64,000 nt of DNA from an uncultured bacterium (GTDB lineage Bacteria; Margulisbacteria; WOR-1; XYC2-FULL-46-14): positions 1,404 through 65,403 of the forward strand of contig CAYQVW010000009.1 of assembly GCA_964421245.1 (NCBI GenBank). Reading direction: 5' to 3'. The notes beneath the pieces are model-generated. The model did not search any database. It saw only the letters and a list, made by a program, of their open reading frames with translations, and was not told the DNA's origin. The number at the start of each line of letters is the position of its first letter. Within the stretch, counting starts at the first letter, position 1. This document shows, one piece after another, positions 1 through 64,000 of the stretch. Made by a program: the position numbers and the translations under genes.

Positions 1-930
1 AGAATTCCATCGAAAGAGTCGGTTCATCAATTACTAGAAGCTGCATCGGCTTAGGATTCTCTGACGAACAGAGTGTCTCTCCAATTGTAATATCCGGTAT
101 TCCAGCCACAGAAACGATATCTCCACATTGAGCCTCATCTATTTCAATCTCTTTTAATCCTTCGAAGTTAGAAAGCTTAGTTATTTTAGCAGGTAGAACA
201 GATCCATCTCGTTTTGAAACAACAATTGAGTCCCCCTTTCGAAGGGTTCCAGAAAATACCCGACCGATACCAATTCTTCCAACATAATCATTATAAGCCA
301 GATTGGCCACCTGCATTTGCAAGGTATCACTAGACTTATCTGGATATGGCTTTACACGTTCTAAAATGGTATCAAATAATGGAGACAAATCGGAACTATC
401 ATCTTTCAAATCGTGTTTTGCGATTCCATCTCTTGAAATGGTATAGATAATAGGAAAATCAAGCTGTTCATCATTGGCATCGAGCTTAATAAATAGATCA
501 AAAACCATATCAACAACCTTATCCGCTCTCTGTCCCCTCTTATCTATTTTATTAATTACAACGATCGGTTTAAGTCCTAATTTCAAAGATTTTGATAGAA
601 CAAACTTGGTTTGAGGCATCGGACCTTCTTTGGCATCGACTAAAAGAAGAACACTGTCTACCATTTTAAGTACGCGTTCAACTTCTGATCCAAAGTCAGC
701 GTGACCGGGAGTATCTACAATATTTATTTTGTAGTCTTTGTAATGAATTGAACAATTTTTGGAAAAGATTGTGATTCCACGTTCTTTTTCAAGATCATTT
801 GAATCCATAACTAAATCCTGAAGTTCATCCCTCTCGCTAAAAGCTCCGCCCTGACGGAGAAGATGATCGGTTAAAGTGGTCTTTCCATGATCAACGTGCG
901 CTATTATAGCAATATTAATTATTTTAGGCA
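1..930 (-). CDS. typA: Translational GTPase TypA/BipA, N-terminal part; gene continues beyond window start.
   Basis: Reverse strand from ATG at 928-930 reads MPKIINIAIIAHVDHGKTTLTDHLL, the G1/P-loop signature of TypA/BipA-type translational GTPases. No stop before position 1. Confidence 0.75.
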
Positions 931-1128
931 TTTGTAAAATTGTTTGTATTTTTCTATCTGCTTTTCAGATTTTGACCAGCGTTCCAAGATCGAAAGATCT
1001 ATATCTGTTATTCGAAAAAATCGATACACACGACCCACCGGTTAAAACAGCATCAATATTTTGCTTTTTCAAATACGAACAGACCAGCACAGCTAATTCT
1101 TTCAGAGATATTTTTTTGAAAGATCTTT

Positions 1129-1458
1129 TCACAAAGGCTTTCCGGATCTTCGTGGTCGAAGCCTTTGTGTATAATACTTATCTTTTTCTTGCTTTGGAAC
1201 AAAAACCAAAACCTTTCGAAGCAGATTTTTCAATTCCTTAAGGAAGGGGTATCGCGGATTAAAACTATAGAGCCGGGTCCTCCCCTTAAGGCTGCTGACC
1301 AAAACACCACCATTTTCCATCTTTTTCAACTGGTTCTGTACTGATAAAAGATGGGTATTAAAGGTTGTAGCTATGTCCCTAGCATAGACCTCTTTCTGCA
1401 AAAGAATCGACAGAAGCAATCTCTCTTTGGTTAAATTATCCAATAGTGGTTTTAACAT
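1129..1458 (-). CDS. Small winged-helix transcriptional regulator, ArsR/MarR-like
   Basis: 109 aa. Central helix-turn-helix plus wing (ARDIATTFNTHLLSVQNQLKKMENGGVLVSSLKGRTRLYSFNP) resembles ArsR-family recognition helix and beta-wing. Palindromic operator pair lies immediately upstream. Confidence 0.5.
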   Translation of the reverse strand: MLKPLLDNLTKERLLLSILLQKEVYARDIATTFNTHLLSVQNQLKKMENGGVLVSSLKGRTRLYSFNPRYPFLKELKNLLRKVLVFVPKQEKDKYYTQRLRPRRSGKPL

Positions 1459-1498
1459 CTCATAACCAGTATATCAGCCATCGCCTTCTTTTGTCAAT

Positions 1499-1536
1499 GA
1501 CTAATATTATTAGTCTTATGACTAACATTATTAGTC
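1499..1536. promoter_or_regulatory. Two tandem 17-bp perfect or near-perfect palindromes separated by 4 bp, upstream of the ArsR-like gene; putative operator
   Basis: First palindrome GACTAATATTATTAGTC (1499-1515). Second GACTAACATTATTAGTC (1520-1536) with one mismatch. Centre-to-centre spacing 21 bp. Located 40-80 bp upstream of the regulator start on the minus strand. Confidence 0.5.
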
Positions 1537-1578
1537 CACTTAGCCAACCGCATAATCAACGCAGAGCGTGAGTTTACC

Positions 1579-2436
1579 CTACAGTTCGCTGTTGATACTT
1601 AATCTCTGCGCGCTGATAGAAACACGTGATCGAGTTATTTCATTGTTATAAGGTATTGATTCTTTATAAGCAGTAACCTCTCCAGTATCCAAATTAAGCT
1701 GTATTCCACTCGGCCTGGATTTTTGCTCCCCAATATTTGTTTCATTTATTCTTATTCCATTTTGGGAAAGAACCATCTTTGAAGATTCAAATGTTTCATT
1801 TGAATACCAATCTCCACTTCCACCAATAATATTTGCTACTAATCTATTAGTTGGTATTCCTTTTGTTTTTAGGATCAAGATAACAATATTTAAATCCTTT
1901 GCCTTCCCTTTGTCATCAATATGAGCTAAAGCCCCTATCTTTGTTTTTGGATCATATATGGTTACACCTATGCATGACCATAAACCAGATGTTTGCAAAT
2001 AAGTTGCTTCTACTTTTTTGTATCGGGTAATAATTGCATACCCTTGTGCTACTTCTTTTCCATACAAGGTGTCAAGAGAGTATTTGATTGGATCATTAGT
2101 TAGATGTCCACCCACTATTCTCTTACCCAATTCAGGCGGTTTCTTTGGGTTATCGCAAGAAAGAACAACTATCAGATTCCCTGCTTTATCTCTTTGTTTT
2201 TCTATTTTTGGATAGCAACCCCTAAATCTATATTTCTTTAAAAGTTTTATTAAAGTTGCTCTCTTCAGATTGGCAGAATTTAATAAAGTAAATTTCTTGT
2301 TCCTAAAAACAACTTTTATAGGGTGACTTGAATGTGATTTGTTATACGATTTAACCGCATCAACAATTTTATTGCCTGTTTCTTGACCAGAAGCACCATA
2401 GGATCTTCCTGATTTAACTTCTGGCACATCTACCAT
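1579..2436 (-). CDS. CheD-like deamidase domain (C-terminal ~160 aa) fused to an unknown ~120-aa N-terminal domain
   Basis: C-terminal half matches CheD: GLWSCIGVTIYDPKTKIGALAHI (catalytic Cys and His context as in LGSCVAV..D...G.AH), IIGGSG, and C-terminal G..K.R...I.L...TGEV. No other che genes nearby. Confidence 0.55.
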   Translation of the reverse strand: MVDVPEVKSGRSYGASGQETGNKIVDAVKSYNKSHSSHPIKVVFRNKKFTLLNSANLKRATLIKLLKKYRFRGCYPKIEKQRDKAGNLIVVLSCDNPKKPPELGKRIVGGHLTNDPIKYSLDTLYGKEVAQGYAIITRYKKVEATYLQTSGLWSCIGVTIYDPKTKIGALAHIDDKGKAKDLNIVILILKTKGIPTNRLVANIIGGSGDWYSNETFESSKMVLSQNGIRINETNIGEQKSRPSGIQLNLDTGEVTAYKESIPYNNEITRSRVSISAQRLSINSEL

Positions 2437-2546
2437 GCAATATTCCCTCCTATGTTAGTATCCTTACATATATTATATCGTGAAAAATGAGGAAAAATTT
2501 CACCTTTCTGTGTTATAATAATCCAACTATTTCATAGGAGGTTATC

Positions 2547-3140
2547 ATGAAAAAAATATTATCAGCCTTGTTAGTTATTGTAATGTTTTCACTTGGGAGC
2601 AGCAGTTATGCCGCATCATTTACTCCAACTCTGCGTGGCGGTCTAGGGATGGACATCAACGGAGGACTTGCTTTTGGCCTCAGTGGAAATTACCTTATCA
2701 AAATGGGTCCGGAAACCTCCGAAATTGGACTAAGTTTATATAGTGGAAATTCTAGCAGAAGCACCACCAGCGGAGTTCATACCTATAATTACAAGACCAG
2801 CTTGTACGTTCTGGGCCTGGTAGTAAACCTTCTTCCAAATTACAATGCAACAACCGGCGGAATGTTTGGCGTACTTGGGGTTGGAATGGCCGGGGTTCTG
2901 GTCAACTGGAGCCAGCAAAGCAACACCGATAGCAGCCTTGGAACTCCAGATGGTGCCGGTGGAAGTGAAGAGAAAATTAGTGCAGGAGCCGCAGCCTCAA
3001 TTGTTAACCTTGGAGTTGGCTGGCTTGCCGGCGACCTAGATGTCCGCTTTGAAGTACCGATGCTCTTTATTTTCAACACTGTCGGAGGCGCATCGTCATT
3101 TGTACCAACCTTTACACTTACAGCGGGATATCGACTCTAA
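2547..3140 (+). CDS. Gly/Ser-rich secreted protein of unknown function
   Basis: Signal peptide MKKILSALLVIVMFSLGSSSYAAS. Strong RBS AGGAGG 7 nt upstream of ATG. Upstream -10-like TATAAT. Confidence 0.5.
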   Translation: MKKILSALLVIVMFSLGSSSYAASFTPTLRGGLGMDINGGLAFGLSGNYLIKMGPETSEIGLSLYSGNSSRSTTSGVHTYNYKTSLYVLGLVVNLLPNYNATTGGMFGVLGVGMAGVLVNWSQQSNTDSSLGTPDGAGGSEEKISAGAAASIVNLGVGWLAGDLDVRFEVPMLFIFNTVGGASSFVPTFTLTAGYRL

Positions 3141-3207
3141 TACAGCTGATTTAATTCGGGGGTGATCTCGGAGCAACCGTTGACGCTGTCGGTTATCGAT
3201 TACCCCT

Positions 3208-4239
3208 TTACTCCAGCTCTTCTTCAATCTGCTTTTTAAATTCTTGTTCGCTGGGAAGTATTCCTTTTAATTTCTTAGGCAGTTTATTTGTAAGATGATA
3301 TTGGACTATTCCAACTGGATTTTTAATGCTGCGCAGAGCATATTCAACAACTATTTTATCTTTCTTGGCGCATAAAATTATACCAATTGAGGGATTTTCA
3401 TCCTTTAATCTTGCCTGATCATTTAAAAGATTTAAATAAAAATCCATTTTGCCGGCATACTCAGGCTCAAACTTACCGGTTTTTAATTCAATTGCTACTA
3501 AACATTTTAAATTTCGATTAAAAAACAACAAATCAACATAATATTCATTCTTTCCCAGTGTCAAACAATATTGATTGCCAATAAATGTAAAGCTAACACC
3601 TAATTCTAAAATAAAATGCTTTACTTTCTCTACCAATCTTTTCTCTAATTGGCGCTCCAAAACTGGCTTTGTAATATTTAAAAAATCAAGACTGTAAATA
3701 TCTTTTATTGATTCATCTGCCTGTTCAGCTAAATGTACTGGAAGCACCTGATTAAAATTGTGTTGTTTTGGATCCCTTAGATGTAGTTTGTATGCATTGG
3801 CCTTGATTTGATTTAACAGCACATTTCTGCTCCAGCCAAATTGCACAGAAGATCTTAAATAATATTCCCTTGCTTTTTTATCCTTTATTTTTGAAAAAAT
3901 ATAAATATTGTGCCCCCACGGAATTTCTCCAACAAGCCGTTGGAGTTTTGGATCATCTTTATACTCTAGATAAAACTGACGCATATACCATAAATTTTGA
4001 ACAGAATATCCCTGCTTTGTATCAAATTCTTGCTGCAGATCATACGCCAATTTTCTAACAATACCCTTCCCCCATCCATTTTTCCTCTGCTTCTTCACGA
4101 TCATTTTGCCTATATCCCAATAGAGTCTTATCAATTCCTTATTGACGACCCTTAACGCTTGATACTGTGCCGAACGAATCCTCTGTTTTATCTCACCCAA
4201 CAATTCTTTATATTTATATCCTTGAATTCTTCTTTTCAT
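3208..4239 (-). CDS. YhcG-like PDDEXK nuclease domain protein (DUF1016 family)
   Basis: 343 aa. C-terminal block ELGVSFTFIGNQYCLTLGKNEYYVDLLFFNRNLKCLVAIELKTGKFEPEYAGKMDFYLNLLND matches the conserved DUF1016/YhcG restriction-endonuclease-like core. Confidence 0.7.
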   Translation of the reverse strand: MKRRIQGYKYKELLGEIKQRIRSAQYQALRVVNKELIRLYWDIGKMIVKKQRKNGWGKGIVRKLAYDLQQEFDTKQGYSVQNLWYMRQFYLEYKDDPKLQRLVGEIPWGHNIYIFSKIKDKKAREYYLRSSVQFGWSRNVLLNQIKANAYKLHLRDPKQHNFNQVLPVHLAEQADESIKDIYSLDFLNITKPVLERQLEKRLVEKVKHFILELGVSFTFIGNQYCLTLGKNEYYVDLLFFNRNLKCLVAIELKTGKFEPEYAGKMDFYLNLLNDQARLKDENPSIGIILCAKKDKIVVEYALRSIKNPVGIVQYHLTNKLPKKLKGILPSEQEFKKQIEEELE

Positions 4240-4386
4240 TTGTGTTACCTCCTACAGGGGTACTAGCAATTTTCTCACCTGAAAGTTAAAAACAAAAATT
4301 TACTATAATTACAGCAAAAATTGAACTTTGGCAAAAAGGGGGGTGACGAGAAATTGGACACATTACAATAAGTAAGAAGAGTTGCC

Positions 4387-4785
4387 TTAAGTAAGTAACT
4401 TATCTAATTCAACAGGAATCTCAGGACGGCCTTTTTGGTTGAGGGCGGTTCCAATTACTTTGGCTTTCATTATCAGCTTCTCATCGGGCAAACGATAGAT
4501 ATCTTGATAAAAAGCAAATTTTAAACGGGACTCTCTTTTAAAGTTTAGTGCAACAATAAATTTGTCCCCACTTTTAAGGGGAAATTTATAGTCTAATTCT
4601 GCCCTAACAACAACCAGATTAATTCCTTTTTTAGTGTATTCGGCAAAATCGAGGCCGACACTTTTTAAATATTCATGGCGGGTATGTTCCAGATAGTTTT
4701 GATAAACAGCATTGTTTACAATGCCCTGCAGATCGCATTCATAGTCACGAACGGAGAGTCCTAATTTATATTTATAGTCTTGCAT
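4387..4785 (-). CDS. Acyl-CoA thioesterase, hotdog fold (YbgC/4HBT-like)
   Basis: 132 aa. N-terminal YKYKLGLSVRDYECDLQGIVNNAVYQNYLEHTRHEYL is typical of YbgC-family thioesterases. Confidence 0.6.
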   Translation of the reverse strand: MQDYKYKLGLSVRDYECDLQGIVNNAVYQNYLEHTRHEYLKSVGLDFAEYTKKGINLVVVRAELDYKFPLKSGDKFIVALNFKRESRLKFAFYQDIYRLPDEKLIMKAKVIGTALNQKGRPEIPVELDKLLT

Positions 4786-4787
4786 GG

Positions 4788-5735
4788 CTAATTATAGCAA
4801 ATCTTCTGCAATTCTTTTATCAAATTATTCCAATAACGAGATGTGCCGGCATGAGGAAAGTGGGTTGTAAAATCAGGATCCCTGCTCTGAATTGCCAACC
4901 ATGAAACGTAATGAATAATTCTCATCCCACGCAAAAGAGGAACCAGCTCTAATGATTGACGATCAAACTTTCTGAAAACCTCATAGCCTTTTAAAAACCA
5001 TTCGAGTTTATTCTCACAATTTTCTGGCGTATCGGGAAGCAAAAGCCATAGATCCTGAACGGCAGGACCATAAGCAATATCATCAAAATCAACTATAAAT
5101 ATCCCCTCGTTTGGACGATGAATCAGATTTCCCTTATGACAATCGCCATGGAGGAGAATGAATTCTTGAGATTCAAACATTGGCTCAGCTTTCTTTAGAA
5201 AAAGTTCGGCTGTTTTTTTAAATGATTGTTCAAACTGTTGATTCAGGTAGTCAGTCTTATACAAGACTTCAAGATGGTGCTTCGTTGCAATAGAGGGTTT
5301 CCATATTATTCGTTTCCCCTCTTTATGATTCTGTCCAACTAGATGAATTCTTGCAATTAGACGTCCGATCTCTTCCCATCCTTCTTTATTAAACTCATCC
5401 ATTGCTCTTCCCCCCTTTTTAGGAAATAGAGAATAGGAAATAGGACCCAGCTCGAACAATGTTTGATTCTTAATCTTTAATGGAGGGATTACGGGAATTT
5501 CTTGTTCTGCTAGCTCAAAGAGAAAGTTGTGCTCTTCCAGTATTTGTTCGATGGTCCAGCGGCCGGGACGATAAAATTTTACTATAACTCTCTCTCTTGA
5601 ATCATGTTTTTCCAGCTCATAAACACGATTGACATAACTATTTCGTTTTAAAAGAAGATTACTCATCTTCTCACCGAGAGTCTTCTCAACTGTATTTAAG
5701 ATATTATCGTGATTTAGTTGTTGCCAAATATTCAT
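4788..5735 (-). CDS. Ser/Thr protein kinase of the RdoA/SrkA (YihE) family, APH-like fold
   Basis: HGDCHKGNLIHRP...FIVDFDDIAYGPAVQDLWLLL corresponds to the HGDLHxGN catalytic loop and DFDD metal-binding motif of YihE/SrkA kinases. Confidence 0.65.
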   Translation of the reverse strand: MNIWQQLNHDNILNTVEKTLGEKMSNLLLKRNSYVNRVYELEKHDSRERVIVKFYRPGRWTIEQILEEHNFLFELAEQEIPVIPPLKIKNQTLFELGPISYSLFPKKGGRAMDEFNKEGWEEIGRLIARIHLVGQNHKEGKRIIWKPSIATKHHLEVLYKTDYLNQQFEQSFKKTAELFLKKAEPMFESQEFILLHGDCHKGNLIHRPNEGIFIVDFDDIAYGPAVQDLWLLLPDTPENCENKLEWFLKGYEVFRKFDRQSLELVPLLRGMRIIHYVSWLAIQSRDPDFTTHFPHAGTSRYWNNLIKELQKICYN

Positions 5736-5773
5736 GCTTCTATTTCATTACATTATATAGTAGAATACCCGGA

Positions 5774-8700
5774 ATGGAAAAGAATATTAAATTCTTACTA
5801 ACCAGGTCGGCTTTCTTACTATTTATACTATTATTTCTTTTATTCACAAGTACTTATGCATACGCTGCCACAATTACAGTTACAGACAATGGGAACAGCG
5901 GAGCAGGAACATTACGCCAGGCTTTCTCTGACGCCAACGATGGAGATACCATTGACTTCAATCTCGCTGCCGGTACCGAAATAATTACTGTAGAAAGCCA
6001 AATTTCCACCTTCAATAAATCACTAACAATAGACGGTGATAATACAGCTGGCAGCGGAACAAATGTTACTGTCAAAGTTACTCTCGAAGGAGTCTGTACT
6101 TATCGAACATTTAGTCTTGATGCCAGATCTAATTATGACTTTGTTCTACAAAATATGACTATCCAGGGAGGAAATCTCTCTGCCTCGTATGGCGAGGGTG
6201 GCGCAATTTATTTTCGTGACGATAGTACTGGATCCCTCACCCTAACAAACTGCACTATCACAGATTCAAAAGCCTGGGAAGGTGGAGCACTTTATGTGGA
6301 TGTATCTGATGATGTGACTATCACAAATTGTACCTTTCAAGATAACGCGGCTGTTTCGAGCGGGAGTAGTGGCGGAGCGATGTATTTTAACACAGGAACC
6401 GGGTCAACAATAACAGGTACAGTTATTGATAATTGTACAGCTGAAAGCAGTGGTGGCGGAATTTTTCTTAGTAGCTATGACGGCATTACCATTGATAAGT
6501 GTACCTTTTCAAACAATTCGTCAAGTGTTGGTGATGGTGGAGGGATGGCTACTAGTAACAACGGAGATCTAGTTGCCGTAACCATTACTAATTCTACCTT
6601 TAATGGCAATACAGCTCCCGATACGGGTGAAGACGGTGGAGCAATCTATTTCTATTACGGTGTATATGTGGTAACTAATTGTACTTTTTTTGATAACTCG
6701 TGCGCCCGATTGGGTGGTGCTATTTTCTTTCCTTATTCAACACTAACAATAACAAACACAACAATTGCCAATAACGCTTCCACAGGAGGTACTGGGGACG
6801 GATTATATCATGGATCCGATAGTACTTTACGTATTAAGAATTGTCTCTTGGCCAATCAGGATGACAATGATTATGAATATTTTAGTGGCACTCTTACTAA
6901 TAATGGATACAATATAGTGGAAAACGATTCTGGTTGGAGTGCTGCTGGTACTGATATAACCGGTGATCAGGCAAACCTTCATCTTGATACTGCACTTGCA
7001 GATAACGGCACTGTTAATAGTACCCAAACATTAGCTTTGACAGACGAGGCAAGTGTTGCAAGAAATGCTGGTGATACAACCGCGAACAGCGGTGTTGCAA
7101 TTCCAACCACGGATCAACGTGGATTTTTCCGTTTAGGAGCTACAGATATAGGAGCCTATGAATATAGCGGTACCACCGAAGCAACACCATCTACTACAGC
7201 TCCAGCATCAATTTCTCAAGCCACTGACGGAACAGGATACGTTACCTTCCAAACAACTGTTACCGATTTAAATGATGACACCTGCAGTTTAGAGGTAGAA
7301 TATTCTGATGATGGAGGATCAAACTGGTATGATCCAGACCTGGTAAGTGTTTCTGGCGATGGGACGCCTACCGTTGATGATGCAAAAACCTTTCAGATAG
7401 AAAGTATAACCTCGACCGAAGATGATAATGCTTTAACTATTGTTTGGGACACGCTATCTGCCAGCAATGGTAACGGATCTTTGGATGCGGCTGACCAAGC
7501 AGATATTCAAGTAAGAGTTACCCCCAGCGATGGTACAGCCGAGGGTACGGTTCAAACTTCAGAGAGTTTTTCTGTAGATAATCTTGATCCAACACTTGAT
7601 TCAATTGCCTGGACAGATTCCGATTCATCAACCGATATTTCAGCAACAGATATATTGACATTTACATTTTCTGAAACAATGGAAAGTGGTTCAGTTGACA
7701 ATGCTTCTGGCGCAAATGATGTTGATACGGTTTTGGCGCCGTCAGCAGGAGACTATGGATCATCTGGAGCAGATGATTTGAGCTGGACAGGAGATACAAC
7801 TTTGGTCGTAACATTAGGGGCAGGAGCAGATCTGTCAAGTGGAGCAACCGTTAATCCGACAAATGCAGTATCGGATGAATCTGGCAACATAGATAATACA
7901 ACCTCTCCTCCGGCCATTACTGATAACGTCGGTTCAACTCTAGAATCAATTTCCTGGACAGACGTAGACTCTTCAACTGATTTTTCAGCAACGGATACAT
8001 TAACATTTACCTTTTCAGAAAATATGAGCACCGAAACAATTGATAATTCCGGTGGAGCAAATGATATTGATACGGTATTAGCTCCTTCTGCAGGGGATTA
8101 TGGTTCTTCGGGTGCTTCTCAAGTTAGCTGGAGTGACAGTTCAACTTTGGTTGTAACCTTGGGAACAGGGATAAATCTATTAAGCGGAGCAACAGTTAAT
8201 CCAACCGCTGTAGCATCAGATGAAGCAGGTAATGCAGATGATACAACGGCACCTGGTCCTCCGATAATAGATAATGTCGGACCAACCCTCGAATCAATTG
8301 CCTGGACAGATTCCGATTCGTCAACCGATATTTCAGCAACAGATATATTGACATTTACATTTTCGAAAAACATGAGCGCCGAAACAATTGATAATTCCGG
8401 TGGAGCAAATGATATTGATACGGTTCTTGCTCCATCTGTCGGCAATTACGGAGCATCCGGAACAGCGAATATTGCGTGGACAAGTGACACAACCTTAGTT
8501 ATAACATTAGGAGCAACTGCAACTGTGACAAGTGGAGCAACAGTTAATCCAACTAGTGCTGTCTCTGACGAAGTGGGAAACGCCGACAATACTGATGCCC
8601 CTGGACCATCAATCCTGGATAACATCTCCCCCACCCTTGAGTCAATTGCCTGGACTGATGATGATTCTTCAGGGTCAATCAACGTTGGTGATACCCTTTT

Positions 8701-10624
8701 ATTCACTTTTTCAGAAAACATGGACTCCTCGACTATTGTTTCTGGGAATATCGACACAATGCTTCCTCTCGCAGGAGTTGGAACCACTTATGGAGGAAGT
8801 CCAACAGCCGATTGGTCCACTCCATCAGGAGATAACGCACTAACCGTTACACTTGGTAGTAGTGTAGATGTAGACATAAATGATAGAGTTAATCCAGCTG
8901 CTTCTGTCACCGATGCTTATGGAAATGCTGATGGCACTCCTGCTCCAGGAGTAAAAATCAATAATGCCCTTGTCATTACTAGTGAAGCTGGATCAAACGG
9001 GTCAATCTCTCCATCCGGAACTGTTATCAAAACCACTAACAGCAATCAAACATTTACCATCACCCCAGACACGGGATATAGTATAGATACCCTATTGGTC
9101 GACGGAACATCAACCACCGCGACAACAGAATATACTTTTTCAAACATAACAGAAAATCACACGATCGAAGCAACCTTTGCAATTAATACATTTACCATAA
9201 CCTCAGAAGCAGGAACAAATGGCTCAATAACTCCATCCGGAATTACAGGTAAAAATTATGGTTCATCACAAACATACACTATTACCCCTGACAGCGGGTA
9301 TGGCGTAGATACCTTGTTAGTTGATGGAACTTCAACTACTGCAACAACAGAATATACCTTTACCAACATCACGGCCAACCACACAATAGAGGCAAGCTTT
9401 GTTCTAACAACCGTTAGTGCCTCAACAAATTGTGTAGCAACCGCTGACTCAACCAGCCAAATTAGTTTAAGTTGGACTAACAATGCCAGTGTCATATCTG
9501 AAAATAATATTGAACAGAGTTCTAATGGAATAACTTTTACTGAAATAGCGACCGCTGCTTCCAACGCAACCTCCTACTCTGCCACCGGATTAACTGCAAA
9601 CACTCGCTATTGGCATAGAGTAAGAGCAGAAAATAGCGGTACTTATTCTGATTACGCAACTGCAGAAGCAAAATATACTCTAGCTGAAACAATTACATCG
9701 GGAACTTCAGAAACTATCGGCTCAACTTTTATTAGAGTGTCTTGGGAAGCGGGAAGCAATCCTTCTGGAACACAATATTATTGTGAAAACCAAACTGCTG
9801 GAACCAATTCTGGCTGGATCACTAATACAACCTGGGAAAGTTCTTCCTTATCTTCCGAAACGTCATACACCTTTAGAATAAAAGCAAGGAATGGAGATGG
9901 AGCTGAGACCAGTTGGTATTCTATTGGAACATTCACTACCATAACGAAACCAACTCCGGACGAAGTAAAAATTGGAACAATAGGACTAATATCTGGAGAT
10001 ATAATCGGCAGTACGCCCAAAATAGCCGTTACAACCTCTGTTTCAAGTTCTGCTAATTCGGTTTCAGCAAAAGATCTTACAACAAAATCCATCAATGCAA
10101 GCAGTTTTAGAATCTATATTGATGATGTTCTTGTTACAGACGGTTTAAATACTTATTACGACACCGTCACTGTAGTTTCTGGAGTGGCTACTTTTGAATA
10201 TACTCCCAAAACCCCGCTCTCAGAGGGAACACACACAATCAGGATAGTTTTTAGTGATAGTGACGGAGTTGAGTATGAAGGGGAATATACTAATCTTCGA
10301 GTTATGACAACAGTTCAGGTAGTTGGAGATCCTCTTTGTTATCCAAATCCATACAATCCAACACAAGGGAATGTTCGAATTGCATATAGTCTAGGTGTCG
10401 ATACCAATGTAACCATCTACATTTTTAATTCTTACGGTGAAATACAATGGAAAAACAGCTATTTAAGCGGAGCATCTGGTGGTCAAGCCGGTTATAACGA
10501 AATAACCTGGAACGGCAGAAACATGTTTGGAAATTATGTAATGAATAATGTATATCTGATAAGAATTGTTAATAATAGTAACAATAAAATGCTTGGCAAA
10601 GCCAGACTGGCGGTTATTAAATGA
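5774..10624 (+). CDS. Giant multidomain secreted surface protein/adhesin. Domain order: signal peptide, Pmp-type beta-helix repeats, 4 tandem Big_5-like Ig domains, 2 InlB-B-like repeats, 2 FN3, T9SS/FlgD-Ig-like C-terminal domain.
   Basis: 1616 aa. N-terminal signal peptide. Repeated GGA[IL]YF and NCTFxDN/FxxN motifs (chlamydial polymorphic membrane protein repeat, parallel beta-helix). Four ~115-aa repeats with TFTFSExM...SGATVNP..AVSDExGN (SbsA/Big_5-like). Two ~80-aa repeats GSISPSG...TITPDTGYSIDTLLVDG (InlB B-repeat-like). Two FN3-like modules. C-terminus CYPNPYNP...VTIYIFNSYGE...WNGRN..G..V.NNVYLIRI resembles the T9SS type A sorting / FlgD Ig-like domain. Confidence 0.8.
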   Translation: MEKNIKFLLTRSAFLLFILLFLLFTSTYAYAATITVTDNGNSGAGTLRQAFSDANDGDTIDFNLAAGTEIITVESQISTFNKSLTIDGDNTAGSGTNVTVKVTLEGVCTYRTFSLDARSNYDFVLQNMTIQGGNLSASYGEGGAIYFRDDSTGSLTLTNCTITDSKAWEGGALYVDVSDDVTITNCTFQDNAAVSSGSSGGAMYFNTGTGSTITGTVIDNCTAESSGGGIFLSSYDGITIDKCTFSNNSSSVGDGGGMATSNNGDLVAVTITNSTFNGNTAPDTGEDGGAIYFYYGVYVVTNCTFFDNSCARLGGAIFFPYSTLTITNTTIANNASTGGTGDGLYHGSDSTLRIKNCLLANQDDNDYEYFSGTLTNNGYNIVENDSGWSAAGTDITGDQANLHLDTALADNGTVNSTQTLALTDEASVARNAGDTTANSGVAIPTTDQRGFFRLGATDIGAYEYSGTTEATPSTTAPASISQATDGTGYVTFQTTVTDLNDDTCSLEVEYSDDGGSNWYDPDLVSVSGDGTPTVDDAKTFQIESITSTEDDNALTIVWDTLSASNGNGSLDAADQADIQVRVTPSDGTAEGTVQTSESFSVDNLDPTLDSIAWTDSDSSTDISATDILTFTFSETMESGSVDNASGANDVDTVLAPSAGDYGSSGADDLSWTGDTTLVVTLGAGADLSSGATVNPTNAVSDESGNIDNTTSPPAITDNVGSTLESISWTDVDSSTDFSATDTLTFTFSENMSTETIDNSGGANDIDTVLAPSAGDYGSSGASQVSWSDSSTLVVTLGTGINLLSGATVNPTAVASDEAGNADDTTAPGPPIIDNVGPTLESIAWTDSDSSTDISATDILTFTFSKNMSAETIDNSGGANDIDTVLAPSVGNYGASGTANIAWTSDTTLVITLGATATVTSGATVNPTSAVSDEVGNADNTDAPGPSILDNISPTLESIAWTDDDSSGSINVGDTLLFTFSENMDSSTIVSGNIDTMLPLAGVGTTYGGSPTADWSTPSGDNALTVTLGSSVDVDINDRVNPAASVTDAYGNADGTPAPGVKINNALVITSEAGSNGSISPSGTVIKTTNSNQTFTITPDTGYSIDTLLVDGTSTTATTEYTFSNITENHTIEATFAINTFTITSEAGTNGSITPSGITGKNYGSSQTYTITPDSGYGVDTLLVDGTSTTATTEYTFTNITANHTIEASFVLTTVSASTNCVATADSTSQISLSWTNNASVISENNIEQSSNGITFTEIATAASNATSYSATGLTANTRYWHRVRAENSGTYSDYATAEAKYTLAETITSGTSETIGSTFIRVSWEAGSNPSGTQYYCENQTAGTNSGWITNTTWESSSLSSETSYTFRIKARNGDGAETSWYSIGTFTTITKPTPDEVKIGTIGLISGDIIGSTPKIAVTTSVSSSANSVSAKDLTTKSINASSFRIYIDDVLVTDGLNTYYDTVTVVSGVATFEYTPKTPLSEGTHTIRIVFSDSDGVEYEGEYTNLRVMTTVQVVGDPLCYPNPYNPTQGNVRIAYSLGVDTNVTIYIFNSYGEIQWKNSYLSGASGGQAGYNEITWNGRNMFGNYVMNNVYLIRIVNNSNNKMLGKARLAVIK
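7570..8960 (+). repeat. Four tandem ~345-bp (115-aa) intragenic repeats, highly similar at nucleotide level
   Basis: Repeat heads recur at ~7597, 7940, 8290 and 8635. Each begins cttga[at]tcaat[tg][gt]cctggac[at]ga...gatat... Period 343-350 bp. Confidence 0.8.
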
Positions 10625-11853
10625 AAATACTTCGACAAGCTCAGTATTTAATATTGTTATTAGTGTTTCTTGCAACAGCAAGTTATTCTTCATCAGTTCT
10701 TGATGCCGGAATCAGTGGAAGATCACTTGGACTTGCTGGAGCATTAACTGTAATGACTGAGGACGCTGGCAATAGTATATTTGGAAACCCAGCCTCTCTT
10801 TCTACCATGCAAACCCCAGAGGCTATTAGCATGTACAGTGAATTTACAGGAGATATCTATTACTCTCTTTTTGGAATGGCCTTTCCTACGAAGATTGGTG
10901 GATTAAGTCTTGGTTATGCCGGCAATCGTTCTAGAGAAATTATTAGCACCACTATAGATGGGAATGGCAGAATAGCAGCTTCATCAACATTCTACTATTA
11001 CGACGACATTTACACCCTAGGTTGGTCTCGCAAAATAAATCAGAAACTATCTTGGGGACTACGACTAAACCAATTTAATCGTGGAACTACTGATACCTCT
11101 TCTGGTGAAGTTGGGACTGGAGCTAATTTTGACTTCGGCCTCTTACTTTCTATTAACAAATACATTGATGCTGGAATATATTTAACCAATATTTTAAGAA
11201 ATACAATGAACTGGAGCAACGGAACGATCGAGGATCTTCCAATTGGCACAAATATCGGGGTTGGTTTATATCGTGGTCCGTTAAAACTATTTATCAATTA
11301 CCTAAACCGAGAAGATGTCCCAGCAAAGGTTGGAGTTGGAGCAGAATTCAATACCTGGAAAAACCTAAAAATACGGCTTGGGGTTCAACAATCTTCAATG
11401 ACTAACAATGAAAAATATTATACCACTACCCTTGGTCTTGGAATAAAACTTGGCAAAGTAAAAATAGATTATGCTTATAATCAAAATGATCTTCTTCTCT
11501 ACAATGCAAGGCACTATATCAGTTTATCAATTGCCTTCCCTGGACCCGGGAAAAAAGTAGTACAAGAAAAACCAACAATAAGTCCCATTATTGAAATAGA
11601 CGAGAAAATCATCATTCCCGCCTCAACAATAAAAAAACCTACTGTCACCAAAAAGACAATACAACCGAAAAAAGAAACAACAATTAAAAGTTCAACTAAA
11701 ACGGAAGCTACAATCGAACTTTATGATCCGATAGAGATAGAAAAAGAATTAGCTCAGCCTGATGATCCATTAAATATAAAACTTCTAGCTGTACTTAGTT
11801 TTATTGTGGTTGGAACTTTGGTTCTCTTGTTTTTCCTAGTTAGAAAACGATAA
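10621..11853 (+). CDS. PorV/PorQ-like (FadL-like) outer-membrane beta-barrel candidate with Pro/Thr/Lys-rich linker and C-terminal TM anchor
   Basis: ATG overlaps the upstream TAA (ATGA coupling). Signal peptide present. N-terminal SVLDAGISGRSLGLAGALTVMTEDAGNSIFGNPASL resembles the G.GAR.LGMGGA..A..DDA...WNPAGL opening of PorV/PorQ/UPF0164-type barrels. Alternating beta-strand-like pattern follows, then PT-rich spacer and LLAVLSFIVVGTLVLLFFLVRKR. Confidence 0.45.
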   Translation: MKILRQAQYLILLLVFLATASYSSSVLDAGISGRSLGLAGALTVMTEDAGNSIFGNPASLSTMQTPEAISMYSEFTGDIYYSLFGMAFPTKIGGLSLGYAGNRSREIISTTIDGNGRIAASSTFYYYDDIYTLGWSRKINQKLSWGLRLNQFNRGTTDTSSGEVGTGANFDFGLLLSINKYIDAGIYLTNILRNTMNWSNGTIEDLPIGTNIGVGLYRGPLKLFINYLNREDVPAKVGVGAEFNTWKNLKIRLGVQQSSMTNNEKYYTTTLGLGIKLGKVKIDYAYNQNDLLLYNARHYISLSIAFPGPGKKVVQEKPTISPIIEIDEKIIIPASTIKKPTVTKKTIQPKKETTIKSSTKTEATIELYDPIEIEKELAQPDDPLNIKLLAVLSFIVVGTLVLLFFLVRKR

Positions 11854-11869
11854 TATCTCTTTACTAATT

Positions 11870-12871
11870 TCAGTTATTAGGTTTTATAATTACCTTAAGA
11901 CATTCCTTGTTTTCACTCGCCAGATTAAATCCTTCACTTATTTTGTCAAGAGTTAGTCGGTGGGTAATCATATCATCTACTTTGATCTTACCGCTCTTTA
12001 AAAGTTCTACTGCTTGGCTGTTATCTCTTGGGGCCGCACCATAACAGGTTTTAAAACTTATGTCATTTCTCCAGTATGGATTAAAATCTATTGGAATAGT
12101 CTCTCCCGGTTTTGGCACAGCAAAGAAAAGGACAACTCCACCACGATCAACTGATTTCAATCCTTGTAATAAAGCGGGTAATGCTCCGGCAGATATCACA
12201 ACTTTATCAGCCAGTATACCAATATCATCGCCAGCACGAAACACAGCATCTGCCCCAAACTTTTTAGCAGTTTCCAGTCTAAAATTATTTAGATCGGTTG
12301 CAATTATCTTTCTGGCACCAAGTGCTTTTGCAAGTTTTACGTATAAAAGTCCAGCAAGACCAGATCCTATTATAAGAACACTGTCACTTGGTCTAATATT
12401 AATTGCTCGCATCCCTCTAACCACTGTTCCAAGTGGTTCAATAAAAGTCCCTTGCTCAAAAGAAAGCTCATCTGGAAGAATAAATGTACCGGTATCAACA
12501 CTCTTTCCTGAAACCTTTAAAAACTCGGAAAAACCTCCGGGAGTAAAATTATTCTTGGTTTGAAATGTTACACAGGCAGTTTCATTTCCATTTTTGCAAT
12601 AATGACATTCGTCACATGGCACATGATGTGTAGAGAAGACTCTGTCTCCGACTTTGAATTTTTTAATATCACTGCCAATCTTTACAATTTTTCCAGCAAG
12701 TTCGTGTCCAAGCACTAGCGGAGCTTTCTTGATCCGGTACCACTCCATCACATCACTTCCGCAGATACCAGAAGCCATGACTTGGATTAAAATATCTTTG
12801 GACTCAATTTCTGGGATAGGTTTTTCTTCAACCCTTACATCTTTATTGTTGTAATAGACTCCGGCCTTCAT
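11870..12871 (-). CDS. Zn-dependent medium-chain alcohol dehydrogenase (threonine/sorbitol dehydrogenase-like)
   Basis: GICGSDVMEWY...GHELAGKIVKIG (catalytic Zn site), CDECHYCKNG (structural Zn Cys cluster), LIIGSGLAGL Rossmann motif. Confidence 0.75.
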   Translation of the reverse strand: MKAGVYYNNKDVRVEEKPIPEIESKDILIQVMASGICGSDVMEWYRIKKAPLVLGHELAGKIVKIGSDIKKFKVGDRVFSTHHVPCDECHYCKNGNETACVTFQTKNNFTPGGFSEFLKVSGKSVDTGTFILPDELSFEQGTFIEPLGTVVRGMRAINIRPSDSVLIIGSGLAGLLYVKLAKALGARKIIATDLNNFRLETAKKFGADAVFRAGDDIGILADKVVISAGALPALLQGLKSVDRGGVVLFFAVPKPGETIPIDFNPYWRNDISFKTCYGAAPRDNSQAVELLKSGKIKVDDMITHRLTLDKISEGFNLASENKECLKVIIKPNN

Positions 12872-13743
12872 TTTGCTAATTTTTTGTAAAGTTGAAGTGC
12901 TTTCTTCACACTACGTCCTTCATGCACAATAGATCTTACAGCCTGAATCATTGCAACTGGATTTTCGTTTTGAAAGATGTTGCGCCCCATATCAACGCCA
13001 ACTGCACCCGCCTTAACTGCGTTAGAAACAAAATCGAGCGCCTCTTTGGTCGGCCTTTTGGTTCCTCCGGCAATTACAATTGGAGCTAGGCAAGAATCAA
13101 CTACCTCTTCAAAGCCATCACAATAATATGTTTTTACAATGTCGGCCCCATTTTCAGAAACAACGCGAGCTGCATGTTTTAAATATTTTAACGCTTCTTT
13201 TTTATCATCCTTTGTTAAGTCTCCTCCACCCTCTCTCTCCCCTTTTACAAATCTGGTTAGTATAGGATCACTCCCTACTGCGGTAATCCCGATAGAAATT
13301 AATCCATACTTGCGTGCTTCGTTTGTAAGGCTGGTAAGATTACCGATGCTCTCTGTTTGGTGAGGCAATCCAATGTAGCAGGAAGCGGTAAATCCTATGG
13401 CATTGCATTTTATCATTTCTTCAACCGAGACGGTCACAATTTCGTCATCCAGCTGGTCTGATTTTCTCATACTGTTTCCGCCGGTTGCTCGTAAAATTAT
13501 TGGAGTCTTTGTAAATGGGTCTATACTTGTTTTTAGTCCACCGATAGTCGGGCTAATTGCATCACAATAAGGCAGAAGAGGATCAACCGTTCCTCTTAAA
13601 TCTTCAAGTCCTTTAGGTGCTCCCTGAAAATAACCATGATCAACGGCAAGCAACACGGTTCTACCCGATTTTAGGTTAAACATCTGTGCCAACCTATTTT
13701 GCAATCCACTCCATTCCATTTGATAATCAGTAACTTTTTTCAC
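12868..13743 (-). CDS. DhnA/LsrF-family class I aldolase (fructose-bisphosphate aldolase class I / ADH synthase / LsrF thiolase family)
   Basis: 291 aa. RTVLLAVDHGYFQGAPKGLED (Schiff-base family signature). C-terminal PIVIAGGTK...GAVGVDMGRNIFQNENPVAMIQAV closely resembles LsrF/DhnA. Exact subfamily not assignable by eye. Confidence 0.6.
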   Translation of the reverse strand: MKKVTDYQMEWSGLQNRLAQMFNLKSGRTVLLAVDHGYFQGAPKGLEDLRGTVDPLLPYCDAISPTIGGLKTSIDPFTKTPIILRATGGNSMRKSDQLDDEIVTVSVEEMIKCNAIGFTASCYIGLPHQTESIGNLTSLTNEARKYGLISIGITAVGSDPILTRFVKGEREGGGDLTKDDKKEALKYLKHAARVVSENGADIVKTYYCDGFEEVVDSCLAPIVIAGGTKRPTKEALDFVSNAVKAGAVGVDMGRNIFQNENPVAMIQAVRSIVHEGRSVKKALQLYKKLAK

Positions 13744-13930
13744 TACTAAGTCCTCCCTTTATATCCTCCGAAGCCACAAAGGGCGAAGGAGGATGGTTTT
13801 TCTTAATTATACCACATGAAAAATTCGAAGCGCTTTCCTTTGGGTGTTTCACCGCTTGCCCAGATTAATCGTGGTTTTTTAGGGTCTGGCCCATAGGAAA
13901 CATTATCAAAATTCAGAATAAATTTTTGGT

Positions 13931-13980
13931 AACTTTTCGTAACTTTTCGTAACTTTTTCGTAACCTCCCGTAACGTTTCT
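13931..13980. repeat. Five tandem degenerate ~10-nt repeats (GTAACTTTTC-like)
   Basis: cgtaacttttcgtaacttttcgtaactttttcgtaacctcccgtaacg in the intergenic region between the aldolase start and tRNA-Asn. Confidence 0.7.
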
Positions 13981-14100
13981 TCACCCTCATACCACGGTGG
14001 GATAGACGTTTAAATCTTGATGACTTTTCTGCCAGGCAGCGATTTTTTCTTGAAGTGACAGCGAAGCTGCTATCGCTACAAAGACTCTTTTTTTAGGCAT
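13981..14100 (-). pseudogene. 39-codon ORF resembling the N-terminus of a 2'-5' RNA ligase (ThpR/LigT); probable truncated gene remnant
   Basis: MPKKRVFVAIAASLSLQEKIAAWQKSHQDLNVYPTVV then stop. RxFxAI...I..W pattern resembles the ThpR N-terminus. Catalytic HxT/S motifs absent. Confidence 0.25.
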
Positions 14101-14121
14101 AGATAATTATAGCAAAGTAAA

Positions 14122-14197
14122 TGGCTCCCCGGGTTGGATTCGAACCAACGACCAATTGATTAACAGTCAACTGCGCTACCGCTGCGCTACCGGGGAA
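14122..14197 (-). tRNA. tRNA-Asn (anticodon GTT)
   Basis: Reverse complement TCCCCGGTAGCGCAGCGGTAGCGCAGTTGACTGTTAATCAATTGGTCGTTGGTTCGAATCCAACCCGGGGAGCCA. 7-bp acceptor stem, D-arm, anticodon loop CTGTTAA, T-loop TTCGAAT, encoded CCA. Confidence 0.85.
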
Positions 14198-14286
14198 TGC
14201 AGAGTACCTGTATATCAGTTTATCAGTATATCGGTATTTTTTCAAGAATGGCAGATTTAGCCAATTTTATCGTATAATTATCTATA

Positions 14287-14562
14287 ATGCCCTATTACGT
14301 CTACATCCTAAAATGCAAAAACGGAGCACTCTACACCGGGATTACTACAGATTTGAAGAGAAGATTTGCGGAACACAAAAGTGGCAAAGGCGGCCACTAC
14401 ACTGCTGCCAACCCTCCAGTCAAAATTCTATATTCCGAAAAACATAAGAATAGAAGCAAAGCGACAAAGAGAGAGATTGAGATTAAAGGGTGGTCACGGA
14501 AAAAGAAGATCAAGCTTTTTTCAAAACCATCGCCCAAACAACATTTTCACCTTCAGGAATAA
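14287..14562 (+). CDS. GIY-YIG nuclease family protein (UPF0213/YhbQ-like)
   Basis: YYVYILKCKNGALYTGITTDLKRRFAEHKSGKG...KGWSRKKK is the canonical small GIY-YIG domain. Confidence 0.75.
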   Translation: MPYYVYILKCKNGALYTGITTDLKRRFAEHKSGKGGHYTAANPPVKILYSEKHKNRSKATKREIEIKGWSRKKKIKLFSKPSPKQHFHLQE

Positions 14563-15319
14563 TATAGTGTACATCGCTGAAAGTTGCTCCTACATATTGA
14601 AAACTCTCCAGAAGCATATCAACATCATCACAAAGATCTGTTTCAACAAAATACCCACCAGATTTTAGAATAGAAAAAATTCCACTTAAACTTTTCCTTG
14701 TATCAATTCCTCTCAGTCTTTGTAAAAATTGGGTTGGACCAATTCGCAATTCATCAAAATGACTTGCCTCTTCTCTTGTCAAACCATCTCCTTGCCCATC
14801 AAGTACCCCTTTAATTATATCTTTCCGACTCTGTTCAGGAAGAGAAATAATCTGTTCAAAAATAGAGAGAAGTGGTACCAAAAGTTGTTCATATTCAACC
14901 AAATGTGTAATCATTTCAGAATGCCAAAAAACAACATCACAACTTCCTCTAGTCAAAGGACCTTTTGCTTGAGGCAAATGTGAAATATTACCAACAATGC
15001 CAGTAAGATGAGAAGCAAGCCTTTGAGTAAAGATTCTTTTAAATTCAAAAATATAGGAATGAACACCCCCTCTTTCCGGTAAACGAGGAGTCTCCCCTGC
15101 CCCTAATTCTACTACCTGACCAGAATTTAAACGTGCCCAATCATAGAAACCATTTAAAAAGGTAGTCGGATCCATCCCTCTCCCAGCTCGACTAAGAGGT
15201 GACTGATTTACTATTTTTACCGACTCCACACCCATAAACTTTGACTGAACTACTGCCCAGCTACTTACAAGGGCATTGTCTCTTGAGGGCCTTTTTGCTG
15301 TATGCAAATATATTGGCAT
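14510..15319 (-). CDS. Hypothetical protein, possibly class I SAM-dependent methyltransferase
   Basis: VVELGAGETPRL resembles methyltransferase motif I. Otherwise unassigned. 3' end overlaps the GIY-YIG ORF on the opposite strand. Confidence 0.35.
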   Translation of the reverse strand: MPIYLHTAKRPSRDNALVSSWAVVQSKFMGVESVKIVNQSPLSRAGRGMDPTTFLNGFYDWARLNSGQVVELGAGETPRLPERGGVHSYIFEFKRIFTQRLASHLTGIVGNISHLPQAKGPLTRGSCDVVFWHSEMITHLVEYEQLLVPLLSIFEQIISLPEQSRKDIIKGVLDGQGDGLTREEASHFDELRIGPTQFLQRLRGIDTRKSLSGIFSILKSGGYFVETDLCDDVDMLLESFQYVGATFSDVHYIIPEGENVVWAMVLKKA

Positions 15320-15404
15320 ATTTTATTTTCGAAAAATTTGAAATAAAATTTCACTCTTTTTAGACTCTCTTCACTTCTCACTTGTAAAACAGTATACTTT
15401 CTAT

Positions 15405-16571
15405 ATGACCTCTCACAAAAATCAATTCGATATAGTTGTTATCGGCGGAGGGCCTGCTGGCATAATGGCTGCAGGCAGAGCAGCCGAGAAAGGTGCCAAG
15501 GTACTCCTTATTGAAAAAACCTATCGACTCGGCAGCAAATTATTGCTGACCGGTGGAGGCCACTGCAACATTACCAATAGTGCAAATATAGATGATATGG
15601 TTGCCGCCTTCGGAAAAAACGGGAAATTTCTATATAGAGCATTAACCATCTTCTCAAACAATGATCTGATTGATTTTTTTGAATCGCGCGGAGTAAAAAT
15701 GCAAACAGAATCGGATGGAAGAGTTCTCCCAGAAAATAATAGTGCCGAAGCAATACTTGCAGTCTTACGCAAATACCTCAAGGATAATAATGTATCGATA
15801 CTTCATAACAAAACTATCAAATCCTTAAACAATTTGCATGCAAAAAAAATAATTATCGCAACCGGTGGAAAGTCCTATCCAGCAACTGGCTCTACCGGTG
15901 ATGGATACAAAATAGCCAAAAAAAGTGGACATACCATTGCACCTATTAGTCCGGGACTTAGCGCACTTATATCTAATAATTCATTCATCAAAGAACTACA
16001 AGGCCTAACACTTAAAGATATTGGGATTTCAGTAATCATTGACGGCAAGAAAAAGCATGAAGAAAAAGGAGATATCCTCTTTACCCACTTTGGAGTATCT
16101 GGTCCGATCGTTCTAAATCTTAGTGGAAAAATTATTGATGCTCTCTCAAACAAGAGCAAAGTTGAATTATCAATTAATATAATGGAGGACTTTGCTTTTT
16201 TGGGATCAAAAACTGTCGCGCAGTATTTCAAAAAGACTCTTCCCCTATCTCTTTCGTCTCTATTTGAAAAACTTTGTTCAAAATTTTCAAACAAAAGATG
16301 TTGCGAGGTAAGCAAAGAAGAGCGCAAAAAAATCACAGCGTACTTAACTGATTTTAGAATCAATATAATTAGAGCCAGGCCGATCGAGGAAGCAACAATT
16401 ACCCGAGGCGGTGTTTCACTAAAAGAGATCAATCCACAAACAATGGAATCAAAACTGGTAAAAGGACTCTATTTTTGCGGTGAGGTAATCAATCTAGCTG
16501 GAATAACTGGTGGATACAATCTACAAGAAGCATTTTCTACTGGATACCTAGCAGGTGAATCAGCAGCATGA
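15405..16571 (+). CDS. NAD(P)/FAD-dependent oxidoreductase, HI0933/BaiN-like flavoprotein
   Basis: FDIVVIGGGPAGIMAAGRAAEKGAKVLLIEK (FAD-binding GxGxxG). LLTGGGHCNITN is typical of the HI0933 family. Confidence 0.7.
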   Translation: MTSHKNQFDIVVIGGGPAGIMAAGRAAEKGAKVLLIEKTYRLGSKLLLTGGGHCNITNSANIDDMVAAFGKNGKFLYRALTIFSNNDLIDFFESRGVKMQTESDGRVLPENNSAEAILAVLRKYLKDNNVSILHNKTIKSLNNLHAKKIIIATGGKSYPATGSTGDGYKIAKKSGHTIAPISPGLSALISNNSFIKELQGLTLKDIGISVIIDGKKKHEEKGDILFTHFGVSGPIVLNLSGKIIDALSNKSKVELSINIMEDFAFLGSKTVAQYFKKTLPLSLSSLFEKLCSKFSNKRCCEVSKEERKKITAYLTDFRINIIRARPIEEATITRGGVSLKEINPQTMESKLVKGLYFCGEVINLAGITGGYNLQEAFSTGYLAGESAA

Positions 16572-17137
16572 GAAAAATATCAGCAAAATTCATTAAAGGG
16601 ATAACCGGACCGGACAAAACACTGGATGGCAGTACACCCCAAATCGCTTTTATTGGGAGATCAAACGTTGGTAAATCGAGCGTTATCAATTCTTTAACCA
16701 ATCAAAAAGGTTTGGCCATAACCAGCGCATCCCCCGGGCGCACCAGGCAGATAAATATATTCTTAATAAATAAATCTATCTATTGGCTCGATCTTCCAGG
16801 CTATGGCTATGCCAAGGCCTCGCACCAGGAAAGGTGGAAGCTTTATGATCTAATAGATTGGTATCTGTTTAGATCGGATCACCAGCAAAAAAAAGTGCTT
16901 CTAATTATTGATGCAAAGATTGGACCGACCGATCATGATATGGAAGTACTAAGCTTTTTAGAAGATATTGAAAAAGAGATTATAATTGTCGCAAACAAGG
17001 TAGACAAAATAAAGAAATCAAAATATGACAAGCGCTTTGATGAAATTGAATCTTTAGTCGGAGACCATAAGATCATCCCTTTCTCTTCATACGATAAAAT
17101 TGGGATAAATGCCTTAAACCACGAGATTTTTGGTTAA
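16568..17137 (+). CDS. engB: Ribosome biogenesis GTP-binding protein EngB/YihA
   Basis: IAFIGRSNVGKSSVINSLTN...SPGRTRQIN...DLPGYGYA...ANKVDK. G1-G4 motifs in EngB arrangement. ATGA coupling with upstream gene. Confidence 0.85.
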   Translation: MRKISAKFIKGITGPDKTLDGSTPQIAFIGRSNVGKSSVINSLTNQKGLAITSASPGRTRQINIFLINKSIYWLDLPGYGYAKASHQERWKLYDLIDWYLFRSDHQQKKVLLIIDAKIGPTDHDMEVLSFLEDIEKEIIIVANKVDKIKKSKYDKRFDEIESLVGDHKIIPFSSYDKIGINALNHEIFG

Positions 17138-17147
17138 TTGACTGCGT

Positions 17148-17966
17148 TTATTTTATATAAACGTCTTCAATCGAAAACCAACCAGATACATCTACATTAA
17201 CGCCATTAACTTCACTCTTAAGCATTATCTGAAATTGTCTTAAGGTATTAGCTTTATTAGGCTTGCCTAAATCAAGACTAACCGTTGTATATGCGGAATA
17301 AGTAATAGGGAAAAAATTCCACGCTTTGAGCGCTCCGGCCTTTTGCGGATTATCATCATAAACTTCAACTTTGATTTCCTTAATAACCTTTTTTGATTTA
17401 TCTTCAAAAACATTTCCGCGAATCTTGAATTGGATTGTCTTATAATGAGAAATATCAACTCCCGGAGCTGCCGCCAAAATATTTAACCCTGGCCACTTTC
17501 CGGTTCCAGTAGCATGAAGAGCTCCATTTTCTGCACTAACGTCAAAACCATTTATCCCATTCCAATTACCCTTTAAAAAACTGTTATAAGGATTTTTGCC
17601 GTCAATCTTAAATCTATCAATATAGCGCGGACCTGGAGGAACAGTATCTAGCTTGGGTGCAATAGCATCTGGTTTTGCAACAGTTTTGTCACCTTCTACG
17701 TCCTGCTTCCCTGCTTCTCCTGCTACACTGGCGTCAGAATTTTCAACCGGCTTGTTCGCACCACAACCACCTAAAGCAAAAATACCAATTGGTGGAACAG
17801 TCCCCCTTTGGGGCGCCCTTGCTCCGCTACTTGAAGTTCGAACACTAAATTGAACCACCTTCGACTTATTTTTCTTGGTCTCACACTTCCTGCCTCTATT
17901 TGGAGTTGACCTTAAGTAATATTCCAATGAATTTTTGTTTACACTATTATTGCATCCTTCTACCAT
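17148..17966 (-). CDS. Hypothetical protein; possible lipoprotein with uncertain start
   Basis: Contains IFALGGCG lipobox-like segment ~70 aa into the ORF. N-terminal 60 aa basic and non-signal-like. GC-rich island at ~17800-17830. Confidence 0.35.
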   Translation of the reverse strand: MVEGCNNSVNKNSLEYYLRSTPNRGRKCETKKNKSKVVQFSVRTSSSGARAPQRGTVPPIGIFALGGCGANKPVENSDASVAGEAGKQDVEGDKTVAKPDAIAPKLDTVPPGPRYIDRFKIDGKNPYNSFLKGNWNGINGFDVSAENGALHATGTGKWPGLNILAAAPGVDISHYKTIQFKIRGNVFEDKSKKVIKEIKVEVYDDNPQKAGALKAWNFFPITYSAYTTVSLDLGKPNKANTLRQFQIMLKSEVNGVNVDVSGWFSIEDVYIK

Positions 17967-18063
17967 TTTATTGCCCTCCTATTTCCTATATATCCTGTAT
18001 ATGTTTCGTACTATTATACTAATAATTTCACTAAATTTAAAAAAATTTAAAAAAATTCCAACC

Positions 18064-20259
18064 TCAGCAGAATTCCCGCTCTTCACCAAGTATTTCCCGA
18101 AGAGTTAAGCTAGCAATAAAACCATTCGCACCATCATTCTCATTAATAACAGCAAATAAAGCAGGAATAGCATGATTACCTAATGCTGTCAGCTCTTCTG
18201 TTTTCATAATAGGATCTAGTGTATAAGCATAAAGCTCTTGATATCCCTGAGAACCCTCATCATAATCCCCAATATCTATTGCAGCTTGCGCGGCAACCTG
18301 CCTAACAAATAAATCTTTATGACTCAATGCTTTTCTAATTATATTCTCGGCTTTTATCCTTTTAGCTGCTTTAATTGCATGTGAAATAAACAGACCACTC
18401 TCATCCTCCAAAGCAGCCAACAAAGCAGGATAAGGATTTTCTCCTAAATCAACTGGACCAAAATCATCTCGATCCGTAAGTAATTTGTAAGCATGTAATA
18501 CATCATATTCCGGATCTTCTTCTCTTAATCCCTTTATTGCTATGAGGGCCTCGGCTGCTCTACCTCTGATATCTTTACGGGAATCTTTAAGGGCAGCTTC
18601 TAAAGCAGGAATAGCAGTATGCCCTAACTTAACAACACTTGGCCAAGCTCCTTTCGTCTTTACTCCCAGTTTGCCTATTGACCTATAAACATTCAATTTA
18701 TTATATCTATCTTGCCCTGGAGACAAACTATCATATTTTATTAGCAACTCTGCAGCAAAACTTCTAATAGTAAAATCTTTGTGACTTAATGCTCGAACCA
18801 TAATATCTTTAGAATCAGCACCAGCAATCTTATCTAACATATTTATGGCTAACAAATCATCTAAACCATTATTTTTAAAAGCAATTTCGGCTAGAACCGG
18901 AACAGCCGCTCTACCAAACGCAAGAATATCGTCCCATTTTTTATCCATAAATAATTTATATGCTTTAATCTGGCTGTCCACTTCCAACTCACTAACCTTT
19001 CTTGGATCAAACAATGCTATTTCTCCCAGAATTTCCATCGTTGTTTTACCTTGTAACTCTAGTAAAGCAACCTGCTTGTAGACCAAACAATAAATCCTAT
19101 TCAAATCCCAAGATTGCCCCTCGCTTAACAACAAAATTCTTTGCCTAATATGTTGCTCTAAATATTCTGCAATTTTATGTTTTTCACTAAACAATTGGCC
19201 TTTAATTGGAAAACGTTGTGGATAAACTGGGAATCCCCACTCCTTCTTGCTTCCAGAGGTTTTTCCACTACTTAAGAAATATCCACCAGATATAAAAGCC
19301 TGAACTTCTGGGGGATACAACTCTTCCGGACAACTAGCTAATACTTTTGTTACTCGCTCGGTATAGGCAGACATATTCATCCGATCCACCAACTCTTCAA
19401 ACCACCGTGAATTAAACCGGTGAAAACCAAAGATCCAATGCCCTACTTCCGCCTTTAAGCAACTGTCAATAGCATCTCCAGATTGGGCACTAGTCTCCTT
19501 GCCAAATAGATCAACTGATCCTTCAACAACAGACCATCCATCTTGATTATATTTAAAAGATCCCGCCTCTCTATTTAATTCGAACGCTTCAATATCTTTT
19601 GTTAAACCGCTAAGCCCAAGTTTTTCTTCAAGCATTTTCTTCTCTAACCATACCCCTTTTCTATACTCTTCTCTAAGAACTCCACCGTCTACCATATTAA
19701 ACGTCCATTCTTTGTACCTCTCATATTGTGCCAATCCTGCCTTCCCCGCTCTTGCTAAAAATTCGAAACGTAAAAGATCTGCCTCATCCATATCCCCAAA
19801 CTCTCGAGACAAAGAATTATAAGTCCCCTGCCAAAACCCTTGTCTCATGCCAGCAAAATTACTATCTTCTACTTGTTGAGCTCTTCCCCATTCCGCATTA
19901 AAGAGGGTCCAAGCAGTCTCAGCCGAGATTGTTCCGACAGCGACCATCTGTTTTATGCTATAGACAGTAAAGGATAAGTAATCTTTCTGTAACTGAGTTA
20001 AAGCTTGTAGTTCTTTTTCTTTTGGAAGTTTTTTGTCAATTAGTTTATCAATACCTCGTGGTATCTCATGAAAAGTTAAAGCATGTACAATACCCCTACG
20101 GGCAACCCCATCAATAGTAGTGCCGACATCCGTATTGTGTCCTGGTAATCGCCATTTGACAGGGTAAGGATTTAACTGAATTGCCCTATTAAAAACACCT
20201 ATATTTGCCATATCTACATATATATCGTCAAAATGAGGGCAAAATTTCACCCCTTGCAT
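18064..20259 (-). CDS. Large hypothetical protein with C-terminal HEAT/PBS-lyase-like repeats
   Basis: 731 aa. C-terminal third has repeated ~30-aa units (D..VR..AA.AL..IG, SRKDIRGRAAEALIAIKG, FTIRSFAAELLIKYD) typical of HEAT repeats. N-terminal 450 aa unassigned. Confidence 0.45.
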   Translation of the reverse strand: MQGVKFCPHFDDIYVDMANIGVFNRAIQLNPYPVKWRLPGHNTDVGTTIDGVARRGIVHALTFHEIPRGIDKLIDKKLPKEKELQALTQLQKDYLSFTVYSIKQMVAVGTISAETAWTLFNAEWGRAQQVEDSNFAGMRQGFWQGTYNSLSREFGDMDEADLLRFEFLARAGKAGLAQYERYKEWTFNMVDGGVLREEYRKGVWLEKKMLEEKLGLSGLTKDIEAFELNREAGSFKYNQDGWSVVEGSVDLFGKETSAQSGDAIDSCLKAEVGHWIFGFHRFNSRWFEELVDRMNMSAYTERVTKVLASCPEELYPPEVQAFISGGYFLSSGKTSGSKKEWGFPVYPQRFPIKGQLFSEKHKIAEYLEQHIRQRILLLSEGQSWDLNRIYCLVYKQVALLELQGKTTMEILGEIALFDPRKVSELEVDSQIKAYKLFMDKKWDDILAFGRAAVPVLAEIAFKNNGLDDLLAINMLDKIAGADSKDIMVRALSHKDFTIRSFAAELLIKYDSLSPGQDRYNKLNVYRSIGKLGVKTKGAWPSVVKLGHTAIPALEAALKDSRKDIRGRAAEALIAIKGLREEDPEYDVLHAYKLLTDRDDFGPVDLGENPYPALLAALEDESGLFISHAIKAAKRIKAENIIRKALSHKDLFVRQVAAQAAIDIGDYDEGSQGYQELYAYTLDPIMKTEELTALGNHAIPALFAVINENDGANGFIASLTLREILGEEREFC

Positions 20260-20290
20260 AATAACCGATAAAAAAGTAAACTATTGCATA

Positions 20291-21049
20291 ATGAAGATCA
20301 GAATACTAGGCTGCCATGGATCGGAACTGCCAGGAATGCATCTTTCAAGCTATCTGATTGATGATTCGGTAATTTTAGATGCAGGAGGTCTTACCTCAAC
20401 CCTTAACTTTGAAGAACAAAAGAAGATAAAACACATTCTAATCAGCCATTCTCATCTTGACCATATTAAAGACATCGCTTTCTTAGCAGATAACCTACAA
20501 GAAGCCCCAGCTACCCCAATTGAAATTATAAGCTCAGAAGAAGTAATAAGAGCAATAAAGGAACACCTCTTCAACAATAGAATTTGGCCTGATTTTACAA
20601 AATTACCAAGCGAAAAAAAACCGATACTAAAATATAGACCGATTGAAGTTAATACACCATTTAAAATCGCAGGATTAGAGATAAATACAATCTACGCAAG
20701 CCACGTTGTGCCAACAGTAAGCTACTTTATATCAAAAAACAACTCAACTGTTCTTTTCACAGCAGATACCGGACCTACAAATAAAATCTGGGAAGAAGCA
20801 AACAAAATTAATAACCTAAAAGCAGTTTTTATCGACACTACCTTTCCAAATAAAATGCAGGGTTTGGCTGATAAGAGCAAACACCTAACACCCCAAAAAC
20901 TAAGAGAAGAACTTAAGAAACTAAAACAAAAAGCAACCATCTATAGCTACCATAACAAAGGCCGCTTCAAACAAGAGCTAGAACAAGAAATAAAAAAATG
21001 CTGCAAAGAAGTTATAACACTAAAAGAAGGAGAAATTCTTAATTTTTAA
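20291..21049 (+). CDS. Class II 3',5'-cyclic-nucleotide phosphodiesterase (metallo-beta-lactamase fold)
   Basis: KIRILGCHGSE...YLIDDSVILDAGG...ILISHSHLDHIKDIAFL contains the HxHLDH signature of class II cAMP phosphodiesterases (yeast PDE1/CpdP type). Confidence 0.65.
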   Translation: MKIRILGCHGSELPGMHLSSYLIDDSVILDAGGLTSTLNFEEQKKIKHILISHSHLDHIKDIAFLADNLQEAPATPIEIISSEEVIRAIKEHLFNNRIWPDFTKLPSEKKPILKYRPIEVNTPFKIAGLEINTIYASHVVPTVSYFISKNNSTVLFTADTGPTNKIWEEANKINNLKAVFIDTTFPNKMQGLADKSKHLTPQKLREELKKLKQKATIYSYHNKGRFKQELEQEIKKCCKEVITLKEGEILNF

Positions 21050-22964
21050 TCGGAATTAGGAAACTAAACTTGGTCCCCTTCCCCATTCGACTCTCAACCC
21101 AAATTTTTCCATCATGTAATTCGATCAGTCGTTTACAAATCGCAAGCCCAAGTCCGGTTCCACCATATTCACCAACGTGAACCTGTTTAAATTCTTTAAA
21201 TACATCCCCTAATTTCTCTTTTGCAATTCCAACTCCAGTGTCCTCAACCTCAAAAAGAACTGCATCATCTTTCCTTTTTACCCGTAGGGTAATCCCACCC
21301 TTTTTGGTAAATTTGGCCGAATTTCCAATTAAATTAATCAAAACCTGGTTTATTCTCTTCTGATCTCCCAATAAAACCGGCAAATTTCTACCTAGACTTA
21401 TTTTTAAATATAATCCTTTGCCATCCAGAAGAGACTTGGTCGAAAACTGAACAAACTCAATCACATCTTTTATGGCAAAGTCGACCTTATTAAGATCAAT
21501 CTTTCCGGCTTCAACGTTGGACAGATCTAGCACATCATTAATCAGACCTAGCAGATGGTTGCCGCTCTTTTGCATTTCGGCAATTGCCTGCTTTATCTTT
21601 TCAGAAATTTCACCATAGATTCCCGATTGAATTAGCTCTGCAAAACCCAACACTGCATTAAGCGGGGTTCTAAGCTCGTGCGACATATTGGCTAAGAATT
21701 CTGACTTGCGCTCGGTTGCATCCTGGAGCGCAACATTTAGTTTATTAAGCTCTTCGGTCTTATCTTTTACCTGGTGGGTTCGATCAGTTACCTTCTTCTC
21801 CAAGTTAGTATGCAATTCTTCAATAACATTCTTAGATTCTTCTAAGTTTTCATACAATTTGGCATTTTCTACCGCAACTGCAGCTTGAAAAGCCACATTT
21901 CTTAAAAAACCGATCTCATTTTGATTGAAAAAAAGCTGCTTTTGTTGACGCTCTCCCAAAAAAATTAACCCGGTGATTCCTTCCCTAAAAACCATCGGAA
22001 TAACAGATGAGGCATTTAGCTTCTTCATAGTAGCAAGAAGGGCTTTACTTGCCTCATTCAAAGATGGCTCTTCCCTAAACTCATCAATCGTAATTAAGCC
22101 ATCCTTTTTTTCTTTAACAATTTTAACCAACGGATCGTCCATGGCAATAGATACACTTTTATCATCATTTAAATATTTATTCTCATCCGGATTTGCAACC
22201 AGTATCTCAACCCCCAAAAGAGAGAGGGTTGTAACCAATTCGTTTTTGATAGTTACAATTATCTTACTAATATCCAAAAGGGTTGATATGTTATCGCTTA
22301 TTTCTGCTAAAAGCTTTTGAAAATTTTGCCTGGATCCAAAAAGAAAACGATCTATTAATGAACCAATAAAACCATCCAACATATCGTAACTAAACAGGAA
22401 AAACAATATTAAAAGTATAGAGAATAAAGGCAGACGATAAATTTCTACATTAACAAATTGAGAAATAAAGACAAAGAAATAATAGGAACCAACAACCAAG
22501 GCAACTATGATAGATGTTGTAATGGTTCGTCTTATCAAACTATCAACAGCAAAAGGCTTATAGTGCAAAATCATATAACTTGAGATCAATGATAAAAACG
22601 CTATGGCAGAAAAGAGCAAGAGCTTAGAAAAACCAAAATAAATAGTTAAAAAAGAGACAAATAAGACTAAAATAATACCAAAAAACAAAACCCGAGCCCT
22701 TTGTCTCTTGAGTGAACTTGTTGCTGATATCCTAACATAAAGAAACATTCCGGCTAAGGCAATCAATAAAAGCAGCGGAAAATACGACCAAAGCCTTGCC
22801 GTATCTGCCAATGGCAGAAAGCTAATCCAGGCCCCAAAAAATACACTTAACAAAAGAAAAACAAAAGTAGATAATAATTTTGGTCGTCTAACATAGGTAA
22901 AAAACCCTAATAAAACTATAATTGAAATAAGAAAATATTTTAACAAGCTAAATAAATTTGTCAT
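21039..22964 (-). CDS. Membrane sensor histidine kinase (multi-TM N-terminus, GAF-like domain, HisKA, HATPase_c)
   Basis: 6-7 predicted TM helices in first 230 aa. MSHELRTPLNAVLGFAELI H-box. C-terminal N/G1/G2 boxes (NLIGNSAKFT, DTGVGI, GGTGLGLAI). Confidence 0.85.
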   Translation of the reverse strand: MTNLFSLLKYFLISIIVLLGFFTYVRRPKLLSTFVFLLLSVFFGAWISFLPLADTARLWSYFPLLLLIALAGMFLYVRISATSSLKRQRARVLFFGIILVLFVSFLTIYFGFSKLLLFSAIAFLSLISSYMILHYKPFAVDSLIRRTITTSIIVALVVGSYYFFVFISQFVNVEIYRLPLFSILLILFFLFSYDMLDGFIGSLIDRFLFGSRQNFQKLLAEISDNISTLLDISKIIVTIKNELVTTLSLLGVEILVANPDENKYLNDDKSVSIAMDDPLVKIVKEKKDGLITIDEFREEPSLNEASKALLATMKKLNASSVIPMVFREGITGLIFLGERQQKQLFFNQNEIGFLRNVAFQAAVAVENAKLYENLEESKNVIEELHTNLEKKVTDRTHQVKDKTEELNKLNVALQDATERKSEFLANMSHELRTPLNAVLGFAELIQSGIYGEISEKIKQAIAEMQKSGNHLLGLINDVLDLSNVEAGKIDLNKVDFAIKDVIEFVQFSTKSLLDGKGLYLKISLGRNLPVLLGDQKRINQVLINLIGNSAKFTKKGGITLRVKRKDDAVLFEVEDTGVGIAKEKLGDVFKEFKQVHVGEYGGTGLGLAICKRLIELHDGKIWVESRMGKGTKFSFLIPIKN

Positions 22965-23329
22965 TATCCGATATATTTTTTAATCTTTTCAAGCAATATT
23001 TTAAAATTATACGGTTTGGTTAAATATTCGTTGCATCCAGCCTCAAGACCCTTATCTCGATCACCTGGCATTGCATAAGACGAGAGAACAACTACCGGAA
23101 TTTTCTTGGTGCTATCGCACTCCCGCATAGCCTTTAATACCTGGTAGCCATCCATTTCTGGTAATTGAATATCCATTAAAACCAGGTCTGGTTTTTCTTT
23201 TTTAGCCTGTTCTAACCCCTTTTTGCCATCGGTTGCCTCAAGAACCTCATAACCTTGACTGTTTAACAAATCAAAAATAATTTTGCGATTAGCCGAATTA
23301 TCTTCTATCGAGAGCACCCTTTTTCCCAT
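22964..23329 (-). CDS. Single-domain response regulator (CheY-like receiver)
   Basis: RVLSIEDNSANRKI...LMDIQLPEMDG...KIPVVVLSSYA...LTKP receiver motifs. Start overlaps upstream kinase stop. Confidence 0.85.
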   Translation of the reverse strand: MGKRVLSIEDNSANRKIIFDLLNSQGYEVLEATDGKKGLEQAKKEKPDLVLMDIQLPEMDGYQVLKAMRECDSTKKIPVVVLSSYAMPGDRDKGLEAGCNEYLTKPYNFKILLEKIKKYIG

Positions 23330-23334
23330 TTATA

Positions 23335-24423
23335 TCACCTCTTTCCCATTACTTTATACGTTGTAATGGGAGATTTAATACCCTTTACGGTAATTTCTCC
23401 AACTTTATCATAGCTAAAACTTTTTTCAGTTAAACTTTGCGTTCTATGCCCTACCAAGATATCCCCCGGTTGTGCTTCAGTACATAAGCGAAAAGCAACA
23501 TTAACCTGATTACCAATTACGGTATAATCCAGACGATCTTCTGGCCCAATATTTCCGACAGTAACATAACCGGTAACTATTCCAATTGCAACACGCAGAT
23601 CATGTCCGGCCACCTGCCAATTCTTTCTTAATTCTTCTACCTTTTTCTGCATTTCAACACCCATTTCAACTGCCCGTTTGGCATGGTCTTCTTGTGGAAT
23701 CGGATCACCAAAGAAAATCAATATTCCATCACCTAGAAACTTATCAAGTGTTCCACCATACTTAAAGGTAATTTTACTCATTTCAGAAAAATATTCATTT
23801 AATAGATTGATAACATCCTCCGGTTCAGAAACTTCGGAAATCCCGGTAAAGTTATCAATATCCGATACAAAGATAGTCAGAAGCTTACGACTGTTAGAAA
23901 GTTTGGCCCCACCATTTTTCATAATTGATTTAACTACCAGCGGAGAGAAATATCTTTCTAGTTGTTTTGATGCTTGGACCATTTCAACCTGATCTGCCAC
24001 CTTCTTCTCTAACCCCTGGTTAAGTTCTTGTAATTCTTTTTGAGCCATGCGTAGTTTGAGCATATTTCTAACGCGAGAGAGCAATTCTTGGTGTTCAAAC
24101 GGCTTAGGAAGATATTCGTCTGCGCCAAGCTCAAGTCCTTTTAGAATATCTTCTGTTCCAGAGCGGGCACTTACAATGATTATTGGTATAAGCTTGGTCT
24201 TATCATTTGCCTTAAGTTTTTCACAAACTTGGAAACCGTCCATCTTTGGCATCATTACATCTAGTAGGATCAGGTCAGGAAGGTTTAGTTCAACCATCTT
24301 TAGGGCTTCTTCACCGTCAAAGGCTTCGGCAACATCGTAGTTTTGAGTAGCCAATCGAGCCTTCATTATTTGTACATTCTGCGGATTATCGTCTACTACC
24401 AAAATCTTTGGTCGATCACTCAT
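23335..24423 (-). CDS. Response regulator receiver fused to class III adenylate/guanylate cyclase (CHD) domain
   Basis: Receiver: KILVVDDNPQNVQIM...LLDVMMPKMDG. Cyclase: LTIFVSDIDNFTGISE...GGTLDKFLGDGILIFFG...YTVIGNQVNVAFRL. Likely start is Met27 of the ORF (MSDRPK, GGAGAG RBS 7 nt upstream), hence 24423 rather than 24501. Confidence 0.8.
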   Translation of the reverse strand: MSDRPKILVVDDNPQNVQIMKARLATQNYDVAEAFDGEEALKMVELNLPDLILLDVMMPKMDGFQVCEKLKANDKTKLIPIIIVSARSGTEDILKGLELGADEYLPKPFEHQELLSRVRNMLKLRMAQKELQELNQGLEKKVADQVEMVQASKQLERYFSPLVVKSIMKNGGAKLSNSRKLLTIFVSDIDNFTGISEVSEPEDVINLLNEYFSEMSKITFKYGGTLDKFLGDGILIFFGDPIPQEDHAKRAVEMGVEMQKKVEELRKNWQVAGHDLRVAIGIVTGYVTVGNIGPEDRLDYTVIGNQVNVAFRLCTEAQPGDILVGHRTQSLTEKSFSYDKVGEITVKGIKSPITTYKVMGKR

Positions 24424-24513
24424 CTTCCCACTCTCCTTTTGGATTTTGAAATTTGAGCTTTGGATTTGTAAATATATGGTATTATATACCAAATAAACCA
24501 AAAGGAGAAGACA

Positions 24514-25239
24514 ATGCTTGGTGGATACGAAATGAAAGATGTCCCAAAATTTATTAAATATCAGTACTCCTTTGAACCTGAAGGAGGACCAAAAAAGGAA
24601 TTTACAGTAACGCTTGATGGAGCAACCCTAAATCGAATTGACGATCAGCAGAAAGATAACCCAGAGTGGACTAAGCTAGACTACATGCAGTGCAGCAACT
24701 GCCCTTACAATATAAAAGATAGACCGTTTTGCCCAATCGCATCCGGATTAGTTAATATTATTGAAACTTTTAAGGACACTGTCTCTCATCATGTTGGATT
24801 AATTACCGTAACTACTAATGAAAGAACCATTAGCAAGCGTACCGCCATGCAAGACGGGATAAGCTCTCTGATCGGCATATTTATGGTAACCTCTGGCTGT
24901 TCTGTTATGGATAAAATAAAACCGATGGTACGCTATCACCTCCCTTTTGCATCTATTAATGAGACAATCTATCGGGCAACCTCGATGTATCTGCTTGGGC
25001 AATATTTTGTTAAAAAAGAAGATAAAGCTCCTGATTGGGAATTAAAAGAACTTACAAAAACTTATAAAGAAATTGCAAAACTAAATCGCGATATTAGCCA
25101 AAGAATCCGCAGCGCCTCAAATGAGGATGCTAGTATTAATGCTCTGGTAATTCTCGATGTATTTGCCAAGATGCTCCCCTTCTCAATTGATGACACCCTA
25201 AAGAAACTCGAGTACCTTTTTGCCGATTATTTAGAATAA
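24514..25239 (+). CDS. Hypothetical Cys-containing protein co-transcribed with a cytoplasmic histidine kinase
   Basis: 241 aa, no TM. Cys cluster CSNCPYNIKDRPFCP plus additional Cys. Divergent from the RR-cyclase gene. Stop abuts start of next gene. Confidence 0.4.
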   Translation: MLGGYEMKDVPKFIKYQYSFEPEGGPKKEFTVTLDGATLNRIDDQQKDNPEWTKLDYMQCSNCPYNIKDRPFCPIASGLVNIIETFKDTVSHHVGLITVTTNERTISKRTAMQDGISSLIGIFMVTSGCSVMDKIKPMVRYHLPFASINETIYRATSMYLLGQYFVKKEDKAPDWELKELTKTYKEIAKLNRDISQRIRSASNEDASINALVILDVFAKMLPFSIDDTLKKLEYLFADYLE

Positions 25240-25240
25240 T

Positions 25241-26500
25241 ATGTTTTCTATATTCAACAAACAAAAAGATTTTCGTAAAATATTAACTAAAATATCCTCT
25301 CAACTTGCAACTGCAGTTGATGCAAACGATCTAGCAGACATGGTCTTTAAAGCTTTAGCAGAAGATTTCAAAATTAACAACACTGCCTTTTATTTAATTG
25401 AGAACTTTGGAAAAAAAGAGATTAAAGAAGAAAATGATTACAAAATAGTAAAAAATGCCCGCCTTGCAGAGCCAGCGGCGAGGCAGGACAAACTCTTGCA
25501 TCTCCCAGAAACACTGACCATCGACCACAGCCTGCTGCAGGAATTAGAAGACAAAAAAGAGACCATCAATAGACATAATAAAAACGAACTTGGAATTGAT
25601 ATCGCAATCCCCTGTTTTGAAGATAATAAACTAATTGCATTTTTACTAATAAAAAGAAAAGAAGCAAAATTTAAAAACGAAGAGATCGATCTATTTAATA
25701 TAATCGCAGCTCAAATCACACTGGTACTTGAGCGAATTAAGCCATACGAACAAATTCAAGCCGACCTTAAAAGGATGCTCAAAAGTGCGGAGGAAAAAGC
25801 TCACTTAGCCGGTTTTGCTACCTTAACCCAAGGATTAGCACATGAATTGCGCAACCCACTTGCAATCCTCCTAAGCCGAGCAGAACTAGTAAAAAAACAG
25901 ATCGATAATAAAGAATCTGTCTTAAAGTTTGCCGATATGACTATTCGCAATATCGAAAGACTATTAAAAATAATCGAAACTATGCTCCATTTTGGCGGCA
26001 ACAAAACAACAACCAAAGAAAAAGTAAACATAAATGAAACCCTAGAAGAGATATTGTTACTAACCGAAGGAGAATGTAAAAACAAAGAGATAAAAGTTCA
26101 AAAAGAATTAAATAGCAACCTTAAGATCAAGGGAGATGAAGCCCAATTCAACGAAATTCTATTAAATCTAGTTCTAAATGCAATTCAATCAATGGAAAAA
26201 TCAGAAATAAAAAATCTTACTATTAAAACTAGCAATAATAAAATCTCATCAAAGGAGGGATTAAAAGAAGCGGTTGAGATAATAATTCAAGATACCGGTT
26301 GTGGAATCAACAAAGAGAATCTGTCAAAAATATTTAATCCATTTTATACAACCAAGACAAACGGAGTTGGACTTGGGCTCTCAATAACCAAAAGAATGAT
26401 CGAAGACTATAACGGCTTACTCAATATAAAGAGTGAAAAAGAAACTGGCACCCAAGTTACAATAACTATACCTTTATCTCTCGGCGCAAAAAGTAATTAA
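25241..26500 (+). CDS. Cytoplasmic sensor histidine kinase (GAF-like N-terminus, HisKA, HATPase_c)
   Basis: LAHELRNPLAILLSRAEL H-box. NLVLNAIQS, QDTGCGI, GVGLGLSITKRMIE ATPase boxes. No TM helices. Confidence 0.8.
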   Translation: MFSIFNKQKDFRKILTKISSQLATAVDANDLADMVFKALAEDFKINNTAFYLIENFGKKEIKEENDYKIVKNARLAEPAARQDKLLHLPETLTIDHSLLQELEDKKETINRHNKNELGIDIAIPCFEDNKLIAFLLIKRKEAKFKNEEIDLFNIIAAQITLVLERIKPYEQIQADLKRMLKSAEEKAHLAGFATLTQGLAHELRNPLAILLSRAELVKKQIDNKESVLKFADMTIRNIERLLKIIETMLHFGGNKTTTKEKVNINETLEEILLLTEGECKNKEIKVQKELNSNLKIKGDEAQFNEILLNLVLNAIQSMEKSEIKNLTIKTSNNKISSKEGLKEAVEIIIQDTGCGINKENLSKIFNPFYTTKTNGVGLGLSITKRMIEDYNGLLNIKSEKETGTQVTITIPLSLGAKSN

Positions 26501-26795
26501 GAGTAGTTCTTATTGCAACGATTGCAGCAAGCATTCCAATCCCCTGCCAACTAGGAGTTAAAACAGTACCTAGAATATCTGCAGCGATAAATATTTCAAG
26601 TCCTAAAATCAGATTAACACCCAACCCCTGCCTAATGTGTACAACATTCTCTACCATCTTCTTTTGATCCACCTCAAACAAAACTCTTAAAAGATAGTTA
26701 AAAACTGCCCGCGCAACCCCATAGACAATTACACCTGTACCAATTGTATGAATAACCACAATAATTAAACGAAAAACTGAATATAATTCTGTCAT
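26466..26795 (-). CDS. DUF1622-family small membrane protein
   Basis: 109 aa, two TM segments, pattern typical of DUF1622 (YqhA-like). Confidence 0.5.
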   Translation of the reverse strand: MTELYSVFRLIIVVIHTIGTGVIVYGVARAVFNYLLRVLFEVDQKKMVENVVHIRQGLGVNLILGLEIFIAADILGTVLTPSWQGIGMLAAIVAIRTTLNYFLRREIKV

Positions 26796-26805
26796 AAATC
26801 CCCCT

Positions 26806-27387
26806 TCAGTTATCTAAAATTAAAACCGCGGCCGCTAAAACCGTGGTCCAAACACCACGTTGTCCAATGGCCGACTGCGTAATATTGGTGGTGCGAACTA
26901 TCTGATCAGAAAGCTTCCAGGTCTCTTGTCGCTCGTCATAATCAACACTTTCGTCATACTCAATACCAAGTGTTGTAGCTAGCATTTGAGCCGCCATATC
27001 TTCTGCGTAACTACCACACTCTTCATCTGTCTGCCCCCAAGAGTGGTGTTCACTTAAATAACCGTAACTATTTTTATCTGCCGGAAGCGCAAGTCCAACT
27101 GAAGATGAGATTAATCGATGAGATTCATCTGTTTGGTTTCGTGACATAACAATAAAGGTGATCTCACCTGGTTTAATTGTTTGCAGACCTTGTTCTCTTG
27201 AGATCATTTTAGCCCCAGGAGGGAAGATGCTTGAAACCTGAACATAATTTACCGCTTGAATACCAGCAGCCCTAAGTGCCATCTCAAAAGATACCAACTT
27301 TTCTCTGTGACGCCCTACCCCTTTTGTCAAAAAAAGTTTGTCTGGAACAAAAATATTTTTCTTTTCCGGCACAATTATATCAGCCAA
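26806..27387 (-). CDS. pdaD: Pyruvoyl-dependent arginine decarboxylase (PvlArgDC) proenzyme
   Basis: FLTKGVG...[30 protein letters not shown] matches archaeal/chlamydial PdaD/AaxB including the self-cleavage Ser-Ser site (VSS|I). Confidence 0.75.
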
Positions 27388-28132
27388 TTCCTGGTCTCCT
27401 TCTCTTTATATCTTTTTCATCCAAGGGACTAACCTCTACCTTTTTAGCAGAATAAATTGATTTGGTCAACAACGGTTTGAATAACTCTTCCACTTTCTCT
27501 ATCTCTTCTTTTGATAAAGCCTTTTCGGCACAATCGCGAGTAGGAGTTCCGATATAAACAATTCTAGGATTAATCTCTTTTGCTAATCGCGCAATATTTG
27601 CTGCATCATCAATGTTCTTTTGGGTTATCATAACCTGCAAAGCTAACCCTTGTTTAAAATTTTTGATCCCTTCAATTATTCTAGCAAGATCAACATCTCC
27701 TCCCGGTTGGTTCATCTTTTTCAAAACGGTATCAGATGCTGCATCCAATTTTGCAATCACCAGATCAATTGATTTTAAATCTTCTTGAACTTTTGGGTCA
27801 GACATGGTTGTAGAGTTAGTTAGCAATGCAATCGGTTTACTTGATCTCTTCTTAATCTCTTGTGCAACTTCTCCGATATTTAAAGCCAGAGTCGGCTCTC
27901 CGGTTCCGGAAAAGGTTATGTAGTCATATTCTAAATCTTTTGGCAGGGATTCGAATTCTTTTATTATTTCATCAGTCGGAATAAAAACCTTTCTCAAAAG
28001 AGTTTTGGCATTACCATTCCCAACCTGGCAATAGAGACAATCAAAGGAACAATATTTGTCTCCCGATATCAGATCAACCCCTAAAGATCGACCTAATCGC
28101 CATGATGCTACGGGACCATATATATATTTCAT
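27380..28132 (-). CDS. Radical SAM protein of unknown specificity
   Basis: [11 protein letters not shown] (CX3CX2C) preceded by [16 protein letters not shown]. Confidence 0.6.
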
Positions 28133-28905
28133 TAAACTCCTCTAAGAATAGTATTCTTTATGTGTTTTTTAGAAATCTCAACCATTTTTTCAAGTTGATC
28201 TCTTTCGTAAGGCTTAACTTTTACCAAAGACGGATCAAGGGTCTCTTTTGGAACAAATTGCTGCAGGGCAAATTTTTGTGCTCCAGCAATTGATTTTGCC
28301 AAATCCTCAATATCTTTTTCATTAAGTAACGTTGGAACAACTGTGGTTCTAAATTCATAAGGTAATCCTGATGTCATGACAATTCTAATACTTTTCATAA
28401 TATTGTTTATGTCTGTCTTTATTCCAGAAAGCTTATTATATCGCACGTCCAACGGTCCTTTAAGATCCATTGCAATATAGTCAACTAAATTATCTGCAAT
28501 TGCTCTCTGAATAACATCAGGAAATGCCCCATTTGTATCTAACTTGACCCTAAACCCTTGACCCTTGACCCTAATAATAAATTCAAATAGTCCATTCTTC
28601 TCGTGCAAACAAGGTTCTCCTCCGGTTAAACAGATGCCGTCAATAAAATCCTTATGTTCTTTCAGATAACTTTCAATTTTTTCAATAGAAATAAGATCAA
28701 ATTGCTTTGGATCTTCTATCAAACCAGCATTATGGCAAAATGGGCAGCGAAAATTACAGTTTGGCGCGTAGACAACTGCACAAACCTTACCATCCCAATC
28801 CAAAAACGATGTTTCTTGAAACCCTCTAATTTCCATAATTTCTCTCACCAAATATGGCCGTTCCAATACGAACCAGATTCGCCCCTTCTTCAATCGCGAC
28901 CTCAT
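28132..28905 (-). CDS. Radical SAM activase-like protein (NrdG/PflA-like fold)
   Basis: FLDWDGKVCAVVYAPNCNFRCPFCHN (CX3CX2C), with the preceding buried-substrate motif typical of glycyl-radical-enzyme/anaerobic RNR activases. Contains a (CTTGACC)n insertion. Confidence 0.55.
   Translation of the reverse strand: MRSRLKKGRIWFVLERPYLVREIMEIRGFQETSFLDWDGKVCAVVYAPNCNFRCPFCHNAGLIEDPKQFDLISIEKIESYLKEHKDFIDGICLTGGEPCLHEKNGLFEFIIRVKGQGFRVKLDTNGAFPDVIQRAIADNLVDYIAMDLKGPLDVRYNKLSGIKTDINNIMKSIRIVMTSGLPYEFRTTVVPTLLNEKDIEDLAKSIAGAQKFALQQFVPKETLDPSLVKVKPYERDQLEKMVEISKKHIKNTILRGV
28543..28575. repeat. (CTTGACC)n heptamer tandem array inside radical SAM gene
   Basis: cttgacc ctaaacc cttgacc cttgacc; encodes IRVKGQGFRVKLD on the gene strand. 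Confidence 0.8.
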
Positions 28906-29464
28906 AAGAAGAAGACATGCCCATTGATAATATTTCTAAATTTCCAATTTGATCAAACACTTTCTTTGTTTCGACAAAATATGGGCGGACAACCTCTGGA
29001 TTGTCAGAAAATGGCCCCATCGTCATCAAGCCCTTTATTTTAACATTTTTAAGTTCAGAAATTTGTTGGATTAACTGATCAACTTTTTCAGGATACACCC
29101 CGGCCTTCTGTTCTTCTCGCCCACTATTAACCTCAATCAAAATCGGCATTACTTTGCCAATCTTTGCACATTGCTTATCAATCTCTTTAGCTAGCTTCAT
29201 TGAATCAACGGTCTCAATCATATCGAATAACTGAACTGCTTTCTTAACCTTGTTGGTTTGTAAGTGTCCTATAAAATGAACCTTGACCCTTGGAACTTGC
29301 CCCTTGACCCTATCCCATTCCTGAACATAATTCTCCCCTACTATAGTAATACCAGCCTCAATGGCCTCTTTAATTTCTTCAGGAGTTCTGGTCTTTGCAG
29401 CAGCAACTAATTTTACATTGGGAGGTAACTCGGATAATATCTTTTTAACGTTTTCTTTGATCAT
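28826..29464 (-). CDS. yggS: YggS-family pyridoxal-phosphate homeostasis protein (alanine racemase N-terminal-like barrel)
   Basis: KLVAAAKTRTPEEIKEAIEAGITIVGENYVQE...HFIGHLQTNKVK...ILIEVNSG...GLMTMGP matches YggS/PLPHP. Confidence 0.8.
   Translation of the reverse strand: MIKENVKKILSELPPNVKLVAAAKTRTPEEIKEAIEAGITIVGENYVQEWDRVKGQVPRVKVHFIGHLQTNKVKKAVQLFDMIETVDSMKLAKEIDKQCAKIGKVMPILIEVNSGREEQKAGVYPEKVDQLIQQISELKNVKIKGLMTMGPFSDNPEVVRPYFVETKKVFDQIGNLEILSMGMSSSYEVAIEEGANLVRIGTAIFGERNYGN
29282..29309. repeat. (CTTGACC)n-like array inside yggS
   Basis: cttgacc cttggaa cttgccc cttgacc; encodes DRVKGQVPRVKVH. Confidence 0.75.
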
Positions 29465-30407
29465 TTGATATCATTTCTAATAAAATCAATGCAACTTGCT
29501 TGCTATAGCGTTTTGAGATATTAAGCGGATCTAAACCGGGCCAACCCCAACAAGCGGTGTGTATAACACCTTCTACTTCATAAGAAATATTATCCAATGA
29601 AGTCGGATGCATGGACTCGATTGGGGACTGGCCGGCAGGATTAGCAACTAAATCCGTGATAACCGCACCCTTTTTAAAAAGCTTGAGCATCTCTTTTTTA
29701 ATTAAAATCACTTTACCACGCTTATCCATTGGCCAATTAAGACCGTTAACCAAAATATCACACCCTGGAATATGTTTTTCCATCTCATAAATATCTTTTT
29801 TATTCAAAATAGTTACTTTTGCAAACTTTCTGGCGGCCGCCTTGATCGCCCCATAAGCAACCATGCCATACCCCATTACTTTGACAACACATTTTTCAGG
29901 ATTTCCCTTCTGCCTCGCCGGCTCGCCTCGCGAAGCGGGCAGGCGGGTCCATAATTCAAAACCCTTCTCCATTCCAAGCCGCCCTGTATCCTCTAATGCC
30001 TCAATTCTTCTTCTTCCCAAAGAATCCTTAATTTCTCCCATTGAAATACCATCAATCTTGTATCTATCAAGAAGTTTCTTTAGCTCCGGTTGTCCCGGCA
30101 AGTGAAGCATAGATAAAATAGAGCTTCCCGGCTTCATTAATTTTAATTCTTCTTCATTCGGCTCTTTTAGCCTAACAACAAGATCGCAAGAATAGACCTC
30201 TTTACGAGAAACAACAGATGCTTTGGCCTTCTTATACTCTTCATCGCTTACACCAATTCCCAAACCAGCCCCTTCCTCAACAAAAACATTGGATATTCCT
30301 TTTATATCTTCTGGAAGAAGAATTACACGTTTTTCCTGAGGACGATTTTCAGAAGCGACACCGATTTTCATTTTAGACATCCATATGAGTGAATTTTTTT
30401 TCTTCAA
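29445..30407 (-). CDS. AlaDH/PNT-family NAD(P)-dependent dehydrogenase (alanine dehydrogenase / carboxyethyl-ornithine synthase-like), ~310 aa
   Basis: N-terminal KIGVASENRPQEKRVILLPEDIKGISNVFVEEGAGLGIG matches the AlaDH/PNT N-domain. VKVMGYGMVAYGAIKAA is the Rossmann motif. Carries a 46-nt GC-rich in-frame insert (LPASRGEPARQKG). True start may be the internal MKIGV. Confidence 0.55.
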   Translation of the reverse strand: MKKKNSLIWMSKMKIGVASENRPQEKRVILLPEDIKGISNVFVEEGAGLGIGVSDEEYKKAKASVVSRKEVYSCDLVVRLKEPNEEELKLMKPGSSILSMLHLPGQPELKKLLDRYKIDGISMGEIKDSLGRRRIEALEDTGRLGMEKGFELWTRLPASRGEPARQKGNPEKCVVKVMGYGMVAYGAIKAAARKFAKVTILNKKDIYEMEKHIPGCDILVNGLNWPMDKRGKVILIKKEMLKLFKKGAVITDLVANPAGQSPIESMHPTSLDNISYEVEGVIHTACWGWPGLDPLNISKRYSKQVALILLEMISNDQRKR

Positions 30408-31419
30408 AATTGCGGTAAATATACTTCTTTCCTTTTTTCTTAACTAAATAATCTGGGGAAAGAGGTATTTTTCCACCACCATTTTCAATATCTAAAATAA
30501 GTTTTGGGACAGCTAATCCAGATGTATGGCCTATAACCTTTCTCATTATTTTCAAAGCCTGATCAATTGAAACCCTAAAGTGATGAGACCCTTCAACAGC
30601 ATCTGGAATATAAATATAATATGGACGAACTAATATTTTGAGTAATTTCTCATTAAGCTCAATTAAAGTCTTTGGGTTATCATTTACCCCTTTTAGCAAA
30701 ACAGACTGATTCCCCATTAAAATCCCATGATCTGTTAGCAGTTTACAGGCTTTCGTCGCTTCTTTGGTTATTTCTCGAGGATGGTTAAAATGGGTCAAAA
30801 AATAGAGTGGTTGATATTTTTTGAGCATCTTACAAAGCTTGGGCGTTATTCTTTGTGGAAGAGTACAAGGTGTTCTCGAATCAATTCTAACAATTTCTAC
30901 ATGCTTTATCTTTTTTAACTCTTTAAGATAACGCTCTATTTTACTATCATCCAGAAGCAATGGATCTCCTCCAGAAATAATAACATCCCTGACTTTCTTT
31001 TTTGCTTTGATATACTTTATTGCTCTATTAAAATCTTTATCTGACAAAGTGGCATACTTCTTCCCAACTTTTCTCTTTCTAGTACAAAAGCGGCAGTACA
31101 TTGCACATTTATTTGAGACCAAAAGCAAAACACGATCCGGATAGCGATGAACAACCCCAAAAATCGGGGTATGTTTCTCTTCATTCAGTGGGTCTAAATT
31201 ACCATCTCTATTAATAATCTCTTCTGAATCGGGAATACACTGTTTCCAAATCGGATCATTTTTTTTCTTAATTAAACTCAAATAATAACGATTAACTAAA
31301 AGCGGAAAACGATGAGCAACCTCATCAATATCCCCATTTCCAATCTTTTTAGGATCAATAATTGCGTTTTTAAATAGTTTTTTCCAGTCAGACACCAATT
31401 CCTCCAATAATCTGTTCAA
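30373..31419 (-). CDS. kamA: KamA-family radical SAM aminomutase (lysine 2,3-aminomutase / EpmB-like)
   Basis: CAMYCRFCTRKRKVG is the KamA-family CX3CX2C cluster. 348 aa is in the EpmB/KamA size range. Confidence 0.75.
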   Translation of the reverse strand: MNRLLEELVSDWKKLFKNAIIDPKKIGNGDIDEVAHRFPLLVNRYYLSLIKKKNDPIWKQCIPDSEEIINRDGNLDPLNEEKHTPIFGVVHRYPDRVLLLVSNKCAMYCRFCTRKRKVGKKYATLSDKDFNRAIKYIKAKKKVRDVIISGGDPLLLDDSKIERYLKELKKIKHVEIVRIDSRTPCTLPQRITPKLCKMLKKYQPLYFLTHFNHPREITKEATKACKLLTDHGILMGNQSVLLKGVNDNPKTLIELNEKLLKILVRPYYIYIPDAVEGSHHFRVSIDQALKIMRKVIGHTSGLAVPKLILDIENGGGKIPLSPDYLVKKKGKKYIYRNFEEKKFTHMDV

Positions 31420-32206
31420 GCTCGCTCACATTTACAAATCTAGCATAACGCTTTAAAAGATTAAGGGTAAATTTAATTTTGAACCGACTTATTACTGAAG
31501 CAAATTCAAAAGTGTGAGCAAGTACCGATAGAATAATCATACCTTGCTTGGAGTCTTTCTTCAAGCGCCTAATCTTCTTCCAAATACTGTATATAGACTC
31601 TTTCTCAATATAAAACCCAAGCGGAATTTCGATAACCTTACTATTACCTTCCCTTCTATGATCCTGATAGTCTAGTTGATAATAATTAGTGGGAGCATTT
31701 CTCCAATCAGAGACCAAATTGTTCCCATGAAACAAATGGCGTCCAGGATTACACGAAAAATCAAACTTAATTTTATTTTCTTCAAGAATTGGAATAGTCT
31801 TTGGAGAAAAAGCCAGATACCCACCACGATAAGAAAACGGATTTAATCCTGCCTCCCTCAAGCCCTTTGTAAAACTAGAAATCGCTCGCTTCATCTTTCC
31901 AGAATCATTAAAATAATATGCCCTGCGCGGATCATCTTCGTGGCAGTGAACCCCAACATTCCCATTGTTATTTTCGATTTTCTTCCAACACTTAATAAAC
32001 TCCGGTCTTAAGAAAAAGTCGCGAGCTCGTGGAGAAGTATGAACAAAATGAATGAATTTTCCATCTATAACTGATGAGGCAAGCTCAATCTCTTTATCAA
32101 TCAGAGGAAGCAACGTCGATAGATTAGGCCTTCTCTCCTCTTCAGACAGGTGGGGATTGAAATATTCATCCCAATCCCCATCAATTGTAAAAACTAAATT
32201 GATCAA
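31388..32206 (-). CDS. Hypothetical protein, first gene of the operon
   Basis: 272 aa, no clear motifs (FTIDGDWDEY, VGVHCHEDDP). Overlaps kamA start by 32 nt. Confidence 0.35.
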   Translation of the reverse strand: MINLVFTIDGDWDEYFNPHLSEEERRPNLSTLLPLIDKEIELASSVIDGKFIHFVHTSPRARDFFLRPEFIKCWKKIENNNGNVGVHCHEDDPRRAYYFNDSGKMKRAISSFTKGLREAGLNPFSYRGGYLAFSPKTIPILEENKIKFDFSCNPGRHLFHGNNLVSDWRNAPTNYYQLDYQDHRREGNSKVIEIPLGFYIEKESIYSIWKKIRRLKKDSKQGMIILSVLAHTFEFASVISRFKIKFTLNLLKRYARFVNVSELEQIIGGIGV

Positions 32207-32211
32207 TAAAC

Positions 32212-33498
32212 CTAATTACCAGAATAGAGATTCAAACTAACTTCTGTTCCAGTTAGATCTTGAGTAGTAGTTCCATCGGCCACGGTAATCGTTGTTGGAG
32301 AAGCTACTCCACCCGCTCCATATGCACCATAATAATCACCGGAAGAGAGCACACCATTGCCGTCAACATCAAGGAGAAAGACGGCAATAAAGCTTCCAGA
32401 AGGAAGGCCCGAACTATTTATCGATAAACTAGAAAATGATCCGGCATCAGCTTGATTAACTCCAAGCGTTAACATCGGGGGACCACCAGCCGAATAAGAT
32501 GCCAGACTTGAATAAGCATCGGCAATCAAAGGAGTACTACTGCTTAAGGTAATAGGAGTAGATACTGAAGCGGTAAAGTCAACTGATCCACCTCCCTTAG
32601 GTGTCTGTGCTCCTCCATCACCACCTTCAAGAGCAGATATTGTAAAAGCTGGAGATAGTGATGTTGTTACCGTCTCTTGAGCTACTACTGTTACAGGAGA
32701 AATAGTTCCATCCCAAGGCTCCGCTCCGCCAGCTGTATAACCCTTATCACCTATCTGTGGAGGGCTATGTCCCGACTGTTCTGTAATAAACTCGATTGCC
32801 ATAAAATACCATGTGCCCGGTTTAAGCTGCATAGTACCAGTAGCGGTACCATCTCCATTATTGGTCATTGTAGAAACAAAAGAAGGGCCAGCTTGCTGTT
32901 GAAATGAAGCAAACGCACCTAGCTCCACCTTTTTTCCAGCAGTAACCCCAGAAGCAATATTAGCAGTAATGGTACCTATTTTGGAAGTATCAACAACCAC
33001 ATTCTCACCGGTGAAGTGAAAAAGAGGAGGATTATCCGGAAAATAAGTAGCAAAGGTTGTTCCTGAAATATCTGATGCTGACATATGTGCATTAAAAAGC
33101 AATTTTCCACCAGAATAAATAATCGGTTTAATATTCTCAACAATCTCACTAAAATCTTCATTCCCACCACTTTTCGCCTTCAATATTGGCAATATCTCCC
33201 TCTCGTTGGTCCCTTGAACAAATTTGATCGAGGAAACTGTAAAACCAATCTGGCTGTAGCTTCCTGCTGGTGGAGGAGTAATTGTAATTGAAGACCCAGA
33301 AGTACTCTTGGCGGCTGAACTCAAGATGTTTACTACATCCGAGGAAGTGGTCAATGAAATCCAAGATGAATTCTCATCCGTCCTTATTTTAAAATCACTA
33401 AAGGTAACCTGCAGCTCAAGGTCACTCGGAAGGGTTGCTGCGAAAGAAGAAAACGCGAACAGAGATAATAAGATTAATACTAGAAAAAATCTTTTCAT
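32212..33498 (-). CDS. Secreted Ser/Thr/Gly-rich protein with C-terminal Ca-binding-like DxDxNG motif
   Basis: Signal peptide MKRFFLVLILLSLFAFSSFAA with GGAGG RBS 7 nt upstream of this Met; ORF-track start at 33528 is probably too long. DVDGNGVLSSGD near C-terminus. Confidence 0.5.
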   Translation of the reverse strand: MKRFFLVLILLSLFAFSSFAATLPSDLELQVTFSDFKIRTDENSSWISLTTSSDVVNILSSAAKSTSGSSITITPPPAGSYSQIGFTVSSIKFVQGTNEREILPILKAKSGGNEDFSEIVENIKPIIYSGGKLLFNAHMSASDISGTTFATYFPDNPPLFHFTGENVVVDTSKIGTITANIASGVTAGKKVELGAFASFQQQAGPSFVSTMTNNGDGTATGTMQLKPGTWYFMAIEFITEQSGHSPPQIGDKGYTAGGAEPWDGTISPVTVVAQETVTTSLSPAFTISALEGGDGGAQTPKGGGSVDFTASVSTPITLSSSTPLIADAYSSLASYSAGGPPMLTLGVNQADAGSFSSLSINSSGLPSGSFIAVFLLDVDGNGVLSSGDYYGAYGAGGVASPTTITVADGTTTQDLTGTEVSLNLYSGN

Positions 33499-33511
33499 TT
33501 CTATGCCTCCC

Positions 33512-33664
33512 CTATTCTTCAATAGCATATGGGCTAATGTTTGTTATACCCATAGAATTGCTATCACTCGACGAAGTAGTATTCTGCTTTCCGCAACCAG
33601 AAAAAACAAGGAAACCGACTATCAACGCAATAACCCCGAACAGAAGCACCCATTTCAACTTCAT
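33512..33664 (-). CDS. Small lipoprotein (50 aa) not in ORF track
   Basis: MKLKWVLLFGVIALIVGFLVFSGCGKQNTTSSSDSNSMGITNISPYAIEE. Lipobox VFSGC. Strong RBS AGGAGGG 7 nt upstream of ATG. Confidence 0.5.
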   Translation of the reverse strand: MKLKWVLLFGVIALIVGFLVFSGCGKQNTTSSSDSNSMGITNISPYAIEE

Positions 33665-33739
33665 AAATAATCCCTCCTACTTAAGATTTGATCAATTTTA
33701 GGCTCAAAATCAAATATTGTCAATATGTTATAATTTTAT

Positions 33740-34378
33740 ATGGCTTCCTGCAAAATATGTTCTAATAAAACAAAAAAGATCTATGACAGCCAATACGATC
33801 AAAACTACTATTATTGTGACAATTGTGAGTTTATCTGCTTAGAAGAAAACAAGATAATTTCTTCCGCTCAAGAGAAAAAAGAGTATCAATTTCATCAAAA
33901 CAATTTTGAGAACGATGGTTATGTAAATATGTTTCGCAAATTTATTGATAAGGCTATTCGACCACATAAATCAAGTATAAAAACTGCTCTAGATTTTGGT
34001 TCCGGTCCTGGACCAGTGCTTGCGGAACTCCTAAAACAAGAAGGCTTTGAAACAGATGTCTATGATAAGTATTTTTCACCAGAAAAAATTCATTTAAACA
34101 AAAAATATGACTTGATTACAGCAACCGAGCTCTTTGAACATTTAAAAGCCCCCCTCCCTACCCTAAAACTCCTAAAATCCCTTCTAAACAAAAATGGGAT
34201 TATAGCTATCATGACCCTCTTTCATAAAAACGATATTGAAGAATTTAAAAAGTGGTGGTATCGACGCGATTCGACTCATATCTCTTTTTATACTCCAAAG
34301 ACATTTGAATGCATGGCAAACCTATTAGGCATGAAAACTAAAATAGTGGACCAAAAAAACATCTGTCTGCTACAATAG
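33740..34378 (+). CDS. Class I SAM-dependent methyltransferase with N-terminal Cys4 zinc ribbon
   Basis: CKICSN...CDNCEF zinc ribbon. LDFGSGPGPVLAELL methyltransferase motif I. Confidence 0.6.
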   Translation: MASCKICSNKTKKIYDSQYDQNYYYCDNCEFICLEENKIISSAQEKKEYQFHQNNFENDGYVNMFRKFIDKAIRPHKSSIKTALDFGSGPGPVLAELLKQEGFETDVYDKYFSPEKIHLNKKYDLITATELFEHLKAPLPTLKLLKSLLNKNGIIAIMTLFHKNDIEEFKKWWYRRDSTHISFYTPKTFECMANLLGMKTKIVDQKNICLLQ

Positions 34379-34381
34379 GAC

Positions 34382-35191
34382 ATGCGCTTATTATACATCT
34401 TTTTAGTACTCTTACTATTAAACACCAGTATGCTTGCCATGGAATCAGAAGAGCTCCCTTTTAATATTCCCGGAATAAAACTCTATCGGGTTCACGATAA
34501 AGATGAGTTGGCTCAAATTGAAAAAGAAAATCCAAATTTTAGATTCGCCGCTTATTCAAAACAGCTGATAACTAAAAATGGGAATAAATTTAGCCCCGCT
34601 GAAATTGACCTAGCCCTAAAAGAGATAAATTATATTCCAAAAAATAAAACCGAGGCAATTACTGCAGCTACTAAAATTGCCTTAATGAAAGAAGATCATC
34701 CAAGCGAGTTGCTTAATTCTGAGCTTATAAAAGACAAAACCGCCAGGATCCATATTGGGGATATTGATGTGTTATATGAAAACGAACTCACAGATTTTTC
34801 TGAAGATAAATATAAAAAAGTTTGGAAAGCGCTAATTAGGAATAGATATATAGATAAAAACGGGATAATCCAGTCCAGGTTTAACCCTAAAAACATTGGA
34901 CGCTTCCATCCTCCAATCAGATTAACCAAAAAAGAAAAAGAGGCAGTTTTTGATGAGCTTAGAATGTCCCTTTCTAGTGCAATCTATCCAAAAATTATCA
35001 AAAAAATCCACCCGCCTAAAGTTAAAAAGAAAAAAGGTTATTACGAGGTTATTTTGTTTGGTTATAAAAGGGCGCAGGCCGGCTGGCCGCAAGAGTGGGT
35101 TATAAAATACAAAGTCTTAGTCGGCCTCGGCATTTACAATATTGAAGAAAGAAAAAAGCTCTGGACCGTTAAGAGCAGATATAAATGGTAG
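34382..35191 (+). CDS. Hypothetical secreted protein
   Basis: Signal peptide MRLLYIFLVLLLLNTSMLA. No recognisable domain. Confidence 0.4.
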   Translation: MRLLYIFLVLLLLNTSMLAMESEELPFNIPGIKLYRVHDKDELAQIEKENPNFRFAAYSKQLITKNGNKFSPAEIDLALKEINYIPKNKTEAITAATKIALMKEDHPSELLNSELIKDKTARIHIGDIDVLYENELTDFSEDKYKKVWKALIRNRYIDKNGIIQSRFNPKNIGRFHPPIRLTKKEKEAVFDELRMSLSSAIYPKIIKKIHPPKVKKKKGYYEVILFGYKRAQAGWPQEWVIKYKVLVGLGIYNIEERKKLWTVKSRYKW

Positions 35192-35215
35192 AGAATATTC
35201 TGAATTCTGCCTAAA

Positions 35216-36244
35216 TCACCTAAAATTTCTCAAAGGCAAAGTATCTGTTCCAATATTCCAATCAGAAATAGTAGGCGGACGATTTAAAATTCTGCGAAGA
35301 AAAGAGTGATGATCTTTCAATATATTTATAAATTTCTCCCTTTTGTCTGGCTGAAAGTTATCAAGTTCAGAAAAAATCCAACTATCTGCCTCAACAATTG
35401 ATAAAACTAAATAAGGAAAAAGCATCTCTTTTTCTTCATCGGTTAATCTTATCCCAGCTCTCCTTAATAAAACAGGTAATTCAGAAAAAAGATCTAAGAC
35501 TGTCTCTTCATCAGCATATTCAAGAGCCAACATTATAAACCTTGCTATCTCTTTTATTCTTTTATCGGGCATTGAATTGTCCCAATCAACAATCTTATAT
35601 CCTATTGCCATAATTATTGTATTTTCACCCTTCAAATCTCCATGAATATATCTCACAGGAAGAGCCGCATACTTTCTCCCAAAAACAGGGTCGCAAGTAA
35701 AATAATGCGCAAGTCTTCTCTCTGTTTCTACAATTTCAGAATCAACATCTGGAATAAATCTTCTAATAGCAGAGATGTCATATATAGCAAATCCATTTTC
35801 AGCAATAAACTGCAAATCATTTTGTACAATAGGACTTCTTCCTTTTTGATACTGATCTGAAATACACAACATTTCCACAAAAGCAGTTTTCACATCATCT
35901 AAGGTTGCAACTCGAACCGGATGTGCATATTCATATAAGACAAAAACACGACCATCTTCTCTAATCTCTCCCAAGGGCTTTGTTACAGATCTTGAAAGCT
36001 GAGATAAATTCTTAACATGGCGAAACTGACCTCTTATATTATAACTATCCAAATACTCAACCGGTTTTAAGACAGCCTGCCTGCCACTACCAAATGTCAG
36101 ATGTAAAGTACCTTCCACATGCCCAGAAGTTAAAGGACGAGCAGAAACATAGGGGTCTCTTCCTAATCGAATTTGCGGCAAACACTGTTGAATATATCTG
36201 GTATTGAATAAATCACCAGCACGCCCAAAGAATACTCCACTCAT
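35216..36244 (-). CDS. Aminoglycoside phosphotransferase/choline-kinase-like protein kinase fold protein
   Basis: YIHGDLKGENTII (catalytic loop HGDxxxxN) and IVDWDNSMPD (DxD/DWD metal site). Confidence 0.55.
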   Translation of the reverse strand: MSGVFFGRAGDLFNTRYIQQCLPQIRLGRDPYVSARPLTSGHVEGTLHLTFGSGRQAVLKPVEYLDSYNIRGQFRHVKNLSQLSRSVTKPLGEIREDGRVFVLYEYAHPVRVATLDDVKTAFVEMLCISDQYQKGRSPIVQNDLQFIAENGFAIYDISAIRRFIPDVDSEIVETERRLAHYFTCDPVFGRKYAALPVRYIHGDLKGENTIIMAIGYKIVDWDNSMPDKRIKEIARFIMLALEYADEETVLDLFSELPVLLRRAGIRLTDEEKEMLFPYLVLSIVEADSWIFSELDNFQPDKREKFINILKDHHSFLRRILNRPPTISDWNIGTDTLPLRNFR

Positions 36245-36326
36245 TATTTTATCCTCTAATGTATTATCGTATAAATAAAGCTAAAATTTCATAGAATAAG
36301 AATTAAGATGAAGAATTAAGAAAAAA

Positions 36327-36399
36327 TTGGGGGAGAAGGGCTCGAACCCTCATTGGCGGAATCAGAATCCGCAGTCCTACCATTAGACGATCCCCCACT
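36327..36399 (-). tRNA. tRNA-Gln (anticodon CTG)
   Basis: Reverse complement TGGGGGATCGTCTAATGGTAGGACTGCGGATTCTGATTCCGCCAATGAGGGTTCGAGCCCTTCTCCCCCAA. Anticodon loop TTCTGAT as in bacterial tRNA-Gln. T-loop TTCGAGC. No encoded CCA. Confidence 0.8.
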
Positions 36400-36643
36400 A
36401 ATACGGCAGTGCCCACCAGTTTGGCCTAAATACTAAAATATAACTTCCGTAAAGAATAATAAAAACACAAGTTCCAATAAAAATCTTATAAAAGATCGTA
36501 TTGGGTTCGTTAAAACGTTTGCGCATCCAAAGTGCAAAAAGAAGAGCTAAAATTCCAATCAGAACTGTAGCCCCTCCCTTAAAAACAGGATTCATATTTA
36601 CAAACTGAAGAACCTTGATCCAAAAAGCGTATTTTTCTACCAT
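36398..36643 (-). CDS. Small two-TM membrane protein, hypothetical
   Basis: 81 aa, two hydrophobic helices. Abuts tRNA-Gln. Confidence 0.3.
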   Translation of the reverse strand: MVEKYAFWIKVLQFVNMNPVFKGGATVLIGILALLFALWMRKRFNEPNTIFYKIFIGTCVFIILYGSYILVFRPNWWALPY

Positions 36644-36677
36644 AGCATTATTTTAACATACTTTGCTATAATAGGGC

Positions 36678-38228
36678 ATGCCGCACAAATGCGATATATT
36701 AATAATTGGAGCCGGAATTGCGGGACTTCGAGCAGCAAAAACAGCTTCAAAGTTTGGCAAGGTCATCCTTCTAACAAAAGGAAAAATCGGTGAATCCGCG
36801 ACAGAAAAAGCCCAGGGAGGAATCGCAGCCGCAATTGATGAAATTAGAGACTCAACCGACTTCCACTTTGAAGATACTATCAAAGCCGGAGCGGGCTTGT
36901 GCAACGAAGAAGCAGTAAAAATTCTGGTAAACGAGGGAGTCGAAAGGGTAAAAGAGTTAATCGAGATGGGAGCCCAGTTCGATAAGGCTGAAACCGAGGG
37001 TGGGTTTGCCCTAGCGTTGGAAGGCGCTCACAAAAGAAGAAGAATTCTCCATGCCGGCGACGCTACCGGAGCCGAAATAGAAAAAACCCTCGGCTACAAT
37101 GTCATACAAGAAGACTTAGTTGAAGTTCATCCTTTTACTTTAGGAATCAAATTAATTATGGAAGACGGAAAATGTCTTGGAGCAATTGCTCTTGATATAA
37201 AAAACAATAAGGTTGATACCTTTTATTCCAAAGCTACAATACTTACAACCGGAGGAGTATGCCAAAACTATCTTTATACAACTAATCCAGAAGTAGCAAC
37301 CGGCGACGGCATTGCCATGGCTTATGCTATTGGTGCACAAGTAACCGATATGGAATTTATCCAGTTCCATCCCACCACCCTAGTCCACTCTAAACAATTT
37401 GAAGACATGATCGCCCTACCCCAATTCTTAATCTCAGAAGCAGTCCGTGGAGAAGGAGCAATTCTTCTAAATAACCGTGGCGAACGTTTTATTGAAGAGC
37501 TTGCCCCCCGTGATATTGTCTCTCGCGCAATTGTTGAAGAGATGAAAAAGACCAAAGCAGACCATGTTTTCTTAAGCCTCAAATTACCACCCGATAAAAT
37601 AAAAAGACGTTTCCCTGTTATCTATAAAACCTGTTTGGAAAGAGGACTAGACATAACCCGCGATCAGATTCCGGTCGCTCCGGGTGCTCACTACTTTATG
37701 GGAGGGATTAAAACCGACACAAACGCGAAAACAAATATCAAAAATCTGTATGCAGCAGGAGAATGTGCCTCATTGGGTGTACATGGAGCAAACCGCCTGG
37801 CCTCAAACTCTCTGCTGGACGGATTAGTCTTTGGACATCGGGCTGCAATTGCAGCAAAAGATTGCCTGAAAAATCAAATTAAACAACCAAGCTTTGATTT
37901 TAATCTGGGCAAAGGAAAACTTACCCCACAAGAGATTCGACGACTTACCCTAATCGTCAAAACGACCATGTGGAATCATGTTGGCATAATTCGCTCAGAA
38001 AAATCACTAAAAGAAGCACAAAAGAAACTAAACATGATAGACGTTGAACTACACCCACAAAATAAAGCCGAGATTGAGTTGCAAAATATGCTCCTTGTAG
38101 CTAAATTAATAATACAGGCAGCGCTAGATAGAAAAGAATCTCGCGGAGCACACTATCGCATCGACTTCCCTAATAGAGATGACAATAACTGGAATAGGCA
38201 TCTTGTCTATTGTAAAATAAAGCCATGA
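36678..38228 (+). CDS. nadB: L-aspartate oxidase
   Basis: DILIIGAGIAGLRAA FAD motif, RGEGAIL, HYFMGGI. C-terminal ESRGAHYRIDFP is typical of NadB within the succinate dehydrogenase/fumarate reductase flavoprotein family. Confidence 0.8.
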   Translation: MPHKCDILIIGAGIAGLRAAKTASKFGKVILLTKGKIGESATEKAQGGIAAAIDEIRDSTDFHFEDTIKAGAGLCNEEAVKILVNEGVERVKELIEMGAQFDKAETEGGFALALEGAHKRRRILHAGDATGAEIEKTLGYNVIQEDLVEVHPFTLGIKLIMEDGKCLGAIALDIKNNKVDTFYSKATILTTGGVCQNYLYTTNPEVATGDGIAMAYAIGAQVTDMEFIQFHPTTLVHSKQFEDMIALPQFLISEAVRGEGAILLNNRGERFIEELAPRDIVSRAIVEEMKKTKADHVFLSLKLPPDKIKRRFPVIYKTCLERGLDITRDQIPVAPGAHYFMGGIKTDTNAKTNIKNLYAAGECASLGVHGANRLASNSLLDGLVFGHRAAIAAKDCLKNQIKQPSFDFNLGKGKLTPQEIRRLTLIVKTTMWNHVGIIRSEKSLKEAQKKLNMIDVELHPQNKAEIELQNMLLVAKLIIQAALDRKESRGAHYRIDFPNRDDNNWNRHLVYCKIKP

Positions 38229-39244
38229 CAAACAAAAAATCAATTATTAGAGGCGTAATTTTTATCCTTGTCTTTGCACTGTTGTTTTATATACGTGATA
38301 GCCTTTTTCCAGTTGTTTTGGCTCTTATCCTCTTTTTTGTTTTAAACCCTTTGGTTGTACTTCTTAACAAAAAAAGAAAGCGTTGGCATGGATTAAACAT
38401 TAATATTTCTATCTTTCTTTCTTTTTTACTAGCAACTGTTACCATATCTCTGTTTTTTAGGTTTATCATTCCACCACTAACGGCAGAATTTAATCGTTTC
38501 AGCCAAAATATCCCAACATATCTAAACTCAACCAAAAACATCTTTTATGATCTACAGGCCTGGTACACAGGACACGAAATCCCAACAGCCCTACAAAATG
38601 TTCTTGTTTCTGGATTTGAGAATCTTGCGAAAACATTTATTAATCTCACTCAATCAACTGCAAAAAATATCGTAGGGGTAGCTGGACAATTTGTAAAAAT
38701 AATTATTGTTCCAATTCTAACCTTCTATCTTCTAAAAGATAAGGCAAAGATAAGATCCGGCATGCTCAGTCTTCTGCCAAACGAGTATCGCCAAAAAACC
38801 GAAAAAATTCTTAATAAAATAAGCCAAACCTTATCTAGTTATGTAAAGGGTGTTTTAATTCTCTGTATTGTGGTTGGAATATTTGCAACAATTGGGTTAT
38901 ATCTATTAGGGGTAAAATACGCGCTGATACTTGGGTTAATTGCAGGCGTTACAGAAGCTATTCCAATTGTCGGTCCGTGGATTGGTGCCTTACCTGCTAT
39001 TATGATTGCACTTATTATAGACCCCATACTAGCTGTTAAGGTTGCAATACTTTTTCTTGTGATTCAACTATTAGAAAATTCTATTCTGGTTCCAAAGATT
39101 CTAGGGGATCACTTAAGACTACACCCAGCTGCAATTATTATTGGCATTCTAGTTCTTGGAAGCTTCTTGGGGGCTTGGGGACTCTTCTTTGCTGCTCCAA
39201 TCCTTGCCATATTAAATATTGTATATCAAGAAGTTAGAAGCTAG
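38225..39244 (+). CDS. AI-2E family transporter (PerM/YhhT, UPF0118)
   Basis: 8 TM helices with LLKDKAKIRSGMLSLLP...YVKGVLIL architecture characteristic of AI-2E family. ATGA coupling with nadB. Confidence 0.7.
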   Translation: MTNKKSIIRGVIFILVFALLFYIRDSLFPVVLALILFFVLNPLVVLLNKKRKRWHGLNINISIFLSFLLATVTISLFFRFIIPPLTAEFNRFSQNIPTYLNSTKNIFYDLQAWYTGHEIPTALQNVLVSGFENLAKTFINLTQSTAKNIVGVAGQFVKIIIVPILTFYLLKDKAKIRSGMLSLLPNEYRQKTEKILNKISQTLSSYVKGVLILCIVVGIFATIGLYLLGVKYALILGLIAGVTEAIPIVGPWIGALPAIMIALIIDPILAVKVAILFLVIQLLENSILVPKILGDHLRLHPAAIIIGILVLGSFLGAWGLFFAAPILAILNIVYQEVRS

Positions 39245-40431
39245 CTTCTCTTGGGTTCTCGCACTACCAACATAAACAAAATTAAGACTAATAAAGATAT
39301 TGTTGCACCATAAGTAAAAGCAACTGAAGAATTAAAACTATCCCACAACAGACCAGCAATAGCGGTAGCTGGAAGGGCCACTAATCCAACCGTGGTATGA
39401 TAATAACCAAAAGCTGTAGCACGTTTCTCTGGCAGCGAAAAGTGAGCAACCAGCGCTCTTGGAACAACATCTAAAATCGCAATTGCAATACCATAAACAG
39501 CAAAAAAGAGCCAAGCCTGATTTTGAGTTACAGCAGAAGCAAAACCTAAATGGGTAAAGCAAAATAAAGCGTAGCCAACCATTAATACTTTTCTAAGACC
39601 AATATGATCGGCTAAATGTCCGATTGGTCTGGCAGAAATAGAATAAATCAAATTATAAAATAAATAAATGATTGGGATCATTGGTATGGCAACTCCAAGA
39701 TCAGCTGCTTTTAAAACAAAAATAATATAACTAAATTTTGAGAGCTCAAAAATCCCAGAAAGAATTAGAAAGAATTTATAATCACGCCTAAATCCAGAAA
39801 AAACCATCTTCTCCACATTCCTCAAATCGATTTTTTGTTTAATGTCGCGAACAAATACAGCCAAAACTAAAACAGCAATAAGCCCCGGGATAACCGATAG
39901 CCAAAAAATATTACGATACTGAGTTAGCTGATCCATCACAAAATAATTTGAGAAAATAAACAACAACAAGGAAGCAAGTAATGCTCCAACTACTGCACCA
40001 GCAGTATCCATTGCCCGATGAAACCCAAAGGCTTTAGAATAATCTTTTTCCAAAACCGATTCTGCAATAAGAGCGTCTCGCGGTGAGCTTCTAAACCCCT
40101 TCCCTACCCGATCAAAAAACCTAACTGCCAATATCTGGTACCAAAAATTAGTTAAGGCTAAAAAGGGCTTAACAATTGTTGATAGAGTGTATCCAATTAA
40201 TATAAGTGGTTTTCTGGCTTGGACTCTATCCGAGAGCCATCCAGAAACAGTTTTTAGAATACTTGCTGTCGATTGCGCAATCCCCTCAATTATTCCGATC
40301 CAGGTTTTTGTTATCCCAAGCCCAGACATAAAGATCGGCATAACCGAAAAGATCATTTCAGAACTTACATCTGTAAAAAAACTCGTAATACTCAAGAACA
40401 AAACATTCTTATTCTTACCCTTTTTCATCAT
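39241..40431 (-). CDS. MFS transporter
   Basis: 12 predicted TM helices. Loop RFFDRVGKGFRSSPRDALIAE resembles the MFS motif A region. Confidence 0.7.
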   Translation of the reverse strand: MMKKGKNKNVLFLSITSFFTDVSSEMIFSVMPIFMSGLGITKTWIGIIEGIAQSTASILKTVSGWLSDRVQARKPLILIGYTLSTIVKPFLALTNFWYQILAVRFFDRVGKGFRSSPRDALIAESVLEKDYSKAFGFHRAMDTAGAVVGALLASLLLFIFSNYFVMDQLTQYRNIFWLSVIPGLIAVLVLAVFVRDIKQKIDLRNVEKMVFSGFRRDYKFFLILSGIFELSKFSYIIFVLKAADLGVAIPMIPIIYLFYNLIYSISARPIGHLADHIGLRKVLMVGYALFCFTHLGFASAVTQNQAWLFFAVYGIAIAILDVVPRALVAHFSLPEKRATAFGYYHTTVGLVALPATAIAGLLWDSFNSSVAFTYGATISLLVLILFMLVVREPKRS

Positions 40432-40439
40432 TGCCCTCC

Positions 40440-42089
40440 CTAAGTACGTTTAAACAATTTAGCTAAGTCTGCCTCGCTAAATTTTATAATTGTAGGTCTT
40501 CCATGTGGACAGGTCAAGGGATTTTCCGTCTTATATAAATCGCGTATCAATTGATTTATCTCGTCGGTAGACAATTTGTCCCCGGCCTTAATAGCCCCAT
40601 GACAGGCCATAAGCTTTAAAACTTTTTCTCTGGATTTCTCCTTTCCCAGTTCTAAATCTTCCAAAAGAGCTCGGGCAGATCCTTTTCCAAGAAACGACGG
40701 CACAGACCGCAAAAGAAAAGAATCTCTACCAAAAACCTCAAGATCAAAACCCAAACTCTTTATATATTCTAAATTTTCTTCCAATACCAAAGCCTCTGCA
40801 TGATCAAACTCTAATGTTTCGGGCATTAGCAATGACTGTTTACTAATTGCTTCTAACTTATTACTTAACTGATCAAACAAGATCCTCTCATGCGCAGCGT
40901 GCTGATCAATTAAAACTAGTCCCTCACCGTCGGTTGCAACAATATAGGTGTTTTTAAATTGATAAATTGGAATATAGGGCTGTATTTCGGTTATCTCAAT
41001 TTCAACTTCTGGTATAGTTCCAAGTTGTAGTTGTTCCATCTCCGGTTGCCAATTTTTTCTATCTTCAAAACGATCAAAAGATTCAACTCCTGATGCTTGT
41101 ATAGTTAAACTAGAAAGAGCCTTTTTTGCAGCGGCTGCTACTGAATCTAATACCTCTCTGGTTTTTAGAAATTTCACTTCACGCTTAGTCGGATGGACAT
41201 TAACATCTACCTCATTTCCAGCCACATTAATAAAAAGAACTGCGATTGGATAACGACCCTGAGGAATTAGGGTCCGATAAGCTGATTCTAAGGCTGAGGA
41301 GACCAGGGCATTGCGAATATATCTTCCATTTACAAAAATAGATTCGTAATTCCTATCTACTCTAGATAGATTGGGTTTTGAAATATAACCATAAACTCTA
41401 TCTCCGGGAACCTCGATTAATTCTTTGGCGATTTCCGATTTATAAATAGAAGAAATAGCATCAAGCAGATCACCATTTCCAGACGATGAATAAATTTGTT
41501 TTCCATCAGAAGTAAGTTTAACTTTTATCTTGGAATTTGAAAGAATCAACTTAGAGATTAGGGTCGAAATATGCCCCATTTCAACATAATTACTCTTTAA
41601 AAATTTCTTTCGAGCAGGAACGTTATAGAACAACTCTTTAACTGTTATCGAGGTGCCCTTGGGACCACCAACCTCTTCTTCTTTTTTTATCTTTCCACCC
41701 TCTATCTGTATAGACATGCCATGGCATGTCTCTCCCCCTTCTTCTCTCGCCCCCGACTGGATCTCAACTTTTGCCACAGAACAGATCGATGGCAACGCTT
41801 CACCACGAAAACCGAGAGTACCGATATTAAAAAGGTCATCATAAGAAGAAATTTTAGAGGTAGAGTGGCGCTCGACAGACAATTTAAGTTCCTCTTTGCT
41901 CATCCCCACCCCATTGTCAGAAACACGAATCAGTCTCTTACCAGCATTCTGAATTTCAATTGTAATGTGAGTGGCCTTAGCATCAATTGCATTTTCAACC
42001 AATTCTTTAACTACCGAGGCAGGGCGTTCAATTACCTCTCCAGCTGCAATCTTATTAATTAGATCCGAGGATAATACTTGAATTGGCAT
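40440..42089 (-). CDS. mutL: DNA mismatch repair protein MutL
   Basis: MPIQVLSSDLINKIAAGEVIERPASVVKELVENAIDA is the canonical MutL N-terminus (GHKL ATPase). Start placed at MPIQVL rather than the upstream in-frame Met. Confidence 0.9.
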   Translation of the reverse strand: MPIQVLSSDLINKIAAGEVIERPASVVKELVENAIDAKATHITIEIQNAGKRLIRVSDNGVGMSKEELKLSVERHSTSKISSYDDLFNIGTLGFRGEALPSICSVAKVEIQSGAREEGGETCHGMSIQIEGGKIKKEEEVGGPKGTSITVKELFYNVPARKKFLKSNYVEMGHISTLISKLILSNSKIKVKLTSDGKQIYSSSGNGDLLDAISSIYKSEIAKELIEVPGDRVYGYISKPNLSRVDRNYESIFVNGRYIRNALVSSALESAYRTLIPQGRYPIAVLFINVAGNEVDVNVHPTKREVKFLKTREVLDSVAAAAKKALSSLTIQASGVESFDRFEDRKNWQPEMEQLQLGTIPEVEIEITEIQPYIPIYQFKNTYIVATDGEGLVLIDQHAAHERILFDQLSNKLEAISKQSLLMPETLEFDHAEALVLEENLEYIKSLGFDLEVFGRDSFLLRSVPSFLGKGSARALLEDLELGKEKSREKVLKLMACHGAIKAGDKLSTDEINQLIRDLYKTENPLTCPHGRPTIIKFSEADLAKLFKRT

Positions 42090-42137
42090 ACAAACATTAT
42101 ACATGAAATTTTTAGTACAATTTAACGATATATCCCT

Positions 42138-43700
42138 ATGAAGACAGAATTAATAAAATCCGCTGCAATGCAGAGACAAAACGTGCCATTGGTACACGCA
42201 GCAACTGGTAAAGCAATTACAGATATGAGTTGGACCCATCCAATCTGCTCCCCTCCAATTGACACTCAACCTCTTGGCTTTCACTCCTTGCTTCCTCTTA
42301 TACAAAACTTAGTAACTGAAACAGCAGAGGCTGTTGGAAGTAATCCACAAGAGGTAGCAAAAAGAACAAGTCTTGGGCTAGAATTAGCATCAGAAATGAC
42401 TCAGAATCCCGAAGAAGAGACAGAACAAACAAGACAATTATTAAAAAAGGCTTATTATATTGGAGGGGTTTTAGAATCTCTAGACAAGCTAGATTCAACA
42501 TCGTTTACACAAGCAACTGAATCCCAATTAAGCAAAAAAATACTTATATATTTACTCCCCCAAATGACAGCAAGATTAACAGAATTATGTATATTAAGAA
42601 GATCGCACGCTAACCCAAATATTTCTCAAAAGCTTGATGCTTTTGTTGCCAAATTATTAGAACTAATCCAAGAAATTTATTGCAATGGAACAGCAACAGA
42701 AAAAGAGGCAATTGCATACCAAGCAATTAGTATTTTAAAATCAGCAAACTGGGACAAGCAATACTTAACAGCTGAAATCGCAGTTAAAATTCTAACTAGA
42801 AAAACTGAATCAGCTCACATGCTAGCATCAGAACTTCAAAAACAATCTAGCACTGGTCAAATACTTCTTGCAACAATAAAAATGGGGAAATTGTTCAGAA
42901 TCAGACAATTATTTATAGAAGTCACAAACTCTCTTTCAGAAAAAGACCTAATATCACTTACACATTGTCTTGGTCAATTCCCAAACGAAGGAACCACACA
43001 AACTGAATTCTTTGCAATAGAAACTGTACTAGCTAGATTAACTCAAATCAGTCTAGGAAAAACAAAAGAGGCGGCAAAGGCTAGAAAAATTGTAGATGCA
43101 CATACTCACGTTGAATCAGTCTCTAACCAACCCATCAATTGGAGTCAGGTCAATTTAGCAACTGCCTTAAGGCTTGTTCCAATAGTAGAAAAAGCAAGAA
43201 AAGGAAAACACCTGCAAGCACACAAAGAACTAAGGCGCCTAACCTATTTGGCCTTAAAATGTGGCATTTCTTTATCTAAGTCTCCTCTCCATCTAATTTT
43301 AGAATATGAAAAAAAGAAAAAATATCCTCCCCTATATGATGGACTTAAAAGAAGACTCCACGCCCCCCTTGGTGACTCCCAAATAGCTTACGCCTTAAGT
43401 GCTATCCCAACTAGCAAACATAGACCCTATCTACAAACAATTAAAAACATAACCGACAATCAAACTGCAATGAAAATAAGGATTAGAAACATGTTGCTTT
43501 ATGGAAAACACACAGAACTTTTAGGCTTAAATATCGCCTTAAGGATTGTCATAAGCTATGGGGGGAACACCGAAGCAGCTCTATCACTATTAAAAGATAT
43601 TGCTACAGGAAGAGAATTGCTCGGCGCGAACGAATACACAATGCTAACTGTCTTTCAAAGAAAAGAGACTTGGTTAATAAGTGAGTTAGAAAGAATGTAG
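42138..43700 (+). CDS. Hypothetical 520-aa alpha-helical protein, no recognisable domain, atypical codon composition
   Basis: No TM or signal peptide. Rich in Gln/Thr/Ala codons such as caa/aca/gca. Sits on opposite strand between mutL and thiE. Confidence 0.4.
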   Translation: MKTELIKSAAMQRQNVPLVHAATGKAITDMSWTHPICSPPIDTQPLGFHSLLPLIQNLVTETAEAVGSNPQEVAKRTSLGLELASEMTQNPEEETEQTRQLLKKAYYIGGVLESLDKLDSTSFTQATESQLSKKILIYLLPQMTARLTELCILRRSHANPNISQKLDAFVAKLLELIQEIYCNGTATEKEAIAYQAISILKSANWDKQYLTAEIAVKILTRKTESAHMLASELQKQSSTGQILLATIKMGKLFRIRQLFIEVTNSLSEKDLISLTHCLGQFPNEGTTQTEFFAIETVLARLTQISLGKTKEAAKARKIVDAHTHVESVSNQPINWSQVNLATALRLVPIVEKARKGKHLQAHKELRRLTYLALKCGISLSKSPLHLILEYEKKKKYPPLYDGLKRRLHAPLGDSQIAYALSAIPTSKHRPYLQTIKNITDNQTAMKIRIRNMLLYGKHTELLGLNIALRIVISYGGNTEAALSLLKDIATGRELLGANEYTMLTVFQRKETWLISELERM

Positions 43701-44720
43701 TCTTTCTTTCAGCCTTTTCACAGAATTTTTAATACTCTTCGAATTAACAACCACCCTAATCACCGCCACCCTATCTACTCCAACATCTTTTATCTTTTGA
43801 ATATTATTTAAGTTAATCCCCCCAATCGCAACAATTGGAACCATCATTCTTCTCCTTATCCTTGCTAGCTCCCCAACCCCTATACCCTTTTTACCTGGCT
43901 TACTCTCCGTCTCAAATATATTCCCAACCGCAATATAATCTACCCCATCCCTTTGGGCTTTCAATGCTTCGGCTAAATTATGGGTAGATACTCCGATTAA
44001 CTTATCGGGACCTAAAATCTTTCTAGCCTTCTTTGGATTTCCATCTTTTTGACCAAGATGAACCCCATCAGCATCCACCTTTTTAGCCACATCAACCTTA
44101 TCATTAACTATAAAAGCAACTCCAGCCTTCTTAGTGATTTTTCTTATTTTTTGAGCAAGTTTCAAATACTTTTTCTTTGAAGCAAATTTATCTCTTAGCT
44201 GAACTATTTTAATTCCACCAGCAATTGCTTCTTTAACCACTTTAATATGATCTCTCATAGGATCAGTTACTAAGTAAAGATTAAAATCGAGTTTTTCATT
44301 TTTTAATAAAACAGGGTCTAGTTCTGACTCCAGATCATATGACCTAAAACGCAGTTCTTTAAACTTTCGACCAAGTTGAGGATTTATTAATTTCGAAAAC
44401 TCCTCAAGACAACGCAAACCCTCTTCTACTCGCTTAATATTAGATTTAAAAATAGAATAAATAGAGCTTCTTTTTGACTCCCCTTTTGGATAAGTTTTCC
44501 TACCAACGTCCCTTTTTGAGTCCCTCATCTTAGAAGCCCTCAATTTGATTGTGAAACTTTTCACAATCTGCCGCATCTTTTTTATTCTGAGTGAAGCCTT
44601 TTTATCATTTAAGATAAAACGACTAATTTCTTCAACAACGCGTAAACCTTCCATTGTTCTATTGGTGTTTACATCAATTATTCTTAATACTTTATCCATC
44701 ACATAACCTTTTTTGTCCAT
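43686..44720 (-). CDS. thiE: Thiamine-phosphate synthase with ~130-aa N-terminal extension containing an internal duplicated motif
   Basis: C-terminal 210 aa: LYLVTDP...IVQLRDK...GVHLGQKD...IGVSTHN...DYIAVGNIFET.SKPG...IVAIGGI matches ThiE. N-terminal region has two similar ~25-aa segments (IIDVNTNRTMEGLRVVEEISRFILND / IFKSNIKRVEEGLRCLEEFSKLINP). Confidence 0.8.
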   Translation of the reverse strand: MDKKGYVMDKVLRIIDVNTNRTMEGLRVVEEISRFILNDKKASLRIKKMRQIVKSFTIKLRASKMRDSKRDVGRKTYPKGESKRSSIYSIFKSNIKRVEEGLRCLEEFSKLINPQLGRKFKELRFRSYDLESELDPVLLKNEKLDFNLYLVTDPMRDHIKVVKEAIAGGIKIVQLRDKFASKKKYLKLAQKIRKITKKAGVAFIVNDKVDVAKKVDADGVHLGQKDGNPKKARKILGPDKLIGVSTHNLAEALKAQRDGVDYIAVGNIFETESKPGKKGIGVGELARIRRRMMVPIVAIGGINLNNIQKIKDVGVDRVAVIRVVVNSKSIKNSVKRLKERLHSF

Positions 44721-45529
44721 TGAAGTGGATTAACCCTTACATTATTTACCGAAAGCCCCCAATGCAGATGGGGTCCTGATGAAATACCAGAATTACCAGT
44801 TTTGGCAATATACTCACCTTTTGGAACTACGTATCCAACCGGAACTAAAAATTCCGAAAGATGAAAATAGAGCGAATGTACCCCTTGCCCATGATCAATA
44901 ATAATCGTTCCGCCAAAAGCCTTCAGCCTTTTAGCAAAAACCAATACCCCACGATTAACTGCCTTTACCTTTGTCCCAATTGCTGCCCTAAAATCAACCC
45001 CCCGATGACACCCACGTCTTTTTTTATTAATGTATTCACGCCTGCCAAACCCCATGGTAATAATTCCAGGAACTGGCTTAATGAATCTTCGCTCCCACGA
45101 CTGCTCTGGCCTTTTCACTATTAAATACTTCTCAATCTCAGCCCATTCATCCGCAATGGTGCTACCAGTCAATAATTTTTTCTTGCTCGGTTTTAGTGTA
45201 AAATAGACTGTTGGAAATTTCTTAGAAACCAGCTTTATTTCTTTGTTAAAGGTTTCTATCTTTCCATCCTTCTTCTCTACTTTTATCTTAAGCGGATACC
45301 TTCCTGCTCTTCTCTCTGGCATACTCGGGAAAAGACCACGCCATTTTTGTCCGGTTCTAAAAAAGATGACCTTTCTGTTTAAAAAAGTGGCTGAGATACT
45401 TTTTATTTCTGGATTGTCTTTGATAATTACTTTAAAAACATCACCAGGATATGAACGGTCTATTGAAGCCGAAAAAGCTATGGCTGTAAAAACAATTAGA
45501 AAAAGGCTACTTAACGCAATTCTTTTCAT
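44699..45529 (-). CDS. M23 family metallopeptidase (LytM-like)
   Basis: HRGVDF...GTKVKAVNRGVLVFA...DHGQGVHSLYFHLSEF...GNSGISSGPHLHW contains HxxxD and HxH zinc-binding motifs. Confidence 0.8.
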   Translation of the reverse strand: MKRIALSSLFLIVFTAIAFSASIDRSYPGDVFKVIIKDNPEIKSISATFLNRKVIFFRTGQKWRGLFPSMPERRAGRYPLKIKVEKKDGKIETFNKEIKLVSKKFPTVYFTLKPSKKKLLTGSTIADEWAEIEKYLIVKRPEQSWERRFIKPVPGIITMGFGRREYINKKRRGCHRGVDFRAAIGTKVKAVNRGVLVFAKRLKAFGGTIIIDHGQGVHSLYFHLSEFLVPVGYVVPKGEYIAKTGNSGISSGPHLHWGLSVNNVRVNPLQWTKKVM

Positions 45530-45848
45530 CAGTAAATACTATTTGTGGCTTAAAAGATTGGGCCTCTTTTGGCGTCATTTGAGCATAGGTTAAAATAATA
45601 ACACGATTTCCGATTTCGCCAAGCTTTGCTGCCGGACCACGCAACCCAATCTCCCCTTCTTTTCCCTCAATAACATATGTCTCAAAACGATTGCCGTTTT
45701 CAAAATTAAGCACCTGGACCTTTTCATAAACCAAAATACCTGAAGCCTTTAGTAACTTTGGACAGATGGCAATACTGCCAATATACTCGTATTCTGTTGA
45801 GGTAATATAAGCCATATGGATTTTTGACTTCAATAAAGTGAGTAGCAT
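45507..45848 (-). CDS. panD: Aspartate 1-decarboxylase proenzyme
   Basis: MLLTLLKSKIHMAYITSTEYEYIGSIAI... matches PanD including the Gly-Ser self-processing site. Confidence 0.8.
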   Translation of the reverse strand: MLLTLLKSKIHMAYITSTEYEYIGSIAICPKLLKASGILVYEKVQVLNFENGNRFETYVIEGKEGEIGLRGPAAKLGEIGNRVIILTYAQMTPKEAQSFKPQIVFTDEKNCVK

Positions 45849-45867
45849 ATTATTAATTATAACACGA

Positions 45868-47004
45868 TCAGAGGAGCTCGGTTTGCGGATTCATCTTTGT
45901 TCCGGGCGGAACAGAGACAGATGCCCCAATATGACAACGATTCGCTACTACAGAAGAAGAGACAGTTGCCCCTTTTCCAAGATAACACCAAGAACCGACG
46001 ATACTCTTTTTAATCTCTACTTCCGATAAAATGATAGAATCAGACCAAATTACGCTCTTTTCTATTTTTGAGTTTTTAGAAATAACAGTTCTATCCCCAA
46101 CAACTACATTTTTAAGACGTACCCCATCCTCAACAACACATCTGTCACCTAAGATCACCGAACCATCAAAATGAGCCGTCTTTGCAACTTTTGTATTCTT
46201 CCCACACCAAATATTTTTTGATATCTTTTTCCCCGGAATACCAACTCTAACTCTGCCATGCATAAGATCCATATTTGCCTTAATATACGCATCAAGTGTC
46301 CCAACATCAGACCAGAAATCAATCATCTTATATCCAAACAACCCTTTTTTCTTTTCTATTAACATTGGAAAGAGCTGTTTGCCAAAATCATAAAACTCGC
46401 CCTCTGGGATCATATCTAGTACTTCTGGCTCAAAAACATATATGCCTGCGTTGACAAGATTACTTAAGGCTTCTTCTTGCTTTGGTTTTTCTTGAAAGGC
46501 CTTAACACTATGATCATCATTTAATACAACTACTCCAAATTGTGTAACCTCTTCTACTGGAGCCAAAGCAATAGTAGCTATTGCCCCCTTTGATTTATGA
46601 TAATCAACCATTTTGCGAAGATTAATATCGGTCAAGGCATCAGAAGACATGACTACAAAAGTATTATCAATATTTAAAATCTCTCTTCCCATACGTCTTA
46701 CCCCACCAGCAGTCCCCATTAGATTTTCTTCATATGAATAGGATAGGGAAATTCCTAATTCTTCACCATCAAAGAAATAGTTCTCAATCTGCTCTGGATG
46801 ATAATGTATGTTACAAACGACCTCTTTGATATTATGTTTCCTAATTAATTCCAAATTATGTTGCATGCAAGGCTTGTTAGCAATCGGCATCATCGGCTTT
46901 GGGACCGCCATTGTTAGGGGTTCGAGGCGGGTACCATAACCAGCTGCCATAACCATGGCACGTATAATATTGGATCGGGACTTTTTCTTCTTTTTAAAGA
47001 TCAT
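45868..47004 (-). CDS. NDP-sugar pyrophosphorylase (mannose-1-phosphate guanylyltransferase / GlmU-like) with C-terminal left-handed beta-helix
   Basis: MVMAAGYGTRLEPLTMAVPKPMMPIANKP (G-x-G-x-R-L nucleotide-binding). C-terminal hexapeptide repeats. Confidence 0.7.
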   Translation of the reverse strand: MIFKKKKKSRSNIIRAMVMAAGYGTRLEPLTMAVPKPMMPIANKPCMQHNLELIRKHNIKEVVCNIHYHPEQIENYFFDGEELGISLSYSYEENLMGTAGGVRRMGREILNIDNTFVVMSSDALTDINLRKMVDYHKSKGAIATIALAPVEEVTQFGVVVLNDDHSVKAFQEKPKQEEALSNLVNAGIYVFEPEVLDMIPEGEFYDFGKQLFPMLIEKKKGLFGYKMIDFWSDVGTLDAYIKANMDLMHGRVRVGIPGKKISKNIWCGKNTKVAKTAHFDGSVILGDRCVVEDGVRLKNVVVGDRTVISKNSKIEKSVIWSDSIILSEVEIKKSIVGSWCYLGKGATVSSSVVANRCHIGASVSVPPGTKMNPQTELL

Positions 47005-47432
47005 TCCTCAATTTTCCTGATGCGACGAGCATGCCGCTCTATTCCAGAAAATTCTGTATTAAGCCACACAGTGATGATTTCATGCGCTTTTTTAGGATCA
47101 AGTTTGCCACCGGCCAAAGTTAAAACATTGACGTTACCATGCTCCCTACTCTGCTTTGCAGTATAGACATCGTAACCTAGTGCAGCACGAACGCCCTTTA
47201 CTTTATTGGCAACAATAGTTACTCCAACTCCAGAGCCACAGAGCAATATTCCTCGATCAGCCTCTCCCTTGGCTACTGCCTCAGCCGCTGGACGGGCATA
47301 ATCTGGATAATCAACTGATTCCTTTGAATGAGTTCCAAAATCGGATACCTCATATCCTTTATCTTTAAGAAATTTTTTAATCTCCTCTTTCATAGGAAAT
47401 CCGGCATGATCTGATGCTAAAGCTATTTTCAT
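47001..47432 (-). CDS. rpiB: Ribose-5-phosphate isomerase B
   Basis: MKIALASDHAGFPMKEEI...GILLCGSGVGVTIVANK matches RpiB/LacAB family. Confidence 0.85.
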   Translation of the reverse strand: MKIALASDHAGFPMKEEIKKFLKDKGYEVSDFGTHSKESVDYPDYARPAAEAVAKGEADRGILLCGSGVGVTIVANKVKGVRAALGYDVYTAKQSREHGNVNVLTLAGGKLDPKKAHEIITVWLNTEFSGIERHARRIRKIEE

Positions 47433-48139
47433 AATAAATCTCTCATCTCCTTTACCGCTTGCCGCATTCCAACAAATACAGCACGGGCAATAACACTAAA
47501 TCCAATATTTAATTCTTCGATTCCTGGAATTTTTATTATCGGTCCAACGTTTTCATAATCTATACCATGTCCGGCATTGATCCGCAAGCCAATTAGACGA
47601 GCTTTTTGAACAGCGGTCCCTATTTTTCTAATTTCTAGTTCCTGTTTTCTATTTCCAAAACAATTTGCATAAGCTCCAGTATGAATTTCGATAAAACGGG
47701 CACCAAGAACAGCCGCCTCTTCTACCTGCTCTAAATCTGGATCAATAAACAAGCTCACATCAATTCCTTTGTCTTGTAATCTATCAATAATCTTCTTGAC
47801 CCTTGACCTTTGACCCTTGACCCTTAAATCCAATCCACCTTCAGTTGTAACTTCCTGTCTCTTCTCAGGAACAAGTGTTACCATCTCAGGTTTGATTTTT
47901 AACGCAATCTTTAACATCTCATCAGTTGCAGCCATTTCTAGATCAAGACGAGTATTAAGTTCTCGAAGTCTTTTTACGTCTTTATCGTTAATATGTCGAC
48001 GATCTTCACGCAAGTGACAAACTATTCCATCAGCCCCTCCAGCAATACATTCTTTAGCTGCGAGAATTGGATCTGGAAAGGCTTCAAGCCTTGCCTGGCG
48101 AAGAGTTGCTATATGGTCAACATTTATTCCTAATCTCAT
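47429..48139 (-). CDS. pdxJ: Pyridoxine 5'-phosphate synthase
   Basis: MRLGINVDHIATLRQAR...GADGIVCHLREDRRHI...HTGAYAN matches PdxJ. Contains in-frame (CTTGACC)4 insertion. Confidence 0.85.
   Translation of the reverse strand: MRLGINVDHIATLRQARLEAFPDPILAAKECIAGGADGIVCHLREDRRHINDKDVKRLRELNTRLDLEMAATDEMLKIALKIKPEMVTLVPEKRQEVTTEGGLDLRVKGQRSRVKKIIDRLQDKGIDVSLFIDPDLEQVEEAAVLGARFIEIHTGAYANCFGNRKQELEIRKIGTAVQKARLIGLRINAGHGIDYENVGPIIKIPGIEELNIGFSVIARAVFVGMRQAVKEMRDLL
47795..47822. repeat. (CTTGACC)4 array inside pdxJ
   Basis: cttgacc cttgacc tttgacc cttgacc; encodes LRVKGQRSRVKKI. Confidence 0.85.
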
Positions 48140-48145
48140 ACTTAT

Positions 48146-48622
48146 TTAAACCTTTTTATGGACTAAACAAACAGCCTGTGCGGAGATTCCCTGACCTTTT
48201 CCGGTAAAACCTAAACCTTCCTCAGTTTTGGCTTTTACATTTATCTGATCCGCTGAAATATTTAAGGCCTTGGCAATATTTTGTACCATCTGCGCAATAA
48301 AGGGAGCAAGCTTCGGAGCCTGACAGACAATGGTTGCATCAATATTGTTGATAGAATATTTTTTTTCTTCTACTAAAAGCTGGACCCTCTCAAGAAGAAA
48401 TATGCTTGAAACATCTTTATATTGCGGATCGGTATCTGGAAAGTGATCCCCAATACTCCCCTCCCCCAATGCACCAATTATTGCATCAATTACTGCATGA
48501 ATTAAGACATCTGCATCAGAATGACCAAGTAATCCTTTTGGAAATGGGATTTCAACCCCACCCAAAATCAATTTGCGCTCTTTTATCAACTTATGAACAT
48601 CATATCCAATTCCTACTCGCAT
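48146..48622 (-). CDS. ispF: 2-C-methyl-D-erythritol 2,4-cyclodiphosphate synthase
   Basis: [11 protein letters not shown]...[42 protein letters not shown] matches IspF. Confidence 0.9.
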
Positions 48623-49785
48623 ACTACCCTCACAAATTTTCTTTTTCCAACGTTAATAAGTGCCTCAGGAGCTAATTCAATAATCTCTTTATCATAGCCA
48701 ATCTTATTGTCATTAATCCGGACTCCGCCCTGAGCAATTAAACGCCGAGCCTCCCCTTTTGAAGATGCCATTTCGGCAACAACCAAAAGATCAACAATTC
48801 CCATCTTTTTGTCTTTCACCTTAATTGTTGGAATATCTTGAGGCAATTTCTTCTCTTTAAAGACCGCTTCGAACTCACGCTCTGCTTCCATTGCCTTTTT
48901 CTCATTGTAAAACCGAGCAACCAACGTTTTTGCCAGAATTTTCTTAGCATCTTTTGGATGCATCTTCTTAACTTCCTCAACTGCCATATCGGTTAAAAGA
49001 TGAATATAGCGCATCATTAAACGATCCGAAATTGACATGGTCTTTCCAAAAATCTCAGAAGGAGGATCGGTAACTCCAATATAATTATTTAGAGACTTGC
49101 TCATCTTTTGTGCACCATCTGTCCCTTCTAAGATTGGCATAGTTAAAATAACCTGTGGCTCTTGTCTAAATTCTCGCTGTAATTCTCTACCGACTAAAAG
49201 ATTGAATTTCTGGTCGGTTCCTCCAACCTCAATATCGGCTTTTAGATGAACAGAATCATATCCCTGAATTAATGGATAAAGAAATTCATGCAGGGATATT
49301 GGCCTCTCCTTTTCATAGCGATTCATAAAATCATCTCGCTCAAGCATACGAGCAACGGTGTATTTTCCAGCAAGATTAATAACATCTTTTAATTTTAGGT
49401 TAGAAAGCCAGCAACTGTTATAAACAACCTCGGTTTTTTTAGGATCCAATATCTTAAAAATCTGTTTTTGATAGGTTTTGGCATTTTCTTTCACCTCAAC
49501 TGGTGTTAAGACCGGTCTGGTTTCTGATTTGCCAGTCGGATCCCCAATCATCGCAGTAAAATCTCCAACCAAGAAGATAATCTGATGACCAAGATCTTGA
49601 AATTGTTTTAACTTCTGCAGAATAACCGTATGTCCAATATGAATATCTGGGGCCGATGGATCAGCCCCCCATTTTATTCTAAGTGGCTTGTTCTGTTTTA
49701 ATTTACAGATAAGCTCTTCTTCTGGAATTAATTCAACTGCTCCTTCCTTTATAATGCGCAAATGCCTCTCTACATCTATTTGCAT
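48613..49785 (-). CDS. tyrS: Tyrosine--tRNA ligase
   Basis: HIGH motif ([10 protein letters not shown]), KMSKS motif, C-terminal S4-like domain. Confidence 0.9.
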
Positions 49786-50828
49786 ATAAACTCCTTTAGG
49801 GATTGTAAAATAATCTTATCCGGGACATCATCCCTAACTTTTACAGAGCCAATACCTTCTGGCAAAACCAATTTGAGCTTGCCCTTGCGCACTTTTTTAT
49901 CGATCATCATTGCCTTAAGAATTCTTTGAGGAGTAAGTTTTTTAACGTAGGTTGGCAATCCTAAATTTCTATTTATATTCCAAATTCTTTCAAGATCATT
50001 GGGATCAAGCATTCCCATTTTAAATGCAATAACACCTGCCGCAACCATTCCAATTGCAACCGCCTCACCATGAGCAATCTTTTTATATTTCAAAAGAGAT
50101 TCAATCGCATGACCAACTGTATGTCCAAAATTTAGAATCATGCGTACTCCCTTAAGTTCCTTTTCATCAGCTTGCACTACATCGGCCTTAATCGCTGCAC
50201 ATTCAAAAATAACCTCCTGCCATAAAGCTGGTGTTAACTTTTTGTTGTTTTCAAAAAGATCAAAAACTCGAGAGCTTCTAATAACACCGTACTTTATAAT
50301 TTCAGCAAGTCCGTTCCTAATCTCCTTTTTGGGCAGGGTCTTTAAAGTATCAACATCAATATAAACAAGTTTTGGCTGATAAAAAGTACCAATCATATTC
50401 TTACACTTTGGATGATCTACCCCGGTCTTTCCACCAATTGAAGCATCTACTTGAGCAAGGAGCGTTGTCGGAACTTGTATAAAGTTAACTCCACGCATGT
50501 AGGTTGAAGCCACAAAACCAGCCAAATCTCCAATCACCCCACCACCTAGTGCAATAATTGTTGCATCTCGAGAAATTTTCCATGAAGCCAGTTTATTCCA
50601 AATCTTTTCAGCAGAAGAAAGAGTTTTGTATCTCTCTCCTCTAGGAATAATGATTTTTCTTGCCCCTTGGCACTTGACCCTTGACCCATAAAGTTTATTA
50701 ACCAATGGATCGGTAATAATTACAACCTGTTTTCCATCTACATATTGAGCAAGCTTTCCCAATATTCCACGATCAATTATAATATCGTAACTTCTATCTT
50801 TTAAACCGACTTTTATTCTTTCGCCCAT
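49776..50828 (-). CDS. aroB: 3-dehydroquinate synthase
   Basis: [46 protein letters not shown] and HGEAVAIGM metal-binding region match AroB. Contains heptamer-repeat insertion. Confidence 0.9.
50659..50686. repeat. (CTTGACC)n-like array inside aroB
   Basis: cttgccc cttggca cttgacc cttgacc; encodes [11 protein letters not shown]. Confidence 0.75.
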
Positions 50829-51313
50829 CTTATTATCTCCTCAACTGCTTGATCTAGTGATAAAGTCGACGTATCTACTTTATAGTCACAAACAGAATGA
50901 TAAATAGTCCTTCGATCTTCCAAAAGATTTCTTATTTTAATTTCCTTGTCTCCCTCAATTAAGGGGCGATCTTGCGCGTGCTTGAGACGATCAATAATTA
51001 CCTCTGGTTCCGACCAGAGCAGGACTACTGATCCCAACTTCTTGAGCATTGTAACATTTTCATCACGCAAAATCATTCCGCCGCCGGTTGATATTACAAA
51101 GCCATCATAGTCTTTAAGGGTTTCAATAATATTGGTCTCTAAATCACGGAAATATGCTTCACCCTTTTTGGCAAAAATATCTGAAATCTTAGTCTTTTGT
51201 GTTTTTTCTATTAGAGTATCGGTATCAAGAAAGCTCATGGACAGGCGTTCTGCCAAACGCCGCCCAATGTCTGACTTTCCAGTCCCCATAAATCCAATTA
51301 ATACAATATTCAT
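50813..51313 (-). CDS. aroK: Shikimate kinase
   Basis: NIVLIGFMGTGKSDIGRRLAERL...FLDTD P-loop and shikimate-binding context. Confidence 0.85.
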   Translation of the reverse strand: MNIVLIGFMGTGKSDIGRRLAERLSMSFLDTDTLIEKTQKTKISDIFAKKGEAYFRDLETNIIETLKDYDGFVISTGGGMILRDENVTMLKKLGSVVLLWSEPEVIIDRLKHAQDRPLIEGDKEIKIRNLLEDRRTIYHSVCDYKVDTSTLSLDQAVEEIIRWAKE

Positions 51314-51323
51314 AACTTAATAC

Positions 51324-52145
<822 letters not shown>

Positions 52146-52929
52146 GGAAGATGAAAGTCAATTTTTTGTTCGCGATGTAGAGAGAATAATTTTTCCTCAA
52201 GCATCTCTTTTGTTAAGAAACGGGTTAAATACCCGTTTTCAGCCATTGAAATCGTTCCAGTAGTTTCTGAAACAACAATTATAATTGCATCAGATACTTC
52301 AGACAATCCAACTGAGGCACGATGACGGGTTCCAAGCCTTTTATCCAAAAGACGAGACTCGGATAATGGAAGCAAACAACTGGCACCCAAGACACGATCT
52401 GCTTGAATAATTACTGCTCCATCATGTAAAGGAGACTTTGTTTGAAAAATAGAAAATAAAAGTTCGGCAGAAATCAGAGAGTCTAGGCGGATTCCAGATT
52501 CGAGATATTCATTTAACCCTGTATTTCTCTCCAAAACAATTAATGCTCCAGTCTTGTCTTCTGACAACTGCTCAACCGCTCGAACTAATGCACGGACAAA
52601 AAATGATCCGGCTGGAGCATGAACACCAAAAACCAAACCCTTAAACAATCGGCCACGACCCAGTCTCTCAAGTGTTCTACGAAGTTCTGGCTGGAACAAA
52701 ATTATTACCATAATCAAAAGAACTGCTGCAAACTTATCAAACAACCAGTTGATAGTATAAAGCCCGATCATACGAGCCCCAATATAAAGGACCAAAATTA
52801 TAACAATTCCACGTAATAGAGTTTGGGCTCTAGTTCCACGAAGCCAAAGTAGAACGTAATATAGCAAGACAGAGACAATGGCCATATCCACAACATCCAA
52901 AAATCTTATTGTTATTTCACCAATTACCA

Positions 52930-54231
52930 TTAAATTACATCCTGAGAAACGAGATCTTCATAAGTCTCTCGTTTCAATATTAAATTTGCTTTGCCATTGT
53001 TTACCAGAACCATCGCCGGACGAGGAACCCTATTATAATTTGAAGCCATAGAATGCCCGTAAGCCCCGGTACACATTACAGCCAGTATATCACCTTCAGA
53101 AATTTCTGGAAGTGAACATTCTTTGATTAAAATATCGCCAGATTCACAGAAACGACCTGCAACACGGTATGGCTGTAGAGACTTGCCATGGCAAGTCTCT
53201 ACAGCCTTGTTTACAATTATCGCATCATATTTTGCGTCATACAAAATCGGTCTTGGATTATCAGACATTCCACCATCAATCATTACATACTTTCTTATTC
53301 CAGGAATATCTTTTACATATCCAATTGTGTATAACGTAATTCCGGCTGGAGAGATGATTGATCTGCCCGGCTCAAAGATAATCTTTGGTGAAGCTATATT
53401 TAGCTCTTTGGCTTTTTCGCGAACACGATCTATAACCTTTTCCAATAATTTGGAAACAGCCTCCGGCTTTTCGTTGATATAGGTAACTCCCCATCCACCA
53501 CCAAAATCCAACTCTTTTGCTTCTAGGCCAGTAGCATCTTTAATCTGTTTGGCGTAATCAAAAAGAACATCCGCTTCAGTTACAAATGGATCGATATCTA
53601 AAATCTGAGAACCGATATGAGTATGTAATCCAACAAAATTTATATGTTTAGACTTTGCAACAAATTTTGCGGCGGGAAGAACTTTGTCTTTTTGAATCCC
53701 AAATTTAGAATCAATCTTTCCAGTTTGGATAAATTCGTGAGTATGGGCTTCTATCCCTGGATTTATACGAAATAAAACATTTACACTTTTATTAAGTTTA
53801 TTAGTAACCTGATCAAGATCTCTTAATTCCTTAATACTATCTGCAACAATATTAACACCAGAAGAGACCGCTTCTTCTAATTCTTTTACCGGTTTATTAT
53901 TACCGTGGAGATAGACTTTGGACATATCAGCATTAGCCTTTTTCGCAGTATAAAGCTCGCCACCAGACGAAACATCAAGCCCCATCCCCTCTCCACCAAC
54001 CAACTTCAAAATAGAAATATTACAAAGCGCCTTACTAGCGTATATAACTAACGAATTAGGATACTTTGACTTTAGGGTTGAAACATACTGCCGACAATTA
54101 TGTCGGAGGGTCATTTCGTCAATAACATAAAGAGGGGTTCCAAATTTATTGGCTAAGTCGACACAGTCTACTCCACCAACTTCAAAATGGCCCTTATCGT
54201 TTACTTTTGCTGTTAACGGCTTATTGCTCAT
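52930..54231 (-). CDS. lysA: Diaminopimelate decarboxylase (fold III PLP decarboxylase)
   Basis: N-terminal alanine-racemase-like barrel with YASKA-type PLP-lysine context, GGG loop, C-terminal beta domain, characteristic of LysA. Ornithine/arginine specificity not fully excluded. Confidence 0.7.
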   Translation of the reverse strand: MSNKPLTAKVNDKGHFEVGGVDCVDLANKFGTPLYVIDEMTLRHNCRQYVSTLKSKYPNSLVIYASKALCNISILKLVGGEGMGLDVSSGGELYTAKKANADMSKVYLHGNNKPVKELEEAVSSGVNIVADSIKELRDLDQVTNKLNKSVNVLFRINPGIEAHTHEFIQTGKIDSKFGIQKDKVLPAAKFVAKSKHINFVGLHTHIGSQILDIDPFVTEADVLFDYAKQIKDATGLEAKELDFGGGWGVTYINEKPEAVSKLLEKVIDRVREKAKELNIASPKIIFEPGRSIISPAGITLYTIGYVKDIPGIRKYVMIDGGMSDNPRPILYDAKYDAIIVNKAVETCHGKSLQPYRVAGRFCESGDILIKECSLPEISEGDILAVMCTGAYGHSMASNYNRVPRPAMVLVNNGKANLILKRETYEDLVSQDVI

Positions 54232-54244
54232 TACTCTTTACTAA

Positions 54245-55801
54245 TTACTCCTTAATTAATTTATACTCCATCGAATCAACCAGTGCCTGCCAACTTGCCT
54301 CAATTACGTTAGTTGAAACACCGACTGTTCCCCATGAGCCTTGCTCATCCGCAGACTCAATAATAACACGAACTTTTGCCGCTGTTCCAGCCTGAGAATC
54401 GAGCACTCGAACTTTATAATCTGTAAGTTTAACCTGTTCTATTTCTGGGAAATGTTTTTCTAAAATACCTCTTAGGGCATCATCTAAGGCATTAACCGGA
54501 CCATCACCCTCTCCGGTTGATTCCACAATTTGTCCTTTTACTTTCAACTTAATTCTGGCTTCAACAAAAGTTGGTTCTGATCCTGATTTTGTATTTTGTA
54601 TTTGATAATCAACCAATTCAAAATGAGGCTTTGCTCTTTTAATAGTTTTCTTGACCAATAATTCAAATGAAGCCTCACCTTCTTCAAACTGGTATCCTTG
54701 GTGTTCTAAGTTTTTCAAAATCCTAATTAATTCTTTTGTTTCGGGAGTATCTTTCTTAATATCTACTCCATAATCTTTTGCTTTATAGATTAGATTAGAA
54801 ATACCAGATAGTTCGGAAACTGTTACCCTTCTTTCATTTCCAACCAATTCAGGCTTTATATGTTCGTATGTTTCTGAATTCTTTAGAACTGCCGAAACAT
54901 GAATCCCACCTTTATGAGAAAAAGCAGAACGGCCCACAAAAGGATGATTAGCCGCTTGTGAAAAATTAGCAATTTCAGCGATATGATGAGAAAGTTCAGT
55001 GAGTTTTTTTAGAGAAGCAGAACTAACCCACTTTTTATTCATCTTTAGTTGAAGATTTGGAATTATTGAAGTTAGATCCGCATTGCCGCAACGTTCTCCA
55101 TAGCCATTAATTGTTCCTTGAACATGAACTGCGCCAGATTCAACAGCAATAATAGAATTTGCAACACCACATCCAGAATCGTTATGTGCATGTATCCCTA
55201 ATGGGACACGAATTTTGGGTTTAATCTCCCTAATTATTTCTCCAATTTCATTTGGGATAGTCCCACCGTTAGTGTCACATAGAACTAAATATTTTGCTCC
55301 ACCTTTTTCTGCAGCCCTCAAACATTTAACGGCATATTCGGGATTGGCCTTATATCCATCAAAAAAATGTTCGGCGTCAAATATAACTTCTAGTTTTTTA
55401 GATTTTAAATAGGCTAGAGTATCTTCAATAATTTCCAAATTCTTATCTAAACTAATCTTAAGGGCCTCTTTTACATGAAAATCCCAACATTTGCCAAAGA
55501 TAGCGGCAACTTTAACTTTTGACTCTAGAATTGCCTTGATCGATGGGTCATCTGCTACTTTTAACTTTGCACGACGAGTTGATCCAAAAGCGGTTAATTT
55601 TGAGTTTTTTAGTTTGACTTTTTGAGCTTTCTTGAAAAATTCGATATCTTTTGGATTAGAGCCAGGCCAGCCCCCTTCTATATAATGAACACCAAAATCA
55701 TCGAGCAAACGAAGGATTTTTAGCTTATCTTCTACTGTAAAAGAGATGCCTTCTGTTTGTGCTCCGTCACGCAGGGTTGTATCAAAAAGGGTAATGGTCA
55801 T
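54245..55801 (-). CDS. cimA: (R)-citramalate synthase (LeuA-like)
   Basis: ITLFDTTLRDGAQTEGISFTVEDKLKILRLLDDFGVHYIEGGWPGSNPKD matches the CimA clade of the HMGL-like family. HAHND catalytic motif present. Confidence 0.75.
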   Translation of the reverse strand: MTITLFDTTLRDGAQTEGISFTVEDKLKILRLLDDFGVHYIEGGWPGSNPKDIEFFKKAQKVKLKNSKLTAFGSTRRAKLKVADDPSIKAILESKVKVAAIFGKCWDFHVKEALKISLDKNLEIIEDTLAYLKSKKLEVIFDAEHFFDGYKANPEYAVKCLRAAEKGGAKYLVLCDTNGGTIPNEIGEIIREIKPKIRVPLGIHAHNDSGCGVANSIIAVESGAVHVQGTINGYGERCGNADLTSIIPNLQLKMNKKWVSSASLKKLTELSHHIAEIANFSQAANHPFVGRSAFSHKGGIHVSAVLKNSETYEHIKPELVGNERRVTVSELSGISNLIYKAKDYGVDIKKDTPETKELIRILKNLEHQGYQFEEGEASFELLVKKTIKRAKPHFELVDYQIQNTKSGSEPTFVEARIKLKVKGQIVESTGEGDGPVNALDDALRGILEKHFPEIEQVKLTDYKVRVLDSQAGTAAKVRVIIESADEQGSWGTVGVSTNVIEASWQALVDSMEYKLIKE

Positions 55802-56616
55802 GTAGAAATTATATCACAAATCTCTTTTATAACCCAATCAGGGGTTGAGGCACCAGCAGTTATACCAATTTTGTCTTTTCCAGTAATAAATTCTGGTTTT
55901 AATTCGTCTTTTGTTTGTATCTGATAAGTAGGTGTTTTAGTTTCTGAACACAATTCAGTTAAACGTTTTGTGTTAGCGCTCATCTTGTCTCCAATCACCA
56001 GTACAACATCAACTTTTCGCGCAAGTTCTATAGCAGCTTTCTGTCTCTTTTGGGTCGCACCACAAATTGTCTTATGAACTATTAAATCTTTAACTTTTGA
56101 TTGGAGTATTTGAACAATATTATTAAAATTCTCGTCAGATTGGGTAGTTTGTGCCACTACTCCAACTTTTTCTTTAAGTTGAATTCTATCAAGCTCTTCT
56201 GCGGTTGAAATAACGATCCCCTTCCCCTCAGACCATCCCCGAATACCCTTTACTTCTGGGTGATTTTTATCTCCTACAATGATAAGTTGAAAGCCTTTTT
56301 TAATTACCTCTTTTGCCAATTTTTGCGCACGCTTTACCCACGAACAAGTCGTATCAATTATTTTTAAGTTCTTCTTCTTTGCAGCACTATAAATAGCTGG
56401 TGATACTCCGTGTGCAGAAATTAGTAGTGTCTCTCCATCTTTAATACTCTCAACATCCTTAATAACCTTAATCCCCTGTTGTTCTAGTTTTTCAACCACC
56501 TGCTTATTGTGAACAAGATTACCAAGCATATATATGTTGGAATACTTCTTTGCTTGTTCAAAAGCAGCCGAAACCCCCTCACAAAAACCAGCTGTCTCTG
56601 CTACAAATATTTGCAT
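55798..56616 (-). CDS. ispH: 4-hydroxy-3-methylbut-2-enyl diphosphate reductase
   Basis: FCEGVSAA...GNLVHNKQVV...ICGATQKRQ (Cys ligands of the 4Fe-4S cluster) match IspH/LytB. Confidence 0.85.
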   Translation of the reverse strand: MQIFVAETAGFCEGVSAAFEQAKKYSNIYMLGNLVHNKQVVEKLEQQGIKVIKDVESIKDGETLLISAHGVSPAIYSAAKKKNLKIIDTTCSWVKRAQKLAKEVIKKGFQLIIVGDKNHPEVKGIRGWSEGKGIVISTAEELDRIQLKEKVGVVAQTTQSDENFNNIVQILQSKVKDLIVHKTICGATQKRQKAAIELARKVDVVLVIGDKMSANTKRLTELCSETKTPTYQIQTKDELKPEFITGKDKIGITAGASTPDWVIKEICDIIST

Positions 56617-56700
56617 AGCAATTTTATTTTAACATACTAAATCCAATATAGCTGAAATTTTCTATTTTTTTGATCGATAAGTATATAGGAGGAAAAAGCA

Positions 56701-57378
56701 ATGACAATAATAAGAGGAAATCAACCGATAACACAATTATGGAGAAACAGCGCACGTGTTAATCTTAGAAAAAGCGGAAACTTAGAAAGAAATATAGCAG
56801 CTGCTAGTCAAAGAAAAGTAATGAGAGAATGTTTAGACTTACCCACTATCTCCACTCCGATGGTAGAACTAGAAATTGGAGAAATTTTGCAAAAGGCAGC
56901 ACCAAGCGACAGTGAAGTAAGAAGCATGTTAAACAGAACCAAAAAGATCTATCGAGGAGTGACGGGGCTCACTTTGTCATTTGATAATAATCTATTAGCA
57001 AACATACAAGTAATGCTAAGGATGCCCCAAAAAATTATGGATAAGAGTTTTTCCCACAGAGACCAAATAGACAAATTGAGAGAAAAAGCAGAAAAAATTC
57101 AAGACTACATCCATATACTGGTACTTAGACAGCGACTAGACGAAGGTGGAGAATATTTAAAGACTAAAGTCCCGGTTAGAAAAGTAGGCCTCTTAAGGGC
57201 TTCTTATTTGACCCAACGCCACGCTAGAGAAATATTTGGAAGGGATGAATTGAGGGTCGCCTTAAGTCTAGGGCGTGGCAATGAATCCAGTGGCACAGTA
57301 GGCATCGACACATTTATACATCACTCCGAACCAGGTGTTGCAAAAGCCCTTGAAAAAAGGCTTGATGCTCAGACTTAA
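56701..57378 (+). CDS. Hypothetical 225-aa protein, no recognisable domain, atypical codon usage
   Basis: Plus-strand gene flanked by minus-strand ispH and leuS. Arg (aga/agg) and GC-richer codons. RBS GGAGG 8 nt upstream. Confidence 0.4.
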
Positions 57379-59699
57379 CCAATTACAATATTAACCATCT
57401 TCTTTGGAATGTAGATAATTTTGCGGATTTGTTTGCCTGTAGTAAATTTCTGAACCTTTTCTGACTTTTGCGCTAATTCTTTGATTTGATCCTCTTTAGC
57501 ATCAGCCGAAACAGTAATAGCATCTCTTCTCTTTCCGTTTACAGAAACTGGAATCTCAATCTCTGACTCAACAATCATCTTTGGATCAAACTTCGGCCAT
57601 TGCTGTTTATGAATTGAATCTTTGTGGCCAAGCTCCTTCCATAGTTCTTCTGTTGTAAAAGGTGCATAGGGGGAAAGCAGGATAAGAAAAGTGTCTAGGG
57701 TCAAGGGGCAAGGGTCAAGTTTTGCACTATTAATAGTATTGAGTAATTCCATCATCTTAGCAATCGCAGTATTAAACGAAAATCTTTCTATGTCCTCTGT
57801 AACGGCCTTAATTGTTTGATGTAATTTTTTGGATATTTGAATTTTAGATTTAGAATTTGTTTCGGATTTCGGATTTCGTGCTTCGGATTTCTCTGAAACG
57901 AGTCTTCTAACGCGGTTAAGGAATCTATATACTCCTTCAACTCCCTTATCCGACCATTCCAGTTCGCGCTCAGGAGGAGCTGCAAATAAAATAAATAAAC
58001 GAGCACTATCTGCTCCATACTTTTTAATAATATCGTTTGGATCAACAACATTCCCCTTCGACTTTGACATCTTAGCCCCATCTTTTATAACCATTCCTTG
58101 AGTAAAAAGGTTAGTAAAAGGCTCGTCACTTGAAACTAAACCAAGATCGTAAACAACTTTAGTAAAAAAACGAGAATACAACAAATGCAAAATAGCATGT
58201 TCAACGCCACCAATATATTGATCAACCGGCATATACTTATCAACTTTATCTTTTGCGAAAGCTTGTTTAGAATTTTTTGGGTCACAATAGCGAAGGTAAT
58301 ACCAGGACGAACAAATAAAGGTATCCATAGTATCGGTCTCTCTCTTGGCAGAACCACCACACTTTGGACATTTAGCATCACTAAAAGATTTTGAAGATGC
58401 TAACGGAGACGTCCCCTCGCCAGTAAATTTAATATCTCGCGGAAGCTTAACCGGTAAATCTTTGTCGGCAACAGGAACTGTCCCGCATTTATCGCAATAC
58501 ACAATTGGAATAGGAGCTCCCCAATATCTTTGGCGAGAAATCAACCAATCACGCAGCCTAAAATTAGTCTTCCACTCCCCCACTCCTTTTTCCACCAACC
58601 AGTCGCCAATCTTTTTCGACCCTTCGGAACTTGGCAAGCCATCAAACTGCGCCGAGTTAACCATTGTGCCTTCGTCAACATAAGCCTGTTCGCTGTTCCC
58701 GCCTTTTATAACTGTTTTAACTGGTAATTTATTTTGCGTAGCAAACTCGAAGTCCCGCTGATCATGTGCTGGAACTGCCATTACCGCACCAGTTCCATAT
58801 TCCATTAATACATAATCTGATACCCAAATCGGAATCTTCTCATTATTTGCAGGATTAATTGCATAGGCACCGGTAAAAACACCATCCTTAGCTATTTTTT
58901 CTTCTCTCTCGCTCAAAGTCTCATGCTTTACTTTTTCTTGATACTCTTTTACCATCTTTTCTTGCTCAGTCCCTTTGGACAACTCTCGAACCATTGGATG
59001 CTCCGGCGCCAAAGTCATGTAGGTTACTCCAAACAAAGTATCTGGACGGGTCGTGTAAATAGAAAGTTGTGAGTCGTTAGTTGTCAGTTGGAAGTTAATT
59101 CGCACTCCCTTCGATTTCCCTATCCAATTCCTCTGCATTGTTTTAACATTCTCCGGCCAGCCAGATAGCTTATCTATATCCTTTAAAAGCCGATTGGCAT
59201 AATCGGTAATCTTTAAAAACCACTGCTCAAGTTTCTTCTTTTCAACCAAAGAATCACAACGCCAGCACTTTCCTTCTTTGACCTGTTCATTGGCCAAAAC
59301 AGTGGCACACCTTGGACAAAAATTTACTGAGGCAGCCTTTTTATAAGCTAAACCTTTCTTATAAAACTGAAGGAAGAGCCATTGAGTCCATTTATAATAA
59401 TCTTCTTTACAAGTTGTAACCTCTCGGTCCCAATCGTAGGAAATACCAAGTGATTTAATCTGTTTGGTCATATCTTCAATACACTTTTGTGTCCACTCTG
59501 CCGGATGGGTTTTGTGTTTAATTGCAGCATTCTCTGCCGGAAGACCAAAAGCATCCCAACCAATTGGGTAGATTACCTCAAACCCCTGCATTCTCTTGTA
59601 ACGAGCGAGGACATCACCAATAGCATAGTTTCGAACATGCCCCATGTGAAGATTTCCAGAGGGGTACGGGAACATTACTAAGTCATAATACTTTTTCAT
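57375..59699 (-). CDS. leuS: Leucine--tRNA ligase
   Basis: [33 protein letters not shown] (HMGH), KMSKSKGN. Contains two in-frame low-complexity repeat insertions. Confidence 0.9.
57696..57719. repeat. (GGTCAAG)n array inside leuS, opposite orientation relative to the gene
   Basis: tagggtcaaggggcaagggtcaag on plus strand; gene strand cttgacccttgccccttgaccc encodes LDPCPLTLD. Confidence 0.75.
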
Positions 59700-62569
59700 C
59701 TTCTGCGGCCGGGTTTGCGAGGAGTCTTTCTCATATCTCCTGATTCATTCGAATCTTTGTCTCCACGTACAAATTTGTCTTCTGCCTTAGTTTTAGTTTT
59801 TTCCTTTTCCTTCTTTTTTACTTGTGCTTTTCCGATTTTTTCAAAGACAATCTTATTATCTTTAATTTTTGCTCCGACCTTGTCCCCCGAGCCAAACTTA
59901 GTTGCAATAATATCATTTGATAAAGGGTTTTCTATCAAGCGTTGAACCGCACGCCGAAGTGGACGTGCTCCAAACTTCGGATCATATCCTTCTTTAACTA
60001 CTTTCTCATAAACCTGATCAGATATCTCAAGCTGCATCTCTTGATTCTCAACATTTTTTTGTACATCAGAAAGCATGATCTTGGCAATCTTCTTTAAATC
60101 TTCATCAGTTAATTCGTGAAACACAATAATTTCATCAATCCTGTTTAAAAACTCCGGACGAAAACCCCTCTTCATCTCGTCCATTACTGTCTGCTTCATC
60201 GTCTCATAGGTGTGTTCACGATTTTCAGAAGACATAAAACCAATCGGCCCCTGCGAAATAATCATCTTTTGCCCAATATTGGAAGTCATAACGATTACAC
60301 AGTTTTTAAAATCAACCGTGCGCCCTTTTGAATCTGTGACCCTACCATCTTCTAACACTTGCAAAAGAACATTGAATACATCCGGATGGGCTTTTTCAAT
60401 TTCATCAAAAAGAATTACAGAATATGGTTTACGACGTACTGCTTCGGTTAACTTTCCACCCTCTTCATAACCGACATATCCAGGAGGTGCTCCAATTAAA
60501 CGAGAGACAGAGTGTTTTTCCATAAACTCTGACATATCAATTCTAATCATTGCGTCCATCGTTCCAAACATAAATTCGGCCAAGCGCCTGGCAACTTCTG
60601 TTTTTCCAACACCAGTTGGCCCGGCAAAAACAAACGATCCAATTGGGCGCTGCGGTGGTTTGAGCCCGGCTCTGCCTCTCCTAATTGCTTGAGAAATAGC
60701 AACCAAGGCCTCTTCTTGACCAATAACCCGCTCTTTTAATTTCTCTTCCATATTGGTAAGCTTTTCTGATTCTGCTTTTGAAAGCTTAACAACCGGAATG
60801 CCAGTCCAGTCAGAGACAACCTCGGCTACATCCTCTTCTGTTAGAACAAGCGATTGGTCGTGATGGCTCTTCCATTTTTTCTCAAGATCTTTTACCTTCT
60901 TATCAACTGCATTAATTCTGTCACGCAGGGTCGCTGCCTTTTCGTATTTTTGGGTGCTTAACGCTTCTGCTTTTTCTTTCCTAACTTCTTCCAATTCTTT
61001 GCGAGCTTGCTTAAGTTCTGTCGATGTATCTACTTTCTTCAAACGAACTTTAGCAGAGGCCTCATCCATTACATCAATTGCCTTATCGGGCAAGAAACGA
61101 TCAGAAATATATCTGTCAGAAAGAGAGACCGCAGCCTCTATTGCTGCGTCTGGAATTTTTATTCGATGAAATTCTTCATATTTTCCACGAATACCCTCTA
61201 ATATATCAACCGCAAACTCAACTGTCGGTTCATTAACCATAACCGGTTGAAAACGACGTTCAAGCGCCGCGTCTTTTTCAATATTTTTACGATATTCATC
61301 TACTGTAGTTGCACCGACAACCTGTAACTCTCCTCGAGCTAGCGGAGGCTTTAGCATATTAGCAGCATCAATCGCACCTTCAGCGCCTCCAGCTCCAACT
61401 AAAGTATGTAATTCATCTATAAAGAGAATAATCTGGCGTTTCTTTGCCAAAATTTCATCAACCAACTTCTTAACCCGGGCTTCAAATTCACCACGATATT
61501 TAGTTCCAGCAACCATACCACCAAGATCTAGGGCAATGATTTTTTTATCTTTTAATACATCCGGAACTTCTCCGGCAATTATACGATTAGCCAAACCTTC
61601 AACGATTGCGGTTTTACCAACACCAGGATCTCCCATTAAAACCGGATTGTTTTTTGTTCGTCTTGAGAGAATCCTAATTACTCGCTCAATCTCTTTTTCA
61701 CGATTTACAACTGGATCCAGTCTTCCCTGTCTGGAATCTTCGGTTAAATCTCTTCCGTAGGTCGACAAAGCTTGTTTGCGCGCTGGGGCCTTGGTTCCAA
61801 TACCGCCCATTTGACCAAATGGCATTCCACCAAAAAATCCACTCTGTGGCCCCATATCTTCACCTTCACCAAAACCACCAACTTCTTCCGGAGAACTTTC
61901 ATCGAACGAATCAGGTCCAAGCATACCTTTTACATCTCCTTCTTGAAGCTGATGAATTAATTCATTCACAACCTTATCAAAGTTGAGTTTTCTCTTTTGC
62001 AATGCCTGGGCCGCAATTGAATTTCCCTCTCTTATTAATCCAAGCAAAATATGTTCTGCCTCAACCATCGGAGCTCCTAATTCTTTTGCAATATTATAAG
62101 ACAGCTCAAGAACCTTTTTAGCACGAGGAGAGAGAGTAATTTCAGCTGAGGCTTTCTCCCCTCTACCAATTAGGGATTCAATTTCTGAAAAAATATCAAC
62201 CAAGTCTACCTTTAGGGCTTCTAAGGTCTTATAGGCAATGCCCTCTTCTTTTATTAAACCAAGTATTAAGTGCTCTGGGGTTAGATGGTCATGAAAAAGA
62301 CGAGTTGCTTCTTCCTTTGCCAAGTGAATAACCTTTTGAGAAGAGTCGCCAAAATAATCATAAATTCTATCTGCTGGACGTCGTTTAAACATTGATGCAA
62401 AAATATCGGGAATTTCAAAAAAGCCTGGAAAACCAAATTCTTCCGGCATAAAGCCAAACTTCTCTGCACATTCGGTACAAAGATGTTTGACCAACTTCTT
62501 ATTATTAACTACTTTTGTAACATGAACTGTTGCAGGATTAACATGACAGCTCTCACACATCATTACCAT
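59696..62569 (-). CDS. clpC: ClpC/ClpA-type AAA+ chaperone with N-terminal ClpX-like C4 zinc ribbon, Gly/Phe-rich linker and basic C-terminal tail
   Basis: Two Walker A sites ([15 protein letters not shown]; [15 protein letters not shown]). Clp_N repeats. Short UVR-like middle domain. N-terminal CESC...(17)...[31 protein letters not shown] linker. [11 protein letters not shown]...RKPGRRR tail. Confidence 0.85.
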
Positions 62570-62587
62570 CTAGCTAGAATCCTCCCT

Positions 62588-62605
62588 GCCTGCCGGCCGG
62601 CAGGC
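62588..62605. promoter_or_regulatory. 18-bp perfect GC-rich palindrome in the clpC 5' leader
   Basis: GCCTGCCGGCCGGCAGGC between the clpC RBS (GGGAGGA) and an adjacent TTCAAAcataTTTGAA inverted repeat. Confidence 0.5.
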
Positions 62606-62701
62606 TTCAAACATATTTGAAACTATAATTATAGTAGTTTTATAGAACATCCACAAGAGTATTCTTTACAAATAATAGCAAACTGTTATAATATCAGAAT
62701 T

Positions 62702-62968
62702 ATGATAATAACATTACAACTTATATTGTTCATATCCGGTATTGTAAGTCTTCTTTCCGGGATTTTTATGATTCTCTTCCTTCAAGGCTTTATCGATTTT
62801 AACCAAAGAATAAGCAACAAATATTTTATCCCTTCCCAAAAGCCAAATAGAAAAGAAATATCCATTATTCAAGATCTTATTACTTCAAACGGTAAAGTTA
62901 CAGGCATCCTATTAATCACCCTGGGATGTTATTTCATTTATAGCCTAAGCCAATTACTATTTGTCTGA
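62702..62968 (+). CDS. Small two-TM membrane protein (paralog 1)
   Basis: 88 aa, TM-loop-TM. Similar in architecture and sequence to the next ORF. Confidence 0.4.
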   Translation: MIITLQLILFISGIVSLLSGIFMILFLQGFIDFNQRISNKYFIPSQKPNRKEISIIQDLITSNGKVTGILLITLGCYFIYSLSQLLFV

Positions 62969-63001
62969 TTTATACCTTATTTTTCTGATATAATCTAGAT
63001 T

Positions 63002-63277
63002 ATGGATTCAATTATCGCTGTTTTTAAATTTATCATGCTTTTTTCTGGTTGTTTAAGTCTCTTTCTTGGGGTTACAATGTTCTTTTTTATTAAAAGTTTT
63101 CCCCAATTTGAAAAAACGCTTGAAAAAATGCATTTGCTACACCATTCTGTCCCTTATGCCAAAACTCGTAATTTTATTTACAGCCTCTTCTTCTCGCATC
63201 GTTTTATTACATCAACTATATTGATACTCTTGGGTGTATTTCTTTTGGCAAGCTTCGCAAAAGTAGCTGGAAATTAG
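63002..63277 (+). CDS. Small two-TM membrane protein (paralog 2)
   Basis: 91 aa. FIMLFSGCLSLFLGV / ILILLGVFLLASF parallel the preceding ORF; tandem duplication. Confidence 0.4.
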   Translation: MDSIIAVFKFIMLFSGCLSLFLGVTMFFFIKSFPQFEKTLEKMHLLHHSVPYAKTRNFIYSLFFSHRFITSTILILLGVFLLASFAKVAGN

Positions 63278-64000
63278 AGACCGACTCTGATTACATTATC
63301 CACTCTTTGAACAACTGATAGCTTTTTGATTTTAGAGAGCGCACGTTTAAAGTTGCCTTCGATCACATTGTGGAGAATAATTATTAAAGGAACATATTTG
63401 CCTCTGGTCTCTTTTTGAAAAACGGTCTGGATACTTACCTTCTCTTTACCAAAAACATCAGAAATTTTTGCCAAAACGCCGACTGTGTCAGGAACGGTTA
63501 AATGAACATAATATCTGCTCTTAATTTTTGCAATATCTTTAATTTTTGCCCGTGTTAGAACCTTACTCGGAGCCTCTCTTTTTTGAGTTAAAATAATATC
63601 GTTTACCACAGCTGAGGAAGTAGGTGCACCTCCCGCTCCCTGTCCATAAAACATTAGATCTCCTACCGCATCCCCCTTAATATACATAGCATTCATCGGT
63701 CCAGATACGGAAGCCAGGGCATGTTCTTTTGGAAGCATGGTTGGATAAACATGGACCTCAAGTTTTCCCTCATTCTGTTTTGCAACTGCCAAAAGCTTGA
63801 TAGCGTATCCAATCCCACTAGCATAAGAAATATCATCCTGAGTTATTTTTGTAATCCCTTCAAAGTAAACGTCATCAAAATCAACATGAACACCAAAAGC
63901 CATTAAAGCTAAAAGAACTGCCTTATAGGCTGCATCATATCCTTCTACATCATTTTTAGGATTAGGCTCTGCATATCCCAAATCCTGTGCTTTCTTGAGC
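63274..64000 (-). CDS. hom: Homoserine dehydrogenase, C-terminal part (catalytic plus ACT domain); continues beyond window end
   Basis: GYAEPNPKNDVEGYDAAYKAVLLA...LPKEHALASV.G..NA ... ACT-like C-terminus YVHLTVPDTVGVLAKISDVFG. Reading frame stays open upstream of 63981 (..KKAQDLGYAE). Confidence 0.8.
   Translation of the reverse strand, partial: LKKAQDLGYAEPNPKNDVEGYDAAYKAVLLALMAFGVHVDFDDVYFEGITKITQDDISYASGIGYAIKLLAVAKQNEGKLEVHVYPTMLPKEHALASVSGPMNAMYIKGDAVGDLMFYGQGAGGAPTSSAVVNDIILTQKREAPSKVLTRAKIKDIAKIKSRYYVHLTVPDTVGVLAKISDVFGKEKVSIQTVFQKETRGKYVPLIIILHNVIEGNFKRALSKIKKLSVVQRVDNVIRVGL

Follow-up and report, generated by a model that had tools for sequence, protein, structure and literature searches.

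A coupled gene pair for a CTD-bearing protein and a PorV-type barrel in Candidatus Margulisiibacteriota as candidate cargo and anchor of the cell envelope

Two overlapping genes of an uncultured bacterium, ORF A and ORF B, were analyzed within a stretch of DNA of 64,000 nucleotides (the window). We moderately favor the interpretation that they encode a cell-envelope cargo and its cognate anchor, with B holding A by its C-terminal domain (CTD) and being itself tethered inward. The host genome, for which LeuRS was used for taxonomy, belongs to Candidatus Margulisiibacteriota and not to Bacteroidota, and an earlier note on this DNA had rightly taken it for a non-Bacteroidetes. Margulisiibacteriota are the sister phylum of the Cyanobacteria.

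The gene pair and the domains of ORF A

Both genes lie on the plus strand, as do all features given below, and start with ATG. ORF A (5774..10624, stop included) encodes a secreted adhesin-like cargo of 1616 aa and ORF B (10621..11853, stop included) a PorV/PorQ-superfamily outer-membrane protein of 410 aa. Start and stop overlap in the sequence ATGA (10621..10624). Coordinates and overlap were found as the earlier note had claimed, and so were its quoted motifs, CYPNPYNP and YLIRI in A and, in B, GISGRSLGLAGA...EDAGNSIFGNPASL, a spacer rich in P/T/K and a hydrophobic helix at the C-terminus. A 100% identical copy of protein B was present on 17 contigs from several samples, and the identical A gene was also found on JGI/ENA contigs. 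A syntenic locus of a sister species (L151) carries an A orthologue. Compared to this locus, dN/dS was 0.04 in the barrel of B and reached 0.12 in the last 554 aa of A; both parts are under purifying selection. Because of the identical B copies on 17 contigs and these dN/dS values, A and B are considered real genes and no assembly artefact. The GC content was ~0.35-0.42, and a scan for promoters and terminators gave counts no higher than the shuffle level.

The passenger of A is modular. A probable Sec signal peptide was read by eye from the translation (aa 1-31, 5774..5866, ending in TYAYA before ATITV). It is followed by a right-handed beta-helix with GGAIYF-type internal repeats (aa 32-464, 5867..7165), which matched Beta_helix PF13229 with E=3e-16 and is closed by a choice-of-anchor Q domain (NF041518, E=1.7e-10, aa 407-464). 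A beta-rich segment without significant Pfam match (aa 465-600, 7166..7573) leads to four tandem Ig-like repeats of ~116 aa (aa 601-1064, 7574..8965), which were 46-74% identical in self-BLAST; in the sister species other repeats stand in their place. The next two domains are InlB B-repeats (Flg_new_2, PF18998; aa 1065-1213, 8966..9412) with 31 and 29.7 bits, both over the cutoff of 23.6, and their units of ~74 aa each were 71% identical (aa 1064-1213). Then come two fibronectin type III domains (PF00041; aa 1214-1395, 9413..9958) and an Ig-like domain with a weak, sub-threshold Big_13 match of 19 bits (aa 1388-1512, 9935..10309). The architecture proposed earlier was thus largely recovered (beta-helix, repeats, InlB-B and fn3), while the Big_5 matches of the ~116-aa repeats (20.2, 16 and 14 bits, cutoff 23.6) and the second fn3 copy (23.7 bits, against 27.7 bits for the first and a cutoff of 25) stayed sub-threshold. 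The label “Pmp-type” had to be given up, as Chlam_PMP reached 17 bits on the beta-helix, below its cutoff of 20.6, and A has no autotransporter domain. A chlamydial Pmp or type V autotransporter was likewise rejected for A; the repeats are sub-threshold, there is no beta-domain, and the C-terminus consists of the Ig domain and the CTD.

The CTD occupies the extreme C-terminus (aa 1513-1616, 10310..10621), with the stop codon directly after it, and contains the motifs CYPNPYNP … GGQAGYNEITW … VYLIRI. Its best matches were the C-termini of PorU (E=1.2e-6) and PorZ (3.5e-3). When a profile of the CTD family was compared with the PDB, the CTD of PorU ranked best (6za2, residues 1056-1148, E=1e-3), and FlgD came next. 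At E<=0.01, 21 of 32 related CTDs matched FlgD_ig (best 5e-10) and 12/32 matched Por_Secre_tail; CHU_C (PF13585) was matched by 11/32. Together with a Sec signal peptide, a domain of ~80-100 aa at the extreme C-terminus corresponds to the layout of T9SS type A proteins. Because of the significant E-values for the PorU and PorZ CTDs and the family-level evidence, the CTD of A is best placed in the T9SS-CTD/FlgD-Ig superfamily, with every curated cutoff missed. The isolated domain scored 16.2 bits with TIGR04183 (cutoff 23) and 11.4 bits with PF18962 (cutoff 27), and FlgD_ig PF13860 gave 14.1-14.5 bits (gathering cutoff 27). The T9SS-type CTD of the earlier note therefore stands on its similarity to PorU and PorZ, but not on these thresholds. 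That note had named a sub-threshold CTD combined with a non-barrel protein B as the outcome that would speak against it; the CTD did miss all thresholds, whereas B is a PorV-like barrel (see below). Over aa 1387-1616, A was 50% identical to the cargo of another locus (L091) which is otherwise unrelated. Judged by this sequence conservation, the Ig domain and the CTD of A form a conserved C-terminal cassette of ~230 aa.

The barrel of ORF B and its tail

B starts with a probable Sec-type signal peptide, again read by eye from the translation (aa 1-24, 10621..10692). The following N-terminal hatch segment (aa 25-62, 10693..10806) carries a FadL/PorV-type NPA motif, G-x-S-x-R-S-L-G…F-x-N-P-A, aligns with the PorV N-terminus (ARAAGLGD…NPAKYA) and forms short helices in the AF2 model. 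Among 53 sequences N56 was invariant, and G30, R34, G39, P57 and A58 were found in >=90%. For the beta-barrel proper (about aa 63-306, 10807..11538) about 14-16 strands were predicted. AF2 modeling of B from the single sequence gave a pLDDT of only 36; the model used was based on the 53-sequence alignment and reached a pLDDT of 83.7, with mostly 90-98 in the barrel, which it places at aa 67-305. Foldseek placed PorV on top (8gl6_F, E=4e-10; 6h3i_F, TM 0.64), and PorV was also the best sequence match when a profile of the B family was compared with the PDB. With the NCBIfam model PorV_fam (NF033709) B scored 50.5 bits (E=2.2e-13), below the curated cutoff of 90 bits; PorVQ2 and PorQ gave 3e-9 and 3e-5. 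None of the equivalog cutoffs for PorV, PorQ and PorV2 (NF033710, NF033711, NF052325) was reached, with 16.8/250, 23.3/220 and 36.2/325 bits, respectively. PorV_fam matched all 53/53 aligned relatives (best 1.6e-30), a relative at locus L115 exceeded the curated cutoff with 98 bits, and a Saganbacteria member carries the NCBI name “PorV/PorQ family protein”. An exhaustive HMMER search for B relatives yielded 1885 clusters. PorP/SprF (TIGR03519) did not match B and matched 1/53 relatives (5.7e-5). Pfam matches of B to Rhomboid and OMP_b-brl (E 0.32 and 0.9) were discarded as noise. Sequence profiles and model thus agree with the PorV/PorQ/FadL-like barrel of the earlier note, and B is an outer-membrane beta-barrel of this superfamily with an NPA hatch.

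FadL and TodX were also close fold matches of B. They share with it, as does PorV, the fold and the N-terminal hatch with the NPA motif, and they would fit a different reading, in which B mainly acts as an outer-membrane tether or as a FadL-like channel for hydrophobic compounds and its adjacency to A reflects co-expression only. By fold and by sequence, however, PorV and not FadL was the best match. FadL serves lipid transport and has no protein partner.

Behind the barrel follows a P/T/K/I/E-rich linker (aa 307-387, 11539..11781), which is predicted to be disordered (pLDDT 43-61), is presumed to be periplasmic and shares no more than 40% identity with its counterpart in the sister species. 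It is followed by a predicted C-terminal transmembrane helix, LLAVLSFIVVGTLVLLFFLV, and RKR (aa 388-410, 11782..11850); the Kyte-Doolittle maximum was 2.98, and AF2 modeled a helix at 385-409. The spacer and membrane anchor described earlier are present, but the helix is not confined to this locus. A C-terminal helix of this kind was also found in P0001, P0030, P0033 (Saganbacteria), P0051 and L136. No conserved motif precedes the helix in six TM-tailed barrels, and a PEP-CTERM or sortase-type signal was rejected. Other relatives of B carry SLH, LysM, SPOR/RlpA or TPR domains after the last barrel strand, and many B paralogues have SLH. All of these are envelope-tethering modules, and the TM helix is probably one of several periplasmic tethers that replace each other within the family. 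For B itself the resulting topology, a protein in both membranes, would be unusual.

In the excerpts of the literature available here, OmpM proteins are outer-membrane barrels whose periplasmic SLH domain tethers the outer membrane to the wall. The resemblance of the SLH, LysM and SPOR tails to such OmpM/OmpA-type tethers of Terrabacteria diderms also speaks for B as a mere tether or channel. In OmpM the SLH domain is N-terminal and the barrel a porin, whereas in the B family the barrel is of the PorV type and precedes the SLH, LysM or TM module; B has the TM helix and no SLH domain.

Recurrence of the pair and search for T9SS components

Related CTD genes (n=51) were collected by the CTD alone, without using the barrel. 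Immediately downstream of 32 of these 51 genes a barrel gene was found, and 21 of the 32 pairs showed the same 4-nt overlap as A and B. A gene with the same CTD at its end also lies upstream of the barrel homologues P0007, P0009 and P0033 and of the barrel at a locus of an NCBI Margulisiibacteriota MAG (L148). Passenger domains varied between the loci, while the last ~230 aa of the cargo and the barrel were kept. The pairing of A and B is therefore not due to chance, since 32/51 CTD genes have the barrel downstream, 21 of them overlapping by 4 nt; the conserved neighborhood and overlap across relatives support a functional pairing, as the earlier note had assumed. At the genomic level, this would correspond to the association of the PorV family with CTD-bearing proteins. 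About a third of the related CTD genes had no adjacent barrel, and for at least one barrel, P0071, an upstream CTD gene was looked for and not found. The relation of CTD and barrel is thus not strictly one to one, and the term “self-contained” for the module is not supported by these loci. P0071 would suit a barrel that serves as tether or channel for itself. But a barrel downstream of one particular CTD in so many loci, with varying passengers and flanking genes, and a conserved stop/start overlap are difficult to explain by co-expression, and we consider that reading very improbable.

None of the 40 of 58 window ORFs scanned (>=120 aa) was a T9SS core gene, in agreement with the earlier note, and the window contained no second CTD or PorV-like ORF. 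Beside ~60 related loci no SprA, PorU or PorKLMN was found. A SprA-sized ORF without CTD was not found beside the related loci either; the big neighbors were housekeeping-looking or unassigned, one being PurL. A genome scan with one barrel alignment (A3) gave no match. In the library searched, no relevant paper was found that connects T9SS or PorV with Margulisbacteria, Saganbacteria, Melainabacteria or SLH. The review PMC10202324 and the abstracts retrieved give the range of the T9SS as Bacteroidota/FCB.

These observations bear on two further explanations. An ordinary T9SS could exist in this phylum, complete or reduced and encoded elsewhere, with B as a transient PorV-type shuttle and a PorU-like sortase that cleaves the CTD of A, so that A is glycolipid-linked or released. 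The CTD and the barrel are both members of superfamilies of T9SS parts, and the many CTD proteins without a barrel of their own suggest a shared machinery. However, PorU, SprA and PorKLMN were missing from the window ORFs scanned and from the surroundings of related loci, and the literature search found no T9SS link to this clade. A barrel that is fastened to the inner membrane or to the wall is also hard to square with a mobile shuttle, and many paralogous barrels beside cargo genes contrast with the single general PorV of Bacteroidota. We regard this explanation as quite unlikely.

Alternatively, B could be the outer-membrane translocator of A and afterwards its anchor, in a self-contained two-partner secretion that needs neither SprA nor motor and in which B would recognize the C-terminal beta-domain of its neighbor. 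Slam (type XI secretion) and TpsB are outer-membrane barrels encoded next to their substrates, with periplasmic TPR or POTRA domains; the Slam barrels are 14-stranded, and Slam reads a C-terminal beta-domain. The tight one-to-one operon coupling with its 4-nt overlap in most loci, the TPR tails of some B relatives, as in Slam proteins, and the missing T9SS core genes among the scanned window ORFs and beside the ~60 related loci would all agree with such a route, as would a phylum outside the T9SS range given in the abstracts. On the other hand, the Pfam and NCBIfam searches, at E<=1, revealed no similarity to DUF560/Slam or TpsB, and the fold class of B is that of PorV/FadL. The PorV/FadL lumen is filled by the N-terminal hatch, whose motif B retains, PorV is no translocon in the known system, and many CTD genes have no adjacent barrel. 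Moreover, the absence of T9SS genes from 64 kb says little, because these genes are scattered in known genomes. Direct translocation by B is accordingly a doubtful option to us.

Cargo-anchor model and its significance

For the favored cargo-anchor pair, the known systems provide a precedent. In PMC10202324, a 14-strand barrel of the PorV/PorQ family holds the uncleaved Ig-like CTD of a surface protein. PorU and PorZ are the two proteins known to keep their CTDs, which remain attached to PorV and PorQ, respectively. The anchor reading is supported because just these two CTDs were the best matches of the CTD of A. A and B resemble PorQ-PorZ and PorV-PorU of Porphyromonas gingivalis in that the CTD of A is most similar to those of PorU and PorZ and B is similar to PorV_fam, PorQ and PorV, including PorV structures. 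Unlike them, they come from Margulisiibacteriota, are adjacent and translationally coupled, and belong to many paralogous pairs. Furthermore, the barrel carries a putative periplasmic tether, no SprA, PorU or motor was found among the scanned window ORFs or beside related loci, and the CTD of A and B stay below curated cutoffs. For type B CTD cargos, PorP/SprF barrel genes adjoin and are proposed to encode anchors; their CTD probably escapes cleavage, and more than the minimal CTD is required (PMC10202324). SprB-SprF of Flavobacterium johnsoniae shares with A and B the clustering of a cargo gene with a dedicated PorV-like barrel gene, but B is no PorP/SprF member (1/53 relatives), the CTD of its cargo bears more resemblance to type A and FlgD_ig, and the host lies outside FCB.

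In the cargo-anchor model, A would be exported by Sec as a modular adhesin-like surface protein whose last ~230 aa (Ig and T9SS-type CTD) act as the sorting part, and coupled translation of the shared mRNA would yield B. B would then recognize the CTD of A and retain it uncleaved, and A would in this way be exposed on the cell surface. The tail of B, with its ~80-aa flexible linker, membrane helix and RKR, may fasten the anchor to the inner membrane, and the SLH, LysM or SPOR domains at this position in paralogues may link the barrel to the cell wall. With B tethered, the adhesin would have a connection able to bear load. The PorV shuttle, of which there is a single, general version, is mobile and has no periplasmic extension. 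The inward tethers of the barrel speak more for a fixed anchor than for a mobile shuttle, and the shuttle role which the earlier note had ascribed to B is not favored. A would cross the outer membrane through B or through a translocon whose genes lie elsewhere. Several relatives carry a membrane helix of their own within ~10-40 aa after the CTD; if such a CTD sat on the outside of an outer-membrane barrel, this helix would be difficult to explain without cleavage of the tail.

T9SS-like parts thus recur as a coupled pair in the sister phylum of the Cyanobacteria, whereas the available parts of the literature found place them in Bacteroidota/FCB only. For the annotation of the phylum this provides a rule: a “FlgD” or “hypothetical” tail and a downstream “hypothetical” or “SLH domain” protein are one module. 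If A and B act as anchor, they would show how diderm Terrabacteria without Lpp and Pal fix large adhesins to the envelope. It is conceivable, though rather unlikely, that Margulisiibacteriota including Saganbacteria possess a hitherto undescribed, minimal secretion-anchoring system that consists only of a CTD tag and a tethered PorV/FadL-type barrel and does without SprA, the PorKLMN motor and PorU. If the pair works without SprA and motor, it would represent a new secretion route of great simplicity and offer a clue as to how the T9SS attachment module originated. The module for CTD-PorV recognition would then be older or wider-spread than the T9SS, which would have taken it over.

Genes A and B and the domains of their products

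The gene of the adhesin-like protein A (ORF A, 5774-10624, plus strand, 1616 aa) and that of its coupled partner B (ORF B, 10621-11853, plus strand, 410 aa) meet in the sequence ATGA at 10621-10624, where the TGA of A is overlapped by the ATG of B. All sequence motifs quoted for the two proteins in the earlier note were present in the translations. Seventeen contigs, drawn from several samples of JGI and ENA, encode an identical B protein. When the two genes were compared with the syntenic locus of a sister species (L151), the barrel had a dN/dS of 0.04 and the last 554 aa of A had one of 0.12. Both genes are therefore real. For the same locus in other assemblies (L004, L005, and L006) the contigs begin inside the repeat-rich part of ORF A, indicating that the tandem repeats fragment assemblies, and gene callers give truncated products of 634-769 aa. 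Upstream, only 38 nt (5736-5773) separate the start codon of ORF A from that of a divergent APH-family kinase gene (4788-5735, minus strand). Due to this short gap the promoter of the kinase gene and/or of ORF A has to lie inside the coding sequence of the neighbor. A promoter consensus scan revealed nothing over shuffle level.

At its N-terminus protein A has a Sec-type signal peptide. The proposed Pmp-type beta-helix held as a right-handed beta-helix (PF13229, E=3e-16), but not as Chlam_PMP (17 bits, cut-off 20.6), and a choice-of-anchor Q domain was matched as well (NF041518, E=1.7e-10). Where four Big_5 Ig domains had been described, four repeats of approximately 116 aa were evident (aa 601-1064, 46-74% identical), while their assignment to Big_5 stayed below the threshold (20.2, 16, and 14 bits, cut-off 23.6). 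The two InlB B-repeats were recovered with Flg_new_2 (31 and 29.7 bits, cut-off 23.6). One of the two suggested FN3 domains exceeded the cut-off of 25 (27.7 bits) and the second fell below it (23.7 bits). A weak Big_13-like Ig domain directly precedes the C-terminal domain (CTD, aa 1513-1616).

This CTD had been described as a sorting domain of the T9SS or FlgD-Ig type. The curated cut-offs were not reached (TIGR04183 16.2 versus 23, PF18962 11.4 versus 27, FlgD_ig 14 versus 27 bits), while the assignment stood at the superfamily level. Scanned on its own, the stretch of the last 101 aa matched the PorU model at that model's C-terminus (E=1.2e-6), PorZ likewise at the C-terminus (E=3.5e-3), and FlgD (E~1e-3); every significant match was either to a type IX CTD or to an FlgD-Ig domain. 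When 32 related CTDs were combined into a profile (alignment A5) and compared with all PDB sequences, the P. gingivalis PorU CTD was found best (6za2, residues 1056-1148, E=1e-3), followed by FlgD. Scanned individually, 21 of the 32 CTDs matched FlgD_ig, 12 Por_Secre_tail, and 11 CHU_C. Judged by the profile match to PorU and these member-by-member matches, the CTD of A appears to be a divergent subfamily of the T9SS-CTD/FlgD-Ig superfamily, with the signature YPNP(Y/F)xP … GG(K/Q)AGYNE … G(I/V)Y.

The likeness of B to barrels of the PorV/PorQ/FadL type, claimed earlier from its N-terminal motif, was borne out. In NCBIfam B matched PorV_fam (E=2.2e-13; 50.5 bits, cut-off 90), PorVQ2 (3e-9), PorQ (3e-5), and PorV (3e-3). 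PorV_fam was also matched by 53 of 53 aligned relatives, one relative (L115) exceeds its cut-off with 98 bits, and a Saganbacteria member of the family carries the NCBI label "PorV/PorQ family protein". An AlphaFold2 model based on the 53-sequence alignment (pLDDT 83.7, pTM 0.70) predicted short helices (aa 26-62), a beta-barrel (aa 67-305), a disordered stretch (aa 306-384), and a helix (aa 385-409). In a Foldseek comparison of this model with the PDB, F. johnsoniae PorV ranked top (8gl6_F, E=4e-10; 6h3i_F, TM 0.64), with FadL and TodX next. Using the family profile against PDB sequences, PorV was the sole barrel match (E=1.6e-5); the aligned parts were the final strands and, at the N-terminus, the hatch motif G-ARxxGLG…NPA. 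N56, P57, and A58 of B show no or almost no variation. When aa 1-310 were used in an exhaustive HMMER search, 1885 clusters reached E<=1e-3, 374 of them E<=1e-10, and the barrel domain of about 300 aa was always N-terminal in proteins of 300-840 aa.

Organism and other genes of the window

With the LeuRS of candidate division WOR-1 RIFOXYB2_FULL_46_45 the one encoded in the window shares 74% identity, and with the LeuRS of another eight MAGs 61-69%. Five of these eight carry the label Ca. Margulisiibacteriota (63-69%), the other three just "uncultured bacterium". Further matches reached at most 61% (one Thermoanaerobacteraceae MAG at 61%), with other phyla mostly at 54-60%. All named members of the barrel family, and likewise one independently found CTD protein, belong to Margulisiibacteriota or Saganbacteria. 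Based on the LeuRS identities and the taxonomy of these relatives, the genome is placed in Margulisiibacteriota, a sister lineage of Cyanobacteria, far from the FCB group. In the review PMC10202324 and in abstracts of other papers, T9SS is ascribed to the FCB group; the searched literature contained nothing linking T9SS or PorV to the Margulisiibacteriota/Saganbacteria clade.

A 197-aa protein (2547-3140, plus strand) with a signal peptide, a Gly/Ser-rich sequence, the C-terminus …TLTAGYRL, and no Pfam match may be a small outer-membrane beta-barrel. In a 957-aa ClpB/ClpC-type AAA+ chaperone (59696-62569, minus strand) approximately the first 60 aa gave a match to McsA, an activator of protein arginine kinase (NF053706, E=2e-14), pointing to a fusion of an McsA-like zinc-finger segment with the Clp ATPase. 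An overlapping gene run (26806-32206, minus strand) encodes a pyruvoyl-dependent arginine decarboxylase, two radical SAM proteins, an alanine-racemase-N-domain (PF01168) protein, an AlaDH/PNT-like dehydrogenase, a lysine-2,3-aminomutase-like radical SAM protein, and a 272-aa protein without assignment. It may constitute an amino-acid or polyamine modification pathway. No family match was obtained for ORFs of 731 aa (18064-20259, minus strand; HEAT repeats only), 520 aa (42138-43700, plus strand), and 438 aa (32212-33528, minus strand; signal peptide).

Conservation of the pairing of cargo and barrel

Starting from barrel homologues only 30-39% identical to B, genes ending in a CTD like that of A were found upstream of P0007 (L088), P0009 (L091), and the Saganbacteria barrel P0033 (L149), the last with a 4-nt overlap and a barrel that also has a TM tail. 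The same arrangement was observed at L148 of the Margulisiibacteriota MAG GCA_050250935.1 (NCBI), while the barrel P0071 had no CTD neighbor. In the opposite direction, scanning metagenomes with nothing but the CTD gave 55 loci. Among the 51 CTD genes for which 1 kb or more of downstream sequence was available, 32 are immediately followed by a barrel, and 21 of these 32 pairs have a 4-nt start/stop overlap. The L091 cargo carries LamG/GLUG-type modules, yet is 50% identical to A across the last 230 aa. In the first cargo of the sister species the four Big_5-like repeats of A are absent and extra InlB-B repeats take their place. A second CTD cargo (L151:11269-13848, 859 aa, FBA and fn3 matches) directly follows the barrel there, giving the order cargo-barrel-cargo. 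As the passengers differ while cassette and barrel are shared, the conserved unit is the Ig-plus-CTD cassette (aa 1387-1616 in A) together with the barrel.

Two further arrangements were observed. In the region L148:10001-18903 a very small CTD protein of 158 aa is paired with a 295-aa barrel that lacks a tail. Behind this pair lie genes for a 590-aa secreted protein, for a 1115-aa GH18 protein, and for two proteins whose C-termini are SLH-like, so that the region may be a surface-protein island. At 15 loci (L113-L120, L122, L124, L125, L128, L129, L135, and L141) a third gene lies directly upstream of the cargo, approximately 2 kb upstream of the CTD gene. Its secreted product of about 640-690 aa, with an NPASLG motif, weak similarity to the barrel HMM, and no NCBIfam match, probably represents a barrel paralogue of larger size. 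An equivalent of this gene is absent from the window.

Proposed anchoring of A and putative tethers of the barrel family

PorQ holds PorZ and PorV holds PorU via the CTD, and PorP/SprF, whose genes adjoin those of type B cargos, were proposed to anchor these cargos likewise (PMC10202324). By analogy, B may be the cognate outer-membrane anchor of A, a reading to which we give a somewhat better than even chance; B, in the outer membrane, would bind and retain the uncleaved CTD of A. In agreement with the earlier note, no core T9SS gene was found among 40 of the 58 window ORFs (at least 120 aa), and no SprA-sized ORF was found beside about 60 related loci. Translocation of A by B itself, following a Slam- or TpsB-like logic, we consider rather unlikely, and a barrel-only system for secretion and anchoring, independent of T9SS, is similarly doubtful. 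About a third of the CTD genes are without an adjacent barrel, which implies that a shared component recognizes the CTD as well. That a conventional T9SS is encoded elsewhere, with B as a transient shuttle and the CTD cleaved, appears unlikely.

The CTD is not terminal in the cargos of L088, L093-L095, L098-L101, L138, and L142. Behind it come "SS…", a short spacer, a Gly-rich TM helix, and K/R residues, together 35-70 aa, and in several relatives the helix lies within 10-40 aa of the CTD. This ending resembles a tripartite sorting signal. Where such a cargo has a neighboring barrel, the barrel carries SLH instead of a TM helix. A TM helix so close after the CTD does not fit well with A being held at the surface by B; either the tail is cleaved in these relatives, or CTD and barrel make contact on the periplasmic side.

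The proposed working of the A-B pair is like that of PorQ-PorZ, PorV-PorU, and SprF-SprB. B does not belong to the equivalogs PorV, PorQ, PorV2, or PorP, and the CTD of A as well as B stay under the cut-offs of the broader curated families. From the known systems, pairs of the A-B type differ in their phylum (Margulisiibacteriota), in the coupling of their genes, in the many paralogous pairs, in the periplasmic tethers fused to the barrels, and in that no translocon or motor was found so far among the same window ORFs and related loci.

After the last barrel strand, members of the B family carry nothing, SLH, LysM, SPOR or RlpA-like domains, TPR, Lys-rich or coiled-coil segments, or a linker and then a transmembrane helix ending in basic residues (B, P0001, P0030, P0033, P0051, and L136). 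No motif preceding the helix is conserved among the TM-tailed members. A sortase-type signal was rejected on this ground, and the helix of B is read as a putative plain membrane anchor. That B is merely a tether or a FadL-like channel is very improbable. Since FadL/PorV-type barrels have their termini on the periplasmic side, the tails would represent alternative periplasmic tethers, whose target would be peptidoglycan or, in the case of B, the inner membrane. The flexible linker of B (approximately 80 residues) would be of sufficient length for crossing the periplasm, and through its inward tether B, as the anchor of A, would link the adhesin mechanically to the envelope.

Follow-up and report, generated by a model that had tools for sequence, protein, structure and literature searches.

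The 64,000-nucleotide stretch of DNA analyzed here (the window) carries a same-strand gene run that is very probably a mosaic of independently inherited blocks, co-transcribed by chance in a compact genome. The functional core of the run is a self-contained cassette of three genes, which encode a predicted amide hydrolase of CE4 fold, a lysine 2,3-aminomutase of KamA type, and a short NAD(P) enzyme of the AlaDH family. This trio is an undescribed enzyme cassette that is probably lysine centered, and the genes for YggS, both other radical SAM proteins, PvlArgDC, and DUF1622 are no part of its chemistry. The best explanation of the whole, to which we assign a probability of roughly 35%, is a mosaic run in which the trio acts as an N-acyl-(β-)lysine funnel. 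The features of the run are as follows:

33695 to 33723, minus strand: sigma-70-like promoter match (TTGACA-17-TAAAAT, 11/12), the best of the region, a consensus match only
32212 to 33528, minus strand: secreted-type 438-aa protein, first gene of the run, carrying a signal peptide at its N terminus and matching no family
31388 to 32206, minus strand: block 1 gene 1, a 272-aa cytoplasmic protein of predicted CE4/NodB type (predicted structure and profile alignment)
30373 to 31419, minus strand: block 1 gene 2, KamA-family radical SAM/PLP aminomutase (TIGR00238, 296 bits against a cutoff of 199)
29445 to 30407, minus strand: block 1 gene 3, short AlaDH/PNT-family NAD(P)-binding protein (Pfam AlaDh_PNT_N and AlaDh_PNT_C)
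28826 to 29464, minus strand: block 2, YggS-family PLP-binding protein (TIGR00044, 181.6 against 106.25)
28132 to 28905, minus strand: NrdG-type glycyl-radical activase-like radical SAM protein (TIGR02495, 187.1 against 131.15)
27380 to 28132, minus strand: block 2, 250-aa radical SAM protein, matched by Pfam Radical_SAM only, COG0731 type and uncharacterized
26806 to 27387, minus strand: PvlArgDC, agmatine forming (PF01862, 193.6 bits; TIGR00286, 123.5 against 106.95)
26466 to 26795, minus strand: DUF1622 small membrane protein, last gene of the run (PF07784, 86 bits)

The first-pass annotation described a nine-gene co-directional operon at positions 26466 to 32206. The genes, their strand, and their overlaps are as described, and profile matches confirm the families it named (PvlArgDC, the radical SAM proteins, YggS, KamA, AlaDH/PNT, and DUF1622), but the interval holds eight genes, and the ninth lies just beyond it, at positions 32212 to 33528. 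Because neighboring genes overlap or stand 5 to 10 bp apart, no convincing internal terminator is present within the run, and a promoter-like site (33723 to 33695) lies upstream of the first gene, a single transcript is plausible, with positions 26466 to 33528 probably under one promoter. Promoter-like sites are not more numerous than in shuffled sequence (29 versus 22.4 ± 4.8). At its other end, the DUF1622 gene converges on a histidine kinase gene (positions 25241 to 26500, plus strand) and overlaps its 3' end. Another same-strand overlapping run, at positions 43686 to 56616, contains the unrelated genes for ThiD2/ThiE, an M23 peptidase, PdxJ, TyrRS, AroB, PanB, CdaA, LysA, CimA, and IspH. 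In this genome, it is normal for functionally unrelated genes to be strung together in such runs, and the arrangement by itself is therefore little evidence of shared function.

Gene neighborhoods were compared in 59 genomic loci carrying the AlaDH-like gene and 80 metagenomic loci carrying the 250-aa radical SAM gene. Across the 59 loci, the 10 kb around the AlaDH-like gene never include YggS, the NrdG-like gene, PvlArgDC, DUF1622, or the secreted-protein gene, and a homolog of the 250-aa radical SAM gene is near it in a single locus, at about 7 kb. The trio is likewise found in none of the 80 loci, and in the Omnitrophota MAG JAHIPS01, blocks 1 and 2 lie on separate contigs (L021 and L071, respectively). 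The trio is kept across phyla, but the full run was seen again only in L060, an 82%-identical relative, and even this copy is devoid of the DUF1622 and 438-aa secreted-protein genes. An opposite-strand methyltransferase gene takes the place of the latter, which has no homolog in the 59 related loci and lies outside any conserved block; DUF1622 is also missing from every other locus compared. A WOR-1 genome has the order YggS-rSAM-PvlArgDC-DUF6901-RR-cyclase, as in the window, but with an ABC transporter in front.

Block 2 (YggS and the 250-aa radical SAM protein) has a history of its own. YggS adjoins a homolog of the 250-aa radical SAM gene in 12 of 47 long metagenome loci and also in L065, L066, and L071, and in other phyla no copy of it lies close to the trio. 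The 250-aa protein has the N-terminal motif YGPVxSWRLGxSLG and 1,999 homologs in varying gene contexts; JGI labels some of them "wyosine synthetase (radical SAM superfamily)." Subfamily assignment of the two radical SAM proteins succeeded for the activase-like one (TIGR02495), whereas no NCBIfam model scores the 250-aa protein above 43 bits. The NrdG-like gene, for which gene callers place the start at 28836 (234 aa), is missing from block 2 as it occurs in WOR-1, and only 3 of the 80 loci have it at 5 kb or less from the 250-aa radical SAM gene; no nrdD is present in the window. PvlArgDC contains the Ser-Ser self-cleavage site VSSI and simply makes agmatine. The only cases in which it stands beside the 250-aa radical SAM gene are L060 and the WOR-1 genome, whose PvlArgDC is 82% identical.

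The 272-aa protein has no sequence match in Pfam, NCBIfam, or the PDB. Its AF2 model (pLDDT, 92; pTM, 0.92) predicts a CE4/NodB-type (β/α)7 deacetylase fold, and Foldseek retrieved ArnD (8t0j; E = 6e-8) together with 3rxz, HP0310, and PuuE (TM, 0.58 to 0.65). In hhalign, the protein matches the Polysacc_deac_1 region of P0510 (95%), where VGVHCHED falls on CE4 motif 2 and YRGGY on motif 3. Invariant residues are D9, D11, H53, H56, H87, H89, R127, D167, W168, and H231. The fold and the Asp/His/Arg motifs in the expected order are shared with the CE4/NodB superfamily (ArnD, PuuE allantoinase, and HP0310 PgdA), but the protein lacks a PF01522 match, has D-G-D as motif 1 and H-x-H-E-D as motif 2, and is cytoplasmic, encoded beside amino acid enzymes rather than glycan genes. 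This sequence orphan is a probable metal-dependent amide hydrolase.

The KamA homolog has an ORF of 348 aa, or 340 aa from the gene-caller start at 31395, and is a short form without the C-terminal tail of the clostridial lysine 2,3-aminomutase. All subfamily models score below their cutoffs: AblA, 410 (<525); glutamate 2,3-aminomutase, 401 (<650); arginine 2,3-aminomutase, 337 (<600); and EpmB, 264 (<369). Aligned with 2A5H (E = 1.5e-96), it retains CxxxCxxC, Arg134, Asp293, Asp330, and Lys337, and all the lysine-binding residues of the solved lysine 2,3-aminomutase are kept. The residues are identical to those of the C. subterminale enzyme, the type that opens clostridial lysine fermentation (KamA, KamDE, Kdd, Kce, and Kal). 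However, the run and its conserved neighbors lack the B12-dependent 5,6-aminomutase (KamDE), Kdd, Kce, and Kal.

Within the conserved cassette, the hub is the AlaDH-like gene, with a likely start at 30380 or 30371 (311 or 308 aa). Its product is about 60 to 65% identical across phyla and about 25 to 29% identical to annotated AlaDH; its closest PDB relatives are AlaDH (2eez and 1pjb), followed by PNT dI, whereas saccharopine dehydrogenase structures gave no match at an E value of ≤1e-5. The two-domain fold is shared with L-alanine dehydrogenase (EC 1.4.1.1), and R27, K81, and H102 correspond to AlaDH Arg15, Lys75, and His96 and are near invariant, with the triad present in nearly all members. 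Nevertheless, the protein is about 60 residues shorter and scores far under the equivalog cutoff (TIGR00518, 91.8 bits against 391.85). The active-site loop is deleted, and the NAD adenine-ribose Asp is lost, with ILN-K-K where the NAD type has ILD. In the AlaDH loop LVPMSEVAG, Ala and a neighboring invariant Glu take the place of Pro-Met, where Met133 of AlaDH flanks the active site (PMC4691113). This replacement and the loop deletion should leave a more open pocket in which a cation may fit. The position of AlaDH Asp270 is occupied by N256, which is Asn in every member; since Asp270 is essential in the M. tuberculosis enzyme (PMC4691113), plain AlaDH-type deamination is not assured. The family has three extra invariant arginines (R22, R79, and R133), and the window copy has a unique 13-aa insertion at about residues 158 to 170.

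The trio is conserved over Omnitrophota, Margulisiibacteriota, Saganbacteria, and Elusimicrobiota. In 32 of the 42 informative loci, the CE4-like gene immediately precedes the AlaDH-like gene, with KamA between them in 20 and without KamA in 12, and KamA alone is upstream in 2. The flanking genes vary from locus to locus; no transporter, regulator, or dap gene is conserved beside the cassette, and no acyltransferase occurs within it. Many lineages have a second AlaDH-like paralog, and on contigs binned as Asgard (Promethearchaeota), the AlaDH-like gene is paired with ATP-grasp ligases. In one locus, an NtrC-like gene, GDH, and two AlaDH-like genes are consecutive. As the first-pass annotation had supposed, the gene combination is without description in the searched literature.

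On balance, the cassette seems to act on lysine or β-lysine. The mechanism that we tentatively prefer, with each chemical step drawn from family resemblance, is that the trio salvages or degrades N-acylated (β-)lysine. The CE4-like enzyme would remove the N-acyl group, for example, from N-ε-acetyl-β-lysine or N-acetyl-lysine; the aminomutase would reversibly interconvert β-lysine and L-lysine; and the AlaDH-like enzyme, through a 2-oxo-acid/α-amino-acid site of the AlaDH type, would subject the basic amino acid to pyridine nucleotide-dependent C-N redox chemistry. The likeness to AblA/AblB, which produces the methanogen osmolyte N-ε-acetyl-β-lysine, lies in the KamA-type lysine 2,3-aminomutase (AblA is the top-scoring subfamily model); N-acyl-β-lysine is also plausible as a substrate or product of the trio. 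However, the aminomutase is under the AblA cutoff, and in place of a GNAT acetyltransferase the trio has an AlaDH-family protein and a protein with the fold of an amide hydrolase; if the two systems are related at all, the trio would run in the reverse direction. The lack of an acyltransferase in the cassette argues for a hydrolase pathway rather than AblB-type acetylation. The funnel would also account for the AlaDH-like gene as the invariant hub and for the cassette forms H-K-A, H-A, and K-A (hydrolase, KamA, and AlaDH-like). Against it, a catabolic or uptake operon without a conserved transporter or regulator is unusual, the ILN-K-K motif and the cross-phylum identity look more like those of a biosynthetic housekeeping enzyme, and the cassette has no later steps for the 2-oxo product. 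The second AlaDH-like paralogs and the Asgard ATP-grasp pairing are left unexplained.

A possible but doubtful alternative, within the same mosaic, is a biosynthetic trio in which the aminomutase makes β-lysine and the AlaDH-like protein is an NADPH-dependent opine synthase of the N5-(carboxyethyl)ornithine synthase (CEOS) type, an enzyme of similar size class. Pyruvate or another 2-oxo acid would be condensed with the ω-amino group of (β-)lysine, the CE4-like enzyme would free the amine from an N-acetylated precursor, and the zwitterionic N-(carboxyethyl)-(β-)lysine would serve as an osmolyte or fermentative redox sink. The length of about 308 to 311 aa (about 370 for AlaDH), the NADP(H) use suggested by ILN-K-K, the high conservation, and the lack of nearby transporters or regulators fit this scheme. 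The protein shares its superfamily with CEOS and other AlaDH-family opine and saccharopine enzymes, reductive condensation with pyruvate would suit the retained 2-oxo-acid-binding triad with Asp270 replaced, and R22, R79, and R133 could hold a second carboxylate. Yet this scheme has an ad hoc role for the hydrolase, the partner that is most strongly conserved, and H-A without KamA and K-A without the hydrolase would yield different products. A lysine biosynthesis variant, in which the AlaDH-like enzyme reductively aminates N-acyl-2-amino-6-oxopimelate, the CE4-like enzyme deacylates N-acyl-LL-DAP, and KamA is a lysine-consuming add-on, shares the housekeeping-like conservation, NADP-like motif, and transporter absence; the extra arginines suit dicarboxylates, LysA in the window indicates that the DAP route is in use, and the locus with GDH and two AlaDH-like genes is in keeping with it. 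No dap gene is kept beside the cassette, though, and this entirely inferential idea is quite improbable.

It is unlikely that the AlaDH-like protein is a noncatalytic NAD(P)-sensing subunit regulating its neighbor, be it the CE4-like enzyme, the aminomutase, or, elsewhere, an ATP-grasp ligase. The precedent is ADLP, an AlaDH-like NAD+-sensing pseudoenzyme of Thermus that regulates the adjacent CoA transferase (bioRxiv 10.1101/2025.10.31.685773); the AlaDH-like protein is likewise encoded beside an unrelated enzyme, with which it may act. The invariant Asn at Asp270, the replaced adenine-ribose Asp, and the varied enzyme partners of the hub agree with such a role, and the very high conservation could mirror protein-protein surfaces. 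However, ADLP has lost the catalytic lysine (bioRxiv 10.1101/2025.10.31.685773), whereas the AlaDH-like family retains it, and the triad in nearly all members argues for ligand binding or catalysis. The first-pass proposal of a single pathway that comprises all eight or nine genes and joins agmatine and β-lysine formation to a reductive condensation yielding a modified polyamine is now very unlikely. Co-transcription in the window and the order kept in the 82%-identical relative favor it, and PLP-binding YggS and the extra radical SAM proteins might in theory assist a PLP/SAM enzyme. But co-occurrence stops at that closest relative, the blocks are apart in other genomes (0 of 59 and 0 of 80 loci join them), and this genome routinely strings unrelated genes together, so that synteny largely refutes the proposal; the polyamine link finds no support. 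The least probable reading is that the KamA homolog is of the EpmB type, supplying β-lysine for EF-P modification beside unrelated neighbors. The short form of 348 aa is EpmB-like in size, but EpmB is the worst-scoring subfamily model, and the homolog is not EpmB-like; neither epmA nor efp is in the window, and a conserved gene order ties the gene closely to the CE4-like and AlaDH-like genes.

The minus strand carries nine co-directional ORFs between 26466 and 33528, eight of which fall in the interval that the first-pass annotation had described as a nine-gene operon.

Genes of the minus-strand run, with model scores in bits against the cut-off of each model
26466-26795, minus strand, DUF1622 protein (Pfam match)
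26806-27387, minus strand, pyruvoyl-dependent arginine decarboxylase, PvlArgDC (TIGR00286, 123.5 against 106.95; VSSI processing site)
27380-28132, minus strand, 250-aa radical SAM protein (all NCBIfam models at or below 43)
28132-28905, minus strand, NrdG-type activase-like radical SAM protein (TIGR02495, 187.1 against 131.15)
28826-29464, minus strand, YggS (TIGR00044, 181.6 against 106.25)
29445-30407, minus strand, AlaDH/PNT-family protein (both Pfam domains; alanine dehydrogenase equivalog TIGR00518, 91.8 against 391.85)
30373-31419, minus strand, KamA-family aminomutase (TIGR00238, 296.1 against 199.2)
31388-32206, minus strand, 272-aa hypothetical protein (no family hits)
32212-33528, minus strand, ninth gene, 438-aa protein with a signal peptide (no family matches)

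The Pfam and NCBIfam models confirmed the families named earlier, and one of the two radical SAM proteins scores above the cut-off for the NrdG type, with no nrdD partner found in the 64-kb window; the 250-aa protein was assigned to a subfamily by none of them. PvlArgDC also scores 190.6 with PRK12398, slightly below the cut-off of 207, and its VSSI sequence is the Ser-Ser self-processing site. The ORF ends overlap or stand 5 to 10 bp apart, the run shows no convincing terminator inside it, and the most promoter-like site of the minus strand precedes the ninth gene; the run is plausibly one transcript, as had been proposed. The window is densely packed, with a GC content of 38%, and elsewhere on the minus strand (43686-56616) unrelated housekeeping genes follow one another in a long run, their ends overlapping, namely, those for a ThiD2/ThiE fusion, an M23 peptidase, a sugar nucleotidyltransferase, PdxJ, TyrRS, AroB, a tRNA, PanB, CdaA, LysA, citramalate synthase, and IspH. 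Genes packed in one direction with their ends overlapping are therefore what this genome shows by default, which is no evidence for a pathway, and conservation across relatives is the test that matters. At the other end of the run, the DUF1622 gene and a plus-strand gene for a GAF-histidine kinase (25241-26500) converge with a 3' overlap of 35 bp (26466-26500), and thus a terminator hairpin has no room between them.

Hundreds of homologs of the AlaDH-like protein were found at about 58 to 65% identity, all from metagenome-assembled or single-cell genomes and, without exception, labeled either hypothetical or "alanine dehydrogenase." With each GTDB species represented by one genome, a pattern scan gave 59 AlaDH-like loci from Omnitrophota, Margulisiibacteriota, Saganbacteria, Elusimicrobiota, Auribacterota, some "Planctomycetia" and "Clostridia" MAGs, and four Promethearchaeota-binned contigs, and these were compared by tblastn with all window proteins and by all-against-all clustering of the locus ORFs. 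Only three gene families recur, encoding the AlaDH-like protein, the 272-aa hypothetical protein, and the KamA homolog. In 42 informative loci, the sequence upstream of the AlaDH-like gene spans 2.3 kb or more. In 32 of them, the 272-aa gene, in the same orientation, directly precedes the AlaDH-like gene or is separated from it by the KamA gene alone (12 and 20 loci, respectively); another 2 contain the KamA gene without the 272-aa gene, and both genes are missing from the remaining 8. No further gene family is found in more than 9 of the 59 loci, and these others reflect lineage-level synteny; an APC permease, a Na/Pi transporter, PhoU, a helicase, and a nitroreductase, none of them adjacent to the cassette, were rejected as partners on these grounds. 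YggS, the NrdG-like protein, PvlArgDC, DUF1622, and the secreted protein are not encoded within 10 kb of the AlaDH-like gene in any of the 59 loci. Gene order is conserved across phyla for the trio; the order of the run from the 272-aa gene through PvlArgDC is repeated only in a relative with 82% identity (L060), which itself is without DUF1622 and the secreted protein. The cassette has no conserved transporter or regulator beside it in the 59 loci, and it is preceded by no riboswitch or RNA leader in the window and seven related loci, where tRNAs were the only RNAs detected. Apparent fusions of the CE4-like (272-aa) and AlaDH-like proteins in Elusimicrobiales proved to be long-ORF artifacts of high GC content, the two being separate genes with abutting stop and start codons. 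The trio, whose conservation is observed directly, is spread over several candidate phyla and has no cultured carriers; no description of it was found in the literature searched, in agreement with the earlier remark that the gene combination was not a recognized pathway. It provides a testable context for two protein families that are widespread and unannotated in candidate phyla.

The 250-aa radical SAM protein belongs to a large uncharacterized COG0731-type family, the context of which was taken from 80 metagenomic loci, 47 of them at least 5 kb long. YggS adjoins it, in either order, in 12 of these 47 (L087, L090, L093, L101, L102, L109, L110, L123, L126, L127, L141, and L149), as well as in the window (27380-29464), a WOR-1 genome (L065), and the Omnitrophota MAG JAHIPS01 (L071), which suggests that this protein and the PLP-homeostasis protein YggS have a functional link of their own. 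Of the 80 loci, 3 have an NrdG-like gene no more than 5 kb away, 1 has PvlArgDC beside the radical SAM gene, and none has the trio; other family members lie among Fe-S/NifB-like genes or glycosyltransferases. The single PvlArgDC case, a 1.67-Mb WOR-1 contig, has the same order as the window (YggS, radical SAM protein, PvlArgDC, DUF6901, response-regulator cyclase, and histidine kinase), with 59 to 82% identity between the proteins, and an ABC transporter precedes in place of the trio. JAHIPS01 has the trio on one contig (L021) and the radical SAM-YggS pair on another (L071). Two separately conserved blocks thus meet in the run, together with lineage-specific genes, a mosaic reading to which we assign a probability of roughly 0.85. 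Overlapping co-directional genes in compact genomes do not in themselves make a pathway, and here synteny across phyla divided an "operon" into unrelated blocks.

A signaling block adjoins PvlArgDC in the window (20291-26500), L065 (7364-11132), and L060 (13522-19633), comprising DUF6901, a response-regulator/adenylate-guanylate cyclase, a single-domain response regulator, histidine kinases, and a class-II cNMP phosphodiesterase-like metallo-β-lactamase, and is syntenic with the WOR-1 genome at 68 to 70% identity. In L071 (603-6429), genes of the deoxyhypusine-synthase and arginase/agmatinase families are located 2.5 kb upstream of the radical SAM-YggS pair, a possible polyamine context for this block, distinct from the trio.

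The 272-aa protein has no Pfam, NCBIfam, or PDB hit, whether searched as a single sequence or as a profile, and none of 34 family members matches PF01522 at an E value of 1 or below. A profile scan of 1.8 billion representatives recovered a small core family and unannotated remote relatives, with one weak hit among the latter overlapping a Pfam Polysacc_deac_1 domain. The confident structure model (pLDDT, 92) predicts a (β/α)7 fold, and its best structural matches are CE4/NodB proteins, namely, ArnD, mycobacterial (3rxz) and Helicobacter (HP0310) deacetylases, PuuE allantoinase, and SpPgdA (E values of 6e-8 to 1e-4; TM scores up to 0.65). In addition, hhalign (95%) against a PF01522 region pairs CE4 motif 2 with VGVHCHED and motif 3 with YRGGY. 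The motifs TIDGDW, VHCHED, YRGGY, SDWR, and LAH, variants of the canonical CE4 series TFDD, H(S/T)xxH, RxPY, DxxDW, and LxH, are invariant in the family, including D9/D11, H53/H56, H87/H89, R127, D167-W168, and H231. We read the protein as a cytoplasmic, putative metal-dependent amide hydrolase.

KamA-type aminomutases are known from three settings, i.e., lysine fermentation, the acetyl-β-lysine osmolyte pathway, and EF-P modification. Their conserved association with an orphan hydrolase of CE4 fold and a divergent member of the AlaDH family would be a fourth and would indicate new lysine/β-lysine chemistry; all three trio proteins belong to known superfamilies, and the trio would therefore be a variant of KamA-based lysine metabolism rather than a new kind of system. 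The aminomutase aligns to lysine 2,3-aminomutase of C. subterminale (2A5H; E = 1.5e-96) and retains the cluster motif CxxxCxxC (CAMYCRFC), the PLP lysine (Lys337 equivalent), and the equivalents of Arg134, Asp293, and Asp330, which in the solved enzyme bind the α-carboxylate (Arg134) and the ε-ammonium group (Asp293 and Asp330). It lacks the C-terminal tail, and its scores lie under the cut-offs of all the subfamily equivalogs, with AblA (TIGR03820) the best (409.7 against 525.4) and EpmB (TIGR03821) the lowest (263.9 against 369.3). An AblB GNAT acetyltransferase is encoded neither in the run nor among the conserved neighbors. Glutamate 2,3-aminomutase (TIGR04368) was rejected by its score (400.7 against 650) and by the retention of both aspartates, which are replaced by Lys and Asn in the characterized enzyme. 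The simplest reading of the protein is as a lysine 2,3-aminomutase that forms its own subfamily, neither EpmB nor a glutamate aminomutase. Routine lysine fermentation, already discounted in the first-pass annotation, is not indicated, as kamDE, kdd, kce, and kal are absent from the run and from the conserved neighbors in the 59 loci.

The nearest structures to the AlaDH-like protein are AlaDH and then transhydrogenase domain I, and it shares about 25 to 29% identity with annotated AlaDH, the equivalog of which it falls far short of. PntA was rejected (73.9 against 383, N-terminal domain alone, with pntB absent nearby), as were saccharopine dehydrogenase (LYS1), with no SDH chain at an E value of 1e-5 or below by sequence or profile and none in the top 50 fold matches, and an analogy with PylD/PylB (radical SAM mutase, dehydrogenase, and ATP-grasp), PylD being absent from the top fold matches. 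R27, K81, and H102, corresponding to Arg15, Lys75, and His96 of AlaDH (M. tuberculosis numbering), are near-invariant, and the Asp270 position is invariably Asn (Asn256); mutation of Asp270 abolishes M. tuberculosis AlaDH activity (cited in PMC4691113). One AlaDH active-site loop is missing, and in the LVPMSEVAG loop, in which Met133 flanks the AlaDH active site (PMC4691113), Pro-Met is replaced by Ala and an adjacent invariant Glu. At the ribose-binding Asp of NAD-specific enzymes, the protein has Asn-Lys-Lys, an NADP-like motif. The family comprises two subfamilies, both present in tandem in many loci of Elusimicrobiota, Saganbacteria, and Margulisiibacteriota. Asgard-binned and distant homologs neighbor an ATP-grasp ligase, Ddl-like or RimK/LysX-like; a link to the AAA-type lysine pathway through the latter is unlikely for this organism because it has LysA.

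The trio is probably lysine centered. The AlaDH-like gene is the hub of cassettes containing all three genes, the 272-aa and AlaDH-like genes, or the KamA and AlaDH-like genes, and we therefore tentatively favor a sequence of deacylation, isomerization, and oxidation, all the chemistry of which is inferred. The CE4-like hydrolase would strip the N-acyl group from N-acyl-lysine or N-acyl-β-lysine, the aminomutase would interconvert β-lysine and lysine, and the AlaDH-like enzyme would carry out an NAD(P)-dependent C-N redox reaction on the basic amino acid. The absence of an acyltransferase from the cassette counts against AblAB-type synthesis. A catabolic reading is weakened by the NADP-like motif, by the housekeeping-like conservation, and by the absence of a transporter or regulator conserved beside the cassette; these features fit biosynthesis, either by a CEOS-like opine synthase, which is the first-pass idea cut to three genes, or in a variant acyl-DAP branch. 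Opine-type biosynthesis is somewhat unlikely and only slightly less favored than the deacylation sequence, and the acyl-DAP branch is a long shot. No CEOS model in NCBIfam matched, and a search for CEOS reference proteins in the PDB and in plasmid records found none (the plasmid relatives being AlaDH and PntA only).

By analogy with ADLP, an AlaDH-like NAD+-sensing pseudoenzyme of Thermus, the AlaDH-like protein might be a noncatalytic NAD(P)-sensing regulator, a role that the Asp270-to-Asn change allows; however, the catalytic lysine is replaced in ADLP (bioRxiv 10.1101/2025.10.31.685773) and kept in most of the 61 aligned members here (about 10 have R, S, T, or N in this column, 4 of them with a Lys two residues earlier), and we consider such a regulator rather improbable. 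It is unlikely, taken as a whole, that the trio encodes a hitherto unrecognized lysine pathway in uncultivated anaerobes (Omnitrophota, Margulisiibacteriota, Saganbacteria, and Elusimicrobiota) in which a new AlaDH-family enzyme would act directly on β-lysine, either producing opine-type N-(carboxyethyl)-β-lysine as an osmolyte or redox sink or opening a lysine fermentation independent of B12, with a step other than deacetylation catalyzed by the CE4-fold protein. Only this boldest reading retains a BKACE/Kce-like role based on the HxH motif, rejected otherwise since the fold is CE4 and not an eight-stranded TIM barrel. A single nine-gene pathway, the earlier hybrid of polyamine and β-lysine chemistry, agrees with the plausible single transcript but is very improbable, as the run splits into independently conserved blocks and neither the 59 AlaDH-like nor the 80 radical SAM loci link arginine decarboxylation to β-lysine. 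The supply of β-lysine for EF-P by an EpmB-type enzyme, a known KamA setting, is hardly credible, given that EpmB has the lowest subfamily score and that neither epmA nor efp is in the 64-kb window.

Several further features of these loci were observed. In Margulisiibacteriota and Saganbacteria (L010, L030, L031, L046, L050, and L051), downstream of the cassette stands a gene of the LOG/TIGR00730 family, whose 340-aa product has a long extension at its N terminus, and IspE is often encoded upstream. An Elusimicrobiota MAG (L020, 2450-9913) encodes a histidine kinase, an NtrC-type sigma-54 activator, and glutamate dehydrogenase, followed by two AlaDH-like copies, which hints at a nitrogen-regulated amino-acid dehydrogenase function. 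In the Promethearchaeota (Asgard)-binned loci (L003, L004, L006, and L022), the AlaDH-like gene is 62 to 65% identical to bacterial ones and adjoins a Ddl-like ATP-grasp ligase, with a LAGLIDADG-like ORF in L003 and L004 and a divergent second AlaDH-like copy on the opposite strand in L006 and L022, reflecting either recent transfer or mis-binning. The inter-domain region of the AlaDH-like protein of the window carries an insertion of 13 residues, LPASRGEPARQKG (residues ~158-170), modeled with low confidence and missing from the other aligned homologs, including the 82% relative; one homolog, P0007, has a shorter insertion of 7 residues at this site. Elsewhere in the window (5774-11853), the gene for a 1616-aa protein with a right-handed β-helix domain precedes one for a 410-aa protein weakly similar to the PorV/PorQ family, and the pair may represent a large surface protein with its outer-membrane partner.

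Follow-up and report, generated by a model that had tools for sequence, protein, structure and literature searches.

We propose that the CTTGACC/GGGTCAA arrays found within six conserved genes of an uncultured bacterium are dispersed heptanucleotide simple-sequence repeats that overwrote coding sequence by heptamer-prone homogenization and were filtered by purifying selection, a reading to which we assign a probability of roughly 0.6. The window, by which we mean the whole 64-kb stretch of DNA that was analyzed, carries tandem arrays of 2.6–5 units at six loci within 30 kb, as found by TRF and by a pattern search (table 1). At all six loci TRF reports period-7 arrays (2.6–5 copies, 71–100% matches), which confirms the head-to-tail tandem arrangement, and the two-unit pattern CTTGACCCTTGACC, with up to two mismatches, yields 13 matches, compared with an expectation of 0.40 in 100 dinucleotide shuffles, none of which reached 13. 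The enrichment concerns the tandem form only. As a single copy away from the arrays, the heptamer was counted 7 times over both strands of the 64 kb, with about 5 occurrences expected from base composition, and on these counts a single motif of the uptake-signal, Chi, or HIP1 type was rejected. The first-pass annotation had reported heptamer arrays in six conserved genes, and the TRF and pattern counts bear this out. Its gene names (NrdG-type radical SAM activase, YggS, PdxJ, AroB, PanB, and LeuS) are correct by family assignment, its array peptides, that of leuS included, are correct on translation, and it placed the arrays correctly, except that by TRF those in yggS and leuS extend a few bases further. 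It had also named base composition as the yardstick for heptamer frequency, and within the window the tandem form lies far above chance.

The arrays belong to a wider excess of heptanucleotide repeats. Period 7 is the most enriched repeat period in the window, with 10 arrays versus 1.6 in codon shuffles (maximum 4), whereas periods 8–12 show only a 2–4 fold excess. Since about 92.5% of the window is coding, the genic location of all six GGGTCAA arrays is no evidence of targeting (the probability of six out of six by position alone is about 0.63), and the 9 of 10 period-7 arrays that lie in genes are likewise what random placement would give. The nearest proteins to those encoded in the window come from Candidatus Saganbacteria, WOR-1, and Margulisbacteria, and the host is a non-photosynthetic member of the Saganbacteria. 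An assembly artifact was rejected as the source of the arrays, the sequence recurring in independent JGI, ENA, and Logan assemblies at 99.97–100% identity. Neither unit number nor unit sequence varies among six independent assemblies, all of them clonal and hence a weak test of polymorphism. A phase-variable contingency locus was also rejected, the hosts being housekeeping enzymes and this same weak test revealing no variation.

Table 1. Heptanucleotide arrays in the window.
Feature	Position	Strand	Remarks
(GGGTCAA)n array, ~4.3 units, NrdG-type radical SAM activase gene	28543..28575	-	Sense strand; encodes IRVKGQGFRVK; TRF 28543-28572
(GGGTCAA)n array, ~5 degenerate units, yggS	29277..29311	-	Sense strand; encodes RVKGQVPRVKV; TRF
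(GGGTCAA)n array, 4.4 units, 91% matches, pdxJ	47795..47825	-	Sense strand; encodes LRVKGQRSRVK; TRF
(GGGTCAA)n array, ~4 units, aroB	50659..50687	-	Sense strand; last unit GGGGCAAG = conserved Gly-Ala-Arg; TRF
(GGGTCAA)n array, 2.6 perfect units + TACCAAG + TACAAG, panB	51660..51687	-	Sense strand; conserved YKYQG then SRVK; TRF 51660-51677
(GGGTCAA)n array, ~4.4 units, leuS	57689..57719	+	G-rich strand antisense; sense reads CTTGACCCTTGCCCCTTGACCCTA, encodes LDPCPLTLD; TRF
Second leuS heptamer array, different unit TCCGAAA (sense strand), 4.6 units	57860..57891	-	TRF
ATTTTGT x2.6 heptamer array in leuA-type gene (54245-55801, minus strand)	54586..54603		TRF
TAGGAAA x3.7 heptamer array in APH-family phosphotransferase gene (4788-5735, minus strand)	5420..5445		TRF
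AGAATTA x4.6, sole intergenic heptamer array, adjoins 3' end of tRNA-Gln (36327-36397, minus strand)	36293..36322		TRF

Alignment with homologs shows that none of the six array segments is an insertion; rather, the residues they encode align with ancestral residues, and pre-existing coding sequence has been overwritten. The radical SAM segment aligns without gaps to PflA and, in an alignment of 18 sequences, to 17 homologs, and matches the homolog consensus at 6 of 10 positions (consensus RRIKDLGFQVKLDTNG, window IRVKGQGFRVKLDTNG). Relative to solved homologs the array region is shorter by 3 aa in PanB, 3 aa in YggS, and 7 aa in AroB; that of LeuS is 6 aa shorter than in Neisseria gonorrhoeae LeuS, and that of PdxJ, a loop whose length varies among relatives, is 2 aa longer than in Escherichia coli PdxJ. 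In four related genomes AroB is collinear and equally long, whether the array is present or absent. Thus, the earlier suggestion that the repeats were inserted in frame does not survive the ortholog alignments, which give no net insertion in any of the six genes and length differences of −7 to +2 aa. Essential residues are retained as apparently degenerate units, namely GF in the radical SAM protein (the conserved Gly-Phe is encoded by GGGTTTA), YKxQG in PanB, GAR in AroB, and GQR in PdxJ. All surviving arrays have a total length that is in frame, and their edges grade into native codons. They lie where the native peptide already resembles the one encoded by the heptamer, either at a helix end, Gly turn, or strand start of an α/β fold or in a variable loop. 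In AF2 models the aroB array covers the end of helix 41–50, loop 51–56, and the start of strand 57–60, the radical SAM array likewise runs from a helix end through a turn to a strand start, and the array residues of both have pLDDT values of about 90–97.

The recurrence of one peptide in unrelated enzymes had been noted before. The peptides are correct, but their recurrence is not a finding in itself, since a 7-nt repeat read in any frame yields a single cyclic heptapeptide (GSRVKGQ). Ohno's principle reportedly states as much for repeats of oligomers with a length not divisible by three, which give the same periodic peptide in all frames; it fully accounts for the RVKGQ-type peptides here, although it is arithmetic and neither a genetic element nor a mechanism. 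The orientation effect described in the first-pass annotation is real: the G-rich strand is in the mRNA for five of the six arrays in the window, and of the arrays within long open reading frames of other genomes, 30 are in sense orientation and 1 is antisense. GGGTCAA contains no stop codon in its three frames, whereas TTGACCC contains TGA, which explains both this bias and the TGC found in the leuS array where a perfect array would read TGA. It could still be argued that the enzymes converged at the protein level, each needing an RVKGQ-like motif (a Lys-Gly helix cap followed by a strand) of which the DNA similarity is a by-product, and the native consensus is indeed heptamer-like in the radical SAM protein (R[IV]K..GF.VK), PanB (G[YF][KR]VQG[RK]G), and AroB (G.[RK][VI]KG.GA[RK]). 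The codons contradict this. Every RVK within the arrays is written AGGGTCAAG, that is, AGG-GTC-AAG, although AGG makes up 16% of Arg, GTC 11% of Val, and AAG 34% of Lys codons, which gives this combination a probability of about 0.006 per RVK triplet; the three RVK triplets outside the arrays use other codons. Because every array RVK is written in the same rare codons, the array signal is at the level of DNA. Moreover, the leuS copy is oppositely oriented and specifies an unrelated peptide, and relatives with other peptides at the array sites have equally intact enzymes. We therefore regard convergence as barely tenable.

The reading first put forward was that of a tiny selfish or mobile element, or of a footprint left by some site-specific process, with in-frame insertion as in Rickettsia palindromic elements (RPEs). 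RPEs are palindromic elements of 100–150 bp that add 30–50 residues. The arrays share with them the occurrence of a repeated DNA family inside conserved protein genes, at structurally permissive positions and with the frame kept. However, the comparison fails on extra length and on palindromy, for the arrays add nothing and are non-palindromic tandem 7-mers. The presence of GGGTCAA at many dispersed loci and in unrelated phyla would suit a mobile element, as would array regions 5 aa longer than in solved homologs in Geobacter MurG and a deltaproteobacterial TrpE and a near-constant GQGSRVKGQG block in the interdomain linkers that hold most intragenic arrays of other phyla. In the window, by contrast, none of the six genes shows a net insertion, the radical SAM segment being ungapped and 60% identical to the family consensus. 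Inspection of array flanks, by eye and not systematic, revealed no termini, target duplications, or inverted repeats; only weak secondary structure and no strong hairpin are predicted for the array sequences; and there are no transposase- or reverse transcriptase-like genes among the family-assigned ORFs (~1.6–29.5 kb and 37.4–62.6 kb). Finally, units differ between lineages at one orthologous site, as would be expected if an array evolves but not if one element inserts repeatedly. We consider a mobile element very unlikely.

Orthologous sites in relatives appear to record both turnover and homogenization of arrays. The panB site carries heptamer arrays of four different units in five lineages, namely GGTCAAG in the window and in L010, CAAACTT in L007, AAGTGCA in L008, and TCAAAGA in L130. 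In L010 the array extends into the conserved PanB motif through a whole-codon change from TAC to GGT with length unchanged. The distant PanB of L151 has a near-perfect (GGGTCAA)4.6 at the same motif, where the array was reached independently, and its relative L152 has an imperfect period-7 version with G-tracts at the same site. The radical SAM site of L133 holds a GGGTTAA-like array with seven differences from the window, of which four are synonymous and lead toward GGGTCAA. The aroB array occurs in the window and in the distant L008 but not in L010 or L007, which are closer, the yggS array is absent in L132 and L133, and the closest relative (L010/L132) has none of the radical SAM, yggS, and aroB arrays.

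We infer that slippage or a gene-conversion drive, filtered by protein tolerance, is the most likely cause of the arrays. A heptamer-prone process would create adjacent similar 7-mers, which would then be homogenized toward one unit without net change in length by replication slippage or misaligned repair within the array, together with short-patch gene conversion within and between arrays, and purifying selection would keep only those outcomes that leave the enzyme functional. Slippage within arrays does not by itself explain why one unit is common to six separate genes, and, for conversion between loci, arrays of only 20–30 bp approach the minimum length for homologous recombination.

Several known systems resemble these arrays. 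The STRR (short tandemly repeated repetitive) heptamers of cyanobacteria reportedly include CCCCAGT, TTGGTCA, and CAACAGT (Mazel et al. 1990, cited in PMC4692102). STRRs occur in heterocystous cyanobacteria, with several unit families per genome; they are mainly intergenic and often long, and are also found inside a functional gene, in the variable helix of RNase P RNA, a case to which PMC2858038 alludes. The likeness lies in the tandem 7-nt units, in the dispersal of several families at many loci, and in the fact that Cyanobacteria are a sister lineage of the host; the GGGTCAA unit itself forms long arrays in Calothrix, Nostoc, Tolypothrix, Roholtiella, and Fischerella. In contrast, the arrays described here have 2.6–5 units, lie inside conserved protein genes of non-photosynthetic Saganbacteria, and use a unit that is not among the three named STRR units; the window is not predominantly intergenic in its period-7 arrays and has no HIP1 sites, unlike what would be expected of an STRR family in a heterocystous cyanobacterium. 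Haemophilus USS, Neisseria DUS, and cyanobacterial HIP1 are short motifs that accumulate in genes by molecular drive and are hugely enriched as singletons. As with these motifs, GGGTCAA would spread into coding regions by substitutions, preferentially where the peptide is tolerated, and brings in non-preferred codons, but its enrichment lacks the singleton form. Direct repeats of TAACTGA are known from Beggiatoaceae, Cyanobacteria, and Bacteroidetes, mostly just upstream of start codons and with a proposed role in translation (MacGregor 2015, PMC4679880). In both cases one specific heptamer forms short direct repeats in phyla that are phylogenetically scattered, without any obvious means of transfer, and stop codons within the repeat determine which orientation is allowed inside ORFs, although the present arrays are internal to conserved enzymes. 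G-rich heptamer repeats have been described with the units GGGAATC in Xanthomonas and GGGGA(C/T)T in Nostoc, are 89–93% intergenic, and are reportedly under-represented on ORF coding strands (Rehm et al. 2015, PMC4692102). The present arrays share with them a G3N4 unit (at least three G in GGGTCAA), dispersal, a modal four units in the cross-genome sample, the lack of a known function or dispersal mechanism, and loci that are not conserved between related species; they differ in that five of six lie on the ORF coding strand and only one or two of six keep four G-tracts. The proper comparison class is that of heptanucleotide simple-sequence repeats, which was already known (PMC4692102, PMC4679880), and not the RPEs. 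The GGGTCAA arrays are a coding-region variant of this class (STRRs and G-rich heptamers), and, in line with the first-pass annotation, which knew of no described element with this unit, the unit is absent from the literature searched.

The G-tracts raise the possibility, which we hold to be unlikely, that the arrays are selected functional elements and that the protein merely tolerates a sequence kept by nucleic-acid selection, either as G-quadruplexes that form in the mRNA or on the non-template strand of the DNA and thereby modulate transcription, translation, or replication, or as tandem sites of a single-stranded nucleic acid-binding protein. All units contain a GGG tract on a strand that is mostly in the mRNA, and rare codons are kept in the arrays against the codon bias of the genome. 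A canonical four-tract motif with loops of at most 7 nt occurs once in the window (0.3 expected), namely in the radical SAM array, which is also the sole array that the ViennaRNA gquad model predicts to fold as a three-layer RNA quadruplex. At the PanB site L151 and L152 each keep five G-tracts despite different loops, and the four-unit mode matches the four-unit preference and the measured quadruplexes of the GGGAATC and GGGGA(C/T)T repeats (PMC4692102). Yet four intact G-tracts occur in only 1 of 6 arrays with loops of at most 7 nt and in 2 of 6 with loops of at most 12 nt (one of which reaches four tracts only through a 10-nt loop), and the remaining four, with three tracts or fewer, have no predicted quadruplex. 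Nor are the arrays conserved between relatives, as the three missing from L010/L132 illustrate; the panB site carries A-rich units without G-tracts in other lineages; and the G-rich heptamer repeats described earlier likewise have no known function (PMC4692102).

GGGTCAA arrays are also found in Nostocales, Geobacter, Nitrospirae, and others, some of them within murD, murG, trpE, and metH. Four units is the modal array length across 119 loci of other genomes (43/122, versus 17 with three units), and of the 557 arrays in the other genomes that carry GGGTCAA, 244 have period 7, and more than 100 further units are represented. The presence of one unit in many phyla with a mode of four units is unexpected under neutral birth and death and hints at selection or a specific mechanism. 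We think it quite doubtful, beside the homogenization that we favor, that a sequence-directed process writes the same G-rich heptamer array in many phyla, with arrays persisting where GSRVKGQ is tolerated and four-unit arrays acting as quadruplex-type signals. Candidates for such a process are biased short-patch gene conversion and RNA- or DNA-templated repair, possibly with horizontal spread among co-occurring subsurface bacteria. If this were true, the sites tolerant of GSRVKGQ would include the G-x-R-V-Q-G-x-G motif of PanB and the interdomain linkers of MurD, MurG, TrpE, and MetH, and four-unit arrays would represent quadruplex-type regulatory or genome-maintenance signals inside genes.

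The six heptamer arrays of the window lie where the first-pass annotation had placed them, and the peptides that it quoted are correct on translation of the host open reading frames (ORFs). With up to two mismatches allowed, CTTGACCCTTGACC has 13 matches in the window against 0.40 expected. The host genes likewise proved to be those named, that is, an NrdG-type radical SAM activase, YggS, PdxJ, AroB, PanB, and LeuS. Because independent assemblies from JGI, ENA, and Logan contain the DNA of the window at 99.97-100% identity, an assembly artefact can be ruled out. The closest proteins belong to Candidatus Saganbacteria, WOR-1, and Margulisbacteria, a nonphotosynthetic lineage that is sister to Cyanobacteria. 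In the radical SAM gene, whose longest ORF overlaps yggS (table), homologues are 234-236 aa long, a length that points to the Met at ~28836 as the true start and to only a short overlap.

Period-7 arrays and other features of the window; starts of the six GGGTCAA arrays are those of Tandem Repeats Finder.
Feature	Position	Strand	Details
Array in radical SAM gene	28543-28575	-	GGGTCAA
Array in yggS	29277-29311	-	GGGTCAA
Array in pdxJ	47795-47825	-	GGGTCAA
Array in aroB	50659-50687	-	GGGTCAA
Array in panB	51660-51687	-	GGGTCAA
Array in leuS	57689-57719	+	GGGTCAA, G-rich strand antisense
Second array in leuS	57860-57891		TCCGAAA on sense strand, 4.6 units
Radical SAM ORF/yggS overlap	28826-28905		80 nt
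tRNA-Arg(CCU)	51322-51397		Adjoins panB; end overlaps panB stop region
tRNA-Asn	14122-14196	-	
Repeat-rich intergenic region	13744-14290		~550 bp, around tRNA-Asn
TTTTCGTAAC repeat	13924-13979		5.5 copies
GIY-YIG-like ORF	~14290-14520		Small; follows repeat-rich region
Right-handed beta-helix ORF	5774-10624		1616 aa
Repeats in beta-helix ORF	7575-8659		About three tandem copies of a 345-bp unit, 71-74% identity
ClpB/ClpC-type AAA+ chaperone	59696-62569		957 aa

All counts for the window refer to 64 kb of the host genome, with a G+C content of 36-40%, a steadily negative GC skew, and 42 of 56 genes on the minus strand. Since ~92.5% of this DNA is coding, the genic location of the arrays is uninformative on targeting: six of six arrays would fall in genes with P ~0.63, and we rejected gene targeting because coding density alone explains the pattern. 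The enrichment is confined to the tandem form, as the single heptamer occurs outside the arrays in 7 copies against ~5 expected from composition by our own arithmetic. Period 7 shows the strongest excess among periods, with 10 arrays in the window versus 1.6 in codon-shuffled controls (maximum 4). Four of these have other units, namely, TCCGAAA (in leuS), ATTTTGT, TAGGAAA, and AGAATTA. The peptide encoded by the leuS TCCGAAA array, which lies 140 nt away from the GGGTCAA array, is of low complexity and falls in a variable loop of the anticodon-binding region.

The ORFs and genes examined in the window have ordinary metabolic, signalling, and chaperone functions only, and no linked enzyme was found among them; the examination comprised family searches over ~1.6-26.5 kb, the NCBIfam names of seven genes, and precomputed domains over 37-58 kb. 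The beta-helix ORF probably encodes a repetitive surface protein. The first 60 residues of the ClpB/ClpC-type chaperone match the zinc-finger region of McsA, the arginine kinase activator, and the gene is predicted to be an unusual fusion. Dense short direct repeats surround tRNA-Asn, including GTATATCA (3.5 copies) and TTATCGTATAA (two copies) besides the one in the table; this region is probably not an origin, because the GC-skew switch is absent there.

The recurrence of one peptide in unrelated enzymes follows from the arithmetic of the repeat. A 7-nt unit has a coding period of 21 nt, so that GGG TCA AGG GTC AAG GGT CAA gives the same cyclic heptapeptide, GSRVKGQ, in all three frames. On the complementary strand (TTG ACC CTT GAC CCT TGA CCC), a perfect three-unit array has a stop in every frame, which explains why the G-rich strand is the sense strand in five of the six arrays. 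The leuS array, in the opposite orientation, has TGC where TGA would fall, since the complementary reading would otherwise carry a stop. The identity of the DNA, in contrast, is not a matter of arithmetic. Within the arrays RVK is always AGGGTCAAG, although AGG (16%), GTC (11%), and AAG (34%) are minor codons in the window, whereas the three RVK triplets outside the arrays are CGGGTAAAA, AGGGTAAAA, and CGGGTTAAG. Because the array codons are both identical and minor, the feature is a property of the DNA rather than a requirement of the proteins, and this codon identity contradicts protein-level convergence on an RVKGQ-like peptide, which we rejected. The GAR of AroB (GGGGCAAG) and the GQR of PdxJ (GGTCAAAGG) are native residues with codons similar to the heptamer unit. 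AGG, the rare codon that all arrays use, is read by tRNA-Arg(CCU), whose gene adjoins panB. For annotation, the case is a warning that a by-product of a DNA repeat can look like identical peptides in unrelated proteins.

The first-pass annotation had interpreted the arrays as recurrent in-frame insertions, akin to Rickettsia palindromic elements. This interpretation is not borne out, as the lengths of the six proteins contradict a mini-element and the array segments occupy ancestral positions. Relative to solved homologues, PanB, whose conserved YK(V)QG motif falls inside the array, and YggS each lack 3 aa, AroB lacks 7 aa against the best such homologue, and LeuS lacks 6 aa in both heptamer regions; PdxJ exceeds the E. 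coli protein of solved structure by 2 aa. The radical SAM segment aligns without gaps to the PflA structure (efiIRVKGQGFRVKLDTNG against dwfRACKKEGIHTCLDTNG). The same region is gap-free when 18 activases from Saganbacteria and Margulisbacteria are aligned, with the consensus RRIKDLGFQVKLDTNG agreeing with the window at 6 of 10 array residues. The AroB array region is collinear between the window protein and those of three relatives (82, 73, and 65% identity); an AroB query against a metagenome contig collection, from which the source contig is absent, found no relative. AlphaFold models (mean pLDDT 87 for AroB and 92 for the radical SAM protein, ~90-97 locally at array residues) place the array residues in predicted ordered parts of the fold rather than in floppy inserts: the end of helix 41-50, loop 51-56, and the start of strand 57-60 in AroB, and the end of helix 83-92, turn 93-95, and the start of strand 96-101 in the radical SAM protein. 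Taken together, these data show that the arrays are DNA-level repeats occupying ancestral positions and filtered by stop codons, frame, and fold.

Comparison with orthologous sites in relatives shows that arrays are gained, lost, and homogenized on the time scale of genus-level divergence. At the PanB site, five lineages carry heptamer arrays with four different units: GGTCAAG in the window and locus L010, CAAACTT in L007, AAGTGCA in L008, and TCAAAGA in L130. All units share an xxxxCAA core; they are alike within an array and different between lineages. In L010, the array extends one unit further into the conserved motif, turning YK(I/V)QG into HKGQG by exchange of a whole codon (TAC to GGT) with length unaltered. 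A GGGTTAA-type array, AGGGTTAAGGGGTTAGGGTTTAG, occupies the radical SAM site of L133, and of the seven differences between this array and that of the window, four are synonymous, each bringing the window to GGGTCAA; the unit GGGTTTA, common to both, encodes the invariant Gly-Phe of the activase. The AroB array is found in the window and in the distant L008 (AGGTCAAGGGTCAAGGGTCTAGGGGCAAGGG) and is absent from the closer L010 and L007. The closest relative (L010 and L132, from one sample) has the panB array and lacks those of the radical SAM gene, yggS, and aroB.

In a separate PanB subclade, L151 carries AGGGACAAGGGTCAAGGGTCAAGGGTCAAGGG, a near-perfect (GGGTCAA)4.6 at 3198-3229 that encodes TRVKGQGSRE, and its relative L152 has GGGGCTAGGGTCCAGGGACTAGGGACCAGGG at ~10400-10440, encoding ARVQGLGTRE. 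The L151 array is an independent recurrence of GGGTCAA at the PanB motif. In these two Margulisbacteria loci, the widely conserved PanB peptide G-[AT]-R-V-Q-G-L-G-T-R-E is encoded by period-7 DNA with five GGG tracts. A G3N4 heptamer array is compatible with the conserved PanB motif, and the site is struck repeatedly because the universal G-[YF]-[KR]-V-Q-G-[RK]-G is what such an array encodes. Further intragenic arrays lie at 1055-1086 and 15989-16023 of L008 (from a WOR-1 relative that has a contig of 1.67 Mb), with ACTTACG/ACTTAGT in a DAP epimerase gene and AAAAGTT in a ThiD/ThiE-type gene; the heptamer habit is therefore clade-wide, with units varying by gene and lineage. The PdxJ of L007 (13156-13605) has a 17-aa in-frame extra segment, ISRSAGSRDNNINIIEA, at the loop that holds the pdxJ array of the window. 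The DNA of this segment contains a GC-rich inverted repeat (CCCGC...GCGGG), and the segment may represent another type of small insert into a shared permissive site.

The unit also occurs far outside this lineage. The 17-mer GGTCAAGGGTCAAGGGT is present at at least 119 loci in GTDB genomes, none of those listed being Saganbacteria, although the listing shows presence of taxa, not counts. GGGTCAA was the sole heptamer scanned across phyla. The matches listed include Nostocales (Calothrix, Nostoc, Tolypothrix, Roholtiella, Fischerella), Geobacter, Meiothermus, groundwater Nitrospirae, Nitrospinota, and Deltaproteobacteria, as well as Omnitrophota and Bacteroidota, and several of these genomes carry the 17-mer on more than one contig. 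Among the matches listed (119 loci), 30 arrays in long ORFs are sense and 1 is antisense, and of 557 tandem arrays there, 244 have period 7; these include over 100 units besides GGGTCAA, many of them of G3N4 type. Intragenic copies occur as GQGSRVKGQG in MurD, MurG, TrpE, MetH, RibD, and others, for the most part within linkers between domains; the MurG and TrpE array regions are 5 aa longer than in solved homologues. The four-unit GQGSRVKGQG block is found in acetyl-CoA-synthetase-like, MurD, GH57, MetH, MurG, and TrpE genes of Nitrospirae, Deltaproteobacteria, and Geobacter MAGs (loci L036, L043, L062, L092, L094, and L111), and many MAGs with this block come, like the Saganbacteria lineage, from groundwater or subsurface samples. 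A viral origin was rejected, the 17-mer being on only 16 viral contigs, estimated to be near chance for a collection of the presumed size.

Comparison of these sequences leads us to propose a heptamer-favoring process that would homogenize adjacent near-matches to one unit, overwriting tolerant coding sequence. It would combine misaligned replication or repair within arrays with short-patch conversion within and between arrays, although conversion of 20-30 bp between different genes sits at the edge of recombination's reach. Direct evidence of slippage is absent, because arrays do not differ between the window and L001-L006 (99.97-100% identical) or between L009 and L008 (100% identical). We rank second the alternative that arrays are kept by selection for quadruplexes. 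The mode of four units across phyla (43 of 122 arrays, versus 17 with three, among the matches listed) hints at such selection or at a specific writing mechanism. However, quadruplexes fit just one or two of the six window arrays, and the arrays are not conserved among relatives; with a canonical motif in one of six, we rejected the quadruplex as the property uniting them.

Cyanobacterial STRRs are heptamers. Among long simple repeats, those with heptanucleotide units have been described as the most abundant in many prokaryotes, with polymerase slippage proposed as their cause (Mrazek 2007, as cited in PMC4692102 and PMC4679880). The repeats GGGAATC of Xanthomonas and GGGGA(C/T)T of Nostoc prefer four units and fold into quadruplexes in vitro; they are 89-93% intergenic without known function, and are reported to be under-represented on the coding strand of ORFs (PMC4692102). 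TAACTGA repeats occur in scattered phyla without a known means of spreading, and stop codons dictate their orientation in ORFs (PMC4679880). In the literature searched, GGGTCAA as a repeat unit returned only unrelated eukaryotic matches, in agreement with the first-pass annotation, which knew of no such element. The window arrays are thus a coding-region variant of a known, poorly understood class of heptamer repeats.

Whereas heptanucleotide repeats are regarded as an intergenic phenomenon, here they occur within essential genes, in a genome that is small and densely packed with genes. The case shows how such repeats live in genes: they overwrite rather than insert, solely where the heptapeptide suits the fold; the stop-free orientation alone survives; and essential residues are kept as "degenerate" units. 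The PanB, AroB, and radical SAM sites, with different units or no array by lineage, are natural experiments from which one could gauge in which direction and how fast the driving process runs, and tell molecular drive from quadruplex selection. The arrays are of moderate interest, chiefly because this series of orthologous sites could open the origin of heptamer repeats to testing.
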